Made by a program: the position numbers and the translations under genes. The notes under the pieces were generated by a model. That model worked only from the letters and a program-made list of their open reading frames with translations. It did no database searches and was not told where the DNA came from. From Alphaproteobacteria bacterium (lineage in GTDB: Bacteria > Pseudomonadota > Alphaproteobacteria > UBA9219 > RGZA01): a stretch of DNA of 64,000 nt. This document shows positions 1 to 64,000 of this stretch, piece by piece. The stretch is from the NCBI GenBank assembly GCA_028278105.1, contig JANQEX010000043.1, positions 1,055 through 65,054 on the forward strand, read 5' to 3'. Position 1 is the first letter of the stretch, and every line of letters starts with the position of its first letter.

Positions 1-498
1 ATAGACGAAGCCGCCTTCCGAACCGATCAGCGCCGCCACCTGCGCGCCCGCCTTGTCGCTGATCTCCGGAAGCCCGGAGGGGATCGTGGAATAGACCATG
101 AAGCGCCATTTCTGGTCCGTCACATCCAGCTTTTCGATCATCACCCTTATCTGGTGGCCGAAAGCATCGTAATAGGTATTGCCGGAGCCTTGCGCAAACG
201 TCGGCGACAGCAACCCCACGTTGGAATCCGTCATATAGGAAAGCGGAAGATCGGCGGGCACATCGACCGCATAGGAGGCGGGGTCAAAGCTGCCCACCGC
301 GATGCCCGGCGACAGAAGGCGCCGGGTGGCCTCCACGACCTGGCGGTATTGCTGCGCGGCCGACTGGGCCTGGAGCTGGGCGTTGCCGCTGCTGATAAGG
401 TTCCACAAGCCGCCAAAGATCAGGCCGCTGATGCCAAGAACGATCACAAGCTCCAGAAGCGTGAAGCCGCGTTCACGATGGACACGAAAAAAAGGCAT
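1..498 (-). CDS. Type IV pilin-like protein (minor pilin/PilV-like), partial. The start codon is at 498 and the C-terminus lies beyond the window start
   Basis: Reverse-complement translation from ATG at 498..496 gives MPFFRVHRERGFTLLELVIVLGISGLIFGG..., a class III prepilin signal (G|FTLLE). No stop codon occurs before position 1. The provided ORF track does not list it because it runs off the window edge. Confidence 0.6.
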   Translation of the reverse strand, partial: MPFFRVHRERGFTLLELVIVLGISGLIFGGLWNLISSGNAQLQAQSAAQQYRQVVEATRRLLSPGIAVGSFDPASYAVDVPADLPLSYMTDSNVGLLSPTFAQGSGNTYYDAFGHQIRVMIEKLDVTDQKWRFMVYSTIPSGLPEISDKAGAQVAALIGSEGGFVY

Positions 499-584
499 CG
501 GACACCTCGTCGCTCTGACTTGCCAGAAGAAACCGGTTACCACCACATCTCCACGTTACGCCATCGGCGCGCCGGGTCAATGAC

Positions 585-1172
585 CTATGGGGTGCATTGC
601 ACCGGGCTGATGATCCCGCTGGCGTTCAAAGGCACCGCGTCGCCGCCGCCGGCCGGAATGCCCGAAACCGTCACGATATAAGACACCCCGTCGTCGCTGA
701 CCGTCACGTCAATCGCCCGCACGCCGCCGTCATCCCGCACCGGGCTGAATCTGTAGTCGTTGCTCCTGAACTGCTTGTGAAACTGCTGCGCCACCTGAGC
801 CGCCGAATAGCCGCCGTATGAACTGCCCGGATTAATATATGTCAGCACCAGCCGCGAAGGGTGCGTGCCGTAAATGCCGTCGAAGACAACCGTTTCCCAG
901 TCAAAGCCCTGATAGTTCGGACGGAGATTCGTGACATCGGAATAGGCGATGGTGCCCGCCGTCGTGCTGAACGTGCCCGTTGCAACGTCGAGCGGCGGGG
1001 TGCAGGCGTACTCGATGGCGATATTCTGCCAGATCAGCAGTTGCCCCCCCACCCCATGCATCTGCGCGGCGAGGAACAACGACAGGGCCCCCACGATCTG
1101 CAGGAACAGACCGATGATGGCGATAAACAATACGGCGAAAGCGAACATGAACATCGTGGCGATTATCCCCAA
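585..1172 (-). CDS. Hypothetical membrane protein inside the pilus cluster (two N-terminal hydrophobic segments)
   Basis: 195-aa ORF, N-terminus MGIIATMFMFAFAVLFIAIIGLFLQIVGALSLFLAA. No prepilin peptidase or lytic transglycosylase motif is recognisable. It sits between the major pilin and the minor pilin. Confidence 0.35.
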   Translation of the reverse strand: MGIIATMFMFAFAVLFIAIIGLFLQIVGALSLFLAAQMHGVGGQLLIWQNIAIEYACTPPLDVATGTFSTTAGTIAYSDVTNLRPNYQGFDWETVVFDGIYGTHPSRLVLTYINPGSSYGGYSAAQVAQQFHKQFRSNDYRFSPVRDDGGVRAIDVTVSDDGVSYIVTVSGIPAGGGDAVPLNASGIISPVQCTP

Positions 1173-1177
1173 ACGCC

Positions 1178-1228
1178 TTTAACAAAAACATAACAAAAGG
1201 GGCGCCTTTCTCGAAGGCGCCCCTTTAC
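1178..1228 (-). terminator. Rho-independent terminator downstream of the major pilin gene
   Basis: Perfect palindrome aaggggcgcctt-tctcg-aaggcgcccctt at 1196..1226. On the minus strand it is followed by TTTTGTTATGTTTTT. Confidence 0.5.
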
Positions 1229-1249
1229 AGTCACACACTGTTCAGCCGA

Positions 1250-1831
1250 TTAACCACGCAGGCTGAAAACAAAGAAAGGCGCGGCCTGATCGGTGCAGGT
1301 GATCGACGTGTTGATGTCCGACGAATTGGCGATCAGGTTCAACACTTCCGCCGTTCCGCTGTTGACGACCAGCAAGCCCGATCCGCGAGCCACGTTGGCG
1401 CTGCGGGTCAGGAAATTGCGGCAGGCGTCGGCCTTCATGCTGTTGAAGGTCACGCGGAAAGACGCGATGCCGTAAGTGGAGGTCGTGTCGTTGACATCCA
1501 CGCCACCGCCCCATTGGTGGCGAAGGATCTTGGCGCTGCCGGTATCCACCACCATGTCGGCGGGAAGCACGCCAAGATTGTACAATTCGCTAACGTCCTC
1601 CGTGATGGTGTCGCTGGGGTTCTGGGCGTAAAAGCCGCGAATCCCCTGCACCAGGGCCAGCAACTGCTTGGCGGCATTCTGCTGGCGCATATTCTCATAG
1701 GCAGACCCGGCGGCGGCCCAGATGCCGCCCACGATCAATCCTACGATGCCCAGCACGATGGCGGCTTCGATCAGGTTGAACCCTGCCTTGCGCGCGATGC
1801 TGCGTATGGAAATTTTTTGAACATTCATCAT
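1250..1831 (-). CDS. Type IVb major pilin (PilS-like prepilin with long leader)
   Basis: MMNVQKISIRSIARKAG|FNLIEAAIVLGIVGLIVGG, a type IVb prepilin with cleavage motif G-F-x-L-I-E. GGAGGA lies upstream of the ATG at 1831. The ORF track's longer version (to 1987) is an upstream extension. Confidence 0.7.
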   Translation of the reverse strand: MMNVQKISIRSIARKAGFNLIEAAIVLGIVGLIVGGIWAAAGSAYENMRQQNAAKQLLALVQGIRGFYAQNPSDTITEDVSELYNLGVLPADMVVDTGSAKILRHQWGGGVDVNDTTSTYGIASFRVTFNSMKADACRNFLTRSANVARGSGLLVVNSGTAEVLNLIANSSDINTSITCTDQAAPFFVFSLRG

Positions 1832-1970
1832 GACCCATCCTCCGGGATACGGTTTGGCTTCAGACACCAAGGGAAGAATGCGAATCACCATAGAACAAAA
1901 CAGCCCTCCCTTACAGGCTTTTTTATTCACCAGCCTGTGGCGAATCGGAACGAAACCGGCCCCGAATCCG

Positions 1971-3068
1971 TCACCAGCCCCCACCACCCGTGTTCTGCAT
2001 TTCGGTAAGAATGGTGGTGATATTCAAAATCGTCAGCATCGCCCAGGCAATCACGCCGCCCACGCAGAGTAACCCGCCCGTGCGGACGGCTTGCGACTGG
2101 GTATTCAGAACCTCGATCTGCTCTTCAATCCATTCCTTGGTCACGGCGTCGATCACCTGACCCACATCCGACCGCTCGGACAGGATTTCCAGGTCCAGCG
2201 CCACGGTCGGGTCCGGGAAATAGTAGTTGCCGGCGCGCAGGGCCTCGCCAAGATTGCGGCCGCGCAAGATCTCCTCGCGCGCCGAACGCAGCCGTTCCGC
2301 AAGCCAGGGCGTGGCTTCTTCCTCAAGGATTTCCACGGCCCGTTTCAAGGGCACTTGCGCGCGAAGCAGCGCGGACAGGCCCAGCAGGAAGGCCGAGCCC
2401 TGCCAGATGCGGTACCAGGCCCAGGGTGGATAACGGTCGAACCGCACGCGCAGCCGCCCCCGCCAGTAGGGCAGCGTTCCGGCAACCAAAAAGATCACGC
2501 CGGCCACCACGACCACCAGGATCCAGCCCTGCTGGCTGACAAAATCCGACACGCTCGCGATTCCGCCCATGGCTTCCATCACCTTGGGCGGCGCGTTCTT
2601 GCGCATGTTCTCGACCAGATAAACGCCGAACAGATAGAAAACGCCCGACAGCAGCCCCAGCATGAACAGCGGATAGGCCACCGCCATGACGATGGCCGAG
2701 CGCATGCGCTGGGCGCTGTCGCCCACATGCATGATGGCGGACAGGGCGTTCGCCACCTGGCCGGATTCCTCGCCCGCGCGGATCATGTAGAGATCGGCCG
2801 AAGGCACCCAGCCGTTCATCGCCTCGCTGAGCGTTTCGCCCGCGCGGTCCTTTTGCAGCCATTCGCGCAGGGCCAGCGCCTGCGGCCTTTGCGGCGCGCG
2901 CCCCATGTCGGACGCGTTGTACCACAAGCGCTCCAGGGCCCGCGACAGCGCCTCGTTCTGCGCCAGCATGCCCTGAAGCTTGCGGTAAATCCGAAAGCGC
3001 ATCTTGCGGTCATTGCGCATGACAAACCGGGCGTATTTGCGGCGGTAATTTTCCATCAGAGCACCCAT
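1971..3068 (-). CDS. Type IV pilus inner-membrane platform protein (GspF/PilC/TcpE family; R64 PilR-like)
   Basis: 365 aa with three hydrophobic blocks and GspF-like repeats. Position between the ATPase and the pilin is typical. An alternative start at 3056 would abut the ATPase stop. Confidence 0.7.
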   Translation of the reverse strand: MGALMENYRRKYARFVMRNDRKMRFRIYRKLQGMLAQNEALSRALERLWYNASDMGRAPQRPQALALREWLQKDRAGETLSEAMNGWVPSADLYMIRAGEESGQVANALSAIMHVGDSAQRMRSAIVMAVAYPLFMLGLLSGVFYLFGVYLVENMRKNAPPKVMEAMGGIASVSDFVSQQGWILVVVVAGVIFLVAGTLPYWRGRLRVRFDRYPPWAWYRIWQGSAFLLGLSALLRAQVPLKRAVEILEEEATPWLAERLRSAREEILRGRNLGEALRAGNYYFPDPTVALDLEILSERSDVGQVIDAVTKEWIEEQIEVLNTQSQAVRTGGLLCVGGVIAWAMLTILNITTILTEMQNTGGGGW

Positions 3069-5167
3069 TTATCGCGGCGGCCCAAACGCTCTTCCACCAT
3101 GCGCACGTCCTTGACCGTGGCGCACGGCCCGGCCTCGGTTTCGGCATCGATGGGAGAAACATTGCCGTCGCGGATTTTTTCCAGCGCATGCCAGGCCATC
3201 GTGATGCCGTTGAGGCCGAAGGGCGAGAGCCAGTACCGCGTGGCTTCTTCCAGGCGGTTGTCGGCCAGATAGGCCATCAGCTTGGCGTCCGTTGCAATGA
3301 CTTCCGCCACAATGGTACGGCCCAGGCGTCCCTTGTAGCAATGGCGGCAGCCTTCCGCATTGACGAAATGCACGTTGCCAAGATCGGGCTCGTGCAGGTT
3401 GTCGTACGGATCAACGCCTTCCCTGGGCAGGCTGCGCGACGCCTGCATGACCGCCAAACCGGCCCGCACGCGGCGGATGATCGGGGCGTAGGCGGGATCG
3501 TCGGCCACCTTCGCCGCGGGGATGCGGCAATAGGGGCAAAGACCGCGCAACAGGCGCTGGCAGATCATGCCGCACACAAGGTGGTGATCGTAAACAAGAT
3601 AGGGCTCCGCGCCCAAATCCCGCAGGCGCTGGGGAATGGCCATGGCCGAATAGACGTGCAAGGTGGTGTAGACCTGGCGGCCCGTGAGGGCGAGGCGGAA
3701 AATAAAGCGCGCCGTCTGCAAATCGCGCGTCTCGCCCAGCATCACGATGTTGGGGTCCAGACGCAGGATGCAGCGCATGATTTCGGTAAAGCTGCGCTCG
3801 CGCTGCTCGTCCTTGACGGTGGCGGACACGCCGATCTGGCTGGCGCCCAGCACGCCGCCTTCGGGCGGATCCTCAATCATGTAGCATTTCTGCTCCATGC
3901 CGGTTTCGGCCATGTGCCGGTTCAGCATCACGCGCAGCGTGGTGGTTTTGCCCTGGTTGACGGGACCGGCAAAAATGCGCATGCCGCCCGGCACGCGGCG
4001 CAGGAAACGGATCAGCTCGGTCTGTTCCTGGTTGAAGCCCAGATGGTCCACATCGGCCTGGGCAAAGGATTCGCCAAAGATGCGCGCCGAGTCATATTGC
4101 AGGCGCATGTTCAGGTAACGGCCGCCGTCGGTCAGGGGCACCCACTGGCAACGCACGGCGATCACGCCTTCGGGCAAGGCGATGGTGTCGGGACCGGACC
4201 CCGGCGTGAGCATCGCGGCCTGCGGCTCCAGCCAGTTGGCGGTGGCGCCCGACTGGCCGGACGAATGGGAATAGACCGCGGACAGGAACTGCTCGCCTTC
4301 CTTCTGCGTCCAGGTTTCCCACTGGCGCATGATCCCGTCCACGCGGAACTCCAGACGGGTCCGGCCGCCGCTGGCTTCGATATGAATGTCGTTCGCGCCG
4401 GCATCGACCGCGGCCCGGATCGTGCGCACAATCTGCCGGCGCACCGCGTTCTCGTCGAGACGCAACGAAGAAATCTGCCGCTCGAAATAATTATAGGCCG
4501 AGCGGATCACATCCGGCGTAACCAGCCGCGCCGGACTGACCGGAAAGCCCATGCGCCGCGCCGTGGCGGCGACCGATGTCACCAGCGGCGAGTTGCGATG
4601 GCTGGAGCTGACCAGCCACAGCCCGCTATCGAACAGGGCGCACAGATTGCGCGATTCTTGCGGAATCTTGATCGGTCCGCCGATGGCCGTCAGCAGATTG
4701 CCCTCAAAAACGATCTGGGAGGAATCGTCTTCGGGAATTCCGGATTCTTCCACGGTCGCCTGCGTGCGCAAGGCGGGTTGCCCGGCGCCATTTTTATCCT
4801 TGGCGCCGGGAGCCACCGCCGAAGCAAGGGGGACCCGCCGCCGGCGGACGGCCTCGGCGGACGGCATGGGGGCGGAGCGATGCTCGCCGCCATGCTGGGG
4901 CTGCCTGGACATGGGCTTTTGCGGCGGCGCACCGGGCGCGGCTCCCTGTCCGCCGGGCGGAGGCGTGGACATGGAAGGTTGCTTGGGGGGGCCGCCGGCC
5001 TGACTCATATGTAGGACGTCCTTTACATCTTTCCCAGCCGCCGTTTCGCCATTGTCCCGCGGAAACAGCGTCTCAAACGGATCATCTTCCAGAGCGGATA
5101 ATTCGGATGGCTCAGGACCTTGGCCGCCCAAATGATCGATGAAACGGGCGAGAATTGACTCGGCCAT
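3056..5167 (-). CDS. Type IV pilus assembly ATPase (GspE/PilB family; R64 PilQ-like) with Pro-rich N-terminal extension
   Basis: Walker A GPVNQGKTTT, Asp box and His box. C-terminal tetra-Cys CPYC...CRHC. The start ATG overlaps the stop of the upstream gene by 1 nt. Confidence 0.85.
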   Translation of the reverse strand: MAESILARFIDHLGGQGPEPSELSALEDDPFETLFPRDNGETAAGKDVKDVLHMSQAGGPPKQPSMSTPPPGGQGAAPGAPPQKPMSRQPQHGGEHRSAPMPSAEAVRRRRVPLASAVAPGAKDKNGAGQPALRTQATVEESGIPEDDSSQIVFEGNLLTAIGGPIKIPQESRNLCALFDSGLWLVSSSHRNSPLVTSVAATARRMGFPVSPARLVTPDVIRSAYNYFERQISSLRLDENAVRRQIVRTIRAAVDAGANDIHIEASGGRTRLEFRVDGIMRQWETWTQKEGEQFLSAVYSHSSGQSGATANWLEPQAAMLTPGSGPDTIALPEGVIAVRCQWVPLTDGGRYLNMRLQYDSARIFGESFAQADVDHLGFNQEQTELIRFLRRVPGGMRIFAGPVNQGKTTTLRVMLNRHMAETGMEQKCYMIEDPPEGGVLGASQIGVSATVKDEQRERSFTEIMRCILRLDPNIVMLGETRDLQTARFIFRLALTGRQVYTTLHVYSAMAIPQRLRDLGAEPYLVYDHHLVCGMICQRLLRGLCPYCRIPAAKVADDPAYAPIIRRVRAGLAVMQASRSLPREGVDPYDNLHEPDLGNVHFVNAEGCRHCYKGRLGRTIVAEVIATDAKLMAYLADNRLEEATRYWLSPFGLNGITMAWHALEKIRDGNVSPIDAETEAGPCATVKDVRMVEERLGRRDKWVL

Positions 5168-5943
5168 TAGTCCATAGCTTCCGTTCCGCCCCGTACGATG
5201 TAATTGTCTGACGGAATCGTTAGAACTTTTCTTTTGCCCTTTTTCACAATGGAAACGCTCGTCAGGGTAATGCTCTTGACCCTGCTTCCATCCGGCAGTT
5301 TCTCACCGGGGCCAACGTTGAGCGTCCTTTTGTCCGACTCGATCAACGCCTTATAGCTCCCGTTGGCTCCCATGATCCGGCGCACCACATACTTGCCGGA
5401 CGCCGGGGGCGGCGGACGCTTGGTCACCCGCGGCCGGGGCATGATCGGCGCGGAAGAATTGGCTCGCACCGGCGGCAGTTTCAGCACCGAAGCCGGAATG
5501 CCTTTGCCGATGCCCAGTTGTCTCCGGGCCGGTTTCTTCTTCTCATCACGCAGTTTTTTCAGCTCAACCTGCCTCTTTTCGATATCAAGCAGCAAATCAA
5601 GACGGTTGATGGCATCCTGCGCGCGAATCATGTCGTCCAGATTGATGGGATCGGTTTTTTGCAGGGCCTTCACCGCATCCCTTACGATCTGCGGCTCCTT
5701 GGGCGATGTGGTGAGGTTGGACTTATCCCCGGCGCGGGATGACGGCCGGGCCATTCCCGCGGGAGACGCCGTATGGGACGTCATGGGCGGCGCGCTTCCC
5801 GCAATGGGAAGCGGCACGGTGGCCGTCGCCGGCGGGAGGTCCCTGGCCAGAACCTCCGGCCTTTCGGCGGCGAGCGCCCCCGGCATGCCCAGCCCCAGAA
5901 GCAGGGTTCCCGCCATGACGGCGGTCAGGGTTTTCTTGCGCAT
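5167..5943 (-). CDS. PilP-like pilus biogenesis protein (signal peptide, Lys-rich linker, C-terminal beta domain)
   Basis: MRKKTLTAVMAGTLLLGLGMPGALAAE signal peptide. Position between PilO-like and the ATPase. ATG at 5943 lies 1 nt after the upstream TGA. Confidence 0.4.
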   Translation of the reverse strand: MRKKTLTAVMAGTLLLGLGMPGALAAERPEVLARDLPPATATVPLPIAGSAPPMTSHTASPAGMARPSSRAGDKSNLTTSPKEPQIVRDAVKALQKTDPINLDDMIRAQDAINRLDLLLDIEKRQVELKKLRDEKKKPARRQLGIGKGIPASVLKLPPVRANSSAPIMPRPRVTKRPPPPASGKYVVRRIMGANGSYKALIESDKRTLNVGPGEKLPDGSRVKSITLTSVSIVKKGKRKVLTIPSDNYIVRGGTEAMD

Positions 5944-5944
5944 A

Positions 5945-7198
5945 TCAACCTCCCCTTTTCTCGTAAATGGTCGCATCCATCGACCAGCTTATTCCGTCCC
6001 AAATAATTTTCCGAATGATCAGACCCGGCATGTCCTTGAACAACCCGATATAATCCCATGGCGGAACCTTGCCGCTGTAACGCACGCCGCGCTTGCGCCA
6101 GGGCGGCGGCGGCGGCGGCGGGGGGTTTTTGACCCTGGACGGCGGCTGCACGACCGGTTTGTCGTCGGGCAGGCGCGAAAGCGAAACCGGCCAGGCTTTG
6201 GTCAGGACAAGATGGGTCACTTCCTTTTCCTCCAGAAGCGCTTCGGCGCCGCGCGGCTGCAGGGTTCCCGACCGGAAAAGCTGCGTGGCGTTCACGCCCT
6301 GAACATTCAGCAAGGCCTTGTCGGGAATCGCGGCGAGCTTTCCGGAATCGCGCCGCCAGATCACGCTTAAGCCGCCGCCCTGACAGGTGGAAATGCCTTT
6401 CTTCCAGCCATACTGGCTGGCCGCCGCCGTTTCAAAATTCTGCCGGCACGCCTCGAACGCCTCGGACGCCACCGGTTTTTTCTCCCAGACCTTGGCATAG
6501 ACTTCTTCGGCCGGCGGCCATTTCCATTCTTCCACCATGCCGCCGATAACGCCTTTTTGCTGGGCGCGCTGGGCGGCCAGGCGTTCCCTTTCAACACGAT
6601 CCTGCTCCGCCTGGTATTGAAGGGCGATAAAGACCAGAAGCACAATCGCCCCGACCGCCGCCGCCGCATAGACCAAAAGCTTAAGCGGCAAATGGACCGG
6701 CTGCAGGCGGCAATCGGTGCGGTCCTGCAGAAGAAGCGGCAAGGGCGTGGGATCCGAGCCGGGAATTGACCAGCCGTCCGGCGCGTAGATGCGTTGCACG
6801 CCGCCAAGGGATATTTCCTGGAGCAGCCGCTCGCGCGCGGCCTCGTCGCTGTCGAAAAGAAGGTCACCGTCGGGCGCAACAAGATCGTCGCGCACCACCG
6901 TGACCCAGGTTCCTTCCCGCAGGCGGAACGCGCCCGCCCAGGAGCCCGGCTGCACATTGGCCAGCGACGCCGCCAGGGTCGGCATGCCCACCTTGTGCCC
7001 CAGACTGGATTGGGCCAGGCCATATTGCGGGACGGAAACCGACTTGCTGACTCCGCGAACGCAATAGAAATCCGCCTGCTGGCCGGGCTGAAGCGCCGCC
7101 TCACGCGCCGCCTGCGCCACGCGGCCGCTGGGCGAAGGCTGCCAGTACAGGCCCACCGCATAGGTGCGCCGGCCGACTTTGACAACGCCAGAGGCCAT
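5945..7198 (-). CDS. PilO-like type IVb pilus accessory protein (bitopic: cytoplasmic N-domain, TM, periplasmic domain, poly-Pro tract)
   Basis: N-terminus MASGVVKVGRRTYAVGLYWQP resembles the R64/PAPI-1 PilO family. Single TM LLVYAAAAVGAIVLLVFIAL. Overlaps the secretin stop by 1 nt. Confidence 0.5.
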   Translation of the reverse strand: MASGVVKVGRRTYAVGLYWQPSPSGRVAQAAREAALQPGQQADFYCVRGVSKSVSVPQYGLAQSSLGHKVGMPTLAASLANVQPGSWAGAFRLREGTWVTVVRDDLVAPDGDLLFDSDEAARERLLQEISLGGVQRIYAPDGWSIPGSDPTPLPLLLQDRTDCRLQPVHLPLKLLVYAAAAVGAIVLLVFIALQYQAEQDRVERERLAAQRAQQKGVIGGMVEEWKWPPAEEVYAKVWEKKPVASEAFEACRQNFETAAASQYGWKKGISTCQGGGLSVIWRRDSGKLAAIPDKALLNVQGVNATQLFRSGTLQPRGAEALLEEKEVTHLVLTKAWPVSLSRLPDDKPVVQPPSRVKNPPPPPPPPWRKRGVRYSGKVPPWDYIGLFKDMPGLIIRKIIWDGISWSMDATIYEKRGG

Positions 7199-8883
7199 TA
7201 GTCATTCTCCGTCCTCGGTAGCGAAATTTCCTGCGGGGTCATCGCAAGGAACAATATCTGCCGGACCCTGCTGTTCCCGACGCCGCCGCCGAGAAGATAG
7301 TTATAGGGATTGCCGATGCCCGCCGAGTTCTGGGTGATCTGGTCCTGGTCATAGCCGGCCAGAACCAGCGTGGAGCCGGAACGCAGCATGGATTGCTGCA
7401 CGAAGATGCGGCTGGCGGTACGCGGCAACTGGATCTGGTTATCGCCCGACGAGAAGCTTGAGATTTCCAGAATGTCGATCAGCGACAGCGAGTATTGCAA
7501 AAGAACGTTGCCGTTCTCCATGATGCGCGGCGTCACCTGGATGGAGAAGCCGTCGCGGATGATGCCGGGCGTCAGCGTGGTGTTCTGGAAGGTCTGGCTG
7601 GTGTTGGTCTGCACCGACGCCAGATAGGTGCGGTCCTGACCCACGCGGCGCGACACCGGCCGGTTGTTGAGCGTGGTCATGGGGAAGGCCGCCACCCGCA
7701 CCGTCTTGCCCACCGTGGACAGCAGGTCGAACATGCTGGTGATCTCGCCGACCGTTTCCGGATTCAAGACCGCAATCGAGAGCGAACCCAGCGAGGGAGT
7801 CGTGACCTGGGAGGGCGCGCCCGGCGAGGTGAAATTCGCGCCGAAATTCGTCAGGCGGCGCAGGGCCGTGTCGAAGCTGGTGTTGAAATCCTCGCCCTCG
7901 TTGATGTCGACCGTATAGACCTCGACATTGATGGCCACCTGCCGGGAGAGGCGACTGTTTTCCTGTTTGATGTAGTCGGCCACCGTGCGCATGATGGACG
8001 GCGTGGTGATGACCGTGATGGTGCCGCTGCTGGGCGCCAGCGAATAGCTGCCGGTGCCGTTCAGGATGACTTCCAGCGTTTTGCCGACTTCATCCCAGAA
8101 CTTGAAGTCGATCTCCATCGACGACGTCTGTTGCGCGGCCTGCTGGCTGATGGTGGTGATCTGCGCGCTGCTGGACGACGACTGGCTGTCGCTGTCCGCT
8201 TCCCTCATGCCGTCGGACACTTTCTGGGTTCCGGGCAGGGACTGGATCACGAAAACCCGCGTCTCGTATTTGGAGATGACAACCGCGCCGTTTTCATACT
8301 TCCACGTCACGCCAAAATGGCTGGCGGCGCGGTTCAGCAGGCCGGAAAGCGGTCCCTCATAGGCGATCTGCATGCCCGGCCGGGCGTTGCGCCGCGCCGC
8401 GGATTTCGACCGGACAGGCCGCCTGGATTTTTTCGAGGCGGCGGCGGGCGCCGCCGTCCGAACCGAAGCGATCAGGGCGTCATCCTCGTCGGGACCGTCA
8501 TCGGCTTCCTTGTCGAGGCGGACCGGAATGCCCGTCTGGGCGGAAATGGCGTTGGCAATGCTGCGCAGCGACATCGGCGTGGCGGAGATCAGCGCCACGG
8601 CCCGGCGCGATTCCACGCGCCGCGGCAAGGGCACGCCATGGCGCATGCGAATGGCCGTGCCGCCGCCCCAGATGGAATCGGTCACGGTCAACGGATTATA
8701 GCTGCGCTTCGGCGCGGGTGCGGCTCCTTCCCGAACACGCTGTTCGGCCACGGCCGCTTTTGCCGAAATGGTATTGCGGTATTCTTCGGTATGGCATCCC
8801 GTCAGCGCCAGGGCCATGAGGACGGCGCCTCCCACCAGAGGCAGCGGATTCCTGTTTATACGATGCTGCGAGAGAAAAGCCAT
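7198..8883 (-). CDS. Secretin lipoprotein of the type IVb pilus (R64 PilN/BfpB-like)
   Basis: Lipobox LALTGC after a signal peptide. C-terminal secretin domain with VRVAAFPMTTLNNRPVSRRVGQDRTYL...STLVLAGYDQD. Start set at the internal Met (MAFLSQ...) 1 nt after the upstream TAG. Confidence 0.75.
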   Translation of the reverse strand: MAFLSQHRINRNPLPLVGGAVLMALALTGCHTEEYRNTISAKAAVAEQRVREGAAPAPKRSYNPLTVTDSIWGGGTAIRMRHGVPLPRRVESRRAVALISATPMSLRSIANAISAQTGIPVRLDKEADDGPDEDDALIASVRTAAPAAASKKSRRPVRSKSAARRNARPGMQIAYEGPLSGLLNRAASHFGVTWKYENGAVVISKYETRVFVIQSLPGTQKVSDGMREADSDSQSSSSSAQITTISQQAAQQTSSMEIDFKFWDEVGKTLEVILNGTGSYSLAPSSGTITVITTPSIMRTVADYIKQENSRLSRQVAINVEVYTVDINEGEDFNTSFDTALRRLTNFGANFTSPGAPSQVTTPSLGSLSIAVLNPETVGEITSMFDLLSTVGKTVRVAAFPMTTLNNRPVSRRVGQDRTYLASVQTNTSQTFQNTTLTPGIIRDGFSIQVTPRIMENGNVLLQYSLSLIDILEISSFSSGDNQIQLPRTASRIFVQQSMLRSGSTLVLAGYDQDQITQNSAGIGNPYNYLLGGGVGNSRVRQILFLAMTPQEISLPRTEND

Positions 8884-8884
8884 G

Positions 8885-9940
8885 CTAGTCCCCATAGTGA
8901 TTGCCCGAAGCCTCGACGACCAAAGTCGATTGGCCCGCGGCCGGGTTGTAATGCAAACGGCCATACGGAATGGGTTTGGCCGTGTTAAATCCGGAAAGCA
9001 GCGTGCGCACCGCATCCTCGAACGATCCGGTCATGTTCATCGACGCCATCACCGGGTAATCGAACTCGGCCTGCCAGTTCAACTCGGTGCCGGTGCGCGC
9101 GCACCATTCCTGCAGCGTTGTCCGCAGGGTCTGGCCGGGGCGCGCTTCCCAGGTCTGCGCGCGGAACAGGGGCGGCGTCTCAATCTGCAAGGGATGCGCG
9201 CCCATGAATGAAGCCTGCGGCGGCATCGCATGGGGCTGCATCATCATCGGCGGATAGGGCTGCGCCGCCATGGCCATGCCGGGCTGATAGGGCGGCACGG
9301 CGCCCGTGTCCTGAATGAAAAGCGGCTGGGAGGGCGGCGGCGCAGGCACGTAATTCTGGGCGACCGGAGGCGCGGCCAGAGGCGCCACGGGCGGCGCGCC
9401 GGAAACCACCATGGGCGCCGCATGGGGGTTCGACACGGTCACAAGCCGGTCATGAATCTGATAGGCAAGCCCGGCGGGACCCAGCATTTCCGTCAGGACC
9501 GTTTGCCAGGGACGTCCGCCGCGCCAACTCACGAACTGGCCGGGATTGACGCCATCGCCAAGAGCATAGCCAAAGCCCTGCGGCAGAACCTCCTGCAACG
9601 CGATGGTCAAGGGAACCTGATCGGCAAAGCCTTCCACAATGCCGGCGGCGGCCGGGGGCATGGGCGAGCCCTGAATGACGACCGGCTCCTGCGCGGGCAA
9701 GGCGCCGCGCGTTTCGAACGCGATGCTCGTTCCCGCCATCGGCGCGGAAACTGTTTTCGCCGCCCATTCACCCGCCGTTTCACCTGCCGTTACCGATGGC
9801 ACGGGCTTCACGACGTTGACCGTGGAAAACCCGGCATGGGACGGCATTGTGGGCAAAAGCAGCGCAACTGTGGAAATCGTAAGGAGGAACGCTTGCGCCG
9901 TCCCTCCCGTATGTTTCTTGTTTTGCTGTAGGTTTCGCAT
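8885..9940 (-). CDS. PilL-like pilus biogenesis protein with TcpQ-like C-terminal domain and Pro-rich middle
   Basis: Signal peptide MRNLQQNKKHTGGTAQAFLLTISTVALLLPTMPSHA. First gene of the pil block, immediately upstream of the secretin as in ICE/R64 pilL-pilN. Confidence 0.45.
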   Translation of the reverse strand: MRNLQQNKKHTGGTAQAFLLTISTVALLLPTMPSHAGFSTVNVVKPVPSVTAGETAGEWAAKTVSAPMAGTSIAFETRGALPAQEPVVIQGSPMPPAAAGIVEGFADQVPLTIALQEVLPQGFGYALGDGVNPGQFVSWRGGRPWQTVLTEMLGPAGLAYQIHDRLVTVSNPHAAPMVVSGAPPVAPLAAPPVAQNYVPAPPPSQPLFIQDTGAVPPYQPGMAMAAQPYPPMMMQPHAMPPQASFMGAHPLQIETPPLFRAQTWEARPGQTLRTTLQEWCARTGTELNWQAEFDYPVMASMNMTGSFEDAVRTLLSGFNTAKPIPYGRLHYNPAAGQSTLVVEASGNHYGD

Positions 9941-10093
9941 GGCCTGTCCTGCTTCATGAACTGGGTTCTGATCTGGGAGTATTTTTGTCCACATGCCCTT
10001 ATTTCCGGGATTATCTGAACAGAGGGAGCGTAAGAATCCGGAGTGATTCGCCTGCAACAAACCCTGTGTACACAGTCATTTGTTACCAGACCC

Positions 10094-10564
10094 TTAACGG
10101 CTTTTGGGTGCGGGACCGGAAGAAGCCTTTGTGGATGCTTGTTTTTCCGGGGTGTTGCGCGCGGATGCAAGGCTTGCGCCGGGCTTTCTGGCGCCGGCGG
10201 CGGGGTTGGCGCTGGCGCCTTCTTCCTCCTCGCCTTCTTCGAGGGGTTTATCGACGAATTTGAGCGGCCAGGGCTCCCAGGCGTAATCGACCATGCGGTG
10301 GCGGTCGCTATGCTTGATATTGGGCCTTTTCCGGGTCACGAACCACACGCGCAGCGCGCGCAATGCCGCGTCGAAGCTCATGCCGCGCTGCTCCAGGATG
10401 ACGAAGATCATGGTGGTGATCGCCGCCATGACCAGCGTGTACCAGCGTAAATGCAACAGTGTAAAAACAAATGGCACCGCCGCGCGCGCGTCCATGAAAA
10501 AGAATCGCGCCGGCTTCATGCTGTTGCGCCAATGCGTATCGCCGCCATAAACCGGTTGGGTCAT
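10094..10564 (-). CDS. IcmT/TraK-family T4BSS protein with low-complexity C-terminal tail
   Basis: GDTHWRNSMKPARFFFMDARAAVPFVFTLLHLRWYTLVMAAITTMIFVILEQRG recalled from memory as the IcmT/TraK motif. Position after dotB mirrors R64 traJ-traK. Confidence 0.5.
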   Translation of the reverse strand: MTQPVYGGDTHWRNSMKPARFFFMDARAAVPFVFTLLHLRWYTLVMAAITTMIFVILEQRGMSFDAALRALRVWFVTRKRPNIKHSDRHRMVDYAWEPWPLKFVDKPLEEGEEEEGASANPAAGARKPGASLASARNTPEKQASTKASSGPAPKSR

Positions 10565-10650
10565 GGGGGCCAGTTTCCTAAAGAATGGTTAAAAAAGCTT
10601 TATTGCATCATGCCGAATTGAAACAAACCGCGCTGCGTCCCTGAAAATCA

Positions 10651-10737
10651 TTCTTTCTCGCCCTCCTCGCCGAAGCCGCGGGAGAGCATCAGGTAATGGC
10701 GGCGGTCGATCTGGTTTTCGGAACAGGCGGCGTTGGC
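10651..10737. repeat. Direct repeat copy A: duplicated 3' end of dotB including its stop codon
   Basis: 87 bp, about 94% identical to 11438..11525. Its minus-strand translation ANAACSENQIDRRHYLMLSRGFGEEGEKE* equals the DotB C-terminus. Confidence 0.8.
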
Positions 10738-10738
10738 T

Positions 10739-11101
10739 TCACTTTTTCTTCAAGCCAGAAGCTATGGCCAACTCCGCGCGGCACGCTTGCTCAAGAAGCG
10801 GCAAATCGTCCCGGACAAGCTTCCAGAGTATGTCGGGGGCGAGGCGTTCATAGTCGTGCCGCAACACATTGCCGATCCCGGCGACCTTGTGCCACGGGAT
10901 CGCGGGATGGCGCGCCTTGATGCTGTCTGGAATGTGCCGGCTGGCTTCAGAAATAATTTCCATGCCGCGCTCGACAAGCCAGCGCTTCTGCCAGTCGCTT
11001 TCGAAGGCTTCGATGCTCACGCCGTCCATGACGGCGCGAACATGCCCGGCGGCCTCAACCATGTCGTTCAGCCGCAAAGAGACGTTACGCGGCTTCATCA
11101 A
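10739..11101 (-). CDS. hepT: HepT-family (DUF86) toxin of a HepT/MntA toxin-antitoxin pair
   Basis: 120 aa. Overlaps the upstream mntA-like gene by 4 nt. Confidence 0.75.
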   Translation of the reverse strand: MMKPRNVSLRLNDMVEAAGHVRAVMDGVSIEAFESDWQKRWLVERGMEIISEASRHIPDSIKARHPAIPWHKVAGIGNVLRHDYERLAPDILWKLVRDDLPLLEQACRAELAIASGLKKK

Positions 11102-11391
11102 AAAACCCGCACGGCCGAATCCTCAATGTCCCGCTTCAGCAAAGGATGAAGGCTGGCGCGGGTCATGATGTCGGTTTTCCCGCCAAGAATGGCGGCCGTT
11201 TTTTCCTTCACGTCCATCAGTTCATACAGGCCGAGCTTTCCTTTTTCATGATCAAAAAAAAGATCAATGTCCGAATCCGCGCCCGCCGCGTCGCGCGAGG
11301 CGGATCCGAACAGGTAAAGCTTCATCACGCCCAGCTTTTTAAGCTCGGCTTCATGGTCCTGAAGCAGATGAATAATGTCTTTACGCTTCAT
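11098..11391 (-). CDS. mntA: MntA-family minimal nucleotidyltransferase antitoxin
   Basis: 97 aa with LFGSASRDAAGADSDIDL (GSxxRG...DxD nucleotidyltransferase motif). Confidence 0.75.
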   Translation of the reverse strand: MKRKDIIHLLQDHEAELKKLGVMKLYLFGSASRDAAGADSDIDLFFDHEKGKLGLYELMDVKEKTAAILGGKTDIMTRASLHPLLKRDIEDSAVRVF

Positions 11392-11434
11392 GACGGCACA
11401 TTACCACGGTTTGCAAAATATTTCCAGAAACGGG

Positions 11435-12616
11435 TTATTCCTTTTCGCCTTCCTCGCCGAAGCCACGGGAGAGCATCAGGTAATGGCGGCGGTCGATCTG
11501 GTTTTCGGAATAGGCGGCGTTGGCCGCTTTCTGCATGGTCTTGCCGTATTTTTCCAGAAGGTTCTGCGTCTCCGAACTCCAGCTTTCCAGGGGCGTGGCC
11601 AGAAGATGCTCGCGGATATGCTCGTCGAAAATCAGGAATTCGCGCAAGGCGATGCGTCCCCCGCCCACGCGCGGCAGAAGCGCCTGCGTCACGATAAGGC
11701 GCGTCGTTTCGATCAGCGCCACGGCGCGCTCCAGCCGCTCCCCCGTGTCGAAGGTGCTGACCAGGCGGCGCACGGTGGCCGCCACGCCGATGGTGTGCGT
11801 GGTGGAATAGACAAGATGGCCGGTCTGTCCGGCCTCAATCGCCGCCGAAACCGTCTCGCGGTCGCGCGCCTCGCCCACCAGGATCACGTTCGGCTTGCGG
11901 CGCAGCGCGTTGCGCACCCCGGCGGCGAAATTCGGCAGATTGCGCGGGATTTCCGACTGGGCGATCACGCTGTGCGGCCCCAGGATCTGGTCATACACAT
12001 ATTCAATCGGCGCTTCGTAGGTCAGCATCTTGCCGGCCCCTTGCGGCCGCTCGATCAGCATGCGCGTGCCGGCGGCCAGCAAGGTGGTTTTGCCCGAACC
12101 CGTGGGCCCGGTCACGAACACCAGCCCCTGGCGCGGCGCCCAGGCCTCGATCAGTTCCGGCTCGATGCCAAGATCGGTCATGCGCGGCGGCAGGTTGGGC
12201 AGCACGCGCATGCTGATGCACACGCCGTCGCGCCCCTTGCTCATGATGGCGGTGATGTTGACGCGAAAGCGGAAACGGGTGTTGCGGTCCACCCGGATTT
12301 CGTAGGACAGGTCCAGGTCCTTGCCCGCCGTCAGGGCCGCCATGGCGTCCAGCCCGTACATTTTGGTGACGAAGGCGGCGATATCGGCCGAGTCAATCGA
12401 GCGGCGCGTGACCGCGAACAGCTTGCCGTCCACCTCGATATAGGTTTGCCGGTCGGACTGGATGGTGATGTCGCTGGCGCGCTGCAGCACACACCACAGG
12501 ATCAGGTCGTCGACAACTTCGATGCGGATACGCGGCGGCTCATCCGGCCACATGTCCATTTCAACGGCGCCGCCCTGGGTGCCCTGGCCGGACGCTAGCG
12601 CGGAGCCGTGATCCAT
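11435..12616 (-). CDS. dotB: DotB/TraJ-like T4BSS ATPase (PilT/VirB11 superfamily)
   Basis: Walker A GPTGSGKTT, Asp box, His box TTHT. Order dotD-dotC-dotB as in Legionella and R64 traHIJ. The start may be an internal Met (~12559) because 12616 overlaps dotC by 22 nt. Confidence 0.7.
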   Translation of the reverse strand: MDHGSALASGQGTQGGAVEMDMWPDEPPRIRIEVVDDLILWCVLQRASDITIQSDRQTYIEVDGKLFAVTRRSIDSADIAAFVTKMYGLDAMAALTAGKDLDLSYEIRVDRNTRFRFRVNITAIMSKGRDGVCISMRVLPNLPPRMTDLGIEPELIEAWAPRQGLVFVTGPTGSGKTTLLAAGTRMLIERPQGAGKMLTYEAPIEYVYDQILGPHSVIAQSEIPRNLPNFAAGVRNALRRKPNVILVGEARDRETVSAAIEAGQTGHLVYSTTHTIGVAATVRRLVSTFDTGERLERAVALIETTRLIVTQALLPRVGGGRIALREFLIFDEHIREHLLATPLESWSSETQNLLEKYGKTMQKAANAAYSENQIDRRHYLMLSRGFGEEGEKE

Positions 12617-13497
12617 TGCTCGCTCTTCGGATTCAGGAGGGCGGGCGCGGTGATGTTGAGCCCGCGGTTGCCGACGCGCATTTCGGCGCCGCCGCCGGTG
12701 ATGCCGCGGTCTTCCTGCGCGGCATAGGGCGGGGTCATCATGCCTTGCGCCAGCAACTCGCGGTAACGGATCATGCCCTTGTAGTCGGTGTTCAGCTTGT
12801 CAAGATTGGCCTCGAAGATTTCGTCGGCCTGCTGCACGCCTTCCTCCCAGCCCACGGCGACCCATTTGCGCCATTCGGCCAGCTCTTTCTGGTTCTTGGG
12901 CTGCAAAAGCCTGGGCGGCGGGTCGACAAGGCCCCAGTCGCGTTCCAGATAGCTGCGCCAGTCGCGCGGGGCCGTGACAATGCGCGCGGCGCGGTTGATG
13001 CGGTAAACGCGGTCGGCCACGGCGGCGTTCTGCCCGCCCACCGCCACGATCACGGCGCGCTGCGCCTCGCTGACCACCGGCGGCTCCACCAGCAGGCCCG
13101 ACGGCGCCGCGATCAGCAAAAACCCGAAATTATAGACGCGGCTCAGGCTGCCTTCACTCTCGGCCAGGCGGCGCTGGATCTGAAAGGTGCGGAATGCAAG
13201 GCCGGCGCGCGCGCCATAGGAAAGCGCCGCTTCCTTCATGGCGTCGCTGCGGATGCGGCCGCCGATATTCTGCTTTTCTTTTTCCTTCAGTTCTTCCTCA
13301 TCCTCCTGCACCCGCAGCATGGATTGCACCTGGGCCATGCTGGGCGGCGGCGGCGACGGCGGCGGCGTCTGGCGGCCGGTATCGGCGTCGATAAAATCGG
13401 CGGCATGCGCCGGCGTCCCCGCCAGAAGCAGGAACGCCGCCAGCGCAATAAACAAAATGGTTCGTTTAGTAACGCAGAACGCCATCGGTCGGAGCAA
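12595..13497 (-). CDS. dotC: DotC/TraI-like T4BSS outer-membrane-associated protein
   Basis: 300 aa with signal peptide. Size and position between dotD and dotB. Confidence 0.5.
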   Translation of the reverse strand: MLRPMAFCVTKRTILFIALAAFLLLAGTPAHAADFIDADTGRQTPPPSPPPPSMAQVQSMLRVQEDEEELKEKEKQNIGGRIRSDAMKEAALSYGARAGLAFRTFQIQRRLAESEGSLSRVYNFGFLLIAAPSGLLVEPPVVSEAQRAVIVAVGGQNAAVADRVYRINRAARIVTAPRDWRSYLERDWGLVDPPPRLLQPKNQKELAEWRKWVAVGWEEGVQQADEIFEANLDKLNTDYKGMIRYRELLAQGMMTPPYAAQEDRGITGGGAEMRVGNRGLNITAPALLNPKSEQWITAPR

Positions 13498-13993
13498 ATC
13501 GCAGGTGAATGGCCTGGTTGCCGAGATCGACGATCACGTCGGCCCGGCGCCCGGCCTGAAAGCCGATATCACGCAACACCGCCGCAATCGGCTGCTGGTA
13601 GGCGTTGACGCCGACCACCAGCGGAACCGGAGGCGGATTGCTGATGATCTTGAAGGTATAGCCGCCCATTTCGGCCAGGGTGCGCGTGATCTGCTCAATC
13701 GGCCCGGTCCAGGTCATCGTGACGGGCTGCTGCAACGCCGGGTCTTCGATATCCGCCCCGGCATCGTTGGGCATGGGGGTGCGGAAAGCCTCGATCCTGG
13801 AGAGCCGGACAAGCGCTTCGCTTGCTTCCTCGGCGGCATGGGCCAGACGCAGCGCGGCCGGATCAGGGTCGACCGCCGAGGCCTGCACAGGCATGAGGGA
13901 GGAGTGCGCAGCCATGGGATCATCGGCGCAGGCGGCCAAAAGCCCCATCAACAGACAGGTTCCGGCGAGACGAAGCGTCTTTCTGACAGGCAT
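13466..13993 (-). CDS. dotD: DotD/TraH-like T4BSS lipoprotein
   Basis: Lipobox LLAAC after a signal peptide. 175 aa. First gene of the dotDCB triplet. Confidence 0.55.
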   Translation of the reverse strand: MPVRKTLRLAGTCLLMGLLAACADDPMAAHSSLMPVQASAVDPDPAALRLAHAAEEASEALVRLSRIEAFRTPMPNDAGADIEDPALQQPVTMTWTGPIEQITRTLAEMGGYTFKIISNPPPVPLVVGVNAYQQPIAAVLRDIGFQAGRRADVIVDLGNQAIHLRFAPTDGVLRY

Positions 13994-14148
13994 GGGGCTT
14001 GAAATCCCGCATCAAGTACGAAGGGCTTACGGGACAAGATACCCGCAGCCAAAGACGAACCGGTTGATTCGCTTGGGAAAACTATGGCAAGCCGCTCCCT
14101 GTCCGGCAAGGGAGGCTTGGGGCCGACTCGGACAACGTTACTTTTTTG

Positions 14149-14463
14149 TCACGGCCTGAGGCTGGAGACCTTCAAATAATACCAGGCAAAGCCCGCAAGG
14201 CAAAACGTGGGAATCAACAGGATCAGTCCCGTAAACCACATTTTGCTGAAGAGATAATAAACGGCCAGCACGCCAAATCCGGCCGCCGCCGCGCCGTAAA
14301 CGGCGACCGCCCGTGGCAGGGGCACGTTGCCGTCGCCGGGAGGCGGCTTTTGGTAACCCGTGCTCTTGGCAAGCGGCCCCACCGAATAGACGGAAACCGA
14401 GTTTTTTTGCGCCGCCTTGTCAAGCGCGCCTGGGCCTTTGAAGAAATCCAGAAAATTGCCCAT
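14149..14463 (-). CDS. Small hypothetical membrane protein (two C-terminal TM segments)
   Basis: 104 aa, ...AAAAGFGVLAVYYLFSKMWFTGLILLIPTFCLAGFAWYY. Sits 4 nt after the stop of the upstream trbB-like gene. Confidence 0.35.
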   Translation of the reverse strand: MGNFLDFFKGPGALDKAAQKNSVSVYSVGPLAKSTGYQKPPPGDGNVPLPRAVAVYGAAAAGFGVLAVYYLFSKMWFTGLILLIPTFCLAGFAWYYLKVSSLRP

Positions 14464-14466
14464 GGT

Positions 14467-15435
14467 CTAGCCTCCCCCGATGTCGTTCATGATAACGTCG
14501 GCGCTTTTCGGCTCGCCGACAACAAGGCGGATTTTCCCGGACCGGCCGCGATAAAGAAGATAGGGCGTGTGATCCACTTTCCATTTCTGGATGAGCGTGG
14601 TGTTGCCGGCCAGCGCCGTCATGTGTTCGGGAGCGGGCATCTTGTCCTTGAAGATTTCCGTATCGCCTGCCATGTATTTTTTCCAGGCGGACACCGGATC
14701 TTTCAGGCCAAGCCAGGCGGCTCCTTCCATCTGCGATTTCGCCCCCATGGCCGCGATGGGAAACAGCGTCACGCGCAGCTTGCCCTGATCCACAAGCGGC
14801 GCCAGCTTCTTCCAGGCGTTGTGACAGTGATGGCAGTTGACATCCATGATCATCACAAGCCGCGGCGCCTTGGGCGGCCCCAGGGTCACCGTCCGGCCGG
14901 CAAGAAGCTCGGCATAGAACTTCTCGGCCCCGCCGGAAGGCGCGGAAGCCTGTGGGACAGGCTGTCGCGGCACGGACGCGGCGGCCGGCATGCTCTCCCC
15001 TTTCAGAATGGCCTGAATCTCAGGCCGGCCATTGGCCAAGGCCAGAATCTGCTGCTGCGAGATATTCGCTCCTTCCGGCGAAAGCAGCGCCCCCACGATC
15101 AGCGCCTTTTGGCCGGGGGTGGTGTAGAAGATCTGCACCTGCCCGTCCTTTACCGCGAACCAGCCGTCAAGTCCGAGCGCCGGACCCAGGTAGTAAATCG
15201 TCGTTCCGGCGCGGCGCAGATTCTGCATGAACAGGATCGATGACGTATCGGGAACGCCCGTCGCGGCAGGCGGTTTTTCGGTCTCCACCGGCAAAGGCTC
15301 CGGCGCGGCGGCCTTTTCCGGCGAAGGCGGCGCGGCAGTAACGGGAGAGGCCGGCTTTTCCGCCTTTTTTTCCCCGGCCCACGCCGGCGCGGCCAGCAAA
15401 AGACTTGCAAAAGCAGGTATTAGAAAAAATCTCAT
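14467..15435 (-). CDS. Thioredoxin-fold thiol:disulfide interchange protein (TrbB/DsbC-like conjugal transfer protein)
   Basis: Signal peptide MRFFLIPAFASLLLAAPAWA and CxxC active site VNCHHCHNAW. Start set at the internal Met. The longer ORF-track version translates through a MITE copy. Confidence 0.6.
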   Translation of the reverse strand: MRFFLIPAFASLLLAAPAWAGEKKAEKPASPVTAAPPSPEKAAAPEPLPVETEKPPAATGVPDTSSILFMQNLRRAGTTIYYLGPALGLDGWFAVKDGQVQIFYTTPGQKALIVGALLSPEGANISQQQILALANGRPEIQAILKGESMPAAASVPRQPVPQASAPSGGAEKFYAELLAGRTVTLGPPKAPRLVMIMDVNCHHCHNAWKKLAPLVDQGKLRVTLFPIAAMGAKSQMEGAAWLGLKDPVSAWKKYMAGDTEIFKDKMPAPEHMTALAGNTTLIQKWKVDHTPYLLYRGRSGKIRLVVGEPKSADVIMNDIGGG

Positions 15436-15620
15436 GAACCGAGTCGCACAGAACCCCGTCACCCCCGCGAAGGCGGGGGTCCACGTTTTAAAACTTTTTA
15501 TTTTTGATAAAGGATCTGTAGCGTGGATGCCCGCCTTCGCGGGGGTGACGGTTCTTCTTGTAGAATGTGCCGGCCCAAAGAGCCCTTGGCATAACAGCAG
15601 TTTCCGCATGAAATTTCCCG
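15424..15620. mobile_element. MITE-like element copy 1 (28-bp near-perfect terminal inverted repeats GTCACCCCCGCGAAGGCGGGGGTCCACG)
   Basis: Arms at ~15458..15485 and ~15524..15551. Conserved flanks aaaaatctcatgaa... and ...ttcttgtagaatgtgcc...gcatgaaatttcc shared with the copy at 17170. Confidence 0.6.
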
Positions 15621-15668
15621 CTCCCGTATCCGATGGGGAAGTCACGGCGCGCCGGAGCGGAGGAAGGA

Positions 15669-16133
15669 TCACCGCCCGGCCACGCGCATGTTGCGTTTTC
15701 TGGAACGCGCGTCGCCATCATATTCAATCAGGCCCTGCCGGTCCATGGCGGCGATGACCTTATACGCATAGGCCGAGCCCAGCTTCGGCGTGGCTGAATG
15801 ATAGCGGGCGATGCCACCGAACAGGTTGCCGCCCGCGGCGTTCAGTTTTTGCTTCAGGATCCACGCCGCCACATGCAGGTTCACGCAGCCATCGTCGCGG
15901 ACCCATTTGCGGGCCGTTTTCCGGTCGACCTTCCAGTAGCGCGACAACTGGGGCAGCCAGTGGGTGTTGACCTGCATGGGACCAAGATCGTAGGTGCCGT
16001 TTCCATTCGGGCCCACTTCCTGGCCGATATGCCCGCCTTCCACGTTCAGAATGCCCACCATCACCTGCGGCGGCACGTCGTAGGCGCTGGACGCCATCAG
16101 GAGGCAGGCGGCGAAGACTTGAAGGGGAGTCAT
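15669..16133 (-). CDS. Lytic transglycosylase (SLT domain), specialised T4SS/pilus peptidoglycan hydrolase
   Basis: Signal peptide MTPLQVFAACLLMASSAYDV and GPMQVN motif. Start set at the internal Met to avoid overlap with the upstream gene. Confidence 0.7.
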   Translation of the reverse strand: MTPLQVFAACLLMASSAYDVPPQVMVGILNVEGGHIGQEVGPNGNGTYDLGPMQVNTHWLPQLSRYWKVDRKTARKWVRDDGCVNLHVAAWILKQKLNAAGGNLFGGIARYHSATPKLGSAYAYKVIAAMDRQGLIEYDGDARSRKRNMRVAGR

Positions 16134-16161
16134 GGGGCTTGGTCCATCCTCAGGGTTATTT

Positions 16162-17049
16162 CTAATTGTCCATGGCCTGCTCATCAAGCCGCGCCGATGA
16201 CGGCACATCAAGATAAGTGATCAGTGTGGCCAACATGGCCATGCGCTGGTCGAAGGACTGCCAGACAAAGGTTAACGGCGGGATCTGGTCATGCTCCTTG
16301 AAATAGGCGTCCCGCTCGTCCTTGTCCATGTAGAGCAGCCGGTCGGCCTCGGCGAAATGGCAGTCGGAGTAAAGGAAGCCGGCCGCCTGCAAGACGCTCC
16401 AGCACAAGAGACGCCAGTCGCGCGGTGTGCATCCGGCCGGGGCCAGCCCGCGCGTGACCTGGTCGGCCGTGCGCAAAATGCGCTCCGACACCTGCGCCAG
16501 CATCAGATGCTCGGCCCGGCCGAAGGAATATTGCGCCACGGCGTTCACCACCGGCACCAGCGCCTCCAGCATACGGGCGCGGAAGGTGCCAAGCGTGTTG
16601 GGCGCGTTTTCGCCCGGAGCCACGGCCTGGCTCTGGAATTTCTCTTTCGTCTCGAACACCGCCTTGGCCAGCGTGGCGGCCTCGTCGGGCGTGGGCGGCT
16701 GGCTCGTGGCGCGGAAACGCGCCGCCACCGCATGGGCGCCGGCCGCGATGATGTTCCAGCGCACGGCGTCCTCCACGGCTTCCCCGCCTTCGTTCAAGGC
16801 TTCCAGCGTGGTCTCGGCCAGGGCCAGGGTGGCTTCCACCAGCCCGGACAGAAGCTGGGATTCCTGCTCCGGCGAGGGCGGCTCGGCCGATTTCGCGGCG
16901 CGATGCGCCTCGGCGATCACCTGAAGCAACGGGGTAATCACATGCTTCATCACCGCGACGCGCGCATGCAGCTCCGCCCTGGAGCCGGAGACGGGCTTGC
17001 CTTCGGTATTTTCGTCGGGCTTGATGCTTTGAGCGGCGGGGTCGGTCAT
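16162..17049 (-). CDS. Hypothetical cytoplasmic protein (295 aa) in the T4BSS island
   Basis: Start MTDPAAQSIKPDE at 17049. No recognisable motif. Immediately preceded (minus strand) by the GAACCT/GGTTCGA repeat array. Confidence 0.4.
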   Translation of the reverse strand: MTDPAAQSIKPDENTEGKPVSGSRAELHARVAVMKHVITPLLQVIAEAHRAAKSAEPPSPEQESQLLSGLVEATLALAETTLEALNEGGEAVEDAVRWNIIAAGAHAVAARFRATSQPPTPDEAATLAKAVFETKEKFQSQAVAPGENAPNTLGTFRARMLEALVPVVNAVAQYSFGRAEHLMLAQVSERILRTADQVTRGLAPAGCTPRDWRLLCWSVLQAAGFLYSDCHFAEADRLLYMDKDERDAYFKEHDQIPPLTFVWQSFDQRMAMLATLITYLDVPSSARLDEQAMDN

Positions 17050-17060
17050 CAGGGAGGTGT

Positions 17061-17126
17061 GGAGGTTCGGAGGTTCAAAGGTTCGGGGGTGCGAGGGTAC
17101 GGGGGTTCGAAGGTTCAAGGGTTCAT
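17061..17126. promoter_or_regulatory. Array of GGTTCGA/GGTTCAA direct repeats immediately upstream of a minus-strand gene start
   Basis: ggaggttcggaggttcaaaggttcgggggtgcgagggtacgggggttcgaaggttcaagggttc. The same motif array recurs upstream of the icmL-like operon at 39383..39440. Confidence 0.4.
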
Positions 17127-17169
17127 TCTCCCTGAATATTATTAAGTTCCGGCTTCTTCCTGCCGAATA

Positions 17170-17350
17170 ATACCAAAAATCTTATGAAATGACTCACGGC
17201 TTGCACGAACTGTCACCCCCGCGACGGCGGGGGTCCACGCTTTAAAACTTTTGTTTCGATGGTTTTCCAGCGTGGCTGCCCGCCTCCGCGGGCATGACCT
17301 TTTTTCTTGTGGCATAGGTCCGTTCATAAGGCCGTTGGCATGATTTCCAG
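17170..17350. mobile_element. MITE-like element copy 2
   Basis: ataccaaaaatcttatgaaatgactcac...gtcacccccgcgacggcgggggtccacgc...gcgtggctgcccgcctccgcgggcatgac...ttcttgtggcat... Confidence 0.6.
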
Positions 17351-17379
17351 TTTCCAATCCATGCTTGGCTCAAGGGGTA

Positions 17380-17415
17380 AAGAAAAAGTTAAGGGCGGCT
17401 GGAGCCGCCCTTTTT
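17380..17415. terminator. Bidirectional rho-independent terminator
   Basis: gggcggctggagccgccc stem with TTTTT on the plus side and AACTTTTTC on the minus side. Confidence 0.5.
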
Positions 17416-17423
17416 AAAACACA

Positions 17424-17499
17424 GGGGACACAATAAAATGCGCAAGGACAGAGGCGCCCCAAAAGCAGCACACCCGCCGGCGCATTTTATTGTGTCCCC
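17424..17499. repeat. Perfect 20-bp inverted repeat with 36-bp spacer
   Basis: ggggacacaataaaatgcgc (17424..17443) and gcgcattttattgtgtcccc (17480..17499). Confidence 0.7.
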
Positions 17500-17509
17500 G
17501 TCGCTTCTA

Positions 17510-17550
17510 TTGCCCCCAAAAATTAGGGCGGCTTCCGCCGCCCTTGAACC
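17510..17550 (-). terminator. Rho-independent terminator after the 580-aa gene
   Basis: gggcggcttccgccgccc hairpin. The minus-strand reading is followed by TAATTTTTGG. Confidence 0.45.
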
Positions 17551-17572
17551 ACGCGCCCATGGCAGAAACGCG

Positions 17573-19315
17573 CTACCGCCCCGGCGCGGAAACAAGAATG
17601 GCCTTGACCTGCGGCATATAAGAAGGCTCCTCGACCTCCGGGGCCGAGGCACGGACCACGGCCGGGCGGCCATTGTCATCGTCAACAAACCCGTCGCCCG
17701 GCACCGCCACGGCGGGGATAATGCCGCCCTTCATGCCGACGCCCGCCATGGCGAACATCTGCGCGAGCGAAGCGGATCTTTCGAAGGATTCCGGCGCGGC
17801 CCAGCCACGGCCCGAAGCCGGGCTCTCCCCCGGCCTGCCGCTATCGGCGTACATTGTTGTCCCGTCGCCGTAGAATTCATGGATGACTTCCGCAATGATC
17901 CTGTCCTGTTCGGCATGCCATTCATGAAGCTTGCCGCGCACGGCAAGGCGCAATTTCTTGAATTCAGGCGATTCAAGCATGGCGATGAATTTGGGGTCTT
18001 CAAAGCGCCAGAGCCGGGCCATATTCACGCCAGCACTCAACCCTGCCCCTAAGGCTATACTTCCCCCCCCGGCAATCGAATTAAGTATATCAAGGTTCTT
18101 TTGAGCATAGGAAGCTGCCGCATTGTTTTTTGCGAAAGCCTGCCCTTTTCCTGACTCCGGCGCGTTTGAATTGTCGGCATATCTATTCATGGCCGCAGTG
18201 GCCTCGGCCAACTCGCGGTTGGAACGGCATTTTTCCTTGCTTGCCTTGTATCCAACGCTTTTACGCATATCCTCCGCATGCTGGTGTGACTTGTCGCATT
18301 GTGGCAAGGAGAAATCATCTATTAGAGCATCAACTATGTTATTAATGACTCCTGCGCAATAGGTCCTGTGCATAAGTCTTGCATAATTTTCAGTTTTACC
18401 CATGGGAGTTTTCGCGCGGTCATCCCAATTTAAAGACCCCGTGGGGGGGCACCGCCCCGCAGCCGCAGCCAAGACCGCGCTCAATTTCTTTCCGCCTTTT
18501 AGCGGAATATTCTTTCCCTTCGCAAGGCTGGGATTAATACCCCAAAGCTTCACGCTGTCTTCCCCATCACCGCCACTGCCGCTATCACCGCCTTCCAGCT
18601 TGGCTATGTCAAGCGCCTCTCCGGCATCCTCAACAAGCTTTGCCCATGCTATTGCAGTGCCATCCGCGCTTTCTTTGTGTGAATTTAATTCCTCGAAAAT
18701 TCTAGTTAAAGATTTGTGTACAGCTGCGGGGATATTCATGTTCTGCTGCGCGGCTTTCGTCATGGTGCGCGCGCGGGATTCCGCCGGGTGGTCCGTCTTG
18801 CCGCCGCCGGTTGCAACCAGAATGAGCCCCGCGGGCGATATCAGCCCATGCGTCTCGATATTGGCAAAACCACCACCGCCATCGTTGTAAGGCAGCTTGT
18901 AGGTCTTGGCCAATTCATAACTGCGCGTGCGCATCAACTCGTGACGTTCGTTGTCCTGGGCGTATTCCAGCCGCTCGCCCTTCATCTGGGCATCGGCCAT
19001 GATCTGGGAATTGGTTGAAGCGTGCCCGCGGGGTTGGTCATCTGTATTCGTGTTCAATCTCGAAACGGTAGAATCCGTATTTTCTGAAATGGTGTTCAGA
19101 AGCTTTATCATCTCTGCCTGCGATGGCAGCGTGGCTGGAGGTCCTGCCAACGGGCGACCTTTATATTTACCATGGGGATCACCGTTTCTCTCTGTATACC
19201 CTCCATGGCTCCCGGCGCGGCTTGCCAGCAACGTTTCAGGCAGGGCAAGTCCGGCAACAAGAACGATTACAACGGAAACGCGCACGTAAATACGAAGAAG
19301 GGCGGATTTTTTCAT
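17573..19315 (-). CDS. Hypothetical N-terminally membrane-anchored protein (580 aa), large secreted or periplasmic region
   Basis: MKKSALLRIYVRVSVVIVLVAGLALPETLLA signal anchor with GGGAGG RBS. A low-GC stretch lies inside (~18050..18420). No recognisable family. Confidence 0.4.
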   Translation of the reverse strand: MKKSALLRIYVRVSVVIVLVAGLALPETLLASRAGSHGGYTERNGDPHGKYKGRPLAGPPATLPSQAEMIKLLNTISENTDSTVSRLNTNTDDQPRGHASTNSQIMADAQMKGERLEYAQDNERHELMRTRSYELAKTYKLPYNDGGGGFANIETHGLISPAGLILVATGGGKTDHPAESRARTMTKAAQQNMNIPAAVHKSLTRIFEELNSHKESADGTAIAWAKLVEDAGEALDIAKLEGGDSGSGGDGEDSVKLWGINPSLAKGKNIPLKGGKKLSAVLAAAAGRCPPTGSLNWDDRAKTPMGKTENYARLMHRTYCAGVINNIVDALIDDFSLPQCDKSHQHAEDMRKSVGYKASKEKCRSNRELAEATAAMNRYADNSNAPESGKGQAFAKNNAAASYAQKNLDILNSIAGGGSIALGAGLSAGVNMARLWRFEDPKFIAMLESPEFKKLRLAVRGKLHEWHAEQDRIIAEVIHEFYGDGTTMYADSGRPGESPASGRGWAAPESFERSASLAQMFAMAGVGMKGGIIPAVAVPGDGFVDDDNGRPAVVRASAPEVEEPSYMPQVKAILVSAPGR

Positions 19316-19326
19316 GGCTGGCCTCC

Positions 19327-20298
19327 CTATCTCTGCCAGGGCATGCCGGTTGCTTCCGGCGAAACTGTTACCGAGACCGGCCATGCGATGATCGGAGCCA
19401 TACCATCCGGCCCGGACACGTTCTTATATTGAGGCGGCTTGATCCATTTATTCGATGAAGCGCTGCCGCCGCCGCATTTGAACCAGAATTCCTGCGTCTC
19501 GCATTCCTCGCCTTCGCGTTGTTGAACCTTTTTCACCTTGCTTTTGTTTTGCCCGCCCTTGTTGGGACGTGTTTTGACTGATTTCGGCCCATCCAATTGT
19601 TGCTCGTCGCGCGTTTGCGCCAGCTTCTTCATGCCCTTGGTGACTTTTTTGGCCGATTCATCACCACGGCAGTTTGCGCCATGGACCGCGCCCTTGCAGG
19701 TCCTGTCCATGTGGTTGTCTCCGTCAGAAAAACCACCCAACGCCTTCATCAATGCCCCCATCGCTCCCTGCACAGGAATATATAATTGCCTGTCGGGTTT
19801 TACGGGTCCGGCATCCGGGCGGAAAACCACCTTTTCAAAAACCGCTTTGGCACGCGGCGCATCGGTCTTCGTCCTGACCACGCAAGCCATGACCTGGCCA
19901 TCGCCAAGGCTGGCTTCAACATAAGCGGGCGCGCTGTTTCTGTTGCCGTTGAACAGGCCCTTGAATGTCGTCAGAATTTTTTCAAGTCCGGAATCATAAT
20001 CCGCAACCATGATTTCCTGGTTGCCATTGGCCGGGCTTTTTCTTGACGATCCGTCCACCCCGGTAATTTCTTTTTCCGTGCCACCATCCGCGTCCTTCCT
20101 TGAGGGATAGGCCGCGAACATTTTCGCGGCAAAATTCACCTCTTTCTTATAGGCTTCCTTAAATGCGCTATTGATGGCTTGGGACTCCTCACTATCTATG
20201 CCGGGGCCCCCAGCAAAAAGCGGGGGAGGAGTAAAGGCGGCGATGCAAAAAAAAGCGGCAAAAAGGGCCAGGAAGGCGAAAGACGGTTCCTTCTTCAT
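19327..20298 (-). CDS. Hypothetical secreted protein with Lys-rich C-terminal region
   Basis: MKKEPSFAFLALFAAFFCIAAFTPPPLFA signal peptide. The whole gene sits in a low-GC segment. Confidence 0.4.
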   Translation of the reverse strand: MKKEPSFAFLALFAAFFCIAAFTPPPLFAGGPGIDSEESQAINSAFKEAYKKEVNFAAKMFAAYPSRKDADGGTEKEITGVDGSSRKSPANGNQEIMVADYDSGLEKILTTFKGLFNGNRNSAPAYVEASLGDGQVMACVVRTKTDAPRAKAVFEKVVFRPDAGPVKPDRQLYIPVQGAMGALMKALGGFSDGDNHMDRTCKGAVHGANCRGDESAKKVTKGMKKLAQTRDEQQLDGPKSVKTRPNKGGQNKSKVKKVQQREGEECETQEFWFKCGGGSASSNKWIKPPQYKNVSGPDGMAPIIAWPVSVTVSPEATGMPWQR

Positions 20299-20499
20299 GA
20301 AAACCCCCTGCAATTTTAATAAATCTCGATGAATTTGCTACCAAACCGTTAACAACCGCTTAATTTACTTGCAAGGATTCAAGGCTTTCTGGCGGGGGTT
20401 ATCCACGGGAAAAAATGGGTGAAAGCAGTGACAAGGAAAAAAACCGGTAAACCCGGCTTTCACCTTCCCGCCTTCTGATTTCCGGCCTCTGACTTCTGA

Positions 20500-22011
20500 T
20501 TACTGAACCGGGAAGTCCTGCCGGATGGGAGGCAGCATGGCGCCGGGGGAGGCATGGGCGGGAGCGGGGCCGGAAGGCGGCGCGGCATCCTTTGCTTCGG
20601 ATTCCGGACCGGATTCGGTCAGCCGCGCCGCGACGCTTTCCGCCCGCATGTTGGGCTGATGCTTCCGCTTCCTCGCCCGCGCTTCCAGCGCGCGGGGCAG
20701 TTTCTCCGACGCCGCTTCCAGCGCGCGCGTCAGCCTGCGGATTTCCTCCATCAACTCGCGCGTGGTGTTTTCGGAAATTTCTCCCTCTCCCACCGGCCTG
20801 TCGCCGCGGCGCGGCACAATATCATAATCATCTTCCTTCGCGGCCAGCGCAGCGGCATGCAAAATCTTGTTGTGCTCCGCGATGCGCGCGTCAATGCGCT
20901 CCTCAAGCTCCAAACCAAAAAGCTCCAGCTCCGGGGGCGTTCTTTCGCCTTTCGTGCCCAATTGGGCCCTGCGGTCACGAATATTCATCCCGACATTGCG
21001 CTGCCAGCGGCTGAGGCAATAGCCCTTGGGCGGCCGCTCCATGCCATGCCCGTGCGTGAATACGTTCAAAAGCTCCTCGTAAGACCCGGCGTTGTTTTTT
21101 CCACAGTCTTTCAAAATCTTGTCCGAGGGACACATGTGCCAGCTAAGCGCGATGAGGATCGGGTTGATTTTGGCTAGCATGCCCGTCATGGCGCTTAGAA
21201 TACCCGTGTCGTCCCTGATGCCGCCGGCCGTATCCAGCTTTCTTCCGGCGGGGCGGGGCTCATGCAACTCCATCCTCAGGCGTATGTGCAAAAGCGCCAC
21301 CATCATCTTGCGCATGTGCGGGTCGGAAATCTTGTATTCGTCCTTGGTAAGAAAATTGTGCAGTTCGACCTTGATTTTTTCGGGATCATACGGGAGGCAC
21401 CAGGTATCCAGAATCGCGCGCGTGAGCGATACATCGGCGCCTTCAACATCGTTCCATGGCTGGTTTGGATTTGTCTTTATCTCAACATCACAGCCGTCGC
21501 GCTTGCCCATGGCGCCCAGATTGCACAGGGCCTTTCGTATTTTCCGCGCGCCAATCGCGGTTCCCGAATCGGGGGATGAAAACAGCCCGACGGCGAAGAA
21601 GTGCGCCACCTGATTCCGGAACTTCTTTTCCAAGGCGTCGCGCGCCACATCGTCCCGGCCCCAGGTTGCGAGCGCGCAGGCGTAATTCGATCCCGGCCCA
21701 AGTTTGGCGCGAAGCGCCGCCGCCGCAGCCTTGCGTTCCGCCTCGTCGATGGCGTCAATGGTGGCGCTTGTGCTTCTTTCCATCATCCCGGCAAGGGTTT
21801 TCATTCCGCTGACCGTGGCGGCCGTGTTCGAATTGATGCCCTGAAACAACTGGTTTACGGCGCCGATCAGGCTGCCGAAGATGCTGTTCAACGTTCCCAG
21901 CAACGCGCCCACGGCATTGTCGGCCCGCGCCGGCGCCGGCATGGCGCAGGCCAGAAACACGCCCAGAACCACCGCCGCCACGCTTCCCGGACCATTCGTG
22001 CGAAACATCAT
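20500..22011 (-). CDS. Hypothetical secreted protein (503 aa)
   Basis: Signal peptide MMFRTNGPGSVAAVVLGVFLACAMPAPARA. Several conserved-looking Cys residues. No family recognised. Confidence 0.4.
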   Translation of the reverse strand: MMFRTNGPGSVAAVVLGVFLACAMPAPARADNAVGALLGTLNSIFGSLIGAVNQLFQGINSNTAATVSGMKTLAGMMERSTSATIDAIDEAERKAAAAALRAKLGPGSNYACALATWGRDDVARDALEKKFRNQVAHFFAVGLFSSPDSGTAIGARKIRKALCNLGAMGKRDGCDVEIKTNPNQPWNDVEGADVSLTRAILDTWCLPYDPEKIKVELHNFLTKDEYKISDPHMRKMMVALLHIRLRMELHEPRPAGRKLDTAGGIRDDTGILSAMTGMLAKINPILIALSWHMCPSDKILKDCGKNNAGSYEELLNVFTHGHGMERPPKGYCLSRWQRNVGMNIRDRRAQLGTKGERTPPELELFGLELEERIDARIAEHNKILHAAALAAKEDDYDIVPRRGDRPVGEGEISENTTRELMEEIRRLTRALEAASEKLPRALEARARKRKHQPNMRAESVAARLTESGPESEAKDAAPPSGPAPAHASPGAMLPPIRQDFPVQ

Positions 22012-22020
22012 GCCCGGCTC

Positions 22021-22557
22021 CTACGGTATGCCCGGAGTGGAAAAATAATCGCCCGCGCCACCGGTATAGGGCGTTCCATAAGAAGGCGTCACCGTGATGA
22101 GCTGCATTCCCTCGCAATAGCTGCTCTTGGTGGACAGGTTGAAGTCAAAACTCGGCATCGTGAAATTGGGAATGCAAATCTCGCTGGCCGCGTTTTGCAG
22201 CGGCTGCAGCGCCGCCTGGCACACCTGGCCCAAAACCTTGTTAATCGCGCTCTGGATCAGATTGTATAGCCCGGATGAAAACATGTTTCCGATGGAGTCA
22301 AAATTGCCCATGAGCGACGGGATGCAATAGAGCGAGGAAAAGTCGAACGGCTTGTTCCAGTTCCTCCCGAAAATGTTCATCGTTCGGACGGCGGCGTTGT
22401 GCCGAATGTCATTCATGTGCTTGAGGTCGTGATCATCGCAATAAAAATCGTCGCCGGAAGTGGTTAATCCACCCGCCGCCATGGATGGCACAAACATGGC
22501 AAGCGCCAAAACAAACATCCACGCGGCAGGGCCAAGGCATCGCCGGAAATCTGTCAT
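22021..22557 (-). CDS. Hypothetical secreted Cys-containing protein (178 aa)
   Basis: Signal peptide ...AWMFVLALAMFVPSMAAGG. Cys-rich mature region. Confidence 0.4.
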   Translation of the reverse strand: MTDFRRCLGPAAWMFVLALAMFVPSMAAGGLTTSGDDFYCDDHDLKHMNDIRHNAAVRTMNIFGRNWNKPFDFSSLYCIPSLMGNFDSIGNMFSSGLYNLIQSAINKVLGQVCQAALQPLQNAASEICIPNFTMPSFDFNLSTKSSYCEGMQLITVTPSYGTPYTGGAGDYFSTPGIP

Positions 22558-22699
22558 AAGGCCAGTCCTTCTCTATCTCCCGATACGGTTTCCACAGCTA
22601 CCAAACCCGCTTTAACGAAGGCTTAACGCGCGTTAACCACGCCTCGCCGCGTTGCTTTTAAAGCCCCTCCCTCTGGAAGAGGTAATTGGGGGGCATGGG

Positions 22700-22768
22700 G
22701 GGTCGCAAGGGTCATGAGGGTCTTCTTTTGTTGACCCTGATGACCCTTCCGGCCCTCTCGACCCTTAC
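22700..22768. repeat. REP-like hairpin of the GGGTCATGAGGGTC family
   Basis: aagggtcatgagggtcttcttttgttgaccctgatgacccttccggccctctcgaccc. Relatives at 49036..49105, 60085..60180 and 60243..60310. Confidence 0.6.
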
Positions 22769-25200
22769 TCCGCCTCGCCGCTCTTTTCGCCGAACAGCGC
22801 CTGGGAAAGATGCCTGGCGCCTTTTTGCAACTCGGCCACCGCTTCGGGCGGCAGGTCTTTCAGCGCCGCGGCCTCATGCGGAAGCACCGTCACATCCTGC
22901 GGCTTGATCGAGGCGATGTCTTCCGGCCCCACGCCCATCTTGTTCAGGCGGCTGGTCGCCCGCGGGCGGTAATCGAAGGGATCGGTGAAAATGCTTCCCT
23001 CATCCATTTCCTCTTCCGGCAGAGGCTCTTCTTCCGGCAGGACGGCAGCAGCCTCTTCCTCCCCTTGCGGAACGCGCGGCGGAGCCGCCGCCTGCGGCGC
23101 CTCGGCCGCGAACGCCTCTTCCTCCTCGCTCATCGTCACCGAACCGCCGGATGCCATGCCCTGCCCTTCCTCGCGCGCCTTTTCGGCCAGGTCCGAGATG
23201 CCGGCCAGCGCGGCGACGCCCGCCCGCAAGGGATCCAGCTTCGCCCCCAATGCCGCCTCGAAACCCTTGGCAAGCTGCACCACTTCCGGCGCGGGCACGG
23301 TGGGCGAGCCCGCGCGCGCCGCCGACCAGTCGCCGTCCTCCAGCTTGCGGGCCAGACCCTCGATGGCGCGCTCGCGCGCGGCGGTGGCGGTGGTGGACGG
23401 CGGCACGGGCAACAGCTTTTGCACGCGCAGCGCCTGGACCCGCTTCGGCGCGGCGTGATAGAGCTGCGCCATCACCAGGAATTCGTGGAAAAGCATGTGC
23501 ACCTGGCCCTCGCGCTGCCGGCGCAGGTGGTCGTAGCTGGCGCGGGAGCGAAGGGTCACGCCCCCGGTGGCACGGTTGTCGATATAGGGCGTGTTCAGGA
23601 AAAAGCTGGACAGCAGGCTGGTCGGCGCGTTGAAGCCCTGCGTCTCGTAAACCCAGGACGTGCCCACATGGTCCTCGAAGAATTTCTTGGATTCAATCGG
23701 GTCTTCCAGCTTGCCGAAAATTTTCAGGTTGCAGTTGCCGAGGATGGACTGCGCCTCCTGCTTCACGCGCTTTTCCATGGCGGGCAGGTCCTGCGCGGCG
23801 AACACCAGCGAGAAACCCAGGGAGCGCGCCTGCGCCGCCATCACCGCCATGCCCTGCGCGGTATAGTAGCCGACTTCATCGAACACCGTCATATAGGGCG
23901 AGGGCGCGCGGGTGGCCTTGCTTTCAATCGCGTCCTCCCAGGCGCCTTCCACGGTCGCGCCCAGCGTGGCGCCCATCATGCCTTTCAGCGAGGCGGCGAT
24001 GATCTTGCCGAGGTTGGCCGCCTCGTCGCCCGATTTTTCCAGCGATGGAATAAGGCCGATCAGGATGCGCCGTTGCAGCACCACGTCGATCACATCCACG
24101 TCGGCAAGCTGCGCGCGAAAAATATAGCCGTATTCGTCGCCGAGAGACTGCATGGCGCGGGTAAACTGCATGGACAGATAGCCGTGCTGCTGGCGCGCGA
24201 TTTGCAGGTCGTACATGGGCGCGTCGGGGCTGGGCGGCTTTTCGTTGCCGTCGTCGTCAAAGGCTTCGTCCACATAGCCGGGAAGCGTGGCGAGATAGCC
24301 CTGCAGGCCGCGGATGATGCGCTCCGGCAAGGTGGAATCGCGCGACAGGCGCACGATGGGCTTCAGCTCGATATTGTCGCGCACCACGCTGATATCCAGA
24401 AGCTTGCCCTGCTTGTCGCGCTGGAAGGTCAGGGCCGGCATCAAGGCGAACATCAGGGCCACGGCGCGTTCTTTCCACATGGCGTTGTCGCCGCCGGCGT
24501 CGGGCATCAGGCTGACCAGCATGTTGGACAGGAACGAGGCCGAGCCCGTGGCAAAAGGGTTCATGGTATTGGACAGCGAGCCGTCGTCGCTGTTGCCGGT
24601 CATGTAGTTCAGTACCAGCAAATCGTCGTCGCGCCCGAAGCGCCGCGCCAGCGAATAGAGGTTGGCCCAGAGGTCGGTATCCGCCTTGCCATCGACATAC
24701 ACGAAGCCCGATCCCCAGATCAGCGAGTTGGACACAATCGACTTCAGCCCTTCGGTCTTGCCGGTGCCGGTGGTGCCCAGAAACAGGATATGGGTGCGGG
24801 CGTCGGAATTGGTCAGCCACAGCTCCTTGTTCGTTTTCGGATCGCGCTCGTTGCCAAGGAAAAGAATGCCTTCCGCCTTGCCCGCCACGCCGTCCTTGCC
24901 GGGAATGGGGTTCTGCGGGTCCTTCATCTCCGAAAAAGCGGGAAGCTTGAAGGGAAGCTTGAACGCCCTTTTATTGAACCACGTCATGTAAATTCCGGCG
25001 CAAACGGCAATCACATCCACCCAGGCCAGAAGAAAATGCGCGCCCGTCATGGGCAGGAATATCAGCGCCAGGGCCATAAAGAAAAAAGCATTGGCGATGG
25101 TGTTCGGCGCGCCCATGGCTTCCGCCATGCGCTGGCCGGCCGGCCGCACATCGCGGAACTTGCTGTTGAACGGCATTGCAAATTTTTCATGAATCGCCAT
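22765..25200 (-). CDS. dotL: Type IV coupling protein DotL/IcmO (TrbC of I-type systems; VirD4 family)
   Basis: 811 aa. N-terminal TM segments and Walker A LFLGTTGTGKTE. Acidic C-terminal tail. Confidence 0.75.
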   Translation of the reverse strand: MAIHEKFAMPFNSKFRDVRPAGQRMAEAMGAPNTIANAFFFMALALIFLPMTGAHFLLAWVDVIAVCAGIYMTWFNKRAFKLPFKLPAFSEMKDPQNPIPGKDGVAGKAEGILFLGNERDPKTNKELWLTNSDARTHILFLGTTGTGKTEGLKSIVSNSLIWGSGFVYVDGKADTDLWANLYSLARRFGRDDDLLVLNYMTGNSDDGSLSNTMNPFATGSASFLSNMLVSLMPDAGGDNAMWKERAVALMFALMPALTFQRDKQGKLLDISVVRDNIELKPIVRLSRDSTLPERIIRGLQGYLATLPGYVDEAFDDDGNEKPPSPDAPMYDLQIARQQHGYLSMQFTRAMQSLGDEYGYIFRAQLADVDVIDVVLQRRILIGLIPSLEKSGDEAANLGKIIAASLKGMMGATLGATVEGAWEDAIESKATRAPSPYMTVFDEVGYYTAQGMAVMAAQARSLGFSLVFAAQDLPAMEKRVKQEAQSILGNCNLKIFGKLEDPIESKKFFEDHVGTSWVYETQGFNAPTSLLSSFFLNTPYIDNRATGGVTLRSRASYDHLRRQREGQVHMLFHEFLVMAQLYHAAPKRVQALRVQKLLPVPPSTTATAARERAIEGLARKLEDGDWSAARAGSPTVPAPEVVQLAKGFEAALGAKLDPLRAGVAALAGISDLAEKAREEGQGMASGGSVTMSEEEEAFAAEAPQAAAPPRVPQGEEEAAAVLPEEEPLPEEEMDEGSIFTDPFDYRPRATSRLNKMGVGPEDIASIKPQDVTVLPHEAAALKDLPPEAVAELQKGARHLSQALFGEKSGEAE

Positions 25201-25231
25201 GGCAGAGGCCTTTATTCAGTTCAAAATCCCG

Positions 25232-25681
25232 TCATTTTCCACCAAATCTCAAATCCGCGTCGCCCGGCACACCGCCTTGCAGGACAGCGGGCGAAGGTAC
25301 GGAGACCCGCGGCGCGGGCGCGGTCAGCGCGTTGATGAGCGACAGAACAAGCACCAACGCAAGCAAGCCTCCCGCAACGACGCCAAGCCCCATAAAAATC
25401 CCGCGCAGGCTCCAGGCGCAACATCCCGTCAGGCCGCGGCGGACCGCCGCCAGCGCCTGATCGGCGGCGGCGCGGTCGGCAAACAGCGCAATCGTGACAA
25501 AGTGTCCTTCCGCGTCGCAATACCCCAGTGCCGACCCCTGATCGCCGGAGCGCACCTGAAAATAGGCCAGCCGCACTCCGTTCAGGTCCAGCCGCGCCAC
25601 GCCCGGCAGCTTGGCCGCCGAGAGATCCAGCGTCAGCGCGCCGCACCGAAAGCGGCCTCCATGTTTTGAAAAGATGGTCAT
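25232..25681 (-). CDS. Small hypothetical protein with C-terminal TM, translationally coupled to dotM
   Basis: MTIFSKHGGRFRCGALTLDL...GIFMGLGVVAGGLLALVLVLSLINAL. Its ATG overlaps the dotM TGA (ATGA). The ORF track shows it only as part of an over-long 25232..25900 frame. Confidence 0.45.
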   Translation of the reverse strand: MTIFSKHGGRFRCGALTLDLSAAKLPGVARLDLNGVRLAYFQVRSGDQGSALGYCDAEGHFVTIALFADRAAADQALAAVRRGLTGCCAWSLRGIFMGLGVVAGGLLALVLVLSLINALTAPAPRVSVPSPAVLQGGVPGDADLRFGGK

Positions 25682-26916
25682 GCCCTGCGCTCCTTGCGGC
25701 CGGTTTTGGGTTCCTCGCGCGGCGGCACGTCCGGCACGCCGCGTTCGCTCCCCCAGTATTGCGTCATGGCGACCACCGCCGTTTCCAGGCGCGGCACCGG
25801 AAGGGCCTTGCCGGCGGCTTTTTCCGCCATGTAATGCGCCATGGCGCCCGCCGCTTCGGGGTGATAGGTGCGGCGGCCCAGATTGTTCAGCGGATACCAC
25901 AGGGCGCGGTCATGCGCGCGCAGCCAGAGAAACGCGGCCGAGGCGCACACGCCGCCGCGCTCGCGCGCCCATCTCAGGCAACCCAGCATGGCGGTGGTGC
26001 GAAAGGCATGGCGGTTGGCGATCCGCAGCAGCGGCCCGCCCATTTTTTCATCGTTCAGGATTTTGTTGACCTCGCCCATCAGCAGGGAGGAAGGGCTAAA
26101 ACCGGTTTTGTGATTCCAGTTGAGGGCGACGCGGCCCAGGAGCGCGTCGCCTTCCCTTCTTTTCTGCGCGCCCTTCATGGCGAAGGCCGCCATCAGGCAG
26201 CGCTGCGCGGGCGTCAGGCCGTCGAGTCCCGTCCAGCGCGGCCCCAACTGAAGCTGAAAGGCGCGGCGCAGGCCATCGCGGTCGGGAGCCTTGTTGACGA
26301 TGCCGATCTGGTGCCAGGCCACCCATTCTTCCGGCGAGAGGGATTCCGCGAACACCGGCAACTGGTCGGGAACCGGGTCGCCGGGATTGCGCGCGCTGAT
26401 GGACGACGGGTTGAAATCGACAATCGGCGTCACGACGGGCCATTGCCTGGATTGTGCGCGGATCAGCCCTTCCAGGTCGTACCCCGTGCGGAACCTGTTT
26501 TTCTTCGAGAAGAACCCGTAAAAAACACCCGCACCCAGCAAGAACAGGATCACCGGATAACGCGTGTATTCGCCCACCCGGTTCGAAACCGCCCACAACA
26601 CTTCCGGCGCCAGCAGGCCTCCTTCCATCCATGTTTCCAGCGGGATCTTGCGCCGGGCTTCGGAAGCCTGGTCCTTGAGCATGCGGACCGTGTTCTGGTC
26701 ATTCTTCAACGCGAACAGCGTCTCGCGCTCCGCGGCCAGGGAAGGATCGACCAGTTGGAACACCAGCGCCTCGCCGCCCTTGACCCAGCGGATGGCTTCC
26801 ATGACCGGCTGCTTGAAAACGGCCCACATGCCCCACATGAGCACGAAGAAAATGAGGACGAGCATCGCCAGCGTCAACTCGACATCGTCGCCCTTACCGC
26901 CGCCGCCTGCCGCCAT
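25678..26916 (-). CDS. dotM: DotM/IcmP-like (TrbA-like) T4BSS inner-membrane protein
   Basis: 412 aa. Two N-terminal TM helices then a cytoplasmic domain. Located between icmB and dotL as in Dot/Icm loci. Confidence 0.5.
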   Translation of the reverse strand: MAAGGGGKGDDVELTLAMLVLIFFVLMWGMWAVFKQPVMEAIRWVKGGEALVFQLVDPSLAAERETLFALKNDQNTVRMLKDQASEARRKIPLETWMEGGLLAPEVLWAVSNRVGEYTRYPVILFLLGAGVFYGFFSKKNRFRTGYDLEGLIRAQSRQWPVVTPIVDFNPSSISARNPGDPVPDQLPVFAESLSPEEWVAWHQIGIVNKAPDRDGLRRAFQLQLGPRWTGLDGLTPAQRCLMAAFAMKGAQKRREGDALLGRVALNWNHKTGFSPSSLLMGEVNKILNDEKMGGPLLRIANRHAFRTTAMLGCLRWARERGGVCASAAFLWLRAHDRALWYPLNNLGRRTYHPEAAGAMAHYMAEKAAGKALPVPRLETAVVAMTQYWGSERGVPDVPPREEPKTGRKERRA

Positions 26917-26934
26917 GATCTTCCTCCGTTCCGG

Positions 26935-29900
26935 CTACCCGTTGGGCGAAGCCGAACGCGAGCCGCTGCCGGCCGCGTCCTTCTTGTTGCCCGTATCCAT
27001 CTTGCGATCCCTGGCCATTGACGTGGCCTGCTGCACCGACTCCCGGATTTCCTGAATCACGTAATTGGCCAGCTCGTCGACCAGTTCCTGCATCACCGCC
27101 TGCTGGGCGTTGGCGGACAGTTCGCCCTTTTCGGTGCGCACCACCACGCGGCGGCGGATTTCGAACCGCGCCGTGCCGCCCGGAAACACTGTAGCAAGAA
27201 GCTTGCGGGCGCGGATCGCGCCAATCCTTTCATAGAGGCGGTTGCGCACCACCACGTCCTCGGCCGAGGTGGACAGCGCCCATAATTCCACCGGTCCCAG
27301 CGTATTCACCAGATGCTGCTCATAGCGGCCTTCGGTGGTGGACAGGATGAACAGCACCGGCGCGCCGGAAGGCTTCGGACCGGTCAGGCGGTAGCGCATC
27401 ACCCAGCGCGCGGTCTCCGACAGCGAGAAGCGGTTGCCCGCGTCCTGAATGGCGCGCTCGGACGCCGTGGAGCCGCAGATCCAGATGCCGGTGGCGAGGT
27501 CGATCATGTCGGCGGTGAAGTCGGTGAGAAGCTGCGAGGCCAGCACGATCTGCACGCCCCATTTGCGGCCTTCGCGCACGTCGCGGATGAGCTGGGCGCG
27601 CACGGCGAAGCTGTTGGCGGTGCGGTGGAACTCGTCGTAGCAAAGCCGTTTCGGGATTTCGCGGATCTCCTTCAGCCGCGCGTCGTGATAGGGCCGGTAG
27701 CGGGCCGGCACGTTGCGCAGGGCGTCGGGATTCAGCCACCACGCGCGGATCATCACGTGGCGTGCCAGCATGTACATGATGGCGGTCTGGCGGTCGGCCG
27801 AGGCGTCGCCCTGCGGCGAGACTTCCTGCAAATCCACGGAGCAGACGCGCGCCGCGCCCACGTCGAACTTGGTCACCGTGGCCAGAATGGGAAATTCGCG
27901 GATGGCCGAGGCGATCATGCGCTCGAACGCGTGAATGATGCCTTCGGCGCTGGGGCCGATGGCCGTTTCCTCAAGAAAGGCGCGGATCTGGGGCCGCCGC
28001 GCGGCCGTCACGGCGTCCACCAGCGTGGGCACCGCGTGGCGCTGGGCCAGCATGGCCTCGAACACCGCGCCCGCGTCAAACAGGGCGTCCACGACTTCCC
28101 ACCAATAGGGCTCCGGCGGCAGGTTGAGGTTGAGGCGCTTCACCGCGTCGTCCACGCGGGGGTCGATCAGCTCCAGATAGGGACGCGGCTCGGCGCTGGC
28201 CTCGGCGTCGTCGCGCCACCTGAACATCTCGTCGACGCAGAAACCCACAAGCTGCGTCATGCCGTCATAGGGCATGTCCTGGCCCGGCGGCGTGCAGATC
28301 AGCGTGAGCAGCTCCACCAGATAGGCGCGCTCGTCGGGCAGGGGATGGCGGCAGCCCAACTGGGTGTCGAAGGGATTGACGGCGAATTCCGGCGTCATCA
28401 GCAGGCGGAAATGCATCGCCTCCTGACGGCGCTCGGCGGGCAGCGCGTCGCGGATCAGCGAGATCAGCCCCGCCGAGGACGGCCCGATATCCAGAATGGC
28501 CACGAAAGGAAGCTGGCTCATGCCCGCCGACAGGATCGTGCCAAGGTTCATCGCGTTCATCAGCACCGATTTGCCCGAACCCGGCTGGGCGAAGATCAGG
28601 TCGAACCAGGTGGTGGTCAGCGGCGTGCCGGTCTGGTAGGGCCAGATGCGCCCGTCGGGCGTGCGCAGGATCACCGCCCCTTCGGGGAAGGGCGACGAGG
28701 CGCGCTGCCAGGGAAACATCTTCACGCATTCCATCAGCGGCGCCACGCCCGGCGTGGCAGTGGACGAGCAGGAAATGCCCAGGGCCGACGACATCACCGC
28801 TTCCAGCGGGTCGCCGCAATTGATGGCCACCTGGCAATAACCCCAGGATTCCGCCGCCTGCATCAGGTTGGCCAGGCGCGTTTCGATCAGCCGCTTGTCG
28901 TTCTGGTAGGCCGCGTAGTCGCAATAGGTGGCAAAGGACAGGCGCAGCTTCACCACCGGCTCGCTCTTCGAGAGCAGGATCAACTCGTTCAGCGTGTTCT
29001 TGATCTGCCGGTTGACGCTGTTCGAGAACGTCAGAATGGCCGAGGCCAGCTTGCGGAAGGATTCCCCCGCGACGCCGCCGCTTTCGATCAGGAAGGAGAT
29101 GCGAAACGGCATGTCCGCCTCGATCAGGCGGTTGAGGATTTGCGGAAAGGGCGAGGCGTCGGACGGCCCCAGGCTCATGTCGGTGGCCGCCCATACCAGG
29201 TCGCCGACGCGGACGATGTTGGGCCCCAGCACCTCGGCATCCATCGGGCAAAGCTGCTGCGCGATGGAGGGCCAGAGAATATCCGACCAGTCGCGCCTGT
29301 AGCGCGAGCGCCGCGGCGGGATCGGATCGCCCGGCACGCAGGCTTTCCACTTGTCGTTGGACAGCGAGGGATAAACGCTATCACGCACGGCGCGCAAGGC
29401 TTCGTGCACCTCCATCACATTGGCCACGATGCCAAGCTCGAACAGCGATTCCGCGATATTGGCCACGAAGGCCCTGTGCTTCAGGCGCAAGGGCTCCAGC
29501 GCCGCATGCGGAAACTGGGCATTCTTGGCGGGCGGCCATTTGATGTCGCGGCGCAGCTCGCGGGCGCGCTTGAACTCGTTCTTGGTCAGGCCCGAAGGCC
29601 GGGTCCAGAGCGCGATGAATATTTCCTCATAGGCCAGATAGCGGGACAGGTTTATCTTGCGCTCCCGCAGAAGGTCGTCCAGGTTCAACTCAATCGCGGA
29701 TGCCGCGGCGCGGTTGGGAGCCATCAGCTTTTCCAGCGTGGCGCCGATGCGGTCGGGATCGCGCAGAAAATAGAACTGCATCGCGTGGCCAAGGCGGTCG
29801 AACCGCGCGCCGAGTTTCAGCGTGGCCTGGTCGACGATCCATTTGTATTCCTCGCCGCCGATCATCTGGCGCGCGCCGCTCACCCGCAGATAGCTGACCA

Positions 29901-30027
29901 GCGATCCGTCACCCGAAACCATCGACTGGGCGTCGTCGGAGGTCTCCAGTTGAATGAAGGATTCCACCGGCTGCTTCAATTGCAGCAGGAAGGCGGCAAA
30001 AAGTTCATCCAGAAAACTGAGCAGCAT
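26935..30027 (-). CDS. icmB: DotO/IcmB (TraU-like) VirB4-family T4BSS ATPase
   Basis: 1030 aa. Walker A AQPGSGKSVLMNAM. Size typical of IcmB/DotO. Confidence 0.75.
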   Translation of the reverse strand: MLLSFLDELFAAFLLQLKQPVESFIQLETSDDAQSMVSGDGSLVSYLRVSGARQMIGGEEYKWIVDQATLKLGARFDRLGHAMQFYFLRDPDRIGATLEKLMAPNRAAASAIELNLDDLLRERKINLSRYLAYEEIFIALWTRPSGLTKNEFKRARELRRDIKWPPAKNAQFPHAALEPLRLKHRAFVANIAESLFELGIVANVMEVHEALRAVRDSVYPSLSNDKWKACVPGDPIPPRRSRYRRDWSDILWPSIAQQLCPMDAEVLGPNIVRVGDLVWAATDMSLGPSDASPFPQILNRLIEADMPFRISFLIESGGVAGESFRKLASAILTFSNSVNRQIKNTLNELILLSKSEPVVKLRLSFATYCDYAAYQNDKRLIETRLANLMQAAESWGYCQVAINCGDPLEAVMSSALGISCSSTATPGVAPLMECVKMFPWQRASSPFPEGAVILRTPDGRIWPYQTGTPLTTTWFDLIFAQPGSGKSVLMNAMNLGTILSAGMSQLPFVAILDIGPSSAGLISLIRDALPAERRQEAMHFRLLMTPEFAVNPFDTQLGCRHPLPDERAYLVELLTLICTPPGQDMPYDGMTQLVGFCVDEMFRWRDDAEASAEPRPYLELIDPRVDDAVKRLNLNLPPEPYWWEVVDALFDAGAVFEAMLAQRHAVPTLVDAVTAARRPQIRAFLEETAIGPSAEGIIHAFERMIASAIREFPILATVTKFDVGAARVCSVDLQEVSPQGDASADRQTAIMYMLARHVMIRAWWLNPDALRNVPARYRPYHDARLKEIREIPKRLCYDEFHRTANSFAVRAQLIRDVREGRKWGVQIVLASQLLTDFTADMIDLATGIWICGSTASERAIQDAGNRFSLSETARWVMRYRLTGPKPSGAPVLFILSTTEGRYEQHLVNTLGPVELWALSTSAEDVVVRNRLYERIGAIRARKLLATVFPGGTARFEIRRRVVVRTEKGELSANAQQAVMQELVDELANYVIQEIRESVQQATSMARDRKMDTGNKKDAAGSGSRSASPNG

Positions 30028-30243
30028 GACCCACGGCGCCTTGACGGACAGGCCCGGCCGGAAAGCCGCGCATGCCCAAGGGACCCCGGAATCGGGGCCT
30101 TCGATTCGGAAATTTTACCGTAGGGACAAAGCCTTAACTGAAAATGAACGCGGCTTCGGATTGCAAGCCTTGCGTCATCCTCCCTATCAAGGAATCTTTT
30201 AGATAACCATTTGTTAAATAATGATTTTGTGTCCCGTAATACA

Positions 30244-30480
30244 AACAGTCTCATGAAGTGACTCATCCCGAAAGCACGGACCGTCACCCCCGCGAAGGCG
30301 GGGGTCCACGCTTATAATCTTCTGATTTATTTGGATTTAAGCGTGGATGCCCGCCTCCCTGCTTCGCCTTCGGCTACGCAGGGCGCACTTGCAAAAAGGC
30401 CCGGCGTAGCTTTAGCGAAGACGGGTCGCGGGCATGACGACTCTCCCTATGGGATAGATCAGTTTACAAGACCGTTAGTA
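30244..30480. mobile_element. MITE-like element copy 3 (same TIR, with a ~70-bp insertion inside the right arm)
   Basis: acaaacagtctcatgaagtgactcat...gtcacccccgcgaaggcgggggtccacgc ... gcgtggatgcccgcctcc[insert]gcgggcatgacg. Confidence 0.55.
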
Positions 30481-30592
30481 TAATTGTGTACACAAATCGT
30501 GCCCTCTGTATTATCATGATCTTTAGTAGGGATGAAAGAAAAATAGCGCGGGGATGCCCGCCATGTCATTACGGCCTGGAAAGTAGGAGAAC

Positions 30593-30895
30593 ATGGCAAA
30601 AGAAGATACAAGGCGTTATTCAAGAAGCGCGCTCGCAAGGATGAAGGCGCGGGGTGACCTGCGGGCCACGCCGTCCGACGCGCCGGAGATTGAGCTTGAC
30701 GAAGCTTTCTGGGAAAGGGCCCGCATTGTTGAAACGCGCCCGCGCCGCAAGGAATCGGTGCATCTGCGGCTTGACGCCGAAACGCTGGATTTCTACCGCG
30801 CCGCCGGCCAGGGTCATCTGACGCGCATGGCCAATATCCTGAAAGCCTATGCGGAGAGTCATGACAAACGCCGGCCGCGCGATGGCAACGCCTGA
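30593..30895 (+). CDS. BrnA-like (RHH/CopG, DUF4415-type) antitoxin, orphan
   Basis: 100 aa, ...VHLRLDAETLDFYRAAGQGHLTRMANILKAYAES. No BrnT-like toxin ORF is adjacent. Opposite orientation to the surrounding T4BSS genes. Confidence 0.55.
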   Translation: MAKEDTRRYSRSALARMKARGDLRATPSDAPEIELDEAFWERARIVETRPRRKESVHLRLDAETLDFYRAAGQGHLTRMANILKAYAESHDKRRPRDGNA

Positions 30896-30954
30896 GTCTT
30901 AAGCTCTCTCCTGCGCCGGGAACAAAACAGTTATTGTGTTCCCTTTGTTGCGTT

Positions 30955-31650
30955 TCAGGCGTTCGCGGCTTTCAGAAAGCTTTTCAGCGAGAGCCATTTT
31001 TCGGGCGAAAGCTTCCCGAATGGCCCGGATTCGGAAACGTAATATTCGATGATCTGGGGAAAGACATCCGTTTCGCCGCCATTCTGCCAGACCATGCGCC
31101 GGTCAAGCGGCATCAGGCGCAGCCCCTGCAGCTTCGCGCCGCGGGCCTGATAGTTCCTGTCGCTCATCCCCTCAAAAAGGGCCGAGGCCAGCACCGCGGG
31201 ATCGTCGGTGCCGATGCGCCTTTTGGCGTCGCCGCGCGCGTGCAAAAGAACATCATAGGCGCGCTGGGCGCAGGCATGAATGGAATCCGGAATCGCCGCG
31301 CCGAAGGCGCGCGAGGCGTAAACCGCCCGCATGACGTGATTGAGGGCCGCCTGGCCAAGCTCCGGCAACCAGACGAGAACGCCCGAATTCATGGGCGTGA
31401 CGTTTTCGAGGGAAAGGCATTGCTCGCAAAACAGGCAAGCCGTCACCATCTCGGCATCGGCTTCCCAATCCTTCGGAATGACCTTCTGGAACTGTCCTGA
31501 AGTGAAACCACAGTAGCGGCAGGTGAACCCGTCACGCTCCAGCGTCTGCTTGCGCAGTTGCTTTCGTGTGCCCTTGCGGGCGGGCCGGCCGCCGGATTCC
31601 TGGGCGCCGGCGCCGCGCCGGACGCCCAGGGTTATCGGCAGAAGAGACAT
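30955..31650 (-). CDS. icmJ: IcmJ/DotN-like T4BSS cytoplasmic zinc-binding protein
   Basis: Two CxxC pairs (CRYCGF, CLFCEQC). ~230 aa. Position icmC/D-icmJ-icmB as in Legionella. Confidence 0.5.
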   Translation of the reverse strand: MSLLPITLGVRRGAGAQESGGRPARKGTRKQLRKQTLERDGFTCRYCGFTSGQFQKVIPKDWEADAEMVTACLFCEQCLSLENVTPMNSGVLVWLPELGQAALNHVMRAVYASRAFGAAIPDSIHACAQRAYDVLLHARGDAKRRIGTDDPAVLASALFEGMSDRNYQARGAKLQGLRLMPLDRRMVWQNGGETDVFPQIIEYYVSESGPFGKLSPEKWLSLKSFLKAANA

Positions 31651-31668
31651 GAAACGCCAAACCTGTTC

Positions 31669-32046
31669 TTAGCTGATGGGCGTCATCGGCACGAAGGGCG
31701 TCCGTGTCGCGCCTTCGGTCTTCAGCGATGTCGCCACCCAGCCCATGGCCGTCGGCAGAGCCGCGATCACGCCGCCGATGCCAAGGCGGGTCAGGCCCTG
31801 CGCCAGCGGATTTTGCGTTGGGTTGTCGGCGTGTTTCTTCAAAAGGCCCGCGCCGTGCATCATGGTGGCGCCACCGGCAAGGTAGGCCAGGCCCGACAGC
31901 ACGACCGGCATGTTGCCCATGCCTGTCTTCACCTCGTCGACCGACGTTTTCAGGGTTTGCGCCCATGAAACATCGGGGAACGCCGCGGCGATCACTCCGG
32001 CCGCAAGCGCGATCTTAAATACGTCCTGAAAAAAAGCGCGTTTCAT
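31669..32046 (-). CDS. Small secreted/membrane protein, IcmD(DotP)/IcmC(DotE)-like, paralogue of the next gene
   Basis: 125 aa, signal peptide then LSGLAYLAGGATMMHGAGLLKKHADNPTQNPLAQGLTRLGIGGVIAALP. Confidence 0.35.
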   Translation of the reverse strand: MKRAFFQDVFKIALAAGVIAAAFPDVSWAQTLKTSVDEVKTGMGNMPVVLSGLAYLAGGATMMHGAGLLKKHADNPTQNPLAQGLTRLGIGGVIAALPTAMGWVATSLKTEGATRTPFVPMTPIS

Positions 32047-32128
32047 ATTCTGCCTCCATAAAAAGTTAAACCAATGACCTTTCCTTATGTTCCGCCGCCC
32101 GCAACCTCGCGGACCGCGTTTTCATCCC

Positions 32129-32542
32129 CTAACAAAACCCTCCGTAAACCGAGGGCGTACCCATAAGGGACGAAATCTTTTCCATCTTCTTGAAGCCAAG
32201 GGCGTTGTTGCCCATGGCCAGCGAATTGTTGACCCACGCCATGAAAGGCGGCAGGCCCGCGATCACGCCCCCCACGCCGATGCGCACCACGCCGTGCGAC
32301 ATGGGCGTCTGCGACGGATTTTCCGCATGCATCTTCAATTTGTTCGCCCCTCCCAAAACCATCAGCCCGCCGAACGTATAGGCAAGGCCGGAGATGATCG
32401 TCGGCAGATCCTTCATCGCCTCGACCACGGCGGCCGCCGTCACCTGCATGTTCTGCCCATGCGCGAATTCCGGCCACGCCGCGGCAATCACCAGAGCGAG
32501 GCTGAGGCATTTGACGACATTCATGGGAACCCGCCGCATCAT
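32129..32542 (-). CDS. Small secreted/membrane protein, paralogue of 31669..32046
   Basis: 137 aa, ISGLAYTFGGLMVLGGANKLKMHAENPSQTPMSHGVVRIGVGGVIAGLP aligns by eye with the neighbour. Confidence 0.35.
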   Translation of the reverse strand: MMRRVPMNVVKCLSLALVIAAAWPEFAHGQNMQVTAAAVVEAMKDLPTIISGLAYTFGGLMVLGGANKLKMHAENPSQTPMSHGVVRIGVGGVIAGLPPFMAWVNNSLAMGNNALGFKKMEKISSLMGTPSVYGGFC

Positions 32543-32731
32543 GTTAAAAACTTTCCGTTTCCTCCAAAAAATATATCTCGTGAAATACTTTCATCCAATG
32601 TCTTTTAGCAAGACTTAATGATAACGTTGAAGAGATTAAAATTTGGATAAACTTTTATGCGTTTAACTTTCTCAACCATGTTTGGGATGGTTACCGTTAA
32701 AAAATCCTGAACGGAAATTTACCGAAACCGG

Positions 32732-33721
32732 TTAGCTGAGTATCTGGAAGCCCATCGTGCGCTCGATGACCTTGATGAAGCCGGGCATGTTCACCAGCAG
32801 CGTGCCGCCGATGATATGGGTAAAGGCCTGGCCCTTGGTGGCCTGCCCCTGCCCGTCCAGCGCATTGCGCAGCACAATAAAGCCGCGCACGAAGCTCAAG
32901 AGGCCGACAATATAAAGGAAGGTGAATACGGCCGAAACAGCATTGTTGAAGCGATCCATGTTGAAGCTTCCGCCCGGTGCATAGGCGATGCTGCTGTAAC
33001 GCACCACGTCGCGTTGATTCATGCCGTCGCCGAACAGCGTGCCAAGCGAAACGTCCAGCGTCTGCCCGATGGCCAGCAGCATCGCGCCGATCACAAGATT
33101 GGCCAGGATGGGCGTGAGCGTGTTTGATTTGGCGTCCGCGCCAAAGCGCGACAGGCGCACCATGTTCCAGAACACCATCGCCGCGCCGAGAATGATGCTG
33201 ACGAGGCTGATCAGCGATCCGATGGGCCCCTTGATGTTGTTGACGAAATTCATCAGCATTTCGTCAAGCGGCACCGCCGTGCGCGGATCGACGCCGGGTT
33301 CGTTACTGCAGCCGATATTGCTGGTATAGCCCTCCGGCGTCTCATACAGCGACTTGTGCAGGAACTCAATCAACCAGGGCAGCGTGTAAACGAACGCGCC
33401 GACGATAATCCCCAGCAATCCGTCGCGCAGCGGCTTGTTGGGATCGGAAGAGCGTTTGATAAGATCGAACGCGCCGCGCAGGAATATCGCGCCGCCCGCC
33501 ACCCACGCAATCGCCTGTATCAAATGCGGGATGCTGGACGAGTTGCGGAAGGCGTTGCAGAACATCTGCCCGGCCGATTCCGCCTTCACGCCGACATCCT
33601 GGGCGAAGCCGAGAACCGGATAAAAATAGGCAACCACCAGCGCGGCCACAAATACCGGGGCAAGGCTCTCATAGCGAAAAAACGGCGCGCGCATATCCTG
33701 TCCTGAAAAATCCTTCTTCAA
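32732..33721 (-). CDS. Polytopic inner-membrane protein of the T4BSS locus, unassigned
   Basis: 329 aa with at least 6 hydrophobic helices. Confidence 0.35.
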   Translation of the reverse strand: MKKDFSGQDMRAPFFRYESLAPVFVAALVVAYFYPVLGFAQDVGVKAESAGQMFCNAFRNSSSIPHLIQAIAWVAGGAIFLRGAFDLIKRSSDPNKPLRDGLLGIIVGAFVYTLPWLIEFLHKSLYETPEGYTSNIGCSNEPGVDPRTAVPLDEMLMNFVNNIKGPIGSLISLVSIILGAAMVFWNMVRLSRFGADAKSNTLTPILANLVIGAMLLAIGQTLDVSLGTLFGDGMNQRDVVRYSSIAYAPGGSFNMDRFNNAVSAVFTFLYIVGLLSFVRGFIVLRNALDGQGQATKGQAFTHIIGGTLLVNMPGFIKVIERTMGFQILS

Positions 33722-33885
33722 CCAGATTATTCGTTCGATTGTTTAAAACTGTATAAAAAATTACTTTCAAAGAACTGAATGTCGCGCGGGGCGCAAAAAA
33801 TTAGTTTTTGTTAAGCATAATGCGCGGAAAAAGGCTGCCGGAGAACCGCGCGCCGCAAAAAAAGAAGATGATTTGACCTTATGAT

Positions 33886-35163
33886 TTAGCGAACGCTGCC
33901 CTGCGTGCCTTCCACCAGCCAGTGGCCCGCCACCATGCGGATCGACACGATGGTGCCAAGCCCCGGCACCTTGTCGCCGGGAACGATACGGCGCAGATCG
34001 GTGGACATGCCTTCCGAAATCCAGGCCGAGCCGGGCTGGGCCGAACGCAGGATCCAGCCGCCGCCGGCCTTGGGCTTTGGCGCCGGGCGCGCGGGATAAG
34101 GTGTCGCCGTGGGAAGCGGGCCCGGAGCCGTTCCGTAGCTTCCTGTGGAAGGCCGCGCGCCGGATAAGCGGCCCATGCGCGCATTCACTTCGCGCTGGAG
34201 GCGCGAGGCCATGAAGTCGGAACTGGCTTTCTTTTCGCTTTTCGCCCGTGAGGACGCCGTGCGCGTTTTCTTTGATGTCTTTTTCTTGCGCGGCTTTTTC
34301 GCAACCGGCTTGTTCACGCGCTGCTCAAGCCTGGCGATTTTTTCTTCCAGCGCTTGCAGGTTCGCCTTCATGCCGTCGTCCGCGGCCGGCGGCGGAGGCG
34401 GCGCGGCTCTGAGCGCGCGCAATTCGCTGTCGATGCGTTCCTGATTGCCGCGGATTTCGTCAAGCTGCCGGCGCAATGCGGCGACTTCCTGGGTCAGGGG
34501 CGATTCCATCTGTTGCGGGACCGAGGCCGGTGGCAAGGGCGCCGTGCCCATCGTTTCCCGCGCCGGTTCCTGCGGTTGCGCCTGCGGCGCGCCGACGGGT
34601 TCCAGAATATATTCCGGGCCCTTGGTCACTTCCGTTTTCGGCGGCGGCGCCTCCTCCCGCGGCGGCGCCAAAGGCTCCACCTGCGCGAAGGGCGAGGGTT
34701 CCGGTTCTTCCGGCGCGGCCATCATGCCCTGTATCTGCTGCCAGCCCAGCACGCCAAGCACCGTCAACACCGCCAGGCCTCCCGCATAGGGGAGATATTT
34801 CAGATAGGCCGGCTTGTTTCCGTCGGCCATGCCGGGCGGCAGGTATTGCTCGGCCTGCGACCGGGCCTCGCCCATATCCTCGTCCTCGAAATCCGCCGGT
34901 TCATATTCGGCGTCCTGAACGTCTTCCCCTTCCGGGATCTCCCCGGCCTGAGGCTCGGCCAGGCCGGCTTCGTCAGCGTAACCGGGCTCGGAATCCGTAA
35001 AATCATCGACCGGCTGCTGCTCGTCCTGCCAGGACTCCTCTTCCATGGGCGCGGCGGGCTCGCCGCTTTCCTGCGGCGCGAAAGCGGAATCGTCGTCGAA
35101 GCCGGGCTCCGGCTCAAAGCCCGGTTCCTGCGGATGGCGTGTTTTGGGATCGTCATTGTCCAT
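33886..35163 (-). CDS. DotF/IcmG-like bitopic protein (acidic cytoplasmic N-terminus, single TM, coiled coil, Pro/Lys-rich region, C-terminal beta domain)
   Basis: TM LAVLTVLGVLGW. Positional equivalence with icmG upstream of icmE. Confidence 0.35.
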   Translation of the reverse strand: MDNDDPKTRHPQEPGFEPEPGFDDDSAFAPQESGEPAAPMEEESWQDEQQPVDDFTDSEPGYADEAGLAEPQAGEIPEGEDVQDAEYEPADFEDEDMGEARSQAEQYLPPGMADGNKPAYLKYLPYAGGLAVLTVLGVLGWQQIQGMMAAPEEPEPSPFAQVEPLAPPREEAPPPKTEVTKGPEYILEPVGAPQAQPQEPARETMGTAPLPPASVPQQMESPLTQEVAALRRQLDEIRGNQERIDSELRALRAAPPPPPAADDGMKANLQALEEKIARLEQRVNKPVAKKPRKKKTSKKTRTASSRAKSEKKASSDFMASRLQREVNARMGRLSGARPSTGSYGTAPGPLPTATPYPARPAPKPKAGGGWILRSAQPGSAWISEGMSTDLRRIVPGDKVPGLGTIVSIRMVAGHWLVEGTQGSVR

Positions 35164-35210
35164 GGACGGACCTCATGAAATTCGGCCCGGCGAAACGGCC
35201 GGGCGGGGGC

Positions 35211-36605
35211 TTATTGTGCGCCACTATGTATGACGCTTATGCCGCCCTTCGCAAGAGAGGATTGCGTGGCGGCGTCCAGAGGCGTGACCGTCGTACCCCC
35301 ATAGGGATTAACGATTTGGGAGTCCAGGTTGGTATAAGGGTTTGAAGGCCCATAAACCGGGGGAGAAACGCTTCGGATATTCGTTTCCACCGGCGCGCCG
35401 CTTATATTGTCGGTCATCGAATTGACGAAAAACAGCCCCATCGGGGTGCCCGCGGCGACCCGGATCAGGGGCCGGGTGGCCGCCGCCTCGTCGCGGAAGA
35501 AGCTGCCGGCGGTCTGCGCCGCCTCGGACAGGCCGCGATAAATGCCGTCCTTGACCCCCTGCTTGCTTTCCTCGAACACGATCACATTTCCATTTTCGGT
35601 GACCACGCTGTTGCTGGGCGCACTGATGGCCGAGCCGAACCCTTCAAGGAATCCGGCCGCCGCGGGCAGAATCACGCGGGAGAAGTAACGGTTGTCCTTT
35701 TCGGTCACAAGGCCGGGCAGGGTGGAGTTGGGATCAAGCGCCACCGCGTCGATGGAATAATCCTTCCGGCGATAGGTCAGCTTGGTGAACTTGAGGACCA
35801 GGTAATCGCGCGTGGCCTCGAACTGGCCGATCACGCGCGCGCCCGTGAACCGTCCCGACATCACCTCCGCCATGATCGGCCCCGGCGCGTCGGAATTGGC
35901 TTCCACCACGAGCTGGGCGTAGGAGATCGTGCCGGCGGGGATCAGCACCCGTGCGCCCGGCGCCGTCTTGTCCAGCTTGTTGCCGAGGTCCTTTTTCAAG
36001 GTGGCGGGGTCGATCACCTGCACCAGCTTCACCCCGCCCGGCCGCCACGCATCGAACAGCGAGGTCATCTGCTGCTGCATCTTGGCCAGAAGATCGCCGT
36101 CGATCAGTTCCACGGGCTCCTGGCTGGGCGCTTGCGTCACCGTGTTGTCGGGCGGAATGTTGGGACGGAATTCGGCCAGCGGATCATATTGCGATTCCCG
36201 TTCCTCCGGCCCAAGGCCCGCCGTGGTGACATCGCCGGAAACCGGCGTGGGGATGGCGCTCCTCTCCTGGCGGATGGCTTCCTCGGCGCGCTTGCGCGAG
36301 GCGTCGTTCACGGCGTCCACGTAAGCGGGCGGCGCCTTGCTGCCCGGCGTCGCCGTCAGGCCCGGCACGCCGCCCACCGTGATGCCGGCGCGGTCCCCGC
36401 CGTCGCCGCCGGAAAGGAGCGCGATGATCGCGGTGGTCAGCGCCCCCGCGCCCACCACCAGCACGAACAGCTTGAAAAGCGGGCTGCCCTGCCAGGCGGC
36501 CTTGATGTTTCCCGCCACGCCCGGGTTCGGGGCGGCCCGCGGCGCGTCGGGCGGCGCGTCATCCTGAAAATCGTCTTCGAAATCGTCGGGCGGCGGCTGG
36601 GTCAT
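35211..36605 (-). CDS. dotG: DotG/IcmE (VirB10/TrbI-family) T4BSS core protein
   Basis: N-terminal TM, Pro-rich linker, C-terminal VirB10-like domain (...GARVIGQFEATRDYLVLKFTKLTYRRKDYSIDAVALDPNSTLPGL...). Confidence 0.6.
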   Translation of the reverse strand: MTQPPPDDFEDDFQDDAPPDAPRAAPNPGVAGNIKAAWQGSPLFKLFVLVVGAGALTTAIIALLSGGDGGDRAGITVGGVPGLTATPGSKAPPAYVDAVNDASRKRAEEAIRQERSAIPTPVSGDVTTAGLGPEERESQYDPLAEFRPNIPPDNTVTQAPSQEPVELIDGDLLAKMQQQMTSLFDAWRPGGVKLVQVIDPATLKKDLGNKLDKTAPGARVLIPAGTISYAQLVVEANSDAPGPIMAEVMSGRFTGARVIGQFEATRDYLVLKFTKLTYRRKDYSIDAVALDPNSTLPGLVTEKDNRYFSRVILPAAAGFLEGFGSAISAPSNSVVTENGNVIVFEESKQGVKDGIYRGLSEAAQTAGSFFRDEAAATRPLIRVAAGTPMGLFFVNSMTDNISGAPVETNIRSVSPPVYGPSNPYTNLDSQIVNPYGGTTVTPLDAATQSSLAKGGISVIHSGAQ

Positions 36606-36606
36606 C

Positions 36607-37830
36607 CTACTCTTCCTTTGACGCCACGATGCGGGCCCGGATCAAGGACCCCCCATCCGACATCAGCAGCACCGGAGTCTGGTTCAACTCGTAAACCGTC
36701 GTGCCGTCCGCCGAGGAAACGCTGGCGTCCCAGCTTGGCGACAGCATGGTCAGCGGCGTGCGCACGAACATGCGGTCGTTCAACGTCCAGGCCAGGGTGC
36801 GCGCATCGGCCCCGGCCAGCCGCACACGGCGCGCATCGGGCGGCGGCGCGTTGTCGAGGAAGGTCATGATCAGGGCCGAGCCGGCGTCCAGCCGGCGGCG
36901 TCCGATCAGCGACAGCTTGGCGTTGGGCCCAAGCTGGGGGACGCGCGCGTCAAAACGGTAATCCACCGTCGAGCCGCCCGCGGCCAGCTTGAAGATGATC
37001 GGCGTCGACAAGTCCTGCAACAGCACCGACAGGTTGCCATAGCCAAAGCGCGTCAGCGGCATCACGCGCACCACATGGGTGCTGCCCTCGCCGCCGCCGG
37101 TTTTGGTCACCTCGAAATTGCCGCCGATGCCCAGATCCATGATCGGCCAGGGCTGGCCGGTGGCGTCAAGGACGGTGATGGTGGTGACATAGCCCGATGC
37201 GACATTCACCGTGGGCGGATCGCCGCCCGGCTCCAGCGAAAGCGTCTTGATGCGCACCTGCCCGCGCGGCTGGCCGCCGGCGGGCGGAATGGCCGATTTC
37301 TGGGTGCGCTCATAGCGGCTCATCACGTCGCGCACTTCGCTTGGCCCCAGCGGCACGAGGCCCTCATACGCGCGCTCGAAGGTGTCGGTCAGGCGCTTGC
37401 GGCGGCGGTCGTAATAGTTCTGCTCGGCTTCGGTCCGCACCGCGTTCTGCAAGGTCTGGTCCGGCAGGGGCAAGGGCGGCGGCGCGGCATAATAGGTGGT
37501 GGCAAGCTGCGGCGGCGGCGCGCCGTCCTGTCCGGGCTCAAAGGCGGCGGACGGCAGGGGTGCGGGCGCGTTTTGGCCGGCACCGGTGGATGGCAGGACT
37601 TCCGTGGGCGCGGGCGGGGGCGTCAGCGCTTCGCTGGCGGCATCGCCGCCGGCGATGGGACGCGCCAGCGCCGTTGGCGGCGGCAGGGCCGGAACCTCGG
37701 AAGGGGGCGGCAGATCCTCGGCCACTCCCTTCAGCGGAAGGAGCGCAAAAAGGCACAACGCCGCGAAAGACGCAAGGAAAGGCGCGCGCTGCGAAAGAAG
37801 CGGAGCATGAAGGCGGAAAGGGCGAATCAT
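36607..37830 (-). CDS. dotH: DotH/IcmK (VirB9-like) outer-membrane core protein
   Basis: Signal peptide, Pro-rich region and a beta-rich C-terminal domain. Position between dotI and dotG. Confidence 0.5.
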   Translation of the reverse strand: MIRPFRLHAPLLSQRAPFLASFAALCLFALLPLKGVAEDLPPPSEVPALPPPTALARPIAGGDAASEALTPPPAPTEVLPSTGAGQNAPAPLPSAAFEPGQDGAPPPQLATTYYAAPPPLPLPDQTLQNAVRTEAEQNYYDRRRKRLTDTFERAYEGLVPLGPSEVRDVMSRYERTQKSAIPPAGGQPRGQVRIKTLSLEPGGDPPTVNVASGYVTTITVLDATGQPWPIMDLGIGGNFEVTKTGGGEGSTHVVRVMPLTRFGYGNLSVLLQDLSTPIIFKLAAGGSTVDYRFDARVPQLGPNAKLSLIGRRRLDAGSALIMTFLDNAPPPDARRVRLAGADARTLAWTLNDRMFVRTPLTMLSPSWDASVSSADGTTVYELNQTPVLLMSDGGSLIRARIVASKEE

Positions 37831-37922
37831 CTTGCCGGATTACTAGAATCCTGTTCGCGAATCCCGTCAACCCCTTGATTCCGTTTTTCCCTGGCCGGTG
37901 GCGGCGGGGAGACGCACCACCC

Positions 37923-38648
37923 CTATTCCCCCTGATGCCAGCCCTGCCGGACGCCGAGTCCGGCGGCCAGTTCCTCCCAGCCGTCGATGGCCACCCCTTC
38001 GGGATGCTTGAGGGTGGAGGCGCGGATCAGGGTCAGTTGCAGGACCGACCGCTTATGGGCCACTTTCGATCCCGCCTGATAGGTTGTGATGATCGGCACC
38101 TGCACCACCCAGCGGTCGGTGCCGAAATAGGGACCCTCCAGCACCACCACGGCGCCGTCGGTGGCGATGGCGGTGAGCACCTGCTGGTTGTTCTTGATCT
38201 TGTCGAGGCGGCCATACCGCAGATAGGCGCGGGCGAACTTGTTCCAGGCCCGCCGGGTGAAAAGGTGACGGGCGTTCAGCAGGCGCTCGTCGGCGTTGTT
38301 GAAGCCGAAGGTCAGCACCTGCGTCACGACATTCATGGCCATGTTGATGATGGCGGTGTGGGTCAGGTTCGGCTCGTCCAGCGCATGGATGTACTGCACC
38401 CGCTCCGGCAGGGCGTCATGGCCCAGCACCACCAGGTGGTGATAGATGCGCGGCGCGAAGGCGATGGCCGTCAGGATCGTCGTGCCCATCAGGATGGCGA
38501 TCAGGTAGCTTTGCAGCACCACCAGCGCCCGGAAAAATTTCGCCATGCCGGGGGTTGAGCGCGGCTCGTTCTTGGTGGCGGCGAACAGAAGATGCGCCAC
38601 CTGCGTGGGCGAAAGCCGCGTATGCACCTCCGGCCGCTCGGCCTTCAT
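37923..38648 (-). CDS. DotI/IcmL-like (VirB8-fold) paralogue
   Basis: TM LVVLQSYLIAILMGTTILTAIAFA followed by a periplasmic domain. Start uncertain (Mets at 38768, 38648 and 38546). The 38768 start would overlap the upstream gene. Confidence 0.4.
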   Translation of the reverse strand: MKAERPEVHTRLSPTQVAHLLFAATKNEPRSTPGMAKFFRALVVLQSYLIAILMGTTILTAIAFAPRIYHHLVVLGHDALPERVQYIHALDEPNLTHTAIINMAMNVVTQVLTFGFNNADERLLNARHLFTRRAWNKFARAYLRYGRLDKIKNNQQVLTAIATDGAVVVLEGPYFGTDRWVVQVPIITTYQAGSKVAHKRSVLQLTLIRASTLKHPEGVAIDGWEELAAGLGVRQGWHQGE

Positions 38649-38716
38649 CGGCGCCAGTTTCTTCGGGGCGAGCGCGACCGGCGCTTCCGGCGGAGTGGGA
38701 AGCGTGGGCGAAGGGC

Positions 38717-39379
38717 TCATCGTCGCAAGGGGGGCCGGAAGGCGGCGTTGTCCTGGCCGATAATCCACTGGCCAAAGGCGATGCCGTCAGGGATTTCGAG
38801 GAAGTTCACGCGGTCCACGCGCACCTGCAACACGCCGCGCACCGGCTGCGGCGCATCCTGCCCGTCATAGACGATGCTGATGGGCATGCTGAGATACCAC
38901 GAGTAGGTGCCGTTCTTGCCCACGCCCTTCTTGAGCACCTGCGGCGCGCCCTCGATGCGAAGCTGGCTGACCAGCTTCTTCTCCTCGATGGCCTCGATCA
39001 GGCGGGATTCCTTCAAGGCGCTGTGGAAGTCGGTGCGGCCGGTCAGGGTGAAGCGGCTGTTCACCCCGTCCAGATGCGTGCGGTAGTTCAGGTAATCCAT
39101 CTGCATGACTTCGCGCGCGGTCTTGGCGGTCCAGGTAATCACCTGGTCGTCGGCGAAGTAGGGCTCGTTCACCGGCTCGATGGGCATGATCCGCCCGTCC
39201 ACATTGGTGGCGAAGAACACATGCTTCACGCTGGCGGTCAGCACCAGAATGATGACGATGCCGATCAAAACCGCGATCACCGCGCCTTGCACCAGCGCCA
39301 CCTTCAGCAGGCCGCGGTAACCGTCCCGGTAAAAACTGTTCCGGATCATCACGGTTTGTATGGCGTCGCGCTGGTTCAT
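38717..39379 (-). CDS. dotI: DotI/IcmL-like T4BSS inner-membrane protein
   Basis: N-terminus ...MIRNSFYRDGYRGLLKVALVQGAVIAVLIGIVIIL recalled from memory as the IcmL/DotI motif. First gene of the long minus-strand operon. Confidence 0.5.
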   Translation of the reverse strand: MNQRDAIQTVMIRNSFYRDGYRGLLKVALVQGAVIAVLIGIVIILVLTASVKHVFFATNVDGRIMPIEPVNEPYFADDQVITWTAKTAREVMQMDYLNYRTHLDGVNSRFTLTGRTDFHSALKESRLIEAIEEKKLVSQLRIEGAPQVLKKGVGKNGTYSWYLSMPISIVYDGQDAPQPVRGVLQVRVDRVNFLEIPDGIAFGQWIIGQDNAAFRPPLRR

Positions 39380-39382
39380 TGG

Positions 39383-39440
39383 GAGAGGTTCGAGGGTTCG
39401 AAGCTGCGTAGGTTCGAGGGTTTGTGGGTTCGAGGGAGGG
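39383..39440. promoter_or_regulatory. GGTTCGA direct-repeat array upstream of dotI operon start
   Basis: gagaggttcgagggttcgaagctgcgtaggttcgagggtttgtgggttcgaggg. Same motif as at 17061..17126. Confidence 0.4.
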
Positions 39441-39502
39441 TTACGCCTGTTCTCAAGCCCCGGACGTCATTCTCCCCGCAGGCCCGCGCACCCTCGTACC
39501 CA

Positions 39503-39805
39503 CGAACCTTCGAACCTAATTAAATATCGTTACCGAGTGATTAACTTCGAAAGGTTCGAAGGACCGGAGGGACGAGGGTTCGAAGGAAAAACAAGGCCTG
39601 ATTTCGAAGAAGAATCTTCTTCGTCCCTTCGAACCTCCGAACCTTCGAACCTAATTAATATCGCTACCGAGTGATTAACTTCGAGAGGTTCGCAGGTGCG
39701 GAGGGACGAAGGTTCGAAGAAAAAACGAGGCGGAGCCACGAGAAACAAGGCCTGATTTCGAAGAAGAATCTTCTTCGTCCCTTCGAACCTCCGAACCTGC
39801 GAACC
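39503..39805. repeat. Two tandem copies of a ~136/167-bp unit with internal palindromes
   Basis: Each unit: cgaaccttcgaacctaattaa(a)tatcg(t/c)taccgagtgattaacttcga...ggagggacga(g/a)ggttcgaag...aaggcctgatttcgaagaagaatcttcttcgtcccttcgaacctccgaacct. Unit 2 carries a 15-bp insertion. Confidence 0.75.
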
Positions 39806-39810
39806 TTGTT

Positions 39811-40275
39811 TTATATTCCCTTTTCCAGATCCACGTCGGGAAGGCCGGAGCCCTGGCGGTATTCGGGGGAATCCTTGCAGTTCTGGCAAATGCGGTTGTG
39901 GCGGCCCTGACTCTGGAAGCGGCTGAGGCACATCAGGCAGATGCGGTGCGAAAGCGGCGCGGGCGTCGTCTGCAACTGGCTGGAGAGCCGCGCCATGTTG
40001 CGCATATTGGCCTGGTTCATCTCCTCGTAGGAAAGTTTCTTCGGTTTTCTTCCGGGCGCAAAACGGCGCTGAAGGCCAAGACGCGCCGCGCGGGTCATCA
40101 CCGCCGCGACGGAACGGTTCAATACCTGCGCAATCGCGTCGGGCTTTTCGCCTTTCTGCCAAAGCTCGGTCAGCCGCACGTCCTGCTCGGTCCATGAAGG
40201 CATGCCAAGCGTCGGCGATGTCGCGCGCGGCGCGGTTTCCTGCGTCTGGGGTTTATCCGAATCTTCGGGCGGCAA
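39811..40275 (-). CDS. GcrA-like regulator (N-terminal GcrA DNA-binding domain, Cys-rich C-terminus)
   Basis: MPSWTEQDVRLTELWQKGEKPDAIAQVLNRSVAAVMTRAARLGL matches the GcrA N-terminal domain. The start is probably the internal Met at 40203. Confidence 0.5.
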   Translation of the reverse strand: MPPEDSDKPQTQETAPRATSPTLGMPSWTEQDVRLTELWQKGEKPDAIAQVLNRSVAAVMTRAARLGLQRRFAPGRKPKKLSYEEMNQANMRNMARLSSQLQTTPAPLSHRICLMCLSRFQSQGRHNRICQNCKDSPEYRQGSGLPDVDLEKGI

Positions 40276-40431
40276 AATCGTGATCCGTTTTTATTTCGCG
40301 GCCTGTTGATAAGTCGCGCCTTCCTTTATAGCGCTTCTGAAAATAATTGAAACTATAAAGTTATCCTGTTTTGGCTTTTTAGACATTATTTTTTGTACGA
40401 AATAATTAATTTTCTTTTTGTTTTAATATTT

Positions 40432-40767
40432 TCAGGCACTGGCGTTTTCACGCAACTCGTCTTTATCGACGCGCCGGACACGAATTTTTCCGCCCTTGCG
40501 CGCGATTTGCGCCAGATCATATTCCATTTGCAGTTTCACCCATGTTTCGGCCCGGCCGCCAAAAGCCTTGGAAAGCCTGACCGCCATTTCGGGAGAAATG
40601 CCGCTTTTTCCGTTCACAAGATTGTTGAGGGCCTGCCGCGTCACGCCTAAAAGCCGGGCGCCCCTTGTCACGGACAGGCCGAGCGGCTCAAGGCAATCAT
40701 GCCTGACATGACGGCCGGGATGGGGTGGATTTTTCATGCGCATCGCTTTTTTTCCCTTACTTCTCAA
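40432..40767 (-). CDS. HigA-like XRE-family HTH antitoxin, solitary
   Basis: ...LGLSVTRGARLLGVTRQALNNLVNGKSGISPEMAVRLSKAFG. No higB-like ORF is upstream. Only 85 nt separate it from the fhs stop. Confidence 0.55.
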   Translation of the reverse strand: MRSKGKKAMRMKNPPHPGRHVRHDCLEPLGLSVTRGARLLGVTRQALNNLVNGKSGISPEMAVRLSKAFGGRAETWVKLQMEYDLAQIARKGGKIRVRRVDKDELRENASA

Positions 40768-40852
40768 TGATAGTCGATGAAATCCACATCATACGCATCG
40801 CCTGCTTCAAATTCCTCTTGCATACTGACAATTGTCACTTGTCAACCGCTTT

Positions 40853-42517
40853 TTAGAATATTCCGTAAATCTCGCCATCGTCATCCAGCCCAATGCGCTC
40901 GGCGGCGGGCGTACGCGGCAGGCCGGGCATGGTCATGATGTCGCCGGTCAGCGCCACGACAAATCCGGCGCCCGCCGAAAGGCGCACATCGCGCACCGGC
41001 AGCGTGAAGCCTTCCGGCGCGCCCATCCGTTCGGGATCGGCCGAAAAGCTGTACTGGGTTTTCGACATGCAAACGGGGAAAGCGCCGAAACCGTCTTTTT
41101 CATATTGCGCCAGCTTCGCACGCGCGGTTTCCGAAAACGCCACCTCCGCCGCGCCGTAGATCCGCGTGGCCACGGTCTTGATTTTTTCCTCAAGGGGCAT
41201 GTGGTCGGGATAAAGCAGCCGGAACTCCGTTTTCTCCCGCGCCATCTCCCGCACCTTGCGGGCGAGTTCCAGCGCCCCTTCGCCGCCATCGGCCCAATGG
41301 GCGCAGCTTATGGCTTCCACGCCCCATTCCCGGCAGGCGGACGCCAGCGCGTCGAATTCGGCCGGCGTGTCGCCGGCAAAGCGGTTCACCGCCACCACGC
41401 AGCGCACGCCAAAGCGCGCCATGTTGTCCAGATGCCGCTTCAGGTTGGGAAGTCCGCGCGTCACCGCCGCGGCGTCCGCGCGGGCAAGATCCGCTTTCGC
41501 CACGCCGCCATGCATCTTGAGGGCGCGCAACGTCGCCACCACCACCACCGCGCCGGGGACCAGCTTCGCCGACCGGCACTTGATGTTGAGGAATTTTTCC
41601 GCGCCCAGATCGGCGCCAAAACCGGCTTCCGTCACCACGATATCCGCGAGGCGGCGCGCCGCGCGCGTGGCGATCACCGAATTGCAGCCATGCGCGATAT
41701 TGGCGAACGGCCCGCCATGCACGAAAGCCGGCGCGCCTTCCAGCGTCTGCACCAGATTGGGATGCAGCGCGTCCTTCAAGAGCGCCGCCATGCCGCCCAC
41801 GCCCTTGAAGGCTTCCGCTCTTATCCATTCCCCGTTTTTCGCCCGGCCCACCACCATGCGCTCAAGCCGCGCCATTAGATCACTCGCGCTTTCCGCGAGA
41901 CAAAACACCGCCATGGTTTCCGACGCCACGGTAATATCAAAACCGCTTTCGCGGGCCGGGCCGCGGCCTTCCGGCCCCAGGGTGATCCGGCGCAGCGCCC
42001 GGTCGTTCATGTCCATCACGCGCTTCCAGGCGATGGCGCTTTCGTCCAGCCCCAGCGCATTGCCCCAGTAGAGATGATTGTCAACCAGCGCCGCCATCAG
42101 GTTATGCGCCGCGGTGATGGCGTGAAAATCGCCGGTGAAATGCAGGTTGATCTCTTCCATCGGCGCGATCTGCGCCCGGCCGCCGCCGGTGGCGCCGCCC
42201 TTCACGCCAAAGCAGGGGCCAAGGCTTGGCTCGCGCAAGGCCAGCGCCGCCTTCATGCCGAGCCGCCGCAACCCGTCGGCCAGGCCGATGCTGGTGGTTG
42301 TCTTTCCTTCCCCCGCCGGCGTGGGGCTGATGGCGGTCACGAGAACCAGCTTGCTGTCCGGATTTTCCGGCTGCCGCTCCAGCCAGCCCAGATCAACCTT
42401 GGCCTTCACCGGCCCGTAGCGGTAAAGGGCGGATTCCGGTATGCCAAGACCGGACGCCACGCTTTCGATGGGGCGTAATTTCGTGGCGCGGGCGATTTCC
42501 AGGTCGGAAAGCGGCAT
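40853..42517 (-). CDS. fhs: Formate--tetrahydrofolate ligase
   Basis: 554 aa with glycine-rich ATP loop PTPAGEGKTTTSIGL and conserved FTHFS blocks. Confidence 0.9.
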   Translation of the reverse strand: MPLSDLEIARATKLRPIESVASGLGIPESALYRYGPVKAKVDLGWLERQPENPDSKLVLVTAISPTPAGEGKTTTSIGLADGLRRLGMKAALALREPSLGPCFGVKGGATGGGRAQIAPMEEINLHFTGDFHAITAAHNLMAALVDNHLYWGNALGLDESAIAWKRVMDMNDRALRRITLGPEGRGPARESGFDITVASETMAVFCLAESASDLMARLERMVVGRAKNGEWIRAEAFKGVGGMAALLKDALHPNLVQTLEGAPAFVHGGPFANIAHGCNSVIATRAARRLADIVVTEAGFGADLGAEKFLNIKCRSAKLVPGAVVVVATLRALKMHGGVAKADLARADAAAVTRGLPNLKRHLDNMARFGVRCVVAVNRFAGDTPAEFDALASACREWGVEAISCAHWADGGEGALELARKVREMAREKTEFRLLYPDHMPLEEKIKTVATRIYGAAEVAFSETARAKLAQYEKDGFGAFPVCMSKTQYSFSADPERMGAPEGFTLPVRDVRLSAGAGFVVALTGDIMTMPGLPRTPAAERIGLDDDGEIYGIF

Positions 42518-42710
42518 GAGATTCTGTCCTTCTCATCATGAAAACGGAACCGTTTTACCCGTCCCGTCCCCGCCCGTCACCGGATTCTCATGCCGCGCCG
42601 CAACGCAAGGCGGTTGGAATTTGTTAAAACCTTTGGTAGGAGCTAGAATCTGGTCTTGTGAATCCCCGGCTATTTCCAGCCCCCAGTTCCCGGATCCTGG
42701 CCCCTTTCCC

Positions 42711-43295
42711 ATGTCCGACACATCCGGCCCCTCCCCTCCCGACGATCCCGAAAAGCGTGATTTTATCTTCATCACCGCGGGCGCGCTGGGCGCGGTCGGC
42801 GCCGGGACGCTGGCCTGGCCTTTTTTGGCCTCGCTGGGGCCCGCGGCCGACACGCTGGCGCTCTCCACCACCGAGGTTGACGTCTCGAAGATCGCGCCGG
42901 GGCAGGCCATCACCGTCATGTGGCGCGGCAAGCCGGTCTTCATCCGCCACCGCACCGGGGCCGACATCAAGGCCGCGACCGCCGTTGACGGCGATTCCGC
43001 GCAATTCAACGCCCTGCGCGATCCGCAAACCGACGCCGCGCGCACGGCGCAATCCAAAATCAACGGCAAGCCCGCGCCGGAATGGCTGGTCATGGTGGGC
43101 GTCTGCACCCATCTGGGCTGCATCCCCCAGGGGCAGAAACCGGCCGACAGGAAAGGCGATTTCGGCGGCTGGTTCTGCCCCTGCCATGGATCGAGCTACG
43201 ACACGGCCGGACGCATCCGCAAGGGACCCGCACCGAAAAATCTTGCCGTGCCGCCCTATGTTTTTCTTTCCCCTGGCCGGATAAGGATTGGATGA
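42711..43295 (+). CDS. petA: Ubiquinol-cytochrome c reductase iron-sulfur (Rieske) subunit
   Basis: Rieske boxes CTHLGC and CPCHGS. Start at MSDTSGPS (ATG at 42711). Confidence 0.9.
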   Translation: MSDTSGPSPPDDPEKRDFIFITAGALGAVGAGTLAWPFLASLGPAADTLALSTTEVDVSKIAPGQAITVMWRGKPVFIRHRTGADIKAATAVDGDSAQFNALRDPQTDAARTAQSKINGKPAPEWLVMVGVCTHLGCIPQGQKPADRKGDFGGWFCPCHGSSYDTAGRIRKGPAPKNLAVPPYVFLSPGRIRIG

Positions 43296-43554
43296 GTGAA
43301 AAACGACGTGTGAAGAGTGACAAGGTGAAGAGTGAAAAGTGGAAAGCGGAAAACGAACGGCGTCATCCTGGAAACCGCCGCCGGCGGTTATCCAGGACCT
43401 CTTTCCCTTAAAAGCACAAGATTCCGGATAAGGGCTCGCCTCCGCTCGCCCTTTCCGGAATGACGGTTTTGAGACAGGCCCCCAGGCTCCTTCTTTCCGC
43501 TTTCCACTCTTCACTCTTCTCTTTCCACTCTGTCACCCAAACCGCCCCGACCCC
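43296..43554. repeat. Structured intergenic element between petA and petB (long imperfect inverted repeats flanking internal hairpins)
   Basis: Left arm gtgaagagtgacaaggtgaagagtgaaaagtggaaagcggaaaa. Right arm ttctttccgctttccactcttcactcttctctttccactctgtcac. Internal hairpins tcctggaaaccgccgccggcggttatccagga and ttccggataagggc...gccctttccggaa. Confidence 0.7.
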
Positions 43555-44832
43555 ATGAACGACCCCCCGGCCAAAAATCCCACGGGCATTCCTTTTCTCG
43601 ACTGGATCGACGCGCGCCTGCCGATCTTCAGCCTGATGCAAAAGGAATACGGCGCTTATCCCACGCCGCGCAATTTCAACTATCTGTGGAATTTCGGCGC
43701 CATCGCCATGGCGCTGATGTTCGTGATGATCGGCAGCGGCGTGATCCTGGCCATGCACTACACCGCCGACACGGAACTGGCCTTTAATTCCGTCGAGCGC
43801 ATCATGCGCGACGTCAATTATGGCTGGCTGATCCGCTATATTCACATGAACGGCGCGTCGATGTTTTTCTTTGCCGTTTATGTGCATATTTTCCGCGGGC
43901 TTTATTACGGCTCCTATAAGAAGCCGCGCGAACTGTTATGGATTCTTGGCGTCAAAATCCTGTTCCTGATGATCGCCACCGCTTTCATGGGCTATGTGCT
44001 GCCCTGGGGACAGATGAGCTTCTGGGCCGCCACCGTCATTACCAATCTCGTTTCGGCCGTGCCGTTCGTGGGCGAGCCGCTGGTCAACTGGATCTGGGGC
44101 GGCTTCTCGGTCGGCAATCCCACGCTTACCCGCTTTTTCGCCCTGCATTACCTGCTGCCTTTCGTGATTCTCGCTCTGGTATTCCTGCATGTGGCGGCGC
44201 TGCATGTCTGCGGCTTCAACAATCCTCTGGGCATCGACGCAAAATCCCCGAAGGATACCGTGCCTTTCCATCCCTATTACACGGTGAAGGATCTTTTCGC
44301 CCTTTGCGTGTTCCTTCTGCCCTGCGCCGTCCTCGTCTTCTGGATGCCAAACGCCCTTGGCCATCCTGATAACTACGTCCCGGCCAATCCCATGGTCACG
44401 CCCGCGCATATCGTGCCGGAATGGTATTTCCTGCCTTTCTACGCCATCCTGCGCTCTTTCACGGTCGACATCGTGGTGCCGTTCTCGCAGGTGGTGCTTG
44501 TTTCGTCCAAGCTGGGCGGCGTGATATTGCTGCTGGCGTCCATCGGCGTACTGTTCGCCCTCCCCTGGCTCGACCGCTCGCCGGTGCGCAGCGCGCGCTA
44601 CCGCCCCATCTATCGCGTGCTGTTCTGGATTCACCTCCTGGCCTGTCTTGGCCTGGGCTGGCTGGGGGCGCAGCCGGCGGAAGGCATCCATGTTCTTGCC
44701 AGCCAGATTCTGACCGCCTGGTATTTCCTGCATTTTCTTGTGTTCCTGCCGCTTTTGCCGAAGATCGAAAAATGTCCGCCGCTCCCGCCCGGCATTCATG
44801 AATATCTTCTTTCGAAGAAGAGGGAGGCTTGA
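43555..44832 (+). CDS. petB: Cytochrome b
   Basis: 425 aa, ...[26 protein letters not shown]..., a typical cytochrome b. Confidence 0.9.
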
Positions 44833-44834
44833 TC

Positions 44835-45599
44835 ATGCGCCATCTTCTTCCCTTTCTTCTTCTGCCCACCCTTTGCGGCGTACCGGCGCTTGCCACGGAA
44901 GCGGCGCCGCTCCGCTCGCCGGAAGGCGGCTGGCCGCATCACGGTGTTTTCGGCGCCTATGACAAGGCCGCGCTGCAACGCGGCTTTCTGGTGCACAAGC
45001 AGGTTTGCTCGGTCTGCCATTCGCTGAATCTCGTCGCCTACCGCAATCTTGCCGCGCTGGGTTATAGCGAAGACGAGATCAAGATTCTTGCCGCGCAAAA
45101 AACGGTCACCGGCGGCCCGGATGACGACGGCAACATGTTCCAGCGGCCCGCCCGCCCCTCCGATTCCTTCGTGCCACCCTTTCCCAACGACAACGCGGCG
45201 CGCGCCGCCAATAACGGCGCGCTGCCGCCGGACCTGTCCCTGATGACCAAGGCACGGCCGGGCGGCGAGGATTATGTCTATTCCCTTCTCACCGGCTATG
45301 ACGCCGCGCCGCCGCATGACCTGAAATTGTACCCCGGCATGTCCTACAATCCCTGGTTTCCGGGGGGGCAGGTCGCCATGCCGCCGCCTTTGGCCTCGGA
45401 CGATCTGGTTGCCTACGGCGACGGCACGAAGGCCACGCGCGAGCAGATGGCAAGGGACGTGACCCAGTTTCTTGCCTGGGCGGCCGAGCCGCATCTGGAA
45501 GACCGGCACCGCATCGGCATTCGCGTGATGCTGTATCTGTTGCTGATGTGCGGCGTGCTGTATATCGCCAAGCGCCGCCTCTGGCGCAGGGTTCACTGA
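44835..45599 (+). CDS. petC: Cytochrome c1
   Basis: Signal peptide, heme site CSVCHS, C-terminal TM. AGGGAGG RBS 8 nt upstream of ATG 44835. Confidence 0.85.
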   Translation: MRHLLPFLLLPTLCGVPALATEAAPLRSPEGGWPHHGVFGAYDKAALQRGFLVHKQVCSVCHSLNLVAYRNLAALGYSEDEIKILAAQKTVTGGPDDDGNMFQRPARPSDSFVPPFPNDNAARAANNGALPPDLSLMTKARPGGEDYVYSLLTGYDAAPPHDLKLYPGMSYNPWFPGGQVAMPPPLASDDLVAYGDGTKATREQMARDVTQFLAWAAEPHLEDRHRIGIRVMLYLLLMCGVLYIAKRRLWRRVH

Positions 45600-45648
45600 A
45601 CCGGAAACGTCTTTTCCGGCTTCGGGTCCCTGACCCCTGGTTTCCGAA

Positions 45649-47037
45649 TCATTCCAGCCCCGCATGCCCGGTCCTGATCGCCACCAGGGTGGAGGCCAGA
45701 TAGACAATCACCGGCGCGCGCAAGGATTCGTCGGTGCGTTCGGCGGCGCGCAGCGCGGCCTGGAAACTGCGCCGCCAGCGGCTGTCGCTGCCGCCCATGG
45801 CTTTTTCGGCGCGGGCTTTTGCCGCCAGCGTCATGGCCCGCTCGGAATCCTGCAAGGGACCGGTCATCAGGTCCATCAATTCGCCCATCCAGCCGGCCCT
45901 GTTGGGATCGTCCTCCGGCGAAGCCGCGATCAGCGCCGCCAGCGCGACGGCCTTGCGTGACGTATCGCGGGATGCGCCGATCAGTTCATGCGCCACGTCG
46001 CCGTCGCCGCGCCGGGCCAGAAGGGTGATGGCGCCCACGAAAGAGGCCGGGTCCTGTTCCACGTCGCGCGCAAGACGAAGCGCCGCTTGCGGCTCGTCCA
46101 CCATGGCGGCGGCCAGAACCAGCGCGGGCGGCGTGCCGTCCCGCGCGGAAAACATGCCGCCCTGCGGCACGATCCGGTCGTAAAGCGCGCGCGCGTCACG
46201 CTCCATCCCGCCAAGGCTCAGCGCCTGGACAACCATCCCCTTTTGCCAGTCGCAATGATTGGCTTCCGCCTCGTCGCGGATCTGGATGGCAAGGTCCCGC
46301 GCGCCGGCATCATCATCGCGCGCCGCAAGCTGCCGCAGGGATTCCAGCATGAGCGACAGCCGCCCGTCGCAATCGGCGATGCGCGCGCCCACCTGCCGGG
46401 CCTGCTCATCGGCGCCGGTCATCCGCAGGGCGCGGGCCAGCAGGGCGTAAGAATCCGGACCCGGCGCGCCGGCGCCGGCCTGGCGCAGCAACGCCATGAA
46501 CGGCAAAATCATGCTCCGGGCGCGCGCGTGCTGGCCGTTGGCGTCATAGGCCACCGCCACGCCCAGCCAGTCGGCATGGGCCTGCGTCAAAGGCAGATCA
46601 GCCGGCGGAAGCATGTTTTCGAGCCGGTAAAGGAAACAGGCCCCGGTCTGCGGGCCGGTGGCGCTGGTGATGCCGTAGCCGGAGAGGAAATCCTGCACAT
46701 TGTTGCCGCGTTCGCAGGCCAGCGCCCGGACGCGGTTTTCAAACGCGACCACATCGAAATCGCCGATCATCTGCCGGGTGGTGAGCTGCACGGCGATCAT
46801 GCTCTGCGGATGGCGCGTGATGATTTTTTTCAGGAGCTGGTCCGCATTGCGCAACAGGCGCACCGATTCCCGCGTATCATAGGTCGTGTCGGCGCGGCCG
46901 ACCTGTTGTACCGCTTCCACGAACAGGCGGTTGGCTTCGGCGTCGGCATCGGCGGCATGCAAAGGTGCTGGAAGCACCACGGCCAGCAGAAAAGCCGGCG
47001 CCAGAAAGCGCAACGGAACGGGAAAAGGCTCGAACAT
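45649..47037 (-). CDS. Hypothetical secreted protein (helical-repeat-like, Ala/Arg-rich)
   Basis: 462 aa with signal peptide MFEPFPVPLRFLAPAFLLAVVLPAPLHA. Confidence 0.4.
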   Translation of the reverse strand: MFEPFPVPLRFLAPAFLLAVVLPAPLHAADADAEANRLFVEAVQQVGRADTTYDTRESVRLLRNADQLLKKIITRHPQSMIAVQLTTRQMIGDFDVVAFENRVRALACERGNNVQDFLSGYGITSATGPQTGACFLYRLENMLPPADLPLTQAHADWLGVAVAYDANGQHARARSMILPFMALLRQAGAGAPGPDSYALLARALRMTGADEQARQVGARIADCDGRLSLMLESLRQLAARDDDAGARDLAIQIRDEAEANHCDWQKGMVVQALSLGGMERDARALYDRIVPQGGMFSARDGTPPALVLAAAMVDEPQAALRLARDVEQDPASFVGAITLLARRGDGDVAHELIGASRDTSRKAVALAALIAASPEDDPNRAGWMGELMDLMTGPLQDSERAMTLAAKARAEKAMGGSDSRWRRSFQAALRAAERTDESLRAPVIVYLASTLVAIRTGHAGLE

Positions 47038-47090
47038 GCGGCCGGGAAACTACCGGAAATCCGAAAATCCCTCAAGGCCGGAGCAGATCG

Positions 47091-47936
47091 TTACGCAAAC
47101 GGAGGATTGGAGAGAAGATGATCCAACTCCCTGGCCAGCAAGAGGGCAATGCGCCGGCGCTGGGCGGGATTGGACAAAAGGGCCTCATCGGACGGGTTCG
47201 ACAAAAAGCCTGTCTCAATCAGGAGCGAGGGCACGTCCGGCGCGCGCAGCACGGCGAAATTGGCGGCGCGCATGGGATTTTCCAGCAGCCGCCATTTGCG
47301 CGACACGCCACGGACAATGGCGCGCTTTGCCTTCAAGGCGGCGTTGCGGGTGTGGCGGGCGGTCAGGTCCATGAGGATTTTCGCCACATCCGGCTCGGTG
47401 TTCTTCAGATCCACCCCGCCGACCTCGTCCACGCTGTTCTCGCGCCTGGCAAGCTCGCGGGCAAAGTCGTCGGTGCCCTTGGCGGAAAGGCTGTAAGCCG
47501 AAAGCCCGCGGGCGCTGCGGGTCGGCGCGCTGTCGGCATGGATCGACACGAACAAATCGGCGCGCGCCTCGCGGGCAATCGCCACCCGGTCGGCCAGGGG
47601 CAGGAACTCGTCCGTCTCGCGGGTGCGGCGGGTGACGACGCCGGCTTTTTTCTCCAGCGCCGCGGCAAGCCGGGCGGTGATGTCCAGCGTCACGTCTTTC
47701 TCAAGCGTGCCCTTCTTCACGCCAACCGCGCCGGGATCGCGGCCGCCATGACCGGGATCGATCATCAGCAGGCGCGGCGGCTTCGGCTTGTGGCCAGGCT
47801 TCGGGCGTCTGGCCGCCCAGGCAAGCGGCGCCTGAAACAGCATCCCCGCCACCAGTCCGCCGCCAAGAGCCAGTACGCGGCGGCGGGTGACAAGGCGCAA
47901 AGCGCCCCGCGCAAAATCCGGGATTTCGTCAGACAT
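47091..47936 (-). CDS. N-acetylmuramoyl-L-alanine amidase (AmiC-like) with Tat signal
   Basis: Twin-arginine motif LVTRRRVLALGGG. Amidase_3 motifs IDPGHGGRDPGA and LFVSIHADS. The ORF-track start at 48008 adds 24 aa upstream. Confidence 0.8.
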   Translation of the reverse strand: MSDEIPDFARGALRLVTRRRVLALGGGLVAGMLFQAPLAWAARRPKPGHKPKPPRLLMIDPGHGGRDPGAVGVKKGTLEKDVTLDITARLAAALEKKAGVVTRRTRETDEFLPLADRVAIAREARADLFVSIHADSAPTRSARGLSAYSLSAKGTDDFARELARRENSVDEVGGVDLKNTEPDVAKILMDLTARHTRNAALKAKRAIVRGVSRKWRLLENPMRAANFAVLRAPDVPSLLIETGFLSNPSDEALLSNPAQRRRIALLLARELDHLLSNPPFA

Positions 47937-48145
47937 GAACAGCGACCCGAAGAGTCCGGTGATTCGTGCCGATCTTGCCAAGAACGGCCCCTTGCGGCAA
48001 TTCCGCAATCATGCCCGCGAAGCTTGCGGAAATCATGGCGCATGCGACGAAACGCTTCTTAACGCTTTTTTAGCGAATGGCTTCTGTTTTTGCGTGACAA
48101 TTTTTGTTTTTCGCGCGCGGGACCGGCGTGTTGTAATCTGCGCTC

Positions 48146-48949
48146 ATGCGGGAAAACCGAAGCCTCCTCCTTCCTGTCCTGCTGGCGGCGCTGACGGCCG
48201 TCCCGGCATCCCTATGGGCCATCACCATCGGCTGCAACGAATACCGGCCGGCCACCATCGAGGTTCGCCCGGTTTTTCAGGAGGTCGATTACGAATTCCG
48301 CCAGCCCATGATGCGGATCCGCGACATCGCCGACGCGGACCAGGCGGGCGCGCAGCCGGAAAGCTGGCCGGTGGGCCTTGCGACGGGCCAGCTCTACATG
48401 AGCATCACGCAGGACATCTACAAAAGCCGCGCCGCCTATGATCCCAACACCTGCGGCCAGATCAAGGCCATTCGCATCGAACTCGGCTTCATCAACAACA
48501 AGATCTACGTGGCGCGGGAGTTTCCGCGCCGCTCCTGCCCGTACAAGGTCGTTCTGGCGCATGAGGAAAAGCACAAGACCGTCGACCGGGTCCTTCTGCG
48601 CGAATACGCCACCAAGGCAAGAAGTTATTTTGCGGAGGTGGCGAAGGGAATCGGCGTTCTGCGGCATCCGTCCGGCGCCGCGATTGACACGCAGATCGCC
48701 GCGGTGGTCAACGAGGCGATGGACGGCTTCAGCAGCGAGATGGAAAGCGAGCGGCGCCGGCGCCAGAAGGAGGTCGACAGCGACGAGGAATACGCCCGCA
48801 TCACCGCCAGTTGCGACGGTCTGCTGATGCAGGTGGTTCACGACCGCCTGGAACTGCTGGAAGAAACCCTGCCCGGCTTCGGCAAGAACCTGTCGCACCA
48901 CAAGCGCCTGCGCGGCCGCGCCACGGAGGGCACGCAAACGCCGCGGTAG
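48146..48949 (+). CDS. Hypothetical secreted protein with HExxH motif (possible DUF922-type Zn peptidase)
   Basis: Signal peptide. LAHEEKHKTVD contains HEEKH. Confidence 0.35.
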   Translation: MRENRSLLLPVLLAALTAVPASLWAITIGCNEYRPATIEVRPVFQEVDYEFRQPMMRIRDIADADQAGAQPESWPVGLATGQLYMSITQDIYKSRAAYDPNTCGQIKAIRIELGFINNKIYVAREFPRRSCPYKVVLAHEEKHKTVDRVLLREYATKARSYFAEVAKGIGVLRHPSGAAIDTQIAAVVNEAMDGFSSEMESERRRRQKEVDSDEEYARITASCDGLLMQVVHDRLELLEETLPGFGKNLSHHKRLRGRATEGTQTPR

Positions 48950-49035
48950 CTGCTATAACCGATTCCAGAAATATTTTTGCTGCATCAGGAAACCCGCCCC
49001 TCTTCCCACAAGGAAGAGGCAAGGCGGAACGTGAC

Positions 49036-49105
49036 AGAGTCACAAGGGTCATGAGGGTTTTTGTTTACGACCCCCCTTGACCCTTGTGACCCTCATGGCC
49101 CTTTC
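49036..49105. repeat. REP-like hairpin (GGGTCATGAGGGT family)
   Basis: cacaagggtcatgagggtttttgtttacgaccccccttgacccttgtgaccctcatggccc. Confidence 0.55.
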
Positions 49106-49141
49106 GCAAAATCCTGTTTCTTTACTCCCTTCGGTCAGGCC

Positions 49142-49435
49142 TCAGGCCCACACGCCCAGAACCGCCGTGGTTTCCGCCGCCGCAACCGCCTCAACGCCTT
49201 CGGGAAGAACGGGAGCCGTTTCACTGCGAATGCTTATGTAATAATAATCCGGGTCGCCGCAGGCTGGTATCTCCACCGCCTCGCCATCGTCCCCCGTCAG
49301 GGTCATGGCCGGCGTTCCGGCCCGCGGGCCAAGCACATTGGGGTAGGCGGCGGCGAAAGCCAGCGCTTGCAGGTTTTGCGTCTTGGCGTGCGTATCGATC
49401 ATGTTTCCTCCTGAAGCGGTTCCGGGTTCAGGCAT
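49142..49435 (-). CDS. Small hypothetical protein
   Basis: 97-aa ORF with no motif. Coding status uncertain. Confidence 0.25.
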   Translation of the reverse strand: MPEPGTASGGNMIDTHAKTQNLQALAFAAAYPNVLGPRAGTPAMTLTGDDGEAVEIPACGDPDYYYISIRSETAPVLPEGVEAVAAAETTAVLGVWA

Positions 49436-49501
49436 GTTATATGCCCTCGCCTGTTCTTCCGGCAGGGCTTTCCGTTCTGTAAAAAAATTTCTTTAAAAAA
49501 C

Positions 49502-51106
49502 TTATTCCGGCTTTTCCATGAAATCCGGCAGATGGGCGGGCAGCCGGGGCCGCAGCAGGCCGAAAAACGCGGCCAGCCGCGCATCAACCGCCGCCGCTTC
49601 CTCGTCCGGCAATACGGGCGTGGTCAGGCGCAAGAGCGCCGTGTCGGTCCGGCCGGTGGTCAGCGCGTTCACCAGGCTGCGTCCTTTCACCTCCAGGCTC
49701 CGGGCCATGTTTTTTCCGCCCTGCGCGAACCAGTAATAGACGAGTTGACGCTTTTCCCCCTTGCGGATCAGGGCGCGGTTGACCGGGATTTCTTCCCCGC
49801 CCGCCAGTTTCATGCGCGCAACGGAGGAGACAAGAATTTCCCACCCGTCTCCCGGAATGCACATGTCCGGCGAATGAAGCTTGTGGCTGCCGCGCTGCGT
49901 TTCGTAATAGCCGATGAATATCCGCACCGGTGTTTGATTTTGATGACGGTAGGTCCTGTCCAGATAGTCGGAAAGACGCAGAAGCTCGCGCTCGGCCGCG
50001 CTGAGCCCGTGCGCGGTTCCGCGCCAGCCGCCGATCTCCGCCGGGAACGCCGCAAAGGGCAAACGCGGGGGGATCACCGCGTCTTTCGGCGCCAGCATCC
50101 CCGCGGCCTGCCCGGCGGCGATGCAGGAAAACAGGACAAGCAGCGCAAGAAAAACGCCGCCCGTCTTCGGCGGTGATGCAAAAAAAGGCCCGCGCGGCAT
50201 GGACAGCACGCGGGCGTCCAGCCCGCCGCCCCGCGCGCCGATCCGGTGAAGCAGCAAGGCTTCGCCCATGAGCAACAGCACGCAAACCGAAAAAACAACC
50301 CAGCCCTCAAGATCATGCAAGAGCCCTTCCGCCGCGCCGATGCCCCACAGATCGACCGTCGCCCCCACCAGCACGATGCGCAGGACATTCAGCAGCAGCG
50401 CCAGCGGAATGGCCGAAAGAAACACGACCGCGCGTTTCCACAACGCATCCCGAAAACAGTAAGCCACAAGATAGCTGAAGCCCAGCAAGGGAAAGATATA
50501 GCGGAGCCCGCTGCAGGCCTCGACCACCTGGAGCCTGTAAACGCCAAGATCAATGACATTGCCCTCCTGATAGGCCGTGAAGCCCAGGAGTTGCAGCGCC
50601 TCCGTGCCGAGAGCCGAAGAAAATAGCTGAAGTTTCGCCGAAAGGCCGATGTAAAGCGTGGTCGGCAGCGGAATGGCGAAGAACAGATAGGCCAGCACCG
50701 GCAACAGGCGGACAAAAACAGTCCCGCCCAGAACCGTCCAGACCACGCCAAGCAGCGCGATGAAAAACCCGTATTGCGGAAAGACCGTCATGCCGGAAAG
50801 CCTTCCGGCCAGATGCAGGCCAAGGCCAAGCCCCACCAGCGCCAGCCCCCATCCCGATTCCTTCGGCGCCGGGGGTTTTTCGGCCAGGCGGTGCAGCGCA
50901 AGCAGAAGGGCCAGCGGCGGCACCAGCCAGGCATGGCTGTATTCTTCCTTGCCCCATGCGGCGACAATGTCCGCCACGGGTTCCCAAAAAATAAAGCCCG
51001 CCAGCAAGACCGGCAGGGTCGGCACGATGTATTTACAGACGCTATGATGAAAGGGCGACGGGACAGGGCGCACGATCTGGCAGCCTTCTGGAAAGGTTCC
51101 GAACAA
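49502..51106 (-). CDS. Exosortase fused to an EpsI-like C-terminal domain
   Basis: Polytopic N-terminal half with VVEACSGLRY motif and conserved Arg/Asn block LNVLRIVLVG. About 200-aa soluble C-terminal domain. Exact start uncertain. Confidence 0.7.
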   Translation of the reverse strand: MFGTFPEGCQIVRPVPSPFHHSVCKYIVPTLPVLLAGFIFWEPVADIVAAWGKEEYSHAWLVPPLALLLALHRLAEKPPAPKESGWGLALVGLGLGLHLAGRLSGMTVFPQYGFFIALLGVVWTVLGGTVFVRLLPVLAYLFFAIPLPTTLYIGLSAKLQLFSSALGTEALQLLGFTAYQEGNVIDLGVYRLQVVEACSGLRYIFPLLGFSYLVAYCFRDALWKRAVVFLSAIPLALLLNVLRIVLVGATVDLWGIGAAEGLLHDLEGWVVFSVCVLLLMGEALLLHRIGARGGGLDARVLSMPRGPFFASPPKTGGVFLALLVLFSCIAAGQAAGMLAPKDAVIPPRLPFAAFPAEIGGWRGTAHGLSAAERELLRLSDYLDRTYRHQNQTPVRIFIGYYETQRGSHKLHSPDMCIPGDGWEILVSSVARMKLAGGEEIPVNRALIRKGEKRQLVYYWFAQGGKNMARSLEVKGRSLVNALTTGRTDTALLRLTTPVLPDEEAAAVDARLAAFFGLLRPRLPAHLPDFMEKPE

Positions 51107-51195
51107 AAGGACTGCTCACCCCGGTCGCCGGGAAGGCGGGGACCGGAATGAGCAATCTTTGCTTTCCGAATGGGTTTTTCAGCATACCACCCCGC

Positions 51196-52116
51196 CTATT
51201 CCTTCCCTGCCGCGGCTTTCCATTCCGGCCTTTGCCAGACACGCACATAATCCACCAGCATGTCCGACGGCGCATCGCTCGTGCGCGTCTCCGCCTTGCT
51301 ATAGGCAAGGTCCACCAGCATGAAGACCGGCTTTTTGAATTCGGGCAGGGTGCGGAAGCGGAAGACCTCCTTGCGGTCGAAATACATGATGACAAGCTCC
51401 GGCGTGATCTCCGCCCCATAGGTGTGAAACTGCCCGTCGAACAGCCCGCCGGGAATCCGGCGGTAGCAGCCTTCGGACCAATGCTTTTGCAGGGCGTCCG
51501 GCTTCCGGTGTTTTTCGGCGGCGGGCCAAAGATGCACGGCGCCGTGATAGCCGTGCAGGTCGTTGCCGCCATAGGCCTCGATGACGTCGATCTCCACCCG
51601 CGTTTCGGAAGGCGCGGTGTACTGGTTGACCGTCTTCAACCAGAAAGCCGGCCAGTTCGACTGGCCTTTCGGGAACAGCGCCCGCATCTCGAAATAGCCG
51701 TAGCTCTGGGTAAAGCCCTGCCCTTTCGCGTTCACGCTTTGCATCAACCCGGAATACCATCTTCCGTTCCGCTTGCTCATGCGGATTTTCAGATAGCCGC
51801 CGCTGTAGAAAAAAGGGCTGAACGGTTCATCGGGCCGCAGGAATTTCGCGCCGCCAAAACCGCCATGCATCGGCGCATACCAGGGGCCCTTGCCTTCGGG
51901 CGGGGTAATGCTGGGGCGCAGAAACTCATCCTCGAAGGTCACCCGCGCGCCCGAAAGATCCAGCGGCCTTCCGGTCCGCGATTTGTCGCATGCGTAATCC
52001 GCAAGCGCGGCCGGGCCGGTTTCCTGGGCGGCCAGGGCCGGCGCGGGCAAAAATGCCAAACCCGCCGCGAGGCCGGCCAGCATCACAATCACTGCTTTCC
52101 GCTCATATGTTTTCAT
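51196..52116 (-). CDS. Glycoside hydrolase family 16 (secreted beta-glucanase-like)
   Basis: Signal peptide. GH16 catalytic motif EIDVIE. Confidence 0.8.
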   Translation of the reverse strand: MKTYERKAVIVMLAGLAAGLAFLPAPALAAQETGPAALADYACDKSRTGRPLDLSGARVTFEDEFLRPSITPPEGKGPWYAPMHGGFGGAKFLRPDEPFSPFFYSGGYLKIRMSKRNGRWYSGLMQSVNAKGQGFTQSYGYFEMRALFPKGQSNWPAFWLKTVNQYTAPSETRVEIDVIEAYGGNDLHGYHGAVHLWPAAEKHRKPDALQKHWSEGCYRRIPGGLFDGQFHTYGAEITPELVIMYFDRKEVFRFRTLPEFKKPVFMLVDLAYSKAETRTSDAPSDMLVDYVRVWQRPEWKAAAGKE

Positions 52117-53405
52117 GGCGCGGCCTTTGAACGTTTCTCAGGGGACAACAACCGGGGCGCCAGGTTCCTTCCCAGCGCCGCGGCATGAAAGCCGAAAAGC
52201 AGGATGATTGCCAGCATCAGCGAATTCAACGCCTCGGCCGCCATAAAGGGAAGCATGAACACAAGGACATATAAAGGCAATTTATCCCGCGATGCGGCGG
52301 CAAGCCCGCCTTTCGCGCGCACATGACGCATCACATTTCGCGTAACGCAGAAGAAATAACAAAGCGCCACAAGGATGCCGGCAATGCCGTTTTCAACCGG
52401 CACCCGGTTGATTTCGCCGTGAACATTGGACGTCAGGCCATAATTGTTCATGCCGCCGAACTGTTTGGTGGCCCAGGCCTGATATCCCGTGGCCCCCAGC
52501 CCGAAAAGCGGATGGGCCAAAAACTGCTCGCGGGCGTTCCGGTTTACGAATTGCCGGATGGCGTCGCTGTGATAGCCGATATCGCGCTTTGCATACAGTT
52601 CCTCCATCGTCGCCTGTCTTTGCATTTCAAAAACGCTCATCACCCGCCCGCGGACATAATTGTCCTCCGGGCTTGCGATGACGAAAAAAGCGAGCGCCCC
52701 CAACGCCGCCACGGGCACAAGAATTTTGCTGACGGGCTTCGCGTTGGACAGCATGAAAAGCAGCGCCAGCACCGCGTAGGCCTTGCGCTCGCCCGACACC
52801 AGGACGATGCCGGCGAAAGCGCCCAGCATCAGCAGCCAGACGGCCGGACCCCATCGCGCCCGGATCTGGTCTTCCTGCGCGAAAAGCAGCACCGGCAGAA
52901 AGGAGAGGACGATCTTGGTGTGGTAAAGCGTTTTCCAGCCGGTATAGTGGTGGATCGACAGGTGATAGATGACCAGATGCATCAGAACGCAAACCAGCAG
53001 CACGGTCAGCTTGCGCAAAAAGGACTGAACCTGTTCGGGCGGCAGGCGCGAGAAATGCCGCGCCACGGAAAGGCTTGCGAAAAGCAACAGAAAAAACTGG
53101 CTGGCGCGGTAAAGCCCCTCATGCGGGCTCACCTGAAACGCCGTCACGGTCGCAAGCGCCACGTAGAGAATGGCGAAAAAGCCCGTGACCGAATAGTGAA
53201 AGCGGGTTCCCACGGCGCTGAACAGGCCAAGCAGCGCCATGACCGCCAGCAGGGCCACGCCCAAAACCGCCAGCTTGTAGATGAGGCACAGGACAAATCC
53301 CAGGCAGCACCATTCCAGCGCCGAGCCCGCCAGCGTCTTCGCGGGCCGGACCGGAGCCGGACGCGGCGCAGCGCCTCCCCATTGTTTCGTCGAGCCCAAA
53401 AGCAT
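52113..53405 (-). CDS. O-antigen ligase/polymerase-family (Wzy-like) polytopic membrane protein
   Basis: 430 aa with more than 10 TM helices and a periplasmic loop. Confidence 0.55.
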   Translation of the reverse strand: MLLGSTKQWGGAAPRPAPVRPAKTLAGSALEWCCLGFVLCLIYKLAVLGVALLAVMALLGLFSAVGTRFHYSVTGFFAILYVALATVTAFQVSPHEGLYRASQFFLLLFASLSVARHFSRLPPEQVQSFLRKLTVLLVCVLMHLVIYHLSIHHYTGWKTLYHTKIVLSFLPVLLFAQEDQIRARWGPAVWLLMLGAFAGIVLVSGERKAYAVLALLFMLSNAKPVSKILVPVAALGALAFFVIASPEDNYVRGRVMSVFEMQRQATMEELYAKRDIGYHSDAIRQFVNRNAREQFLAHPLFGLGATGYQAWATKQFGGMNNYGLTSNVHGEINRVPVENGIAGILVALCYFFCVTRNVMRHVRAKGGLAAASRDKLPLYVLVFMLPFMAAEALNSLMLAIILLFGFHAAALGRNLAPRLLSPEKRSKAAP

Positions 53406-54529
53406 TACAGCAACCGTCCGGTCAGTCGCGAAAGCTGCCGGCGAACCACTTCTTCCGAATAGCGGGCGGCGATGTTCCGCGCGGCATTTTGCCCGATTTT
53501 ATGCCGGAGTTCCTCGTCACGATAGAGCCTTGTCATTCCGGCGGCCACGGCCCCGGCCGATCCTTCGCTCAGGTGCCAGGCATCAACCCCATGCGTGGAA
53601 TAATCGCCGATACCGCCCACGGGCAGGGCCAGAACCGGCAGGCCCGCCATCATCGCCTCGGCCACGGCAATGCAAAACCCCTCACGCTTGCTGACATGAA
53701 CAAGGGCGTCATATCCGGCCGCGCGCCGCCACCATTGTTCCACAAATCCCTTGAAGACGACGCGGCTGCCGAGACCCAGCGCGCGCACCCGTGTGCGCAG
53801 TTCTTCTTCATCGGGCCCGGTTCCAAAAAGGGTCAGGGTGATATCCAGCCCCTCCCGTTCCAGCCGTTCCAGCGCGCGAAAGACAAGCTCATGCCTTTTG
53901 CTTTTCACCAGCCGCCCCGTCATGGCCAGCCGGAAGGGCGGCGTGAAGCGATAATCATTCTTGACCCAAGCGCCTTCCGTGGCGCGGAACAGGGGCACGA
54001 TGGCGGTAGGGCGTTTTTTGCTGCCGGGGTAAAGCTTGCGCGTTTCTTCAAGCGTGGCATGGCAATCGGCCCAGATTTCGTCCACCCGGAAAGACAGAAG
54101 CCCCAGGAGCGCCTGATAGACGAAGGGGATTTTCTTCTCGTCCAGCCACGCACTGTGCTCGAAACAGATGCAATAAACTTTCGGGAAAAGGCACAGCACC
54201 GCGCGGCCAACGATATTGGACTGCTTCAGGGAAAGGACGGCCAGCTTTGGGCGAAAGCGCATCACCGTGCCGAATAAAATAACGGCGCCGCGCAACAATG
54301 CGCCCACGCTTAACCGCATCCCCTTCGTCCCAACGGTCACCCGGTCCTTGCCCACAAGGCGGGTTATGCGGTCTTCCAGGCCCGCATCGCCTTCCACAAA
54401 GGCGAAGATGCGGAAATCGGCCTCTTTCATGAAGCCCGCTTCCAGCAATGCCGCGAGGCCCAGTTCCGCCCCGCCGGCGTGGAAGCCGTTCAACACATAT
54501 AAAGCCCGGCTTTTTGCGGCGGTATTCAT
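53405..54529 (-). CDS. Glycosyltransferase family 4
   Basis: EGFCIAVAEAMMAGLPV (EX7E-like). Start ATG at 54529 overlaps the upstream TGA. The ORF-track version (to 55174) is a spurious N-terminal extension. Confidence 0.8.
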   Translation of the reverse strand: MNTAAKSRALYVLNGFHAGGAELGLAALLEAGFMKEADFRIFAFVEGDAGLEDRITRLVGKDRVTVGTKGMRLSVGALLRGAVILFGTVMRFRPKLAVLSLKQSNIVGRAVLCLFPKVYCICFEHSAWLDEKKIPFVYQALLGLLSFRVDEIWADCHATLEETRKLYPGSKKRPTAIVPLFRATEGAWVKNDYRFTPPFRLAMTGRLVKSKRHELVFRALERLEREGLDITLTLFGTGPDEEELRTRVRALGLGSRVVFKGFVEQWWRRAAGYDALVHVSKREGFCIAVAEAMMAGLPVLALPVGGIGDYSTHGVDAWHLSEGSAGAVAAGMTRLYRDEELRHKIGQNAARNIAARYSEEVVRRQLSRLTGRLL

Positions 54530-55458
54530 GCCGCCGCCTGCCTGCGCCGGATAATCCGGTCGCGGATGCCGCCAAGCGGAACGCCCGCATAAAGCGCAAG
54601 ACAGGACAGCCATGCCAGAACGGAGAAGGGATTCAGGCTCGCCGCCATGCGGTAATGGCCGAGCGCCTCCTCCCTCTGCCTGTCGCCAATCGCCGCGTTG
54701 CCCAGCTTGCGCGCGGCGCGGGAAAGACGCCGGGGAACAAGGGAAGCCAGGCGGGGATTGCGCGCCGCAATCAAGAATGTCACCTGGGCCTGATGCGCCA
54801 TCATGCCCTGCCGCCGCGCCGTGACGGCGTCCGCATGGCGGCGCTTGTGAACGAGGACCTCGGATAAAAAGGCAAAGCGCGTCCGGCCCGCGAGGCGGGC
54901 ATAAAATTCCGTGTCCTCGAACATGCGCAGCGTTGCGTCGTAGCCTCCCGTCTTTTCGAAGACCGCGCGGTTGACCATGATGGTGGAGGTGATGGGCCCG
55001 TCCCTGGTGAAATAGGCCTTTTCCAGATCGGGCGCGTGCGAAAGATCGGCCACGGCGGCCGGGCGGGGCGTGGGATCCGCCTCGCCAAAATAGGCAAGGC
55101 CGGTATAGATCAGGCCCGCCTCCGGCCGGGCGGCGATCCGCGCCTGTTGCCGTTCCAATTTTTCCGGCAACCACAGATCATCGCCATCCAGCATGGCGAT
55201 CCACTCGCCGCCGCAACGCGCGGCGGCAAGATTGCGGTTGGCGGCCGCGCCTTTTCCTTTTTCATATATAATTTCGATGCGCGGGTCTTTTCGGGCGATT
55301 GCGGCCAGAGCGTCCCGCGTATCGGGCCTTGAGCCGTCGTCCACGATCACGATTTTCTCAATGAGGTCCGCGCGGGTCTGTGTCAGTACGCTGTCCACCG
55401 CGGCTCCGATATAGGGGCCTTCGTTGAAGCAGGTCATGATCACGCCGACGGACGTCAT
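54526..55458 (-). CDS. Glycosyltransferase family 2
   Basis: VIMTCFNEGPYI...IVDDGS...LDGDD motifs. Confidence 0.8.
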   Translation of the reverse strand: MTSVGVIMTCFNEGPYIGAAVDSVLTQTRADLIEKIVIVDDGSRPDTRDALAAIARKDPRIEIIYEKGKGAAANRNLAAARCGGEWIAMLDGDDLWLPEKLERQQARIAARPEAGLIYTGLAYFGEADPTPRPAAVADLSHAPDLEKAYFTRDGPITSTIMVNRAVFEKTGGYDATLRMFEDTEFYARLAGRTRFAFLSEVLVHKRRHADAVTARRQGMMAHQAQVTFLIAARNPRLASLVPRRLSRAARKLGNAAIGDRQREEALGHYRMAASLNPFSVLAWLSCLALYAGVPLGGIRDRIIRRRQAAA

Positions 55459-56615
55459 GCCGCGCGCGCCTTTACGGGCTCCACCCGCGCATAACTCCGG
55501 TCCAGACCGGCGAGCATCGATTCAAACGTCCAGGAAGATACGTTGGTGGCGGCCGCGCCGCGCGACAGGCGCGCGAGGGTGGCGGCGTCTTTCAAAACGT
55601 CCACGGCGGCTTTCGCCACGTCTTCGGCGCGCGGCGAGCGGACAATCCGCCCGTTCATATCGTCCCTGACGATTTCGCCGATGCCTTCCAGGCCGTTGAC
55701 GACGCATGGCCGCTTGCCGGCCAGATATTGCACTACCACGCGCGGCAGCCCCTCGCGCTCCGAGGCCAGGACGCCCAGGTCCGCAAGGGCAACCAGCTTT
55801 TCGGGTTGCGGGTCGTGGTCCAGCAGCACAACCCGGCCGCCAAGGCCAAGGGCGGCGATTTTATCTTCCAGCTTCTTTCTATCCTGCCCGCCGCCCGCCA
55901 GAACAAGGCGGATGTCGTCGCCCGCTTTTGCCGCCCGCGCGAAGCCGTCCAGAAATGCGGATTGCCTCTTGCGCGGCTCGAACGCCGCCAGCATCAGGAT
56001 CACTTTCGGCTTTGGCGCGCCCGCGGCCACGCGCAGCATCGCGCGCCAATTTTCCGGCGGAGCGGCATCCATAAACCGGGCCACATGCATGCCGGAATGG
56101 ACCACGTCATGCGGCCGGTTCTTTCCTATGCCTTCCCGCCGGTAGGCGTTGCGCGTGCCCTCGCTCACATGGATGAACACGCCGGTGCAAAGCGCGGCAA
56201 GATGCTCGGCGGCCAGAAAAGCAATCCGCGCCGCCATTCCCACATTGCTGAAGGGAAGGATATGCACGCCGTGCACAACATGCGGCACGCCGGCCAGCCT
56301 TGCCGCGAAACGCCCCAGGATGCCCGCCTTGCTCACATGAGTGTGCACCACGTCGGGCCTCAGGCGCTTCAAAAGCCCGTAAAGCTCCGCCAGCCCCCGC
56401 AGATCATGCCAAGGATTGATCTTATGCCGAAGGGAAGAAACAGGCTGAAGACGAACATCGTTGCCGATGCTTTTCAAAACATCTTCCGCCAGATCGTCGG
56501 GGCCGTAAAAAAGATGAACCTCATGCCCTCGCCGCGCCTGATGCGCGCAGCTCGTGATGGTGTTTTCTTCCGAGCCTCCCCTGGCCAGGCGCGTGATGAC
56601 ATGAACGATTTTCAT
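55455..56615 (-). CDS. Glycosyltransferase family 4
   Basis: N-terminus MKIVHVITRLARGGSE and C-terminal REGLPRVVVQYLAGKRP. Confidence 0.8.
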   Translation of the reverse strand: MKIVHVITRLARGGSEENTITSCAHQARRGHEVHLFYGPDDLAEDVLKSIGNDVRLQPVSSLRHKINPWHDLRGLAELYGLLKRLRPDVVHTHVSKAGILGRFAARLAGVPHVVHGVHILPFSNVGMAARIAFLAAEHLAALCTGVFIHVSEGTRNAYRREGIGKNRPHDVVHSGMHVARFMDAAPPENWRAMLRVAAGAPKPKVILMLAAFEPRKRQSAFLDGFARAAKAGDDIRLVLAGGGQDRKKLEDKIAALGLGGRVVLLDHDPQPEKLVALADLGVLASEREGLPRVVVQYLAGKRPCVVNGLEGIGEIVRDDMNGRIVRSPRAEDVAKAAVDVLKDAATLARLSRGAAATNVSSWTFESMLAGLDRSYARVEPVKARAA

Positions 56616-56672
56616 GCCGGCTTTGTAAGGCAGAACCGCCCGCCGATCAACCGCGGGGCAAGCGCTGTTTGC

Positions 56673-57038
56673 TTAAACGGACCGTAAAACAAGCCGCAAT
56701 TGACGGTCGGCGCCTTGCGCCACCGGGCTGGCCGCGGCGCCGGAGCGAACGCGCAGATATTGCAGGGAAGAAAACTGCGCCGGGTCCAGCACGAAGCAGC
56801 CTCCGGCGGAAGCCGTCACGGTTATCTCCGCGCCATCCTGATTCTTCAGGTCGGCCCAGGCCGCGCCCGCGTCCGGCGACATCTGGAAAGTCAGGTCCGC
56901 CGCGGTCCAGCCGGACGGCATGACAATGCCGAACAGGCGCAGGCCGCCCAGATCCAGCGTACCGGTCAGCGACGCGCCGTTGGCGATGGTGGCGGGAAGA
57001 ATCTCCCAGGGGGAATTGCAGCTATCCTTGAGTGACAT
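56673..57038 (-). CDS. Hypothetical small protein
   Basis: Start MSLKDSCNSPWEIL at 57038. The longer ORF-track version has an Arg-rich, non-native-looking extension. Confidence 0.3.
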   Translation of the reverse strand: MSLKDSCNSPWEILPATIANGASLTGTLDLGGLRLFGIVMPSGWTAADLTFQMSPDAGAAWADLKNQDGAEITVTASAGGCFVLDPAQFSSLQYLRVRSGAAASPVAQGADRQLRLVLRSV

Positions 57039-57406
57039 GGTTCTCCTCCTGTCGGGTTTTGTTGAATTGCGGTTTACAGGGCGGCGGCCCCATCCCTTCG
57101 CGCCCTTGGACGCAAGGGTTCGCCCGCCGCGACAAGGCAGGCGGGTGAAAATCAAACGGATCGTTCTGGAAATTGCCGGGCTCCGGCGTCTTTCTTCGGG
57201 CAAGGCTTGGGCCCGTCATTGTCAATACGCCCGCGCAAGGCGCCGCGTCAAAACAATAGTTTTTTATAAGAGCGAAAGCGGAGAAAAGGTTAAGGCGACA
57301 AAAATTCGCCACATATTTCGTATTTTTGTAACCCTCCGGCTTGCCGGCACGGGCCCGCCGCCGCCCGCGTGGGACCGGGCATCGAAACCAGAAGGGAAAA
57401 CCGGCC

Positions 57407-57640
57407 ATGAGCAACATAAAAACACAAGACCGCGACATTGAAAAAACCTACGCCACGGCGCAATTCGTGGAAAAGCTCCGCAGGTTGGCCGACTGCCTGG
57501 AAAAAGGCGAACGCTTTGACATTCAGATTGCGGGCGAACGTGTTTATGTGCCGAAAGACGCCATTTTCAATATCGAGCACGAACGCGGCGACGGCGCGGA
57601 GGAAATCGAATTCCAACTCAAATGGAGTAACAAAACCTAG
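57407..57640 (+). CDS. Small conserved hypothetical protein (amphi-Trp-domain-like, 77 aa)
   Basis: MSNIKTQDRDIEKTYATAQFVEKLRRLADCLEKGERFDIQIAGERVYVPKDAIFNIEHERGDGAEEIEFQLKW. Confidence 0.4.
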   Translation: MSNIKTQDRDIEKTYATAQFVEKLRRLADCLEKGERFDIQIAGERVYVPKDAIFNIEHERGDGAEEIEFQLKWSNKT

Positions 57641-57690
57641 CCGCCTTGTTGCTGGAATCCGGCTAAGGCGTCGGGGCCAATCGACAATTA

Positions 57691-57876
57691 ATACCAAAAG
57701 TCTTATGAAATGACTCATCGCGTCACCCCCGCCCCCGCTTTTCCGCCTCCGCAAGCTTCGGCGTGACGAAAAGGTAAAACCTCGGCGTAGCCGCAGGCGA
57801 AGCCGGGCGCGGGGATCGGCTTCGGCGGGGGCCCATCCTTTTTTCTGATTTCTGATTTCCGGCTTCTGATTTCTGA
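57691..57876. mobile_element. MITE-like element copy 4 (variant: conserved left flank, divergent core, ttctgatt tail) abutting tRNA-Ala
   Basis: ataccaaaagtcttatgaaatgactcatcgcgtcaccccc... then ...ttttttctgatttctgatttccggcttctgatttctga. A related tail module occurs at 20440..20510. Confidence 0.5.
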
Positions 57877-57952
57877 ATGGTGGACCCTATCGGGATCGAA
57901 CCGACGACCTCCACAATGCCATTGTGGCGCTCTCCCAGCTGAGCTAAGGGCC
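57877..57952 (-). tRNA. tRNA-Ala (anticodon GGC)
   Basis: Reverse complement GGGCCCTTAGCTCAGCTGGGAGAGCGCCACAATGGCATTGTGGAGGTCGTCGGTTCGATCCCGATAGGGTCCACCA. G3:U70 pair, anticodon loop AUGGCAU, CCA encoded. Confidence 0.85.
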
Positions 57953-58017
57953 CTTGATCCAGAGGCGTTTTATCGCGGCTTTTTGCGCATCTGGCAAGCT
58001 CTTTTCTTGCGCCGCGC

Positions 58018-58854
58018 CTAAACCGGCCAGTTATCGATGAGCCGCGTTGAACCCAGCCGGGCGGCGGCGAAGAGCCGCGCCGGGCGCGCCAGATCGCGCG
58101 CGGGCGCGCAGCTTTCGGCATCGGCGCATTCGAAGTAATCAACCCTGAACCCGGCCTTTTCTAGATTTTCGCGGCCGCCGGCGAGGACGCGACCGATATT
58201 CCCCGGCGCGGCGCGGATGCTTTCGGCGGCATGCTTCAGGTTTTGGCTTATCAGAACCGCCTTGGCCCGCTCCTCTTGCGGCAGATACCGGTTGCGCGAG
58301 GAAAGGGCGAGGCCGTCCGCCTCCCGCACAACCGGCACGCCGATGATCCGCGCCGGAATATCCAGGTCGCGCGCCAGGCGCCTGATGACCTGAAGCTGCT
58401 GCCAGTCCTTCTCGCCGAAACAGGCGGCGTCGGGCATCACGCGCAGCAACAGCTTGGCCACCACCGTGGCCACGCCGTCGAAATGGCCGGGGCGGAAGGG
58501 ACCGCACAGATGGTCCGTGATGCCGCCCACATGCACCGTGGTTGACGCATCCTTCTCATACATGTCGCCGTCGGCAGGCATGTAGAGCAGGTCCACCCCT
58601 TCCGCGCCCAGCAGACGCATATCCTCTTCCGGCGAGCGGGGATAACGGGCCAGGTCCTCGTTCGGGCCGAACTGCGTCGGGTTGACGAAAAGACTGACCG
58701 CCACCCGGCCGCACGCGGCCCGCGCCCGGCGCACAAGGGCCAGATGTCCCTCATGCAAGGCCCCCATGGTGGGCACGAGGCCGACGCTCCGGCCTTCCTC
58801 GTGCCAGTCCCGGCGGGCGGCCCTCAAATCGGCATGTTGGCCAATGATGCGCAT
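58018..58854 (-). CDS. panC: Pantoate--beta-alanine ligase
   Basis: GLVPTMGALHEGHLALV (HIGH-like) and full-length PanC. Confidence 0.9.
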   Translation of the reverse strand: MRIIGQHADLRAARRDWHEEGRSVGLVPTMGALHEGHLALVRRARAACGRVAVSLFVNPTQFGPNEDLARYPRSPEEDMRLLGAEGVDLLYMPADGDMYEKDASTTVHVGGITDHLCGPFRPGHFDGVATVVAKLLLRVMPDAACFGEKDWQQLQVIRRLARDLDIPARIIGVPVVREADGLALSSRNRYLPQEERAKAVLISQNLKHAAESIRAAPGNIGRVLAGGRENLEKAGFRVDYFECADAESCAPARDLARPARLFAAARLGSTRLIDNWPV

Positions 58855-58907
58855 GAAACTTGATTTTCTCCCCTCCTTCCCTTACGAAAGAGCCCGCGCC
58901 CGCGCAA

Positions 58908-58992
58908 GCCCGGATGGCGGAATTGGTAGACGCGCTGGTTTCAGGTACCAGTGATGCAAGTCGTGGAGGTTCGAGTCCTCTTCCGGGCACCA
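58908..58992 (+). tRNA. tRNA-Leu (anticodon CAG)
   Basis: GCCCGGATGGCGGAATTGGTAGACGCGCTGGTTTCAGGTACCAGTGATGCAAGTCGTGGAGGTTCGAGTCCTCTTCCGGGCACCA with long variable arm and CCA encoded. Confidence 0.85.
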
Positions 58993-59089
58993 TTCAGATG
59001 CCAGAGGCCGGGTATTCGATGCCGGGGGCTTTGGTGAGCCTTTGGCGAATAGGTTATTCTGATTCCTGACATCCGACCTCCGGTTTCTG

Positions 59090-59701
59090 ATGATGATCCA
59101 TCTCCACAAAAACGACCTCCCCGGCAACATCAGCCTCGGCCCGTCCGTGGCGGTGGATACCGAGACCATGGGCCTGCATCCGGGGCGCGACCGCCTGTGC
59201 CTGGTCCAGCTTTACGGCGGCGCGGGCGACGCGCATCTGGTGCAGTTCGAGCCCGGCCGGTACGACGCGCCGCGCCTGAAGGCGCTGTTGACCGATTTGC
59301 AGGTGACCAAGCTTTTCCATTTCGCCCGCTTCGACCTTGCCGCGATCATGGCCTATCTGGGCATCATGCCCGGTCCGGTGTACTGCACCAAGATCGCCTC
59401 GAAGCTGTCGCGCACCTTCACCGACCGCCACGGGCTGAAGGACCTGACGCGCGACCTTCTGGGCGTCGAAATCTCGAAGCAGCAGCAAAACTCCGACTGG
59501 GGCGCGGCCGACCTCACGCCTGAGCAGAAAGACTACGCCGCGTCCGACGTGCTTCACCTGCATGCCCTCAAGGAAAAGCTTGATGCGCTTCTGGCGCGCG
59601 AAGGCCGGCTGGAGCTGGCCGAGGCCTGCTTTAATTTCCTGCCGGTGCGCGCGGCGCTGGACCTCGCCGGCTGGGCCGAAACCGACATTTTCGAGCATTA
59701 A
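59090..59701 (+). CDS. RNase D-family 3'-5' exonuclease (DEDDy)
   Basis: VAVDTETMGL (exo I), ...HFARFDL..., and YAASDVLHL (exo III). Confidence 0.7.
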   Translation: MMIHLHKNDLPGNISLGPSVAVDTETMGLHPGRDRLCLVQLYGGAGDAHLVQFEPGRYDAPRLKALLTDLQVTKLFHFARFDLAAIMAYLGIMPGPVYCTKIASKLSRTFTDRHGLKDLTRDLLGVEISKQQQNSDWGAADLTPEQKDYAASDVLHLHALKEKLDALLAREGRLELAEACFNFLPVRAALDLAGWAETDIFEH

Positions 59702-59704
59702 TTC

Positions 59705-60310
59705 CGGAAAAACTGCAAGCTATAACCTCTTTAAACCGGAACTCCCCTCCCCTTGCCCGCTTTCGCTAAAGCTGCGGCGAGGTCCTTGGAGAAAGCTCGT
59801 CCGCCGAAGCTCGCAGAGCGGAAGCGGAAGGGAGAATGCGGCTTTATTCCCCTCCCTCTGGCCCGCCTTGACTCCCCTCCCCTTGAGGGAGGGGTTGGGG
59901 GTGGGGTGAAGCGTTGGTTTTTTCAAAGCCTCGGCATTTACGCTATGGGAAACCGGCGGACCCCACCCCTTGATCCCCTCCCTCAAGGGGAGGGGAAATT
60001 CATCCGCCGAGGCTCCGGCGGGTCCTTATAAGGAAGCTTGTCCGCCGTAGCTCGCAGAGCGGAGGCGGAGAGGGGTTCGGGAGGGCCCGTGAAAAGGGTC
60101 GAGGGGGTCATAAGGGTCAGGAGGGTCAAGGACCCTTTTGACCCTTACGACCCTTTATGACCCTCAGTTATCCCTCCCCCTTCCCCCTCCCAAAGGGAGG
60201 GGGATGTGATTTTTATTCCCCTTCCCTTGTCCGCCTTCGCCGAGGTCATGAGGGTCTTTTTGCAGACCCCATGGACCCTTCCGGCCCTCACGACCCTCTT
60301 GATTGAACCT
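59705..60310. repeat. 600-bp intergenic nest of REP-like repeats between rnd-like and kpsF
   Basis: Three CCCCTCCC-N4-GGGAGGGG hairpins. Two ~35-bp direct repeats gtccgcc(g/t)(a)agctcgcagagcgga(a/g)gcgga. GGGTC/GACCC hairpins at 60085..60180 and 60243..60310. Confidence 0.7.
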
Positions 60311-60330
60311 TTTGCCATAATTCTATATTA

Positions 60331-61365
60331 ATGACGCGGGACGCAGGCCCCTTGCCCTTGCGCTTCAAAAAAATGAAAGCAACGCTCGAACATCAGCCGT
60401 CCTTCGCCCCCTCCGCCCCGCTGGAGGACGCGCGCGCCGTGCTGCGCGCCGAGATCGCGGCGCTGGAAAAACTGGGCGCCGCGCTGGATGGCGCCTTTGA
60501 AAAAGCCGTCGGGATTTGCGCCGGTGTCACGGGGCGGGTGGTGGTGACCGGCATGGGCAAATCGGGCCATGTGGCGCACAAGATCGCGGCCACGCTGGCC
60601 TCCACCGGCACACCGTCCTTTTTCGTGCATCCGGCCGAGGCCAGCCATGGCGATCTTGGCATGATCGCGCGGGGCGACGCGGTGCTGGCCATTTCCAATT
60701 CGGGCGAGGCGCCGGAGCTTGCCGACATCATCGCCTACACGCGGCGCTTTTCCATTCCGCTGATCGCCATCACCGGCAAGCCCGGCTCCAGCCTCGGCGC
60801 GCAGGCCGACTGCACCCTTGCCCTGCCCGACGCCGAGGAAGCCTGCCCGCTGGGCCTGGCCCCCACCAGCTCCACCACCATGACGATGGCGCTGGGCGAC
60901 GCGCTGGCGGTGGCGTTGCTCCGCAAGAGCGGCTTTACCGTCAGCGATTACCGCATGTTTCATCCCGGCGGCAAGTTGGGGCGCAAGCTGCTCCTGGTGC
61001 GCGACCTGATGCACAAGGGCGCGGACGTGCCGCTGGCCACGCTGGGCGCGCCGATGAGCGAGATCATCCTGACCATGACGCGCAAGAGCTTCGGCTGCTG
61101 CGGCATTCTGGACGAGGGCGAGCGGCTCCGCGGCATCATCACCGACGGCGATTTGCGCCGCCACATGAACGCGGGCCTCCTTGGCCTCGCGCCCGAAGCG
61201 GTCATGACGCGCGATCCCAAAACCATCGGCCCGCAGGCCCTGGCGGCCGAGGCGCTGGGCCGCATGAACGAGCGCAAGGTCACCCAGCTTTTCGTCATCG
61301 ACGAGGACCGCAAGGTGCTCGGCATCGTGCGCATGCACGACCTGCTGCGCGAGGGCATCGGATGA
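60331..61365 (+). CDS. kpsF: Arabinose-5-phosphate isomerase (KpsF/GutQ; SIS + tandem CBS)
   Basis: SIS motif VVTGMGKSGHVAHKIAATL and two CBS domains. Alternative start at 60373. Confidence 0.85.
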   Translation: MTRDAGPLPLRFKKMKATLEHQPSFAPSAPLEDARAVLRAEIAALEKLGAALDGAFEKAVGICAGVTGRVVVTGMGKSGHVAHKIAATLASTGTPSFFVHPAEASHGDLGMIARGDAVLAISNSGEAPELADIIAYTRRFSIPLIAITGKPGSSLGAQADCTLALPDAEEACPLGLAPTSSTTMTMALGDALAVALLRKSGFTVSDYRMFHPGGKLGRKLLLVRDLMHKGADVPLATLGAPMSEIILTMTRKSFGCCGILDEGERLRGIITDGDLRRHMNAGLLGLAPEAVMTRDPKTIGPQALAAEALGRMNERKVTQLFVIDEDRKVLGIVRMHDLLREGIG

Positions 61366-62069
61366 CGCCCGCCCGGAAAATCGACTGGCTGACGCCGGCG
61401 GTGCGCGCCCTGTCGCCGGAGCGCCTGCAACGCTACCGCCGCTTTGTGGGCGGGATGAAGCTCCTGCTGCCCGCTCTGGCGGCGGGCCTTGTTCTGGTTC
61501 TGATGATCTGGCCGTCGGGCCATGGCCCGTCCACCAAGCCGCGCGCGCTGACGGCCGCGGATTCCACCATGCAGACGCCCGTCTATACCAGCCGCAGCGA
61601 AAAGGGCGAGCCCTACCGCGTGACCGCGGACAAGGCCCGGCAAAACCCCGAAGCGCCCGGCCTGACCGACGTCACCAATCCCACGGGCAGCATCGTTCTG
61701 GAAGACGGCAGCCACATCGAGGGCGACGCCCGGCGCGCGCAGTACGACCAGAACAAGGGCCTGCTTTTCCTTTCGGGCGACCTGACCCTGCGCCACTCCA
61801 GCGGCGCGGTGTTCAAAACGGAAAAGGCGCGGGTGGACATGAACGCGCGCCGCGCCTCCGGCGACGCGCCGGTGAAAGTGACGGGCGATTTCGGCGAAGT
61901 GGACGCGCAGGGCTTCCGCCTGCGGAACCAGGGCAAGGTGGTGATTTTCACGGGCCCCTCCACCGCCCGCCTGAAAATGGGCGGCACGGGCAAGGGAAGC
62001 GCCAGTTCGCAAGGATTCCTTCCATCCTTCAACCCCGCGCCGCCCCCTTCTTCCGGCGGAGGCATGTGA
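61362..62069 (+). CDS. lptC: LPS export protein LptC
   Basis: MTPARKIDWLTP... with TM LLLPALAAGLVLVLMIW. Its ATG overlaps the kpsF TGA (ATGA). The ORF-track version (60516..) is an upstream artefact. Confidence 0.6.
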   Translation: MTPARKIDWLTPAVRALSPERLQRYRRFVGGMKLLLPALAAGLVLVLMIWPSGHGPSTKPRALTAADSTMQTPVYTSRSEKGEPYRVTADKARQNPEAPGLTDVTNPTGSIVLEDGSHIEGDARRAQYDQNKGLLFLSGDLTLRHSSGAVFKTEKARVDMNARRASGDAPVKVTGDFGEVDAQGFRLRNQGKVVIFTGPSTARLKMGGTGKGSASSQGFLPSFNPAPPPSSGGGM

Positions 62070-63130
62070 TGCGTTTTTCCGGCAGCCGTCCCGTTCGGAC
62101 ATCCCGGCTGACGCCAGACCTGTCATTGCGAGCCCCGCGCAAGCGGGGCGAAGCAATCCAGAAATCCATTCAATTGAAAATACTGGATTGCTTCGTCGGC
62201 CTTCGGCCTCCTCGCAATGACGGCCGGAAATATTTCCGGTCTTTTCTTTTTCTTTCCCTGCTTGTCTTTTCCTTTCCGGCCTGCGCGCAAACGGACGGGA
62301 CGGCATCGCCCTTTTCCCTGCTGGACGGGGAAAGCAAGGCCGGCAAGCCCCAATACCTCAACGTCACCGCCGGGCAGAGCCTGGAATGGCATCAGGACGA
62401 AAACGTCTATATCGCGCGCGGCGATGCCATGGCCACGCGCGGCGACCTGAAGGTGGAGGCCGACATCCTGAAGGCCCATAACCGCAAGAGAGAGGACGGC
62501 GGGCGCGAAGTGTGGAAGCTGGAGGCCGAAGGGCAGGTGAAGATCACCAGCAAGACCCACGTCGTCACCGGCGAAAAGGGCGTTTACGACATTGACAGCA
62601 AGACGGCCTCCCTGACCGGCGGCGATCTGCGCTATGTCAGCCCCACCGACACGGTGACGGCGACGGAATCCTTCGAGTACGCGGAAGCGGAATCCAAAAT
62701 CACCGCAACCGGCGGGGCCACCGCGCGGCGTGAAGGCCGCCGGGTGGACGCCGACCGCATGACGGCCTTCCTTGCCCCCAATAAAGCCGGCGGGCAGGAT
62801 ATCGAGCGGCTGGAGGCCGACGGTCACGTCAAAATCATCACCCCGGATGACGCCGTGGCCTGCGACAAGGCCGTCTACAATCTTGCCAGAAACACCGCCA
62901 CCCTTTCAGGAAATGTGCGCATCACCCGCGGCGCCAACCAGTTGCGCGGCGACAGGGTGGAGGCCGATTTCAACACCGGCGTCTCGCGCCTGGTCAGCAC
63001 CGGCACGGGCCGGGTCTCGGCCCGGATCGTCGGCGCGCCGGAAAAGGGCGCGAAAAAGCCGGGGAAAAAATCCGGCAAGGCGGCGAAAGAGCCGCGATCC
63101 CCCGCCCTCTTCGCCCCGGCCGGCCCATGA
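62066..63130 (+). CDS. lptA: LPS transport periplasmic protein LptA (OstA family). True start uncertain, probably downstream of 62221
   Basis: Signal peptide [21 protein letters not shown] begins only at ~62228. The frame is open from 62066 through the REP element, but no ATG or GTG lies between the element and the signal peptide. Confidence 0.6.
62122..62221. repeat. 100-bp REP-like hairpin element (11-bp TIR gtcattgcgag/ctcgcaatgac) in the 5' end of the lptA reading frame
   Basis: Nested palindromes ccccgcgcaagcgggg, gcaatccag...ctggattgc and ggccttcggcc. Confidence 0.65.
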
Positions 63131-63888
63131 AGCGGCGTCCCGTCCTGCCCGAAATCGCCGAAGACCTGGGCGGGCTCGCCGCCCTCAATCTCGGCAAGCA
63201 ATACAACAACCGCCCGGTGCTGCATGATGTGAGCCTTGAGGTGAAGCGTGGCGAAATCGTGGGCCTGCTGGGCCCCAATGGCGCGGGCAAGACCACCTTC
63301 TTCTACATCATCACCGGACTGATCGCCGCCGACACCGGCACGATCATGCTGGACGGGCACGACATCACCCGCCTGCCCATGTATCAGCGGGCGCGGCTGG
63401 GCATCGGCTACCTGCCGCAGGAGGCTTCGGTGTTCCGCGGCATGAACGTGGAGAACAACCTGCGCGCCATCCTTGAAGTGGGCGAAAGGGACGAGGCGCA
63501 TATTGAAGCCGCGCTCGACAGCCTGCTGGCCGAATTTTCCATCAGCCATCTGCGCCGGGCGCCGGCGCTGGCGCTGTCGGGCGGCGAGCGGCGCCGGGTG
63601 GAAATCGCGCGGGCGCTGGCCACGCGGCCCTCCTTTATTCTTCTGGACGAGCCGCTGGCGGGAATCGATCCCATCGCGCTGAACGATATCCGCGACCTGG
63701 TCCTGCATTTGAAAAAGCGCGGCATCGGCGTTTTGATCACCGATCACAATGTGCGCGAAACCCTTGATCTGGTTGACCGCGCGGCGATCATCCATGAAGG
63801 GCGCGTGCTGATGCACGGCACGCCCCCGGCAATAATTGCCCATGAAGATGTGCGTCGCGTTTACCTTGGCGAAAGATTTCGTCTCTAG
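63127..63888 (+). CDS. lptB: LPS export ABC transporter ATP-binding protein LptB
   Basis: Walker [10 protein letters not shown], signature [15 protein letters not shown], Walker B ILLDEP. Confidence 0.9.
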
Positions 63889-64000
63889 ATTCGGATTGCG
63901 GGAAACGAATCCCGCAACCGCGCACCGGGACGACAACCGCCATGACCGCACCGCTTCATCCCCGCCTTGAAATGCGCGCCGGCGCCGCGATGATTCCGTC

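What the first reader, a model, noticed from the sequence alone, without database searches (positions are those of the whole stretch)
1..40800. Chromosomally integrated I-type (Dot/Icm-like) T4BSS plus R64/PAPI-1-type type IVb thin-pilus cluster
About 40 kb of co-oriented minus-strand genes reproduce the IncI/R64 architecture inside a chromosome. Core genes follow directly (fhs, petABC, panC, lptCAB, tRNAs). Present are pilL-N-O-P-Q-R-S-(X)-V, traH/I/J/K equivalents (dotD, dotC, dotB, icmT), a trbB-like DsbC, trbA/trbC equivalents (dotM, dotL), icmB, icmJ and icmG/E/K/L homologues. No relaxase, oriT or integrase lies in the window, so the element continues to the left. The right boundary appears at ~40.3-40.8 kb: an AT-rich spacer, a GcrA-like regulator and a solitary HigA. 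I-type conjugative systems in alphaproteobacterial chromosomes are rarely described in this complete form.
Basis: partly seen in the sequence, partly recalled or inferred. Interest (0 to 1): 0.7.

Follow-up and report, generated by a model that had tools for sequence, protein, structure and literature searches.

The report
Chromosome-fixed Dot/Icm-like secretion system plus pilus
The window holds a complete Dot/Icm/IncI-type type IVB secretion machine joined to an R64-type thin-pilus operon, but it is a long-resident chromosomal locus shared by a whole clade of uncultured Alphaproteobacteria, with no DNA-transfer or integration genes, rather than a recently integrated conjugative element.

Summary
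About 41 kb of co-oriented minus-strand genes encode pilL-N-O-P-Q-R-S-x-V. They also encode DotB, C, D, G, H, I (two copies), L, M, N and O, IcmT, TraQ/DotE, a TrbB/DsbC-like protein and a lytic transglycosylase. The window has no relaxase or integrase, and chromosomal genes follow (fhs, petABC, panC, lptCAB).

The ICE reading is not supported. In the two closest relatives the locus ends at pilV and is followed by a Tad/Flp pilus locus; three further relatives end differently, also in ordinary genes. At the other end, five relatives show acnA, and four of them also fhs-petABC. Two of these relatives were picked only by their cytochrome b, and both carry the system at the same site, so no empty site was found. 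No flank seen holds a relaxase or integrase. Divergence of the secretion proteins tracks that of neighbouring housekeeping proteins, and codon usage matches the chromosome (RSCU r = 0.97).

DotB and DotL are nearer to Legionella Dot/Icm than to R64. DotA/TraY, IcmX/TraW and IcmS/W were not detected.

Best reading: a domesticated, vertically inherited T4BSS with a contact pilus, whose PilV tip protein carries a tail-fibre chaperone domain. It probably delivers proteins into other cells. The substrate is not shown.

The parts
1..498 (-). pilV, 5' part (first 166 codons). The full gene is 471 aa and extends 917 nt beyond the window's left end. It is a minor pilin or tip adhesin with a prepilin N-terminus (RERG|FTLLE), GGxLN[ML] repeats and a C-terminal Peptidase_S74 (tail-fibre intramolecular chaperone) domain.
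   Evidence: L001 gene table. Pfam N_methyl E 3e-6 and Peptidase_S74 E 9e-15. Weak BLASTP hit to R64 PilV. Internal repeats.
585..1154 (-). Function unknown.
   Evidence: No Pfam or NCBIfam hit. Homologues at the same position in L005, L008 and L094.
1250..1831 (-). pilS, major type IVb prepilin (leader ...ARKAG|FNLIEAA, C-terminal Cys pair).
   Evidence: Pfam PilS E 6e-7. Translation. BLASTP to R64 PilS.
1971..5167 (-). pilR (platform protein, T2SSF) 1971-3068 and pilQ (assembly ATPase, T2SSE, 703 aa) 3056-5167.
   Evidence: R64 PilR E 8e-43, PilQ E 1e-42.
5167..9940 (-). pilP 5167-5943, pilO 5945-7198, pilN secretin 7198-8817, pilL lipoprotein (TcpQ domain) 8885-9940.
   Evidence: PilN-family model 267 bits, cut-off 288.
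10094..10564 (-). icmT/traK.
   Evidence: NCBIfam IcmT_TraK 84 bits, above the cut-off of 40.
10650..11524 (-). Strain-specific insertion of a HepT (10739-11101) / MNT (11098-11391) toxin-antitoxin pair. It is flanked by an 88-nt direct repeat (10650-10737 and 11437-11524, 94% identical) that duplicates the 3' end of dotB.
   Evidence: Absent from all relatives.
11435..13993 (-). dotB/traJ ATPase 11435-12616, dotC/traI lipoprotein 12595-13497, dotD/traH lipoprotein 13466-13993.
   Evidence: DotB versus Legionella DotB 6GEB scores 346 bits.
14149..17118 (-). Conserved accessory block: a small membrane protein 14149-14463; a TrbB-like DsbC/DsbG thiol:disulfide isomerase 14467-15672 (the true start is probably later); an SLT/TrbN-like lytic transglycosylase 15669-16211; a conserved unknown 318-aa protein 16162-17118.
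   Evidence: Homologues in the same order in L005, L008, L016, L030, L040 and L094.
17573..20313 (-). Two orphan genes (603 or 475 aa, and 328 aa) with low GC3 (about 0.60), in the variable slot of the locus.
   Evidence: No family hits. No homologue in 91 fetched loci. Only 3 distant homologues among 1.84 billion representatives. GC3 values.
20500..22557 (-). Fast-evolving pair of Sec-signal proteins (503 aa and 178 aa). The pairing and the position between dotL and the 318-aa gene are conserved, but their order within the slot differs: directly after dotL here, at the far end of the slot in relatives. Possibly peripheral or periplasmic machine parts. An IcmX/TraW or TraV analogy is not shown.
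   Evidence: hhalign: 178-aa protein versus family D, 77% probability; 503-aa protein versus family E, 16%. Signal/TM prediction. AF2 model unusable.
22765..30027 (-). Coupling and energising block: dotL/icmO T4CP 22765-25200, an unknown small ORF at about 25221-25900, dotM/icmP 25678-26916, dotO/icmB/traU (VirB4-family ATPase) 26935-30027.
   Evidence: DotL versus Legionella 6SZ9 scores 457 bits, about 40% identity.
30593..30895 (+). BrnA-type antitoxin gene on the opposite strand, in a repeat-bearing gap. Strain-specific insertion.
30955..35163 (-). icmJ/dotN (4-Cys motif) 30955-31650; conserved small proteins 31669-32046 and 32129-32524; a polytopic TraQ/DotE-like protein 32732-33694; a 425-aa acidic coiled-coil protein at the DotF/TraP position 33886-35163.
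35211..39379 (-). Core complex genes: dotG/icmE/traO 35211-36605, dotH/icmK/traN 36607-37830, dotI paralogue 37923-38720, dotI/icmL/traM 38717-39379.
39380..39810 (-). Repeat-rich leader region between the gcrA-like gene and dotI. It holds two ~150-nt units (39523-39652 and 39657-39806) with GGTTCGAR octamer arrays and internal inverted repeats.
39811..40275 (-). First gene of the locus: a 154-aa protein with a GcrA-like N-terminal DNA-binding region, a candidate regulator. It is conserved at this position in relatives.
   Evidence: weak: 17.8-23.5 bits; the L093 homologue scores 27.4 bits, above the Pfam cut-off. 71-76% identity to homologues in four relatives.
40432..40767 (-). Solitary HigA antitoxin-type HTH gene between the locus and fhs. 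It is specific to this genome, and acnA lies next to the locus at this junction in the five relatives examined.
40853..45599 (.). Chromosomal flank: fhs (-) 40853-42517, petA (+) about 42663-43292, petB (+) 43555-44832, petC (+) 44829-45599. Colinear with relatives.

Best explanation
This is a resident, vertically inherited chromosomal locus of about 41 kb. It runs from the gcrA-like gene at 40275 to the pilV stop about 0.9 kb left of the window. It encodes a complete I-type (Dot/Icm-IncI) type IVB secretion machine fused to an R64-type type IVb thin-pilus operon.

Shown:
- Gene content.
- Absence of a relaxase and integrase in the locus.
- Identical gene order in a clade of uncultured Alphaproteobacteria, with the same acnA-side neighbourhood in five of them.
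- Divergence that tracks the neighbouring housekeeping genes.
- Native codon usage.

Inferred mechanism:
- The GcrA-like protein controls the long co-oriented operons.
- DotC, DotD, DotH and DotG (plus a DotF-position protein) form the envelope-spanning core.
- DotI (two copies), TraQ/DotE and IcmT form the inner-membrane part.
- DotO, DotB and the DotL-DotM-DotN coupling complex energise transport and select substrates.
- A DsbC-like isomerase and a lytic transglycosylase assist assembly.
- The PilLNOPQRS pilus, tipped by PilV, docks the cell to a target cell. The tail-fibre-like C-terminus of PilV carries an S74 intramolecular-chaperone domain.
- The machine then transfers a substrate by contact. 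No relaxase or integrase is linked to it in the flanks seen in any genome examined, and DotB and DotL are closer to Legionella's than to R64's. The substrate is therefore most likely protein effectors delivered into prey bacteria or eukaryotic hosts, not the element's own DNA.
For: Gene identities.

Left end in relatives: pilV is followed by a Tad/Flp locus in L005 and L008, and by RluA and sigma-70 in L094. In L095 the pil genes are followed by NhaA and glycosyltransferases. None has a relaxase or integrase.

Right end in relatives: gcrA-like, then acnA, then fhs-petABC in L009 and L092; acnA only in L093.

Empty-site test: two genomes chosen only by cytochrome b (73% identity) both have DotG-DotH-DotI-DotI-gcrA-like-acnA-fhs-petABC.

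Contigs carrying the system reach 0.25-1.8 Mb in the genomes examined. More distant DotL relatives lie on contigs up to 2.56 Mb.

Divergence, window versus relatives: fhs 63-68% and petB 72-73%, against IcmB 79-82%, DotB 85-89% and DotH 61-79%. Across 5 genomes the T4BSS and housekeeping identities correlate at r = 0.90.

Codon usage: core GC3 0.80 against flank 0.75, RSCU r = 0.973.

An intergenic repeat family is shared between the locus and the flank.

Affinity to Dot/Icm:
- DotB versus Legionella 6GEB scores 346 bits, against 207 bits for the second DotB entry, 6GEF (which I recall as a Yersinia DotB).
- The NCBIfam DotB model scores 389 bits against 233 for TraJ, and DotG/IcmE 110 against 63 for TraO.
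- DotL is about 40% identical over 650 aa to Legionella DotL, against 31% over 459 aa to R64 TrbC.

Literature: relaxase-less I-type systems (pT4SSi) were detected by MacSyFinder in seven marine Micavibrionales MAGs (PMC9418006).
Against: - No effector, IcmS/IcmW/LvgA adaptor, DotA/TraY or IcmX/TraW homologue was found. An essential part of known T4BSSs is therefore missing, too divergent to detect, or encoded elsewhere.
- The thin pilus is otherwise known from conjugative systems (R64, PAPI-1), where it stabilises mating.
- The rest of the source genome is unavailable (both genome-contig scans found nothing), so a relaxase acting in trans cannot be excluded.
- The left junction of this particular genome was seen for only 54 nt beyond pilV.
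- Toxin-antitoxin modules and low-GC inserts inside the locus are the sort of thing mobile elements carry.
- The taxonomic placement (Micavibrionales-like) is indirect. The cultured M. aeruginosavorus is reported to lack a T4SS (PMC3189940).
Confidence: 0.6

Rival explanations
1. Integrative conjugative element or integrated IncI-like plasmid. On this view the 40 kb is the transfer module of a mobile element whose relaxase, oriT, integrase and attL lie just left of the window.
For: Homology to the R64 Tra/Trb/Pil proteins. TA modules (HepT/MNT, BrnA, HigA) and low-GC inserts inside or next to the locus. The source genome's left flank was not seen beyond 54 nt.
Against: Five relatives show the pil end and five the acnA end. 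Ordinary chromosomal genes lie directly beyond the ends seen, and no relaxase or integrase was found. Two of two genomes selected by cytochrome b alone carry the system at the same site. Divergence matches that of housekeeping genes. Codon usage is native. The TA genes are strain-specific insertions absent from relatives.
Confidence: 0.05
2. A domesticated conjugation machine that still moves DNA. It would use a relaxase encoded elsewhere: chromosome or plasmid mobilisation in trans, or DNA release or uptake as in the gonococcal GGI or ComB systems. The thin pilus would serve as a mating-pair stabiliser as in R64.
For: A complete T4CP (DotL/M/N) and a thin pilus, both used for DNA transfer in IncI plasmids. 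From my own knowledge, Dot/Icm itself can mobilise RSF1010. The T4CP also matches the TrbC conjugation model (354 bits).
Against: No relaxase is linked in any of the flanks examined. DotB, DotG and DotL score closer to the effector-translocating Legionella system. Long-term conservation at a fixed chromosomal site is unusual for a pure DNA-transfer function.
Confidence: 0.2
3. The contig is a plasmid or chromid rather than the chromosome.
For: The closest annotated IcmB homologues in the plasmid database lie on alphaproteobacterial megaplasmids (Bosea, Rhizobium, Methylorubrum; 42-43% identity).
Against: The flank carries petABC, fhs, panC, kpsF, lptCAB and tRNAs, colinear with relatives. Relatives' contigs reach 0.63-1.83 Mb. 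No rep or par genes were seen. The Bosea plasmid locus is not syntenic.
Confidence: 0.02
4. A decaying, non-functional remnant of an ancient conjugative element.
For: DotA/TraY and TraV/W/X were not detected. Strain-specific insertions (TA pairs, orphan genes, repeat elements) interrupt the operons.
Against: All recognisable genes are full-length and intact here and in relatives. Core proteins are 60-89% identical across genomes whose housekeeping proteins are 63-73% identical. Insertions sit in intergenic positions and duplicate rather than truncate gene ends.
Confidence: 0.05

Closest known systems
IncI1 plasmid R64 transfer system (Tra/Trb T4BSS plus Pil thin pilus)
   Same: Same two-module design, a T4BSS plus a type IVb pilus with pilL-N-O-P-Q-R-S-V in the same internal order. 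Detectable homologues of TraH/I/J/K/M/N/O/Q/T/U, TrbA/B/C and PilL/N/O/P/Q/R/S/V, and an SLT like PilT.
   Different: No NikA/NikB relaxosome, oriT, Sog primase, ExcAB, shufflon/Rci, PilU prepilin peptidase, PilM/K/I/J, or detectable TraV/W/X/Y. Protein identities are only 21-31%. The block order differs. PilV has one fixed C-terminus with an S74 domain instead of shufflon-switched tips. It is chromosomal and vertically inherited.
Legionella/Coxiella Dot/Icm effector-translocating T4BSS (pT4SSi)
   Same: Chromosomal and relaxase-less, and conserved across a lineage. DotB (346 bits to 6GEB), DotL (about 40% identity to 6SZ9), and DotM, DotN, DotG, DotD and DotI all best match the Dot/Icm models.
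   Different: All NCBIfam equivalog scores are below cut-off except IcmT. No IcmS/W/LvgA, IcmQ/R, IcmF/DotU, DotK, IcmV, IcmX or DotA was detected. All genes form one contiguous co-oriented locus, physically fused to a thin-pilus operon that Legionellales lack. The host is an alphaproteobacterium.
pT4SSi calls in Micavibrionales MAGs (Needham et al. 2022, PMC9418006)
   Same: Relaxase-less I-type T4SS in uncultured, Micavibrio-related Alphaproteobacteria. The nearest relatives of this window's DotH and cytochrome b include MAGs that NCBI labels 'Bdellovibrionales bacterium', the order where NCBI files Micavibrio.
   Different: That report is a single sentence based on a MacSyFinder count. It gives no gene map, pilus link, synteny or evolutionary analysis. 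Whether this window's organism belongs to Micavibrionales was not tested.
PAPI-1 / ICEclc-family (MPF_G) elements with a type IVb pilus
   Same: A pilL-N-O-P-Q-R-S-V type IVb pilus cluster attached to a conjugation-type machine in a chromosome. There is no dedicated prepilin peptidase in the cluster.
   Different: Those elements use a G-type, not an I-type, mating-pair apparatus. They are true ICEs with an integrase, a relaxase and tRNA attachment sites.
I-type systems on alphaproteobacterial megaplasmids and IncP-7-like Pseudomonas plasmids
   Same: IcmB/TraU homologues at 38-43% identity.
   Different: They are plasmid-borne. The Bosea locus examined is not syntenic and has no adjacent Dot or pil genes.

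Membership tests
I-type T4SS (T4BSS / MPF_I) | VirB4-family ATPase of the TraU/IcmB/DotO type | tested here: met
   26935-30027: 27% identity over 986 aa to R64 TraU, E 8e-102. 3,784 plasmid records hit, some annotated IcmB.
I-type T4SS (T4BSS / MPF_I) | DotC/TraI, DotD/TraH, DotH/TraN and DotG/TraO outer-membrane core | tested here: met
   Pfam T4SS_TraI E 2e-74, DotD E 8e-28, DotH_IcmK E 8e-70, TrbI E 6e-13.
I-type T4SS (T4BSS / MPF_I) | DotB/TraJ ATPase, IcmT/TraK, DotI/TraM, TraQ/DotE | tested here: met
I-type T4SS (T4BSS / MPF_I) | Coupling complex DotL/TrbC + DotM/TrbA + DotN/TraT | tested here: met
I-type T4SS (T4BSS / MPF_I) | DotA/TraY polytopic protein and IcmX/TraW | tested here: not met
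   No BLASTP, tblastn, Pfam or NCBIfam hit in the window or in 91 related loci. No large polytopic protein is present. They could be too divergent to detect or encoded elsewhere.
Integrative conjugative element | Relaxase (and oriT) in the element | tested here: not met
   No relaxase domain in any ORF of 1-40.8 kb. None in the flanks of the relatives. No R64 NikB hit by tblastn. oriT itself is not testable.
Integrative conjugative element | Integrase or recombinase, with att repeats at the ends (often a tRNA) | tested here: not met
   No integrase in the window or in the relatives' flanks. The tRNAs lie 17 kb away. The source genome's left junction was not seen.
Integrative conjugative element | Patchy presence among related genomes (empty sites) | tested here: not met
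   Two of two genomes chosen by petB alone carry the locus at the same site. Seven contigs carry both petB hits and DotH hits.
Integrative conjugative element | Composition distinct from the host chromosome | tested here: not met
   GC 0.637 against 0.632, RSCU r = 0.973. Only nested inserts deviate.
R64-type type IVb thin pilus | PilL lipoprotein, PilN secretin, PilO, PilP, PilQ ATPase, PilR platform, PilS prepilin, PilV minor pilin | tested here: met
   The PilN-family model scores 267 bits, just under its cut-off of 288.
R64-type type IVb thin pilus | Shufflon with Rci recombinase switching PilV tips; dedicated PilU prepilin peptidase | tested here: not met
   No Rci or PilU homologue. No shufflon-type repeats after pilV. 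In the closest relatives a CpaA peptidase lies in the adjacent Tad locus.
Dot/Icm effector-translocating system (pT4SSi) | I-type machine without a linked relaxase, stably chromosomal in a lineage | tested here: met
   See the ICE rows.
Dot/Icm effector-translocating system (pT4SSi) | IcmS/IcmW(/LvgA) adaptors and identifiable translocated effectors | tested here: not met
   No NCBIfam or Pfam hit among the small ORFs. Effector prediction is not possible with these tools.
Dot/Icm effector-translocating system (pT4SSi) | Protein translocation into a target cell | not testable with these tools
   Requires reporter-fusion or proteomic experiments.

The most novel reading that the evidence does not exclude
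This locus may be the signature cell-contact weapon or host-interaction organelle of a clade of uncultured, possibly Micavibrio-like predatory or protist-associated Alphaproteobacteria. On this reading it is a Dot/Icm-type machine that has kept the IncI mating pilus and re-armed its tip with a phage-tail-fibre-like PilV. It uses the pair to dock on and inject effectors into prey or host cells. That would make it a living intermediate between conjugation and effector secretion, and an independent domestication of a T4BSS outside Legionellales.
Probability: 0.25. Interest if true: 0.8.

Novelty: new variant of a known kind. Interest (0 to 1): 0.6.

Why it matters
Stable, lineage-wide T4BSSs are textbook only for Legionellales, where they mark an ancient commitment to life with host cells. 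A second case would be a natural comparison for how conjugation machines become effector injectors. Here the system sits in Alphaproteobacteria at one chromosomal site, without DNA-processing genes, and still wired to a thin pilus. It also points to an unrecognised contact-dependent lifestyle (predation, epibiosis or protist association) in a widespread uncultured clade. The PilV-S74 fusion suggests a new way to build a pilus-tip adhesin.

Tried and rejected
- **Extending the contig leftwards.** The only retrievable contig (Logan, L001) adds 972 nt. The exact 40-mer scan of metagenome contigs also found nothing. The 67,406-nt NCBI contig is known only from the index.
- **Bosea plasmid.** The Bosea plasmid locus around the best plasmid IcmB hit is not syntenic and was uninformative.
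- **PDB searches.** Sequence searches for IcmB, the 503-aa and 603-aa proteins and PilV gave nothing significant.
- **Structure prediction.** Single-sequence AlphaFold of the 503-aa protein gave pLDDT 37.6 and was not taken to fold search.
- **Wrong frames.** I first scanned the wrong frames for the GcrA-like gene (39530-40195), a small gene (32085-32510) and several pet genes. These were corrected with gene calls from L011 and by tblastn.
- **Literature.** Searches for the assembly and run accessions found nothing.
- **Shufflon.** A shufflon downstream of pilV was looked for and not found.
- **Rfam.** Only the two tRNAs were found.
- **Micavibrionales identity.** It was considered but is not claimed. 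It rests only on NCBI's 'Bdellovibrionales bacterium' labels on related MAGs.

Full report

Yes. The minus strand of 1-40.3 kb is tiled by co-oriented genes. Pfam, NCBIfam and direct BLASTP against the R64 proteins (loci L003 and L004) identify two modules.

The first is a type IVb pilus operon:
- PilL 8885-9940, PilN secretin 7198-8817, PilO 5945-7198, PilP 5167-5943.
- PilQ ATPase 3056-5167, PilR 1971-3068, PilS prepilin 1250-1831, and an unknown 189-aa protein at 585-1154.
- PilV, which runs off the left end.

The second is a T4BSS:
- IcmT/TraK 10094-10564, DotB/TraJ 11435-12616, DotC/TraI 12595-13497, DotD/TraH 13466-13993.
- A TrbB-like DsbC/G protein 14467-15672 and an SLT 15669-16211.
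- DotL/TrbC 22765-25200 and DotM/TrbA 25678-26916.
- DotO/IcmB/TraU 26935-30027 (27% identity over 986 aa to TraU, E 8e-102).
- IcmJ/DotN 30955-31650, a TraQ/DotE-like protein 32732-33694, DotG 35211-36605, DotH 36607-37830.
- Two DotI paralogues, 37923-38720 and 38717-39379.

PilS has a classic prepilin leader (ARKAG|FNLIEAA). The full PilV (471 aa) was recovered from a Logan contig that overlaps the window (L001). It has a prepilin N-terminus and a C-terminal Peptidase_S74 domain (E 9e-15).

The flank is chromosomal. It holds fhs, petABC, an AmiC-type amidase, panC, kpsF, lptC/A/B and two tRNAs. No relaxase or integrase domain was found in any ORF scanned.

**2. What is not there**

R64 TraV, TraW, TraX, TraY (DotA), NikA/B, Rci, PilU, PilM and Exc have no detectable counterpart. 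No large polytopic DotA-like protein exists in the window. No IcmS/W-type adaptors were found.

**3. Is it an ICE?**

The source contig could not be extended. L001 adds only 972 nt, and the scans of genome and metagenome collections for the source found nothing. I therefore used relatives.

PilQ and DotH each have hundreds of homologues at 55-85% identity. Nearly all come from MAGs labelled Alphaproteobacteria, and several sit on contigs of 0.25-1.8 Mb.

Context look-ups at the pil end show the same order, DotD-DotC-DotB-IcmT-PilL...PilV (S74 domain):
- In L005 and L008 this is followed at once by a Tad/Flp pilus locus.
- In L094 it is followed by RluA and a sigma-70 gene.
- In L095 the same order runs to pilS and two small genes, with no pilV-like gene called, and is followed by NhaA and glycosyltransferases.

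At the other end the locus begins with a 132-157-aa GcrA-like gene preceded by acnA. In L009 and L092, fhs-petABC lies beyond acnA.

I searched with cytochrome b from the flank and looked up two good hits that had not been selected for any T4SS gene. Both L096 (775-kb contig) and L097 (249-kb contig) show DotG-DotH-DotI-DotI-gcrA-like-acnA-fhs-petABC-TPR-AmiC...panC...lptC. The window's right flank is colinear with this over about 20 kb. None of the flanks contains a relaxase or integrase.

**4. Vertical inheritance**

Between the window and these relatives:
- Housekeeping neighbours: fhs 63-68% and petB 72-73% identical.
- Secretion proteins: IcmB 79-82%, DotB 85-89%, DotH 61-79%, DotI 68-76%.

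Across five genomes, pairwise identities of T4BSS proteins and housekeeping proteins correlate at r = 0.90 and group the genomes the same way (n = 10 non-independent pairs).

Codon usage of the core genes is indistinguishable from the flank: GC 0.637 against 0.632, GC3 0.80 against 0.75, RSCU r = 0.973. An intergenic GGGTC-type repeat family occurs both inside the locus and in the flank.

Together these results argue for an old, fixed chromosomal locus rather than a recent integration.

**5. Strain-specific inserts**

Several pieces are absent from all relatives and have lower GC3:
- A HepT/MNT pair, flanked by an 88-nt duplication of the dotB 3' end.
- A BrnA-type antitoxin on the opposite strand.
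- A solitary HigA at the junction where the relatives carry acnA next to the locus.
- Two orphan genes at 17573-20313. The larger has only 3 distant homologues among 1.84 billion representative proteins.

These orphans lie in a variable slot downstream of dotL. In more distant relatives the slot holds GT1, GT25 and Wzy_C-type genes. A fast-evolving pair of secreted proteins (about 180 aa and about 500 aa) is retained in the slot in all of them, though at the opposite end of it.

**6. Affinities**

All matches to the NCBIfam equivalog models are below cut-off except IcmT, so this is a separate branch. Several parts sit closer to Legionella Dot/Icm than to IncI1:
- DotB scores 346 bits to Legionella DotB (6GEB), against 207 bits to the second DotB entry (6GEF), which I recall as a Yersinia DotB.
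- The NCBIfam DotB model scores 389 bits against 233 for TraJ, and DotG/IcmE 110 against 63 for TraO.
- DotL is about 40% identical over 650 aa to Legionella DotL (6SZ9), against 31% over 459 aa to R64 TrbC.
- DotM and DotN match the type IVB coupling-complex models.

**7. Organism**

All the nearest cytochrome b relatives are MAGs, the best at 75% identity. Some are labelled 'Bdellovibrionales bacterium', the order where NCBI files Micavibrio. One such contig carries both a petB hit and a DotH hit.

Needham et al. 2022 mention, in one sentence, relaxase-less I-type systems in seven marine Micavibrionales MAGs (PMC9418006). The cultured M. aeruginosavorus is reported to have no T4SS (PMC3189940). 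The placement is therefore suggestive only.

**8. Mechanism**

Shown: the parts list, the fixed location and the absence of a linked relaxase or integrase.

Inferred:
- A GcrA-like regulator heads the operons.
- The Dot core, ATPases and coupling complex form a contact-dependent translocon.
- The thin pilus, with a tail-fibre-like PilV tip, provides target-cell docking, as PilV does for R64 (my own knowledge of that system).
- The substrate is probably protein.

A DNA-transfer role with a relaxase in trans remains possible (about 0.2). An ICE, a plasmid or a dead remnant are each unlikely.

**9. Verdict**

This is a new variant of a known kind: a Dot/Icm-like, relaxase-less, vertically inherited T4BSS that retains an IncI-type thin pilus and lacks detectable DotA/IcmX. 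It occurs in an uncultured alphaproteobacterial clade and has been noticed only in passing in the literature I could search.

Noticed in passing
window 10650-11524: The HepT/MNT toxin-antitoxin pair sits between icmT and dotB. It is bracketed by an 88-nt direct repeat (94% identical) that duplicates the 3' end of dotB. This looks like the footprint of the insertion event. The pair is absent from all relatives.
   Followed up: partly
window 15456-15596, 17203-17345, 30274-30485: A dispersed element of about 85-200 nt with a GC-rich hairpin (CACCCCCGCGAAGGCGGGGGT) followed by a T/A-rich run occurs three times in gaps of the locus. One copy lies next to the BrnA antitoxin gene. It is MITE- or REP-like, and its function is unknown.
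   Followed up: no
window 39380-39810 and 17063-17124: The leader between the gcrA-like gene and dotI is expanded to 430 nt, against 16-196 nt in relatives. It holds two ~150-nt repeat units with arrays of the octamer GGTTCGAR and internal inverted repeats. A similar octamer array lies upstream of the 318-aa gene. These could be regulator binding sites or a mobile repeat.
   Followed up: partly
window 17573-20313: Two orphan genes with GC3 of about 0.60 are nested in the locus. The larger has only three distant homologues among 1.84 billion representative proteins.
   Followed up: yes
window 49000-57950: An exosortase (EpsH) / GH16 / Wzy_C / glycosyltransferase cluster ending at tRNA-Ala(GGC) lies between orf255 and panC. 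It is absent at this position in relatives L096 and L097. It is probably a separate genomic island.
   Followed up: partly
window 22702-22766, 49039-49103, 60094-60297: GGGTC/GACCC-rich intergenic repeats of one family occur both inside the secretion locus and in the chromosomal flank.
   Followed up: no
L016 12383-15532 (also L012, L030, L040): In more distant relatives the variable slot after dotL holds GT1/GT4, GT25 and Wzy_C (O-antigen-ligase/PglL-like) genes. They might glycosylate the pilin or modify the cell surface.
   Followed up: no
window 40196-40852, compared with L009, L092, L093, L096 and L097: acnA lies next to the locus in five relatives and is missing from the whole window. 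A solitary HigA antitoxin gene with no HigB sits at that junction.
   Followed up: partly
L094 12717-15558: One relative carries four tandem PilS/bundlin-like pilin genes where the window has one.
   Followed up: no
L001 10935-11120 (pilV, left of the window): PilV contains short tandem peptide repeats (GGxLN[ML]) just upstream of its S74 chaperone domain, reminiscent of fibre or beta-helix repeats of phage tail proteins.
   Followed up: no

Follow-up and report, generated by a model that had tools for sequence, protein, structure and literature searches.

Organization of the dotB–icmT region

The locus considered here lies within a window of 64 kb (the whole stretch of DNA analysed), where the secretion ATPase gene dotB and the downstream gene icmT are set apart by a two-gene cassette of putative toxin-antitoxin (TA) nature, bordered on either side by a copy of the 3′ end of dotB. 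All genes of the dotB-mntA-hepT-icmT stretch are encoded by the minus strand, and its components, listed in the direction of reading, are as follows.

11435..12616, minus strand: dotB, Dot/Icm-type secretion ATPase of 393 aa, intact (Pfam T2SSE, 125 bits)
11435..11524, minus strand: repeat copy A, the functional 3′ end of dotB (ANAAYSENQIDRRHYLMLSRGFGEEGEKE, TAA), from direct repeat alignment and translation
11392..11434, minus strand: leader of the cassette, 43 nt, with a promoter-like signal (motif common to other mntA-hepT loci)
11098..11391, minus strand: mntA-like minimal nucleotidyltransferase gene, 97 aa, putative antitoxin (PF01909, NTP_transf_2, 49.8 bits)
10739..11098, minus strand: hepT-like HEPN RNase gene, 119 aa, putative toxin (PF01934, 76.4 bits)
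10648..10737, minus strand: repeat copy B, read as the orphaned former 3′ end of dotB, 29 codons and TGA, from direct repeat alignment and translation
10565..10647, minus strand: native dotB-icmT spacer, 83 nt, kept upstream of icmT (length inside the 71–205 nt range of relatives)
10094..10564, minus strand: icmT/traK-family gene, 156 aa (NF038220 IcmT_TraK, 84.3 bits, cut-off 40)

These profile matches uphold the gene identities given by the first-pass annotation, with 76 bits for HepT-like, 50 bits for NTP_transf_2 and 84 bits for IcmT_TraK, and with dotB encoding a DotB-like T2SSE ATPase. The region is situated on a chromosomal contig, with the cluster adjoining housekeeping genes. The gene order dotD-dotC-dotB-icmT is present, homologues of DotH, DotG, DotI, DotM and DotL are encoded nearby, and the matches obtained within the cluster comprise DotD, TraI(DotC), T2SSE, DotM_C, DotH_IcmK, TrbI, T4CP and DotI_IcmL; the surroundings of the cluster yielded neither relaxase nor replication genes. 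The DotB protein reaches 389 bits with TIGR02524 DotB (under the cut-off of 463) versus 233 bits with TraJ, and shares 84–90% identity with about 30 database DotB proteins, the nearest being 90% identical. At the icmT position 3′ of dotB, the homologues of two related loci (L028 and L029) carry PF28014 IcmT_2. The cluster is a chromosomal Dot/Icm-like T4BSS and type IVb pilus cluster and not clearly a plasmid tra operon; given the housekeeping neighbours and the DotB and TraJ scores, the initial description of an addiction module at a traJ-traK junction appears loose. A generic scan called no minus-strand terminator between dotB and icmT, and this absence, along with the common orientation, makes possible co-transcription of the cassette with the T4BSS genes compatible with the sequence. 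The native 83-nt spacer gave neither an Rfam match nor a significant RNA fold.

The mntA-hepT cassette

The interval between the two copies of the dotB end (10738–11434, 697 nt) is composed of one spacer base, hepT, mntA and the 43-nt leader, in agreement with the earlier observation that the gene pair exactly fills it. The upstream mntA is co-directional with hepT, its TGA and the ATG of hepT sharing one base (TGATG), and the PF01909 and PF01934 matches both exceed the gathering scores. Toxins of type VII systems are RNases, neutralised by MntA through AMPylation of a tyrosine. With the type VII pairs of Shewanella oneidensis (SO_3165/SO_3166, PDB 5yep, 6m6u) and Aphanizomenon (HEPN/MNT, PDB 7ae6) the cassette shares gene order, overlapping stop and start codons, a HEPN gene (DUF86/HepT-like) of about 120 aa, both Pfam families above threshold, and the GS-x10-DxD, H-x-Y and SO_3166-equivalent Tyr signatures. 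In MntA the GS-x10-DxD motif is found within GSASRDAAGADSDIDL (active-site stretch FGSASRDAAGADSDIDLFF), and the protein aligns with the MNT structure of PDB 1wot (E 2e-5).

The divergence from characterized type VII pairs concerns both overall scores and the catalytic region of the toxin. NF047752 MntA_antitoxin and NF047751 HepT_toxin yield 34.7 and 31.4 bits, respectively, both under the NCBIfam cut-off of 60. In profile alignments of HepT with structures 5yep and 7ae6, GIGNVLRHDY falls opposite GLRNIAVHDY of 5yep, with Gly replacing the canonical Arg and an Arg standing beside His; HepT thus carries GNVLRHDY versus the canonical RNxxxHxY, and the HEPN Rx4-6H motif is not in its canonical register. 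The variant is invariable in the subfamily, which has GNVLRHDY where type VII toxins have RNIAVHDY; residues G76, N77, R80, H81 and Y83 are the same in 30 subfamily members, and Y83 aligns with the residue AMPylated in SO_3166. By its equivalog scores, the pair belongs to a related subfamily and not to the curated HepT/MntA equivalog, and its toxin-antitoxin activity is putative.

The base composition of the cassette is foreign to its surroundings: GC content of mntA equals 51.7% versus 62% in the window, and local values of 0.50–0.52 over mntA are set against 0.64–0.69 in dotB. The nearest HepT homologues are 70–74% identical, and the closest ones reside in unrelated chromosomal contexts. HepT searches gave no relatives among viral contigs and no homologue above 41% identity among sequenced plasmids, while in PADLOC only MntA was matched (to candidate system PDC-S09), with no match for HepT and no defence-system assignment.

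The leader combines TGGAAA (11421–11426), a 17-nt spacer and the extended −10 element TGG-TAATGT (11398–11406), which ends 6 nt before the mntA ATG. A generic promoter scan did not call this signal, and it became visible only through locus comparison: the pattern TGnTAnnn[T/A]-N6-ATG is conserved in seven mntA-hepT loci, that of the window included, and TGGAAA recurs in locus L022. Such a position of the putative promoter implies a leaderless or near-leaderless mntA transcript. Since the cassette has a promoter-like signal of its own, its expression would not need to depend on the T4BSS transcript.

The duplicated 3′ end of dotB

The last 29 codons and stop of dotB (11435–11524) recur at 10648–10737 as 90 nt with six differences, all of them transitions. 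A repeat search delimits the pair as an 88-nt direct repeat (10650–10737 and 11437–11524, 94% identity, five mismatches, spacing 787), the longest direct repeat of the 64-kb window, and its 41-nt core occurs exactly twice versus none expected from 100 shuffles. The duplication reported in the first-pass annotation is therefore real; its five mismatches stand if the stop codon is left aside and become six when TAA/TGA is counted, and the coordinates given there needed to be shifted by 1–3 nt. Similarity ends abruptly, on the 5′ side one base past the hepT stop and on the 3′ side at the stop codon. An extension of the duplication beyond the stop codon was rejected, because the 43-nt leader following copy A and the native 83-nt spacer following copy B have no similarity (p = 0.7).

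Both copies translate as ANAA[Y/C]SENQIDRRHYLMLSRGFGEEGEKE*. Copy B begins one base past the hepT stop, has an in-frame stop 15 nt upstream and no usable start codon, and runs on into the native spacer and then icmT; it is an untranslatable orphan. A role of copy B as structured RNA was rejected on the basis of its fold z-score (+0.45 with RNA parameters) and of the Rfam search, which was empty at E up to 1. Of the six substitutions that separate the copies, five are silent or leave a stop in place, as fits two coding alleles; at these five sites copy B reads CGC, GAG, GAG, AAA and TGA. The single non-silent change, Tyr to Cys in copy B, hits a Tyr kept in all nine relatives compared, as would be expected of an orphan. 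The excess of silent changes has p of 0.015–0.018 if transitions were random, i.e. if every change arose in the orphan copy, and only about 0.12 (hand calculation) under a mixed model with copy A constrained and copy B drifting, a value with which in-situ duplication is compatible. At two of the three polarisable differences (Tyr to Cys and GAA to GAG) the derived state is in copy B. The tail SENQ..YLML..EEGEKE is common to both copies and is missing from all 30 DotB proteins nearest to that of the window, pointing to an origin of the orphan from the lineage of the window or from a close sibling, not from a distant element. Any donor would hence be a close sibling, and the “homologous capture from another element” put forward initially is not established.

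The geometry of the repeat bears on several routes of DNA acquisition. Transposons and IS elements are recognized by a short target duplication of fixed length (about 2–15 bp), by inverted repeats at their termini and by the transposase they encode. Here the duplication measures 88–90 bp, much more than a transposase would generate, the cassette ends lack inverted repeats and the insert has only two ORFs; such an insertion was rejected, in line with the initial remark that this is no short transposase-type target-site duplication. An integron gene cassette has its recombination site, an attC hairpin, at the 3′ end; here hepT is followed by the copy of the dotB tail with no inverted repeat and a fold z-score of +0.45, and this candidate was rejected as well. 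Direct repeats of a gene 3′ end around foreign DNA represent the classic attL/attR signature, and integrative islands carry a copy of the target gene end that restores the target. An integrase-mediated island was rejected, as the 697-nt insert encodes MntA and HepT only and no tyrosine or serine recombinase. That a larger integrative element once attached at the dotB 3′ end and was later deleted down to the TA pair would account for the resemblance of the repeats to attL/attR, yet it is very unlikely: two TA genes and a promoter with no integrase remnant are all that the interval holds, the deletions would need to have ended exactly at the promoter on one side and at the hepT stop codon on the other, and relatives have no island at the dotB-icmT site.

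A metagenome assembly artefact, in which the dotB 3′ ends of two strains were joined around a cassette situated elsewhere, seems highly improbable too. The window is known from a single NCBI contig and its proteins are database singletons, the relatives are all metagenome-assembled genomes, and the 45-nt identical core of the repeat could tangle an assembly graph; on the other side, junctions between the dotB stop and leader and between the hepT stop and orphan need physically joining reads, at least the hepT-orphan one must exist, the ORFs are all intact with the orphan continuing into the native spacer and icmT, and a similar architecture is met in two loci from different samples (L039 and L040, see below).

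Related loci without the cassette

In about 20 related loci, with DotB 61–90% identical to that of the window, icmT follows dotB directly across a gap of 71–205 nt, and neither hepT nor mntA occurs in any of them. Wherever both genes are present (L001-L005, L007, L008, L010-L013, L017-L021, L028 and L029) dotB abuts icmT; this arrangement indicates that the cassette is an insertion, as initially proposed, apparently into an otherwise invariant junction. The reverse scenario, an ancestral cassette and repeat lost from the relatives by repeat recombination, has in its favour that direct repeats of 88 bp would permit a precise, scarless deletion. It is extremely unlikely in view of the cassette-free state of all these loci, the lower GC content of the cassette and the unrelated chromosomal contexts of its closest homologues.

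Exact look-ups of DotB, HepT (with both possible starts) and MntA of the window, and of the 100%-identical entry P0001, returned no contig, so that neither a sibling genome nor an empty site of this lineage was available for comparison. A plasmid collection contained no DNA relative of the junction beyond short dotB segments.

Flanking repeats at other mntA-hepT loci

A comparable feature accompanies the cassette of L039/L040, where a direct repeat of 17 nt (16 of 17 identical, p about 0.005) begins inside the hepT stop codon and collinear similarity extends further past it (p 0.0016). Of six independent subfamily loci, two thus show flanking duplication, whose downstream copy starts 1 nt past the hepT stop in the window and inside the stop in L039/L040. 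Repeats of this kind were sought and not found at L022, L023, L024-L027 and L031, nor at four plasmid HepT homologues (at most 41% identical) used as controls. It might be supposed, though this is rather doubtful, that MntA/HepT pairs of the GNVLRHDY type move as a minimal unit spanning from promoter to hepT stop, through a recombinase-free process not described so far, and leave target duplications of variable length, some 20–100 bp, at gene ends. If true across roughly 2,900 subfamily members, the recurrence in L039 would point to an unrecognised route for the spread of TA cassettes.

Route of insertion

To the reading that insertion of the TA cassette displaced the old dotB 3′ end, by one-sided homologous recombination with an illegitimate join or by a Campbell-type event, we assign about an even chance. 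The inserted unit would be a self-contained MntA/HepT operon of about 700 bp, bounded by its extended −10 promoter at one end and by the stop codon of hepT at the other. Incoming DNA, derived from a close sibling allele with the cassette already just past the dotB stop, would recombine homologously inside dotB, while its other end would join illegitimately, the hepT stop becoming linked to codon 365 of the resident dotB, in a manner of homology-facilitated illegitimate recombination; alternatively, a Campbell-type crossover of a small circle with an 88-bp tail would give the identical product. Copy A would then complete dotB, the resident last 29 codons and stop would be pushed downstream as the untranslated orphan copy B, and neither dotB nor the 173 nt of native sequence ahead of icmT would be broken.

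The sharp boundaries and statistics of the repeat and the intact, translationally coupled TA genes speak for displacement, along with the cassette-free junctions of relatives, the drop in GC over mntA, the promoter motif conserved in seven loci, the coding-like pattern of differences described above and the change of an invariant Tyr in copy B. Against it stand the absence of a same-lineage sibling allele (nearest DotB 90%, HepT 70–74%) and the derived state of copy B at most polarisable sites, which also fits in-situ decay. This route requires a donor cassette starting within about 8 nt of the dotB stop, so that the origin of the junction is merely moved back, and microhomology at the hepT/dotB join is weak (AAAG).

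The same observations may be accommodated by an in-situ insertion with a long target duplication, the copies being identical at first and drifting afterwards; the cassette might have been copied or ligated into a staggered break, or replication might have switched template, leaving dotB to copy the TA unit and resuming 90 nt behind its exit point. Such an event is conceivable, with a probability that is appreciable and still well short of even. The lineage-specific tail in both copies, the two derived changes of copy B, the sharpness of the cassette at both ends and the L039/L040 repeat, which hints at a recurrent process, all suit it. It is less easily reconciled with the share of silent differences (p about 0.016 if changes fell mainly on a neutral orphan), with an insert free of recombinase or transposase genes and of terminal inverted repeats, and with the absence of a flanking repeat at eight other HepT loci. 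To our knowledge, no bacterial transposition or integration system yields duplications of variable length from 17 to 90 bp, and this too argues against in-situ insertion.

Comparison with displaced gene ends and mobile modules

Displacement as preferred here has precedents. Orphaned 3′ ends lying behind a new module are described for T6SS and Rhs loci and ascribed to homology-facilitated illegitimate recombination (Kirchberger et al., 2017, PMC5361080), where Jackson et al. (2009) is cited for the displacement of C-terminal or 3′ ends as orphan fragments at Rhs, CDI and T6SS effector-immunity loci; the same type of recombination also takes place during conjugation (PMC3240628). The locus of the window resembles these cases in having a conserved anchor gene that received a new 3′ end with cargo, the old 3′ end becoming a non-expressed downstream orphan. 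It differs in that the replacement tail of dotB is near-identical to the displaced one and brings no new dotB function, in that the cargo is a TA pair and not an effector-immunity pair, and in the presence of one orphan instead of an array.

With integrative elements targeting gene 3′ ends, the locus has in common foreign DNA between direct repeats of the end of an intact target; it differs by the lack of an integrase and of other island genes and by an insert of only about 700 bp. Like addiction modules of conjugative plasmids and ICEs, the TA pair is co-directional within a type IV secretion cluster, but this cluster is chromosomal and flanked by housekeeping genes, and this HepT subfamily has no plasmid homologue above 41% identity. 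The locus represents a clean case of an insertion scar of known type and not a new system, and it adds an example outside toxin loci to the pattern of displaced orphan 3′ ends of Rhs and T6SS loci. The scar, clean and datable, records the entry of a TA cassette into the middle of an operon of an essential secretion system with neither neighbour broken. Recombination between the 88-bp repeats could remove the cassette precisely, a loss that the TA pair would penalise through post-segregational killing, and the cassette may contribute to stabilising the cluster.

Setting of the cassette between dotB and icmT

All genes of the dotD-to-icmT region are carried by the minus strand, with a mntA-like and a hepT-like gene interposed between dotB and icmT.

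13466-13993, minus strand: dotD
12595-13497, minus strand: dotC
11435-12616, minus strand: dotB
11098-11391, minus strand: mntA-like gene
10739-11098, minus strand: hepT-like gene
10565-10738: non-coding stretch
10094-10564, minus strand: icmT (NF038220 passed: 84 bits, cut-off 40)
past icmT, minus strand: TcpQ-like gene and secretin

DotB scored 389 bits with the Dot/Icm DotB model versus 233 bits with the plasmid TraJ model, and the type IVB secretion cluster (T4BSS) further holds a DotL-like T4CP, DotM, DotH, DotG-like and DotI homologues together with a type IVb pilus set. Since it is flanked by housekeeping genes, found past approximately 39.4 kb of the window (formate-THF ligase, cytochrome bc1, panC, and an LptA-like gene; the flank at 40853-64000 comprises FTHFS, cytochrome b/c1, amidase, exosortase, glycosyltransferase, panC, KpsF-like, and LptA-like genes), the cluster resides on a chromosomal contig from an uncultured alphaproteobacterium and on no obvious plasmid.

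Scans with DotB retrieved 16 loci from genomes and 5 from metagenomes, and two further look-ups gave L028-L030. In every locus having both genes (L001-L005, L007, L008, L010-L013, L017-L021, L028, and L029; DotB identity 61-90%) icmT directly follows dotB, mostly over a gap of 71-205 nt, and none of these loci has a homologue of hepT or mntA, which bears out the insertion proposed in the first-pass annotation; L006 ends after dotB (truncated). GC content over mntA is 0.50-0.52 versus 0.64-0.69 in dotB, while the nearest HepT homologues are just 70-74% identical and reside in unrelated chromosomal contexts, beside a porin, DEAD helicase, LysR regulator, or dnaG. Taken together, the cassette-free relatives, low GC of mntA, and unrelated contexts of homologues identify the cassette as an acquisition in this lineage. 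In the closest relative, L001 (DotB 90%), the gap reaches 409 nt and accommodates an unrelated 90-aa ORF on the opposite strand (1802-2074, minus strand) with no Pfam family; thus the dotB-icmT junction accepted cargo more than once.

The toxin-antitoxin proteins

The HepT-like protein matches PF01934 with 76 bits, and the 97-aa protein encoded upstream of it matches NTP_transf_2 with 50 bits, contains a GS-x10-DxD motif and can be aligned to the minimal nucleotidyltransferase 1wot; with 31 bits for HepT and 35 bits for MntA, both fall below the NCBIfam equivalog cut-offs (60). In a profile of 30 subfamily members GIGNVLRHDY of the window HepT is aligned to GLRNIAVHDY of the solved HepT 5yep, so that the canonical HEPN Arg of Rx4H is Gly here and an Arg stands beside the His, invariantly among the 30 members. 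Unlike characterized HepT toxins (RNxxxHxY), the subfamily has GNVLRHDY (HepT residues 76-83). Judged by sequence, the putative pair is of the HEPN/MNT kind in the broad sense, its motif being non-canonical, and presumably has toxin-antitoxin activity.

Duplication of the dotB 3′ end and its origin

A direct-repeat search of the window revealed an 88-nt repeat (10650-10737 and 11437-11524; 94% identity, spacing 787), the longest in the entire window, which extends to 90 nt if both stop codons are included and then contains six differences, all of them transitions. Its 41-nt core is found at precisely two positions of the 64 kb and at none in 100 shuffles. The edges are sharp, the repeat starting 1 base past the hepT stop codon and ending at the dotB stop codon, and the sequences following copy A (43 nt) and copy B (83 nt) show no relatedness (p about 0.7). 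Copy A is the genuine dotB 3′ end; copy B encodes the same peptide except for a Tyr to Cys change and is an orphan, because the frame is closed by a stop 15 nt upstream and a usable start codon is lacking. Alignment of the copies thus confirms the previously claimed repeat of the dotB 3′ end around hepT/mntA, with coordinates corrected by 1-3 nt, as well as its description as a long duplication (88-90 nt) distinct from the transposase type: the cassette lacks a recombinase, a transposase, inverted repeats, and any attC-like structure.

Both copies bear the tail SENQIDRRHYLMLSRGFGEEGEKE, absent from the 30 closest DotB proteins, and their nucleotide sequences resemble each other much more than either resembles that of any relative, which identifies the window's own lineage or a close sibling, not a distant element, as the source of the orphan. 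Under the earlier idea of homologous capture from another element, any donor would have been a close sibling, given the lineage-specific tail shared by both copies. The copies differ by four synonymous changes, one TAA-to-TGA switch, and one Tyr to Cys replacement in copy B; at least five silent changes out of six are expected with p about 0.015-0.018 under random transitions. All nine relatives used for comparison retain this Tyr, hence its loss represents decay in copy B after orphaning. We lean towards two alleles which diverged while both were coding. Duplication in situ is less likely but plausible; a hand calculation assuming constrained copy A and drifting copy B weakens the silent excess to p about 0.12. 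The two-allele reading matches the 3′-end displacement that has been proposed for T6SS and Rhs loci, with homology-facilitated illegitimate recombination as its route (PMC5361080); conjugation is one setting in which such recombination was demonstrated, as a rare event (PMC3240628). The scar is compatible with known recombination outcomes, its exact mechanism being presumed.

A second duplication was detected in L039 and L040, loci from different samples, both containing P0010, a HepT homologue with 69% identity, in a cassette flanked by GA[C/T]GGCGGAAATCGCAT. It is an imperfect direct duplication of the dnaG start and upstream region (L039 1966-2035 and 2862-2925, also in L040), whose upstream copy overlaps the start codon of divergent dnaG and whose downstream copy starts within the hepT stop codon (p about 0.005); collinear similarity with indels continues for approximately another 45 nt (p 0.0016). 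At four further subfamily loci, and likewise at four distant plasmid loci, no comparable flanking duplication was found. With two of six subfamily loci having a neighboring gene end duplicated from the hepT stop onwards, a recurrent process is hinted at, two loci being too few for a claim, and the recurrence in L039 is the one lead deserving systematic survey.

Promoter and transcription of the cassette

Upstream of mntA, the window and all six other loci compared (L022, L023, L024, L026, L031, and L039/L040) share TGnTAnnn[T/A], the end of which lies 6 nt ahead of the ATG. From the position of this candidate extended -10 signal, the transcript would be leaderless or nearly so. A 17-nt spacer separates the -10 hexamer of the window from TGGAAA upstream of it, and TGGAAA is also present in L022. 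Based on these two elements, we infer that the 43-nt leader (11392-11434) is essentially the cassette's own promoter, and the inserted unit would extend from this predicted promoter through the hepT stop codon. A generic promoter scan did not call it, so the assignment derives from conservation. No terminator was predicted on the minus strand from dotB to icmT; read-through across this interval is possible, and co-transcription is presumed.

In two loci the subfamily lies tight against the 3′ end of an upstream codirected gene: in L031 a LysR gene overlaps the mntA start by its final 14 nt (2208-2221) and takes its C-terminal codons from the cassette promoter region, and in L026 a DEAD helicase gene overlaps the mntA start (1754-1757).

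Other features of the window

Intergenic gaps of the T4BSS cluster contain three copies of a REP- or MITE-like repeat with the GC hairpin GTCACCCCCGCGAAGGCGGGGGTCCACG (15456-15596, 17203-17345, and 30274-30485; approximately 140-210 nt, 80-88% identity where aligned). The third copy adjoins a lone BrnA-family antitoxin ORF on the opposite strand within the cluster (30593-30895, plus strand; PF14384, 45 bits), with no intact BrnT toxin ORF seen upstream. The run of minus-strand T4BSS genes is broken at 17400-20500 by a segment of low coding density, where plus-strand ORFs 17438-18052 and 19538-19924 match no Pfam family and are low in GC at third positions; this segment may be further cargo. 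At the boundary between the T4BSS and housekeeping genes, 39523-39806 comprises two overlapping tandem-like repeat families (75 nt at spacing 134 and 67 nt at spacing 154) with 89-97% identity.

Follow-up and report, generated by a model that had tools for sequence, protein, structure and literature searches.

What are the small palindromic sequences that recur between genes in this alphaproteobacterial DNA, and are they the remains of a transposon? An earlier note described four MITE-like copies, bounded by 28-bp terminal inverted repeats (TIRs), in the window (the whole 64-kb stretch of DNA that was analyzed). Anatomy, predicted folding, and repeat statistics agree that a family of small, noncoding, palindromic repeats is present. 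Sequences of the family occur at all four places, but only three copies are full and the fourth is half an element. The full element is about 190 bases long, with two inverted 28-base hairpin motifs at its center. The module order common to the copies is left box, hairpin A, AT-rich spacer, inverted hairpin A', and right arm, as follows.

15418-15605, plus strand: copy 1, 188 nt
15418-15446: left box, diverged (21/29 positions)
15457-15485, plus: hairpin A, SRM
15486-15520: AT-rich spacer
15521-15550, minus: hairpin A', SRM
15551-15605: right arm
17168-17355, plus strand: copy 2, 188 nt
17168-17196: left box
17211-17239: hairpin A
17240-17269: spacer
17270-17299: hairpin A'
17300-17355: right arm
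30237-30486, plus strand: copy 3, 250 nt
30237-30265: left box
30282-30310: hairpin A
30311-30340: spacer
30341-30438: hairpin A'
30359-30426: family B insert, 68 nt, GC-rich, palindromic, within the GAAG loop of A'
30439-30486: right arm
57689-57838, plus strand: copy 4, half element
57689-57717: left box, then GTCACCCCCGC
57722-57732: 5' half of hairpin A
57733-57823: interior, family-B-like GC-rich repeat DNA
57824-57838: possible 3' half
57842-57876: TTCTGAT repeats
57878-57953, minus: tRNA-Ala

The shared left flank that had been described is present as a box in the copies, although that of copy 1 has diverged. A right TIR had been assigned to all four copies, but copy 4 has neither A' nor a right arm. 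As previously reported, copy 4 is followed by TTCTGAT repeats that adjoin the tRNA-Ala gene, and copy 3 has an insertion of about 70 bp, which we place in the loop of the A' hairpin.

Copy 1 lies between a gene for a TrbN-like transglycosylase (15669-16211, minus) and a DsbG-like gene, copy 2 between a 603-aa gene (17573-19384, minus) and a 296-aa gene (16162-17052, minus), and copy 3 between an IcmB-sized gene (26935-30027, minus) and a BrnA-like gene (30593-30895, plus). Dot/Icm intergenic regions hold three of the four copies, but no neighbor is trbB-like. Nor does promoter-proximal placement hold for copy 4, which sits between two convergent 3' ends, those of an amphi-Trp gene (57341-57640, plus) and of the tRNA-Ala gene.

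The left box, AAARTCTYATGAARTGACTCA, matched three times in the window with up to 3 mismatches, versus no matches in 100 shuffles. The hairpin core matched four times (1.1 expected), and the number of arms, 6 in 64 kb, compares with an expectation of ∼0.4 to 1 for the window only. Repeat families D3, D5, D8, and D9 connect the copies. When the copies were aligned, whole elements were 67% to 73% identical, a level that suggests that the copies, of which 3.5 are known in the 64-kb window, are old. Conservation was uneven, with hairpin A (93% to 100% identity between copies) much better conserved than the remainder of the element (other modules, 49% to 74%). The starts of A and A' are 59 to 64 nt apart, and the intervening spacer is 30 to 35 nt. 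In secondary-structure predictions the whole composite folded as one long hairpin (z-scores of −6.3 to −9.1), and the palindrome reaches about 33 nt past the hairpins on both sides.

Each "28-bp TIR" can pair with itself: it is a hairpin of the dRS3/NTS/SRM class and not a plain transposon end. The consensus in the window, CGTCA-YS-CCCGC-GAAG-GCGGG-SR-TCCACG, is the NTS, CGTCATTCCCGCGMAVGCGGGAATCYRG, save for covarying stem positions. Folded as DNA, four of the five intact arms give an 8-bp stem and a GAAG loop (−10.4 to −11.9 kcal/mol); the A' arm of copy 1 folds more weakly (5-bp stem, −6.1 kcal/mol). We also tested the published degenerate Ssn-related motif, SRM (PMC11893778), as the regular expression HGTCWYN(0-2)YYVSBRHN(0-5)WNVSBRGN(0-2)RNCYNB. 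It fit exactly at the arms at 15457 (+), 15523 (−), and 30282 (+); with one unrelated site these make 4 matches in the window, against 0.4 expected from simulations. The remaining arms depart from the expression by 1 to 2 bases or by a loop insert. The upstream GTC and the C directly after the palindrome, which are critical for cutting and binding (PMC11893778), are kept in every intact arm.

The motif is established in Neisseria and in many further bacteria as a target of small nucleases that act on single-stranded DNA. The proteins that the literature connects with this motif are the GIY-YIG single-strand nuclease Ssn (PMC11893778) and, in Neisseria, also RAYT (bioRxiv 10.1101/2021.07.10.451892). 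SRMs flank 71% of ssnA homologues (PMC11893778, Nat Commun 2025). The role published for Ssn is the cleavage of single-stranded DNA that enters the cell, and repeat mobilization is not among its demonstrated roles (PMC11893778). The hairpins of the window and the Neisseria dRS3/NTS and SRM have in common GTCA, a 2-nt variable step, CCCGC, a 4-nt G-rich loop, GCGGG, the complementary step, and TC, and in both the upstream GTC and downstream C give the orientation. They differ in that the stem step of the Neisseria NTS is TT/AA whereas here it is CC/GG or TG/CA, and in the 3' tail (TCYRG there, TCCACG here). The setting differs also: the host here carries Dot/Icm genes, resembles an alphaproteobacterium, and has 62% GC, and no ssnA, that is, no Ssn-like single-domain GIY-YIG (cd10448) gene, was seen in the 64-kb window. 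The role shown in Neisseria, which is naturally transformable, may not apply to the present host.

The hairpin is widespread. A genome scan found at least 118 motif loci elsewhere, in at least 8 phyla or classes, and the taxa among the listed matches were Alpha-, Beta-, and Gammaproteobacteria, Planctomycetes, Acidobacteria, Chloroflexi, Hydrogenedentes, and Desulfobacterota. The listed matches include at least 208 hairpins and at least 42 convergent (inverted) doublets, and the two variable stem positions are complementary in 194 of the 208. GIY-YIG open reading frames (ORFs) of 92 to 99 aa lie beside or between hairpins at three of the listed loci (L043, L116, and L010). No gene family recurs beside the motif among the 118 listed loci, where the biggest ORF cluster accounts for 10. 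The two arms were of different stem subtype in 30 of the 42 listed doublets, which is about what random pairing would give by our estimate from subtype frequencies, and we draw no inference from it.

The left box was not found in the 118 listed genome loci, and its five matches in JGI metagenomes were all chance matches in DNA of 37% to 39% GC. No other genome or metagenome that was searched contained the left box. The composite may occur only in the host lineage, or even only in the present region. Rfam gave nothing at gathering thresholds and only generic sub-threshold hairpin matches at relaxed thresholds, and the element had no match in a plasmid collection. A protein search with concatenated six-frame translations returned the locus's own over-extended gene and one weak match; short peptides cannot reach significance in such a search.

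In the nearest relatives available, the syntenic Dot/Icm loci (L125 to L132) have neither the element nor the hairpin. The orthologous gap at the site of copy 1 is 16 to 42 nt in relatives versus 233 nt here, and at the site of copy 2 it is 165 to 248 nt versus 454 nt. This absence at orthologous sites argues that the elements were gained by insertion in the host lineage. A supposed likeness of the left box to native upstream regions of three relatives (L125, L128, and L130) was unsupported by blastn at E < 0.1.

We consider it probable that the elements are nonautonomous palindromic repeats of the REPIN/NIME type, with an inverted NTS/SRM doublet as their core, that are recognized in trans by a host protein. 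The hairpin would extrude in single-stranded DNA, and its recognition would fall to a sequence-specific protein whose gene lies elsewhere in the host genome, most likely a GIY-YIG Ssn nuclease of ∼95 aa or, alternatively, a RAYT. Such recognition would drive the spread or retention of the motif, and the unit copied in the host lineage would be the 188-nt composite of outer arms, spacer, and two hairpins. Effects on neighboring genes, namely a long stable RNA/DNA hairpin in operon junctions and a start codon for the DsbG-like gene, would be by-products and not the element's reason for existing. With hairpins of this known type, the elements extend an established class of genomic repeat rather than define a new transposon.

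A stricter version of this reading has the doublets mobilized by a RAYT (Y1/HUH) encoded elsewhere in the genome, with Ssn uninvolved. The Neisseria REPIN master sequence is ATTCCCGCGCAGGCGGGAATC and is tied to a Group 2 RAYT (Bertels and Rainey, bioRxiv 10.1101/2021.07.10.451892), and the architecture fits the definition of a REPIN, an inverted doublet with a spacer conserved within the genome. The A/A' pairs consist, as REPINs do, of two inverted repeats less than 130 bp apart that form a hairpin. Like NIMEs and REPINs, the elements enclose a short variable segment between two inverted hairpin repeats, are strictly intergenic, and have a doublet and spacer conserved within but not between genomes. 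They differ from them in the ∼33-nt extension of the palindrome beyond each hairpin and in having left and right boxes that are asymmetric and retained from copy to copy; nor do copies 67% to 73% identical form a tight cluster about a master sequence. Moreover, neither a RAYT (HUH/Y1) motif nor a homologue of E. coli RayT, a distant query, was found in the 64-kb window or in the ∼0.9 Mb around the 208 listed hairpins, whereas GIY-YIG genes were found among those loci and SRMs commonly flank ssnA homologues (PMC11893778). On balance we think an exclusively RAYT-driven origin unlikely. The E. coli REP/BIME sequences are also imperfect intergenic palindromes of alternating orientation that are recognized by host or RAYT proteins, but their sequence is unrelated, and BIMEs are restricted to particular species whereas the present hairpin crosses phyla.

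Could the copies instead be a conserved cis-regulatory cassette of the Dot/Icm genes, a promoter, operator, or terminator module rather than an inserted repeat? The minus strand of the left box, TGGTATTAT, would then be an outward-facing extended −10, and the long hairpin a processing or termination signal. Consistent with this, the three Dot/Icm copies have a single orientation relative to the genes, the left box terminates in TGGTATTAT or TGGTATTAA in copies 2 and 4, and the probable ATG of the DsbG-like gene (15435-15433, minus) falls within the left box of copy 1. But the syntenic clusters of all relatives examined do without the elements, copy 4 is outside the Dot/Icm cluster, the left box was not among the calls of a promoter scan, and no T-run follows the hairpins in the direction of transcription of the flanking genes. 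The location of three of four copies in Dot/Icm DNA is no enrichment, since the cluster occupies about two thirds of the window. We regard a native regulatory module as quite improbable; a lesser reading is that the 188-nt composite is a cassette that could supply Dot/Icm genes with a portable start codon or promoter.

The original proposal, in which the copies are classical MITEs of DDE-transposon origin (IS630/Tc1, IS5, or a similar family), is now scarcely credible. The small size, inverted repeats, intergenic location, AT-rich center, and presence/absence polymorphism relative to relatives are what such an element would have. But the "TIR" is an internally palindromic hairpin that crosses phyla with unrelated internal sequence, and the flanks of copies 1 to 3 have no direct repeat that could be a target-site duplication, with the exact ends uncertain by a few bases. 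No cognate transposase was linked to the motif in the window or the 118 listed loci, no transposase gene recurs beside the 208 listed hairpins, and a search of the window and the listed loci gave no autonomous IS that shares these termini. Correia elements (CREE) and other bacterial MITEs are similar as noncoding palindromic inserts of ∼100 to 200 nt within operons and promoters; their transcripts can fold into a long RNA hairpin, and a promoter-like sequence or a start codon may come from them. The TIRs of Correia elements are plain and 26 bp long, and their target duplication is TA, whereas here the repeats are hairpins, no duplication was seen, and the motif crosses phyla. An integron attC does not fit (its core site, GTTRRRY, is matched by neither GTTGGCA nor GTTAGTA at the right ends, and there is no cassette array), and CRISPR and intrinsic-terminator readings were ruled out on sequence grounds.

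The hairpins of these probable REPIN/NIME-type repeats can themselves be interrupted. Family B occupies the center of the A' tetraloop in copy 3, where it lengthens the hairpin coaxially, and in an unrelated groundwater metagenome-assembled genome (L076); copy 4 also appears to carry a family B insert. Other loop inserts were seen at four more of the listed loci, in three further genomes, a count biased by the fact that inserts are detectable only where both half-stems are intact. It is conceivable, but doubtful, that the NTS/SRM hairpin loop is a specific landing site for family B, a second set of small GC-rich palindromic repeats. If it is, noncoding elements would nest by insertion targeted to hairpin loops, a mechanism undescribed for the NTS/SRM motif.

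With these results, the hosts of the recently described Ssn/SRM system come to include a high-GC lineage that bears Dot/Icm, with the NTS/SRM motif embedded in a larger palindromic unit that carries nested inserts. If the host has Ssn, it would be a further place to ask about Ssn function outside the naturally competent Neisseria. The elements also place long stable palindromes in Dot/Icm operon junctions. Their interest is mainly practical, in that hairpin repeats yield spurious or over-extended gene calls. Copy 1 overlies the probable start codon of the DsbG-like gene, and consequently the public gene call is over-extended: both that 380-aa call (P0241) and a 401-aa ORF run through copy 1. 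The peptide VTPAKAGIHATDPLSKIKSFKTWTPAFAGVTG, which the earlier note had judged an artifact, is indeed what the minus strand of copy 1 gives when it is read as part of the over-long ORF at 14467-15672.

The earlier note placed four copies of the element in the window, and the sequence confirmed all four positions.

Copies of the element in the window
15418-15605: copy 1, 188 nt
17168-17355: copy 2, 188 nt
30237-30486: copy 3, 250 nt, lengthened by a 68-nt insert in the right hairpin
57689-57838: copy 4, left box and first 11 bases of hairpin A only

At ≤3 mismatches, the left box AAARTCTYATGAARTGACTCA matched three times in the window versus never in 100 shuffles; the left box of copy 1 (15418-15446) is a fourth, more diverged match (21 of 29 positions; repeat family D9). 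The hairpin core matched four times versus 1.1 expected. The copies are joined by repeat-finder families D3 (right arm), D5 and D8 (hairpin A plus spacer), and D9 (left box). Beyond the start of hairpin A, copy 4 runs into GC-rich repeat DNA, a possible 3′ hairpin half, TTCTGAT repeats, and the 3′ end of a tRNA-Ala gene.

The copies had been described as bounded by 28-bp terminal inverted repeats. The arms are indeed inverted, with A (plus strand) and A′ (minus strand) converging across a 30- to 35-nt AT-rich spacer, but they are not plain repeat ends: each arm is itself a palindrome, CCCCCGC-GAAG-GCGGGGG, predicted, as single-stranded DNA, to form a tetraloop hairpin with an 8-bp stem (−10 to −12 kcal/mol). 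The palindrome reaches past the hairpins, with left box and right arm pairing in copies 2 and 3 and partially in copy 1, so that the entire unit is predicted to form one long hairpin (z-scores of −6.3, −6.9, and −9.1 versus shuffles). As inverted repeats, the outer arms are imperfect, matching at ∼20 of 30 positions. In each copy the left and right arms differ in the same ways, so all copies derive from one ancestral unit that was already asymmetric. Between-copy identity is 93 to 100% for hairpin A, 59 to 74% for the left box, 57 to 66% for the spacer, 49 to 68% for the right arm, and 67 to 73% for the whole element. Hence the copies are old, and constraint on the hairpin is far above that on its surroundings.

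Scanning one genome per species with the pattern GTCAYSCCCGCGNNGGCGGGSNNCCACG gave at least 118 loci; those listed come from Alpha-, Beta-, and Gammaproteobacteria, Planctomycetes, Acidobacteria, Chloroflexi, Hydrogenedentes, and Desulfobacterota. A looser pattern found 208 hairpins within the listed loci, where neighboring pairs formed 42 convergent doublets like those of the window, 14 divergent, and 9 tandem. Only the hairpin is conserved between these genomes; within a genome, the spacer is as well. The two variable stem positions were complementary in 194 of the 208 hairpins (TC/GA, TG/CA, TT/AA, and CC/GG), compensatory variation that supports the stem. Some full hairpins are preceded by two to four tandem copies of the 5′ half alone together with ∼8 nt more (e.g., GTCATCCCCGCGACTTGACC three times), in Planctomycetales, Luteimonas, and Dehalococcoidia (L006, ∼7240; L067, ∼3160-3210; L068, ∼5576-5596 and ∼3472; L104, ∼3970). 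This pattern suggests that cut-and-copy or slippage has recurred at one set point in the loop.

The Neisseria repeat dRS3 is ATTCCC-N8-GGGAAT, its longer form, NTS, is CGTCATTCCCGCGMAVGCGGGAATCYRG, and a degenerate Ssn-related motif (SRM) covers NTS relatives in many phyla (PMC11893778). SsnA is a single-domain GIY-YIG protein of 94 aa whose binding and cutting of NTS are limited to single-stranded DNA and to one strand; the GTC upstream of the palindrome and the C after it are most important for cutting and binding, and such motifs occur near 71% of ssnA homologues (PMC11893778). According to Bertels and Rainey, the Neisseria REPIN is the NTS 21-mer, linked to a Group 2 RAYT (REP-associated tyrosine transposase). 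Apart from the covarying stem step and an additional tail base, the window sequence CGTCACCCCCGCGAAGGCGGGGGTCCACG is identical to the Neisseria NTS, and it retains both the GTC and the C. The published SRM regular expression matched three window arms exactly, versus 0.4 hits expected. The window hairpin thus has the sequence and structure of the NTS/SRM class, and the doublet has the architecture of a REPIN/NIME. Judged from sequence, the elements probably belong to this known kind of hairpin repeat, from which they depart modestly in their larger 188-nt palindrome, diverged copies, and nested inserts. The assignment is of use for gene annotation and adds one more host for studying Ssn-type repeats.

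GIY-YIG open reading frames (ORFs) of 92 to 99 aa (PF01541, E = 1e-11 to 1e-16) lie beside or between hairpins in three of the scanned loci (L043, L116, and L010), and L035 has a truncated one. Neither an HUH/Y-motif regular expression nor a tblastn search with E. coli RayT found a RAYT in the ∼0.9 Mb around the 208 hairpins, and no other recurrent gene adjoined the motif among the listed loci. The window has neither an Ssn-like GIY-YIG gene nor a RAYT gene, which is unsurprising in only 64 kb. Derivation from a DDE transposon as a MITE, the earlier proposal, is unlikely because the flanks of copies 1 to 3 show no target duplication, because no partner IS occurs in the window or next to the 208 hairpins, and because the motif is common to several phyla while the interiors are unrelated.

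Three of the four copies lie in the Dot/Icm cluster, which is no enrichment because the cluster fills about two-thirds of the window. We reached the syntenic loci of relatives through homologues of DotB and of a 296-aa neighbor gene: L125 to L129 (DotB 88 to 89% identical, 49% GC), L130 and L131 (neighbor gene 80%, 57% GC), and L132 (neighbor gene 74%, 57% GC). The element is absent from all of these loci, as is any CCCGC-N4-GCGGG hairpin. At the copy 1 site, between the TrbN-like and DsbG-like genes, the gap is 16 to 42 nt in relatives versus 233 nt in the window, almost all of it element; at the copy 2 site it is 165 to 248 nt versus 454 nt. Outside the cluster, copy 4 separates an amphi-Trp gene from the tRNA-Ala gene, whose 3′ ends converge on it. 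The elements were thus acquired in this lineage, and they are no conserved component of Dot/Icm regulation. GC content runs from 49% to 62% among Dot/Icm clusters whose DotB is 88 to 89% identical; this compositional shift is large for close relatives, and the highest value is that of the repeat-rich window. A direct repeat of 88 nt (10650-10737 and 11437-11524; 94% identity) places a second copy of the dotB 3′ end ∼790 nt downstream, past an IcmT-like ORF.

A role as mobile promoters or terminators had also been suggested. On the minus strand, the left box ends in TGGTATTAT (copy 2) or TGGTATTAA (copy 4), resembling an extended −10. Since the −35 is poor, the promoter scan called no left-box promoter, the copy 4 end is directed into a gene end, and the transcribed strand lacks a T-run at the hairpins, any regulatory role is probably incidental. 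Real terminator-like hairpins, at 17391-17412 and 17525-17544, lie beside copy 2 and are separate from it. They are near-identical and inverted (AAGGGCGGC..GCCGCCCTT) and enclose a perfect 20-nt inverted repeat (17424-17443/17480-17499); 17391-17545 looks like another palindromic module of ∼155 nt.

Copy 1 also affects gene calling. Orthologue alignment indicates that the DsbG-like gene starts at MRFFLIPAFASLLLAAPAWA, with the probable ATG at 15435-15433 (minus strand) within the left box, giving a 322-aa protein. The 401-aa ORF (14467-15672, minus strand) and the public 380-aa call P0241 start inside or beyond the element, and their read-through produces the peptide that had been flagged as an artifact, which is indeed the minus-strand translation of copy 1. 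Across copy 3, opposite the IcmB-sized gene, is a BrnA-type antitoxin gene (30593-30895, plus strand; PF14384, E = 1e-11) with no recognizable BrnT toxin gene upstream.

The copy 3 insert lies mid-tetraloop in A′; it is palindromic and lengthens the stem coaxially (predicted −30 kcal/mol, z = −3.7). The insert is a member of another repeat family, B, with further window copies at ∼59755-59835 and ∼59995-60075, and a doublet in the groundwater MAG JACQAB01 (L076) carries the same insert family at the identical loop position. In copy 4, hairpin A may carry a related insert, but its predicted fold does not stand out from shuffles (z = −0.2). Further loop inserts occur in L004, L012, L095, and L107, although any preference for loops is putative, as the search detects only inserts that spare both half-stems. 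Family B consists of GC-rich palindromes with the core ..CTTCGCTAAAGCTACGCCGGG.., common to the window and JACQAB01 (window 30359-30426, 57733-57823, and the two further copies; L076, 3393-3480; L092, 5663-5857). Two window members lie in NTS/SRM hairpin loops, the one in copy 4 only possibly.

Many intergenic regions of the window hold tandem arrays of a 7- to 9-nt unit that varies by site (GGTTCGAR, GGGTCATRA, GTGAAAAG, and TTCTGATT), usually as two inverted arrays flanking a short spacer and forming long imperfect hairpins (17061-17129; 39384-39806, three inverted pairs; 22700-22755; 49036-49093; 60093-60164; 43294-43536; 20464-20509; 45614-45650; 57842-57886; 59057-59093). Two adjoin copies 2 and 4. 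We know of no described family that resembles them. The 630-nt intergenic region 59702-60330 is nearly all different palindromic repeats, including a perfect 22-nt inverted repeat, TCCCCTCCCCTTGAGGGAGGGG/CCCCTCCCTCAAGGGGAGGGGA, at 59873-59996 with arms 80 nt apart.
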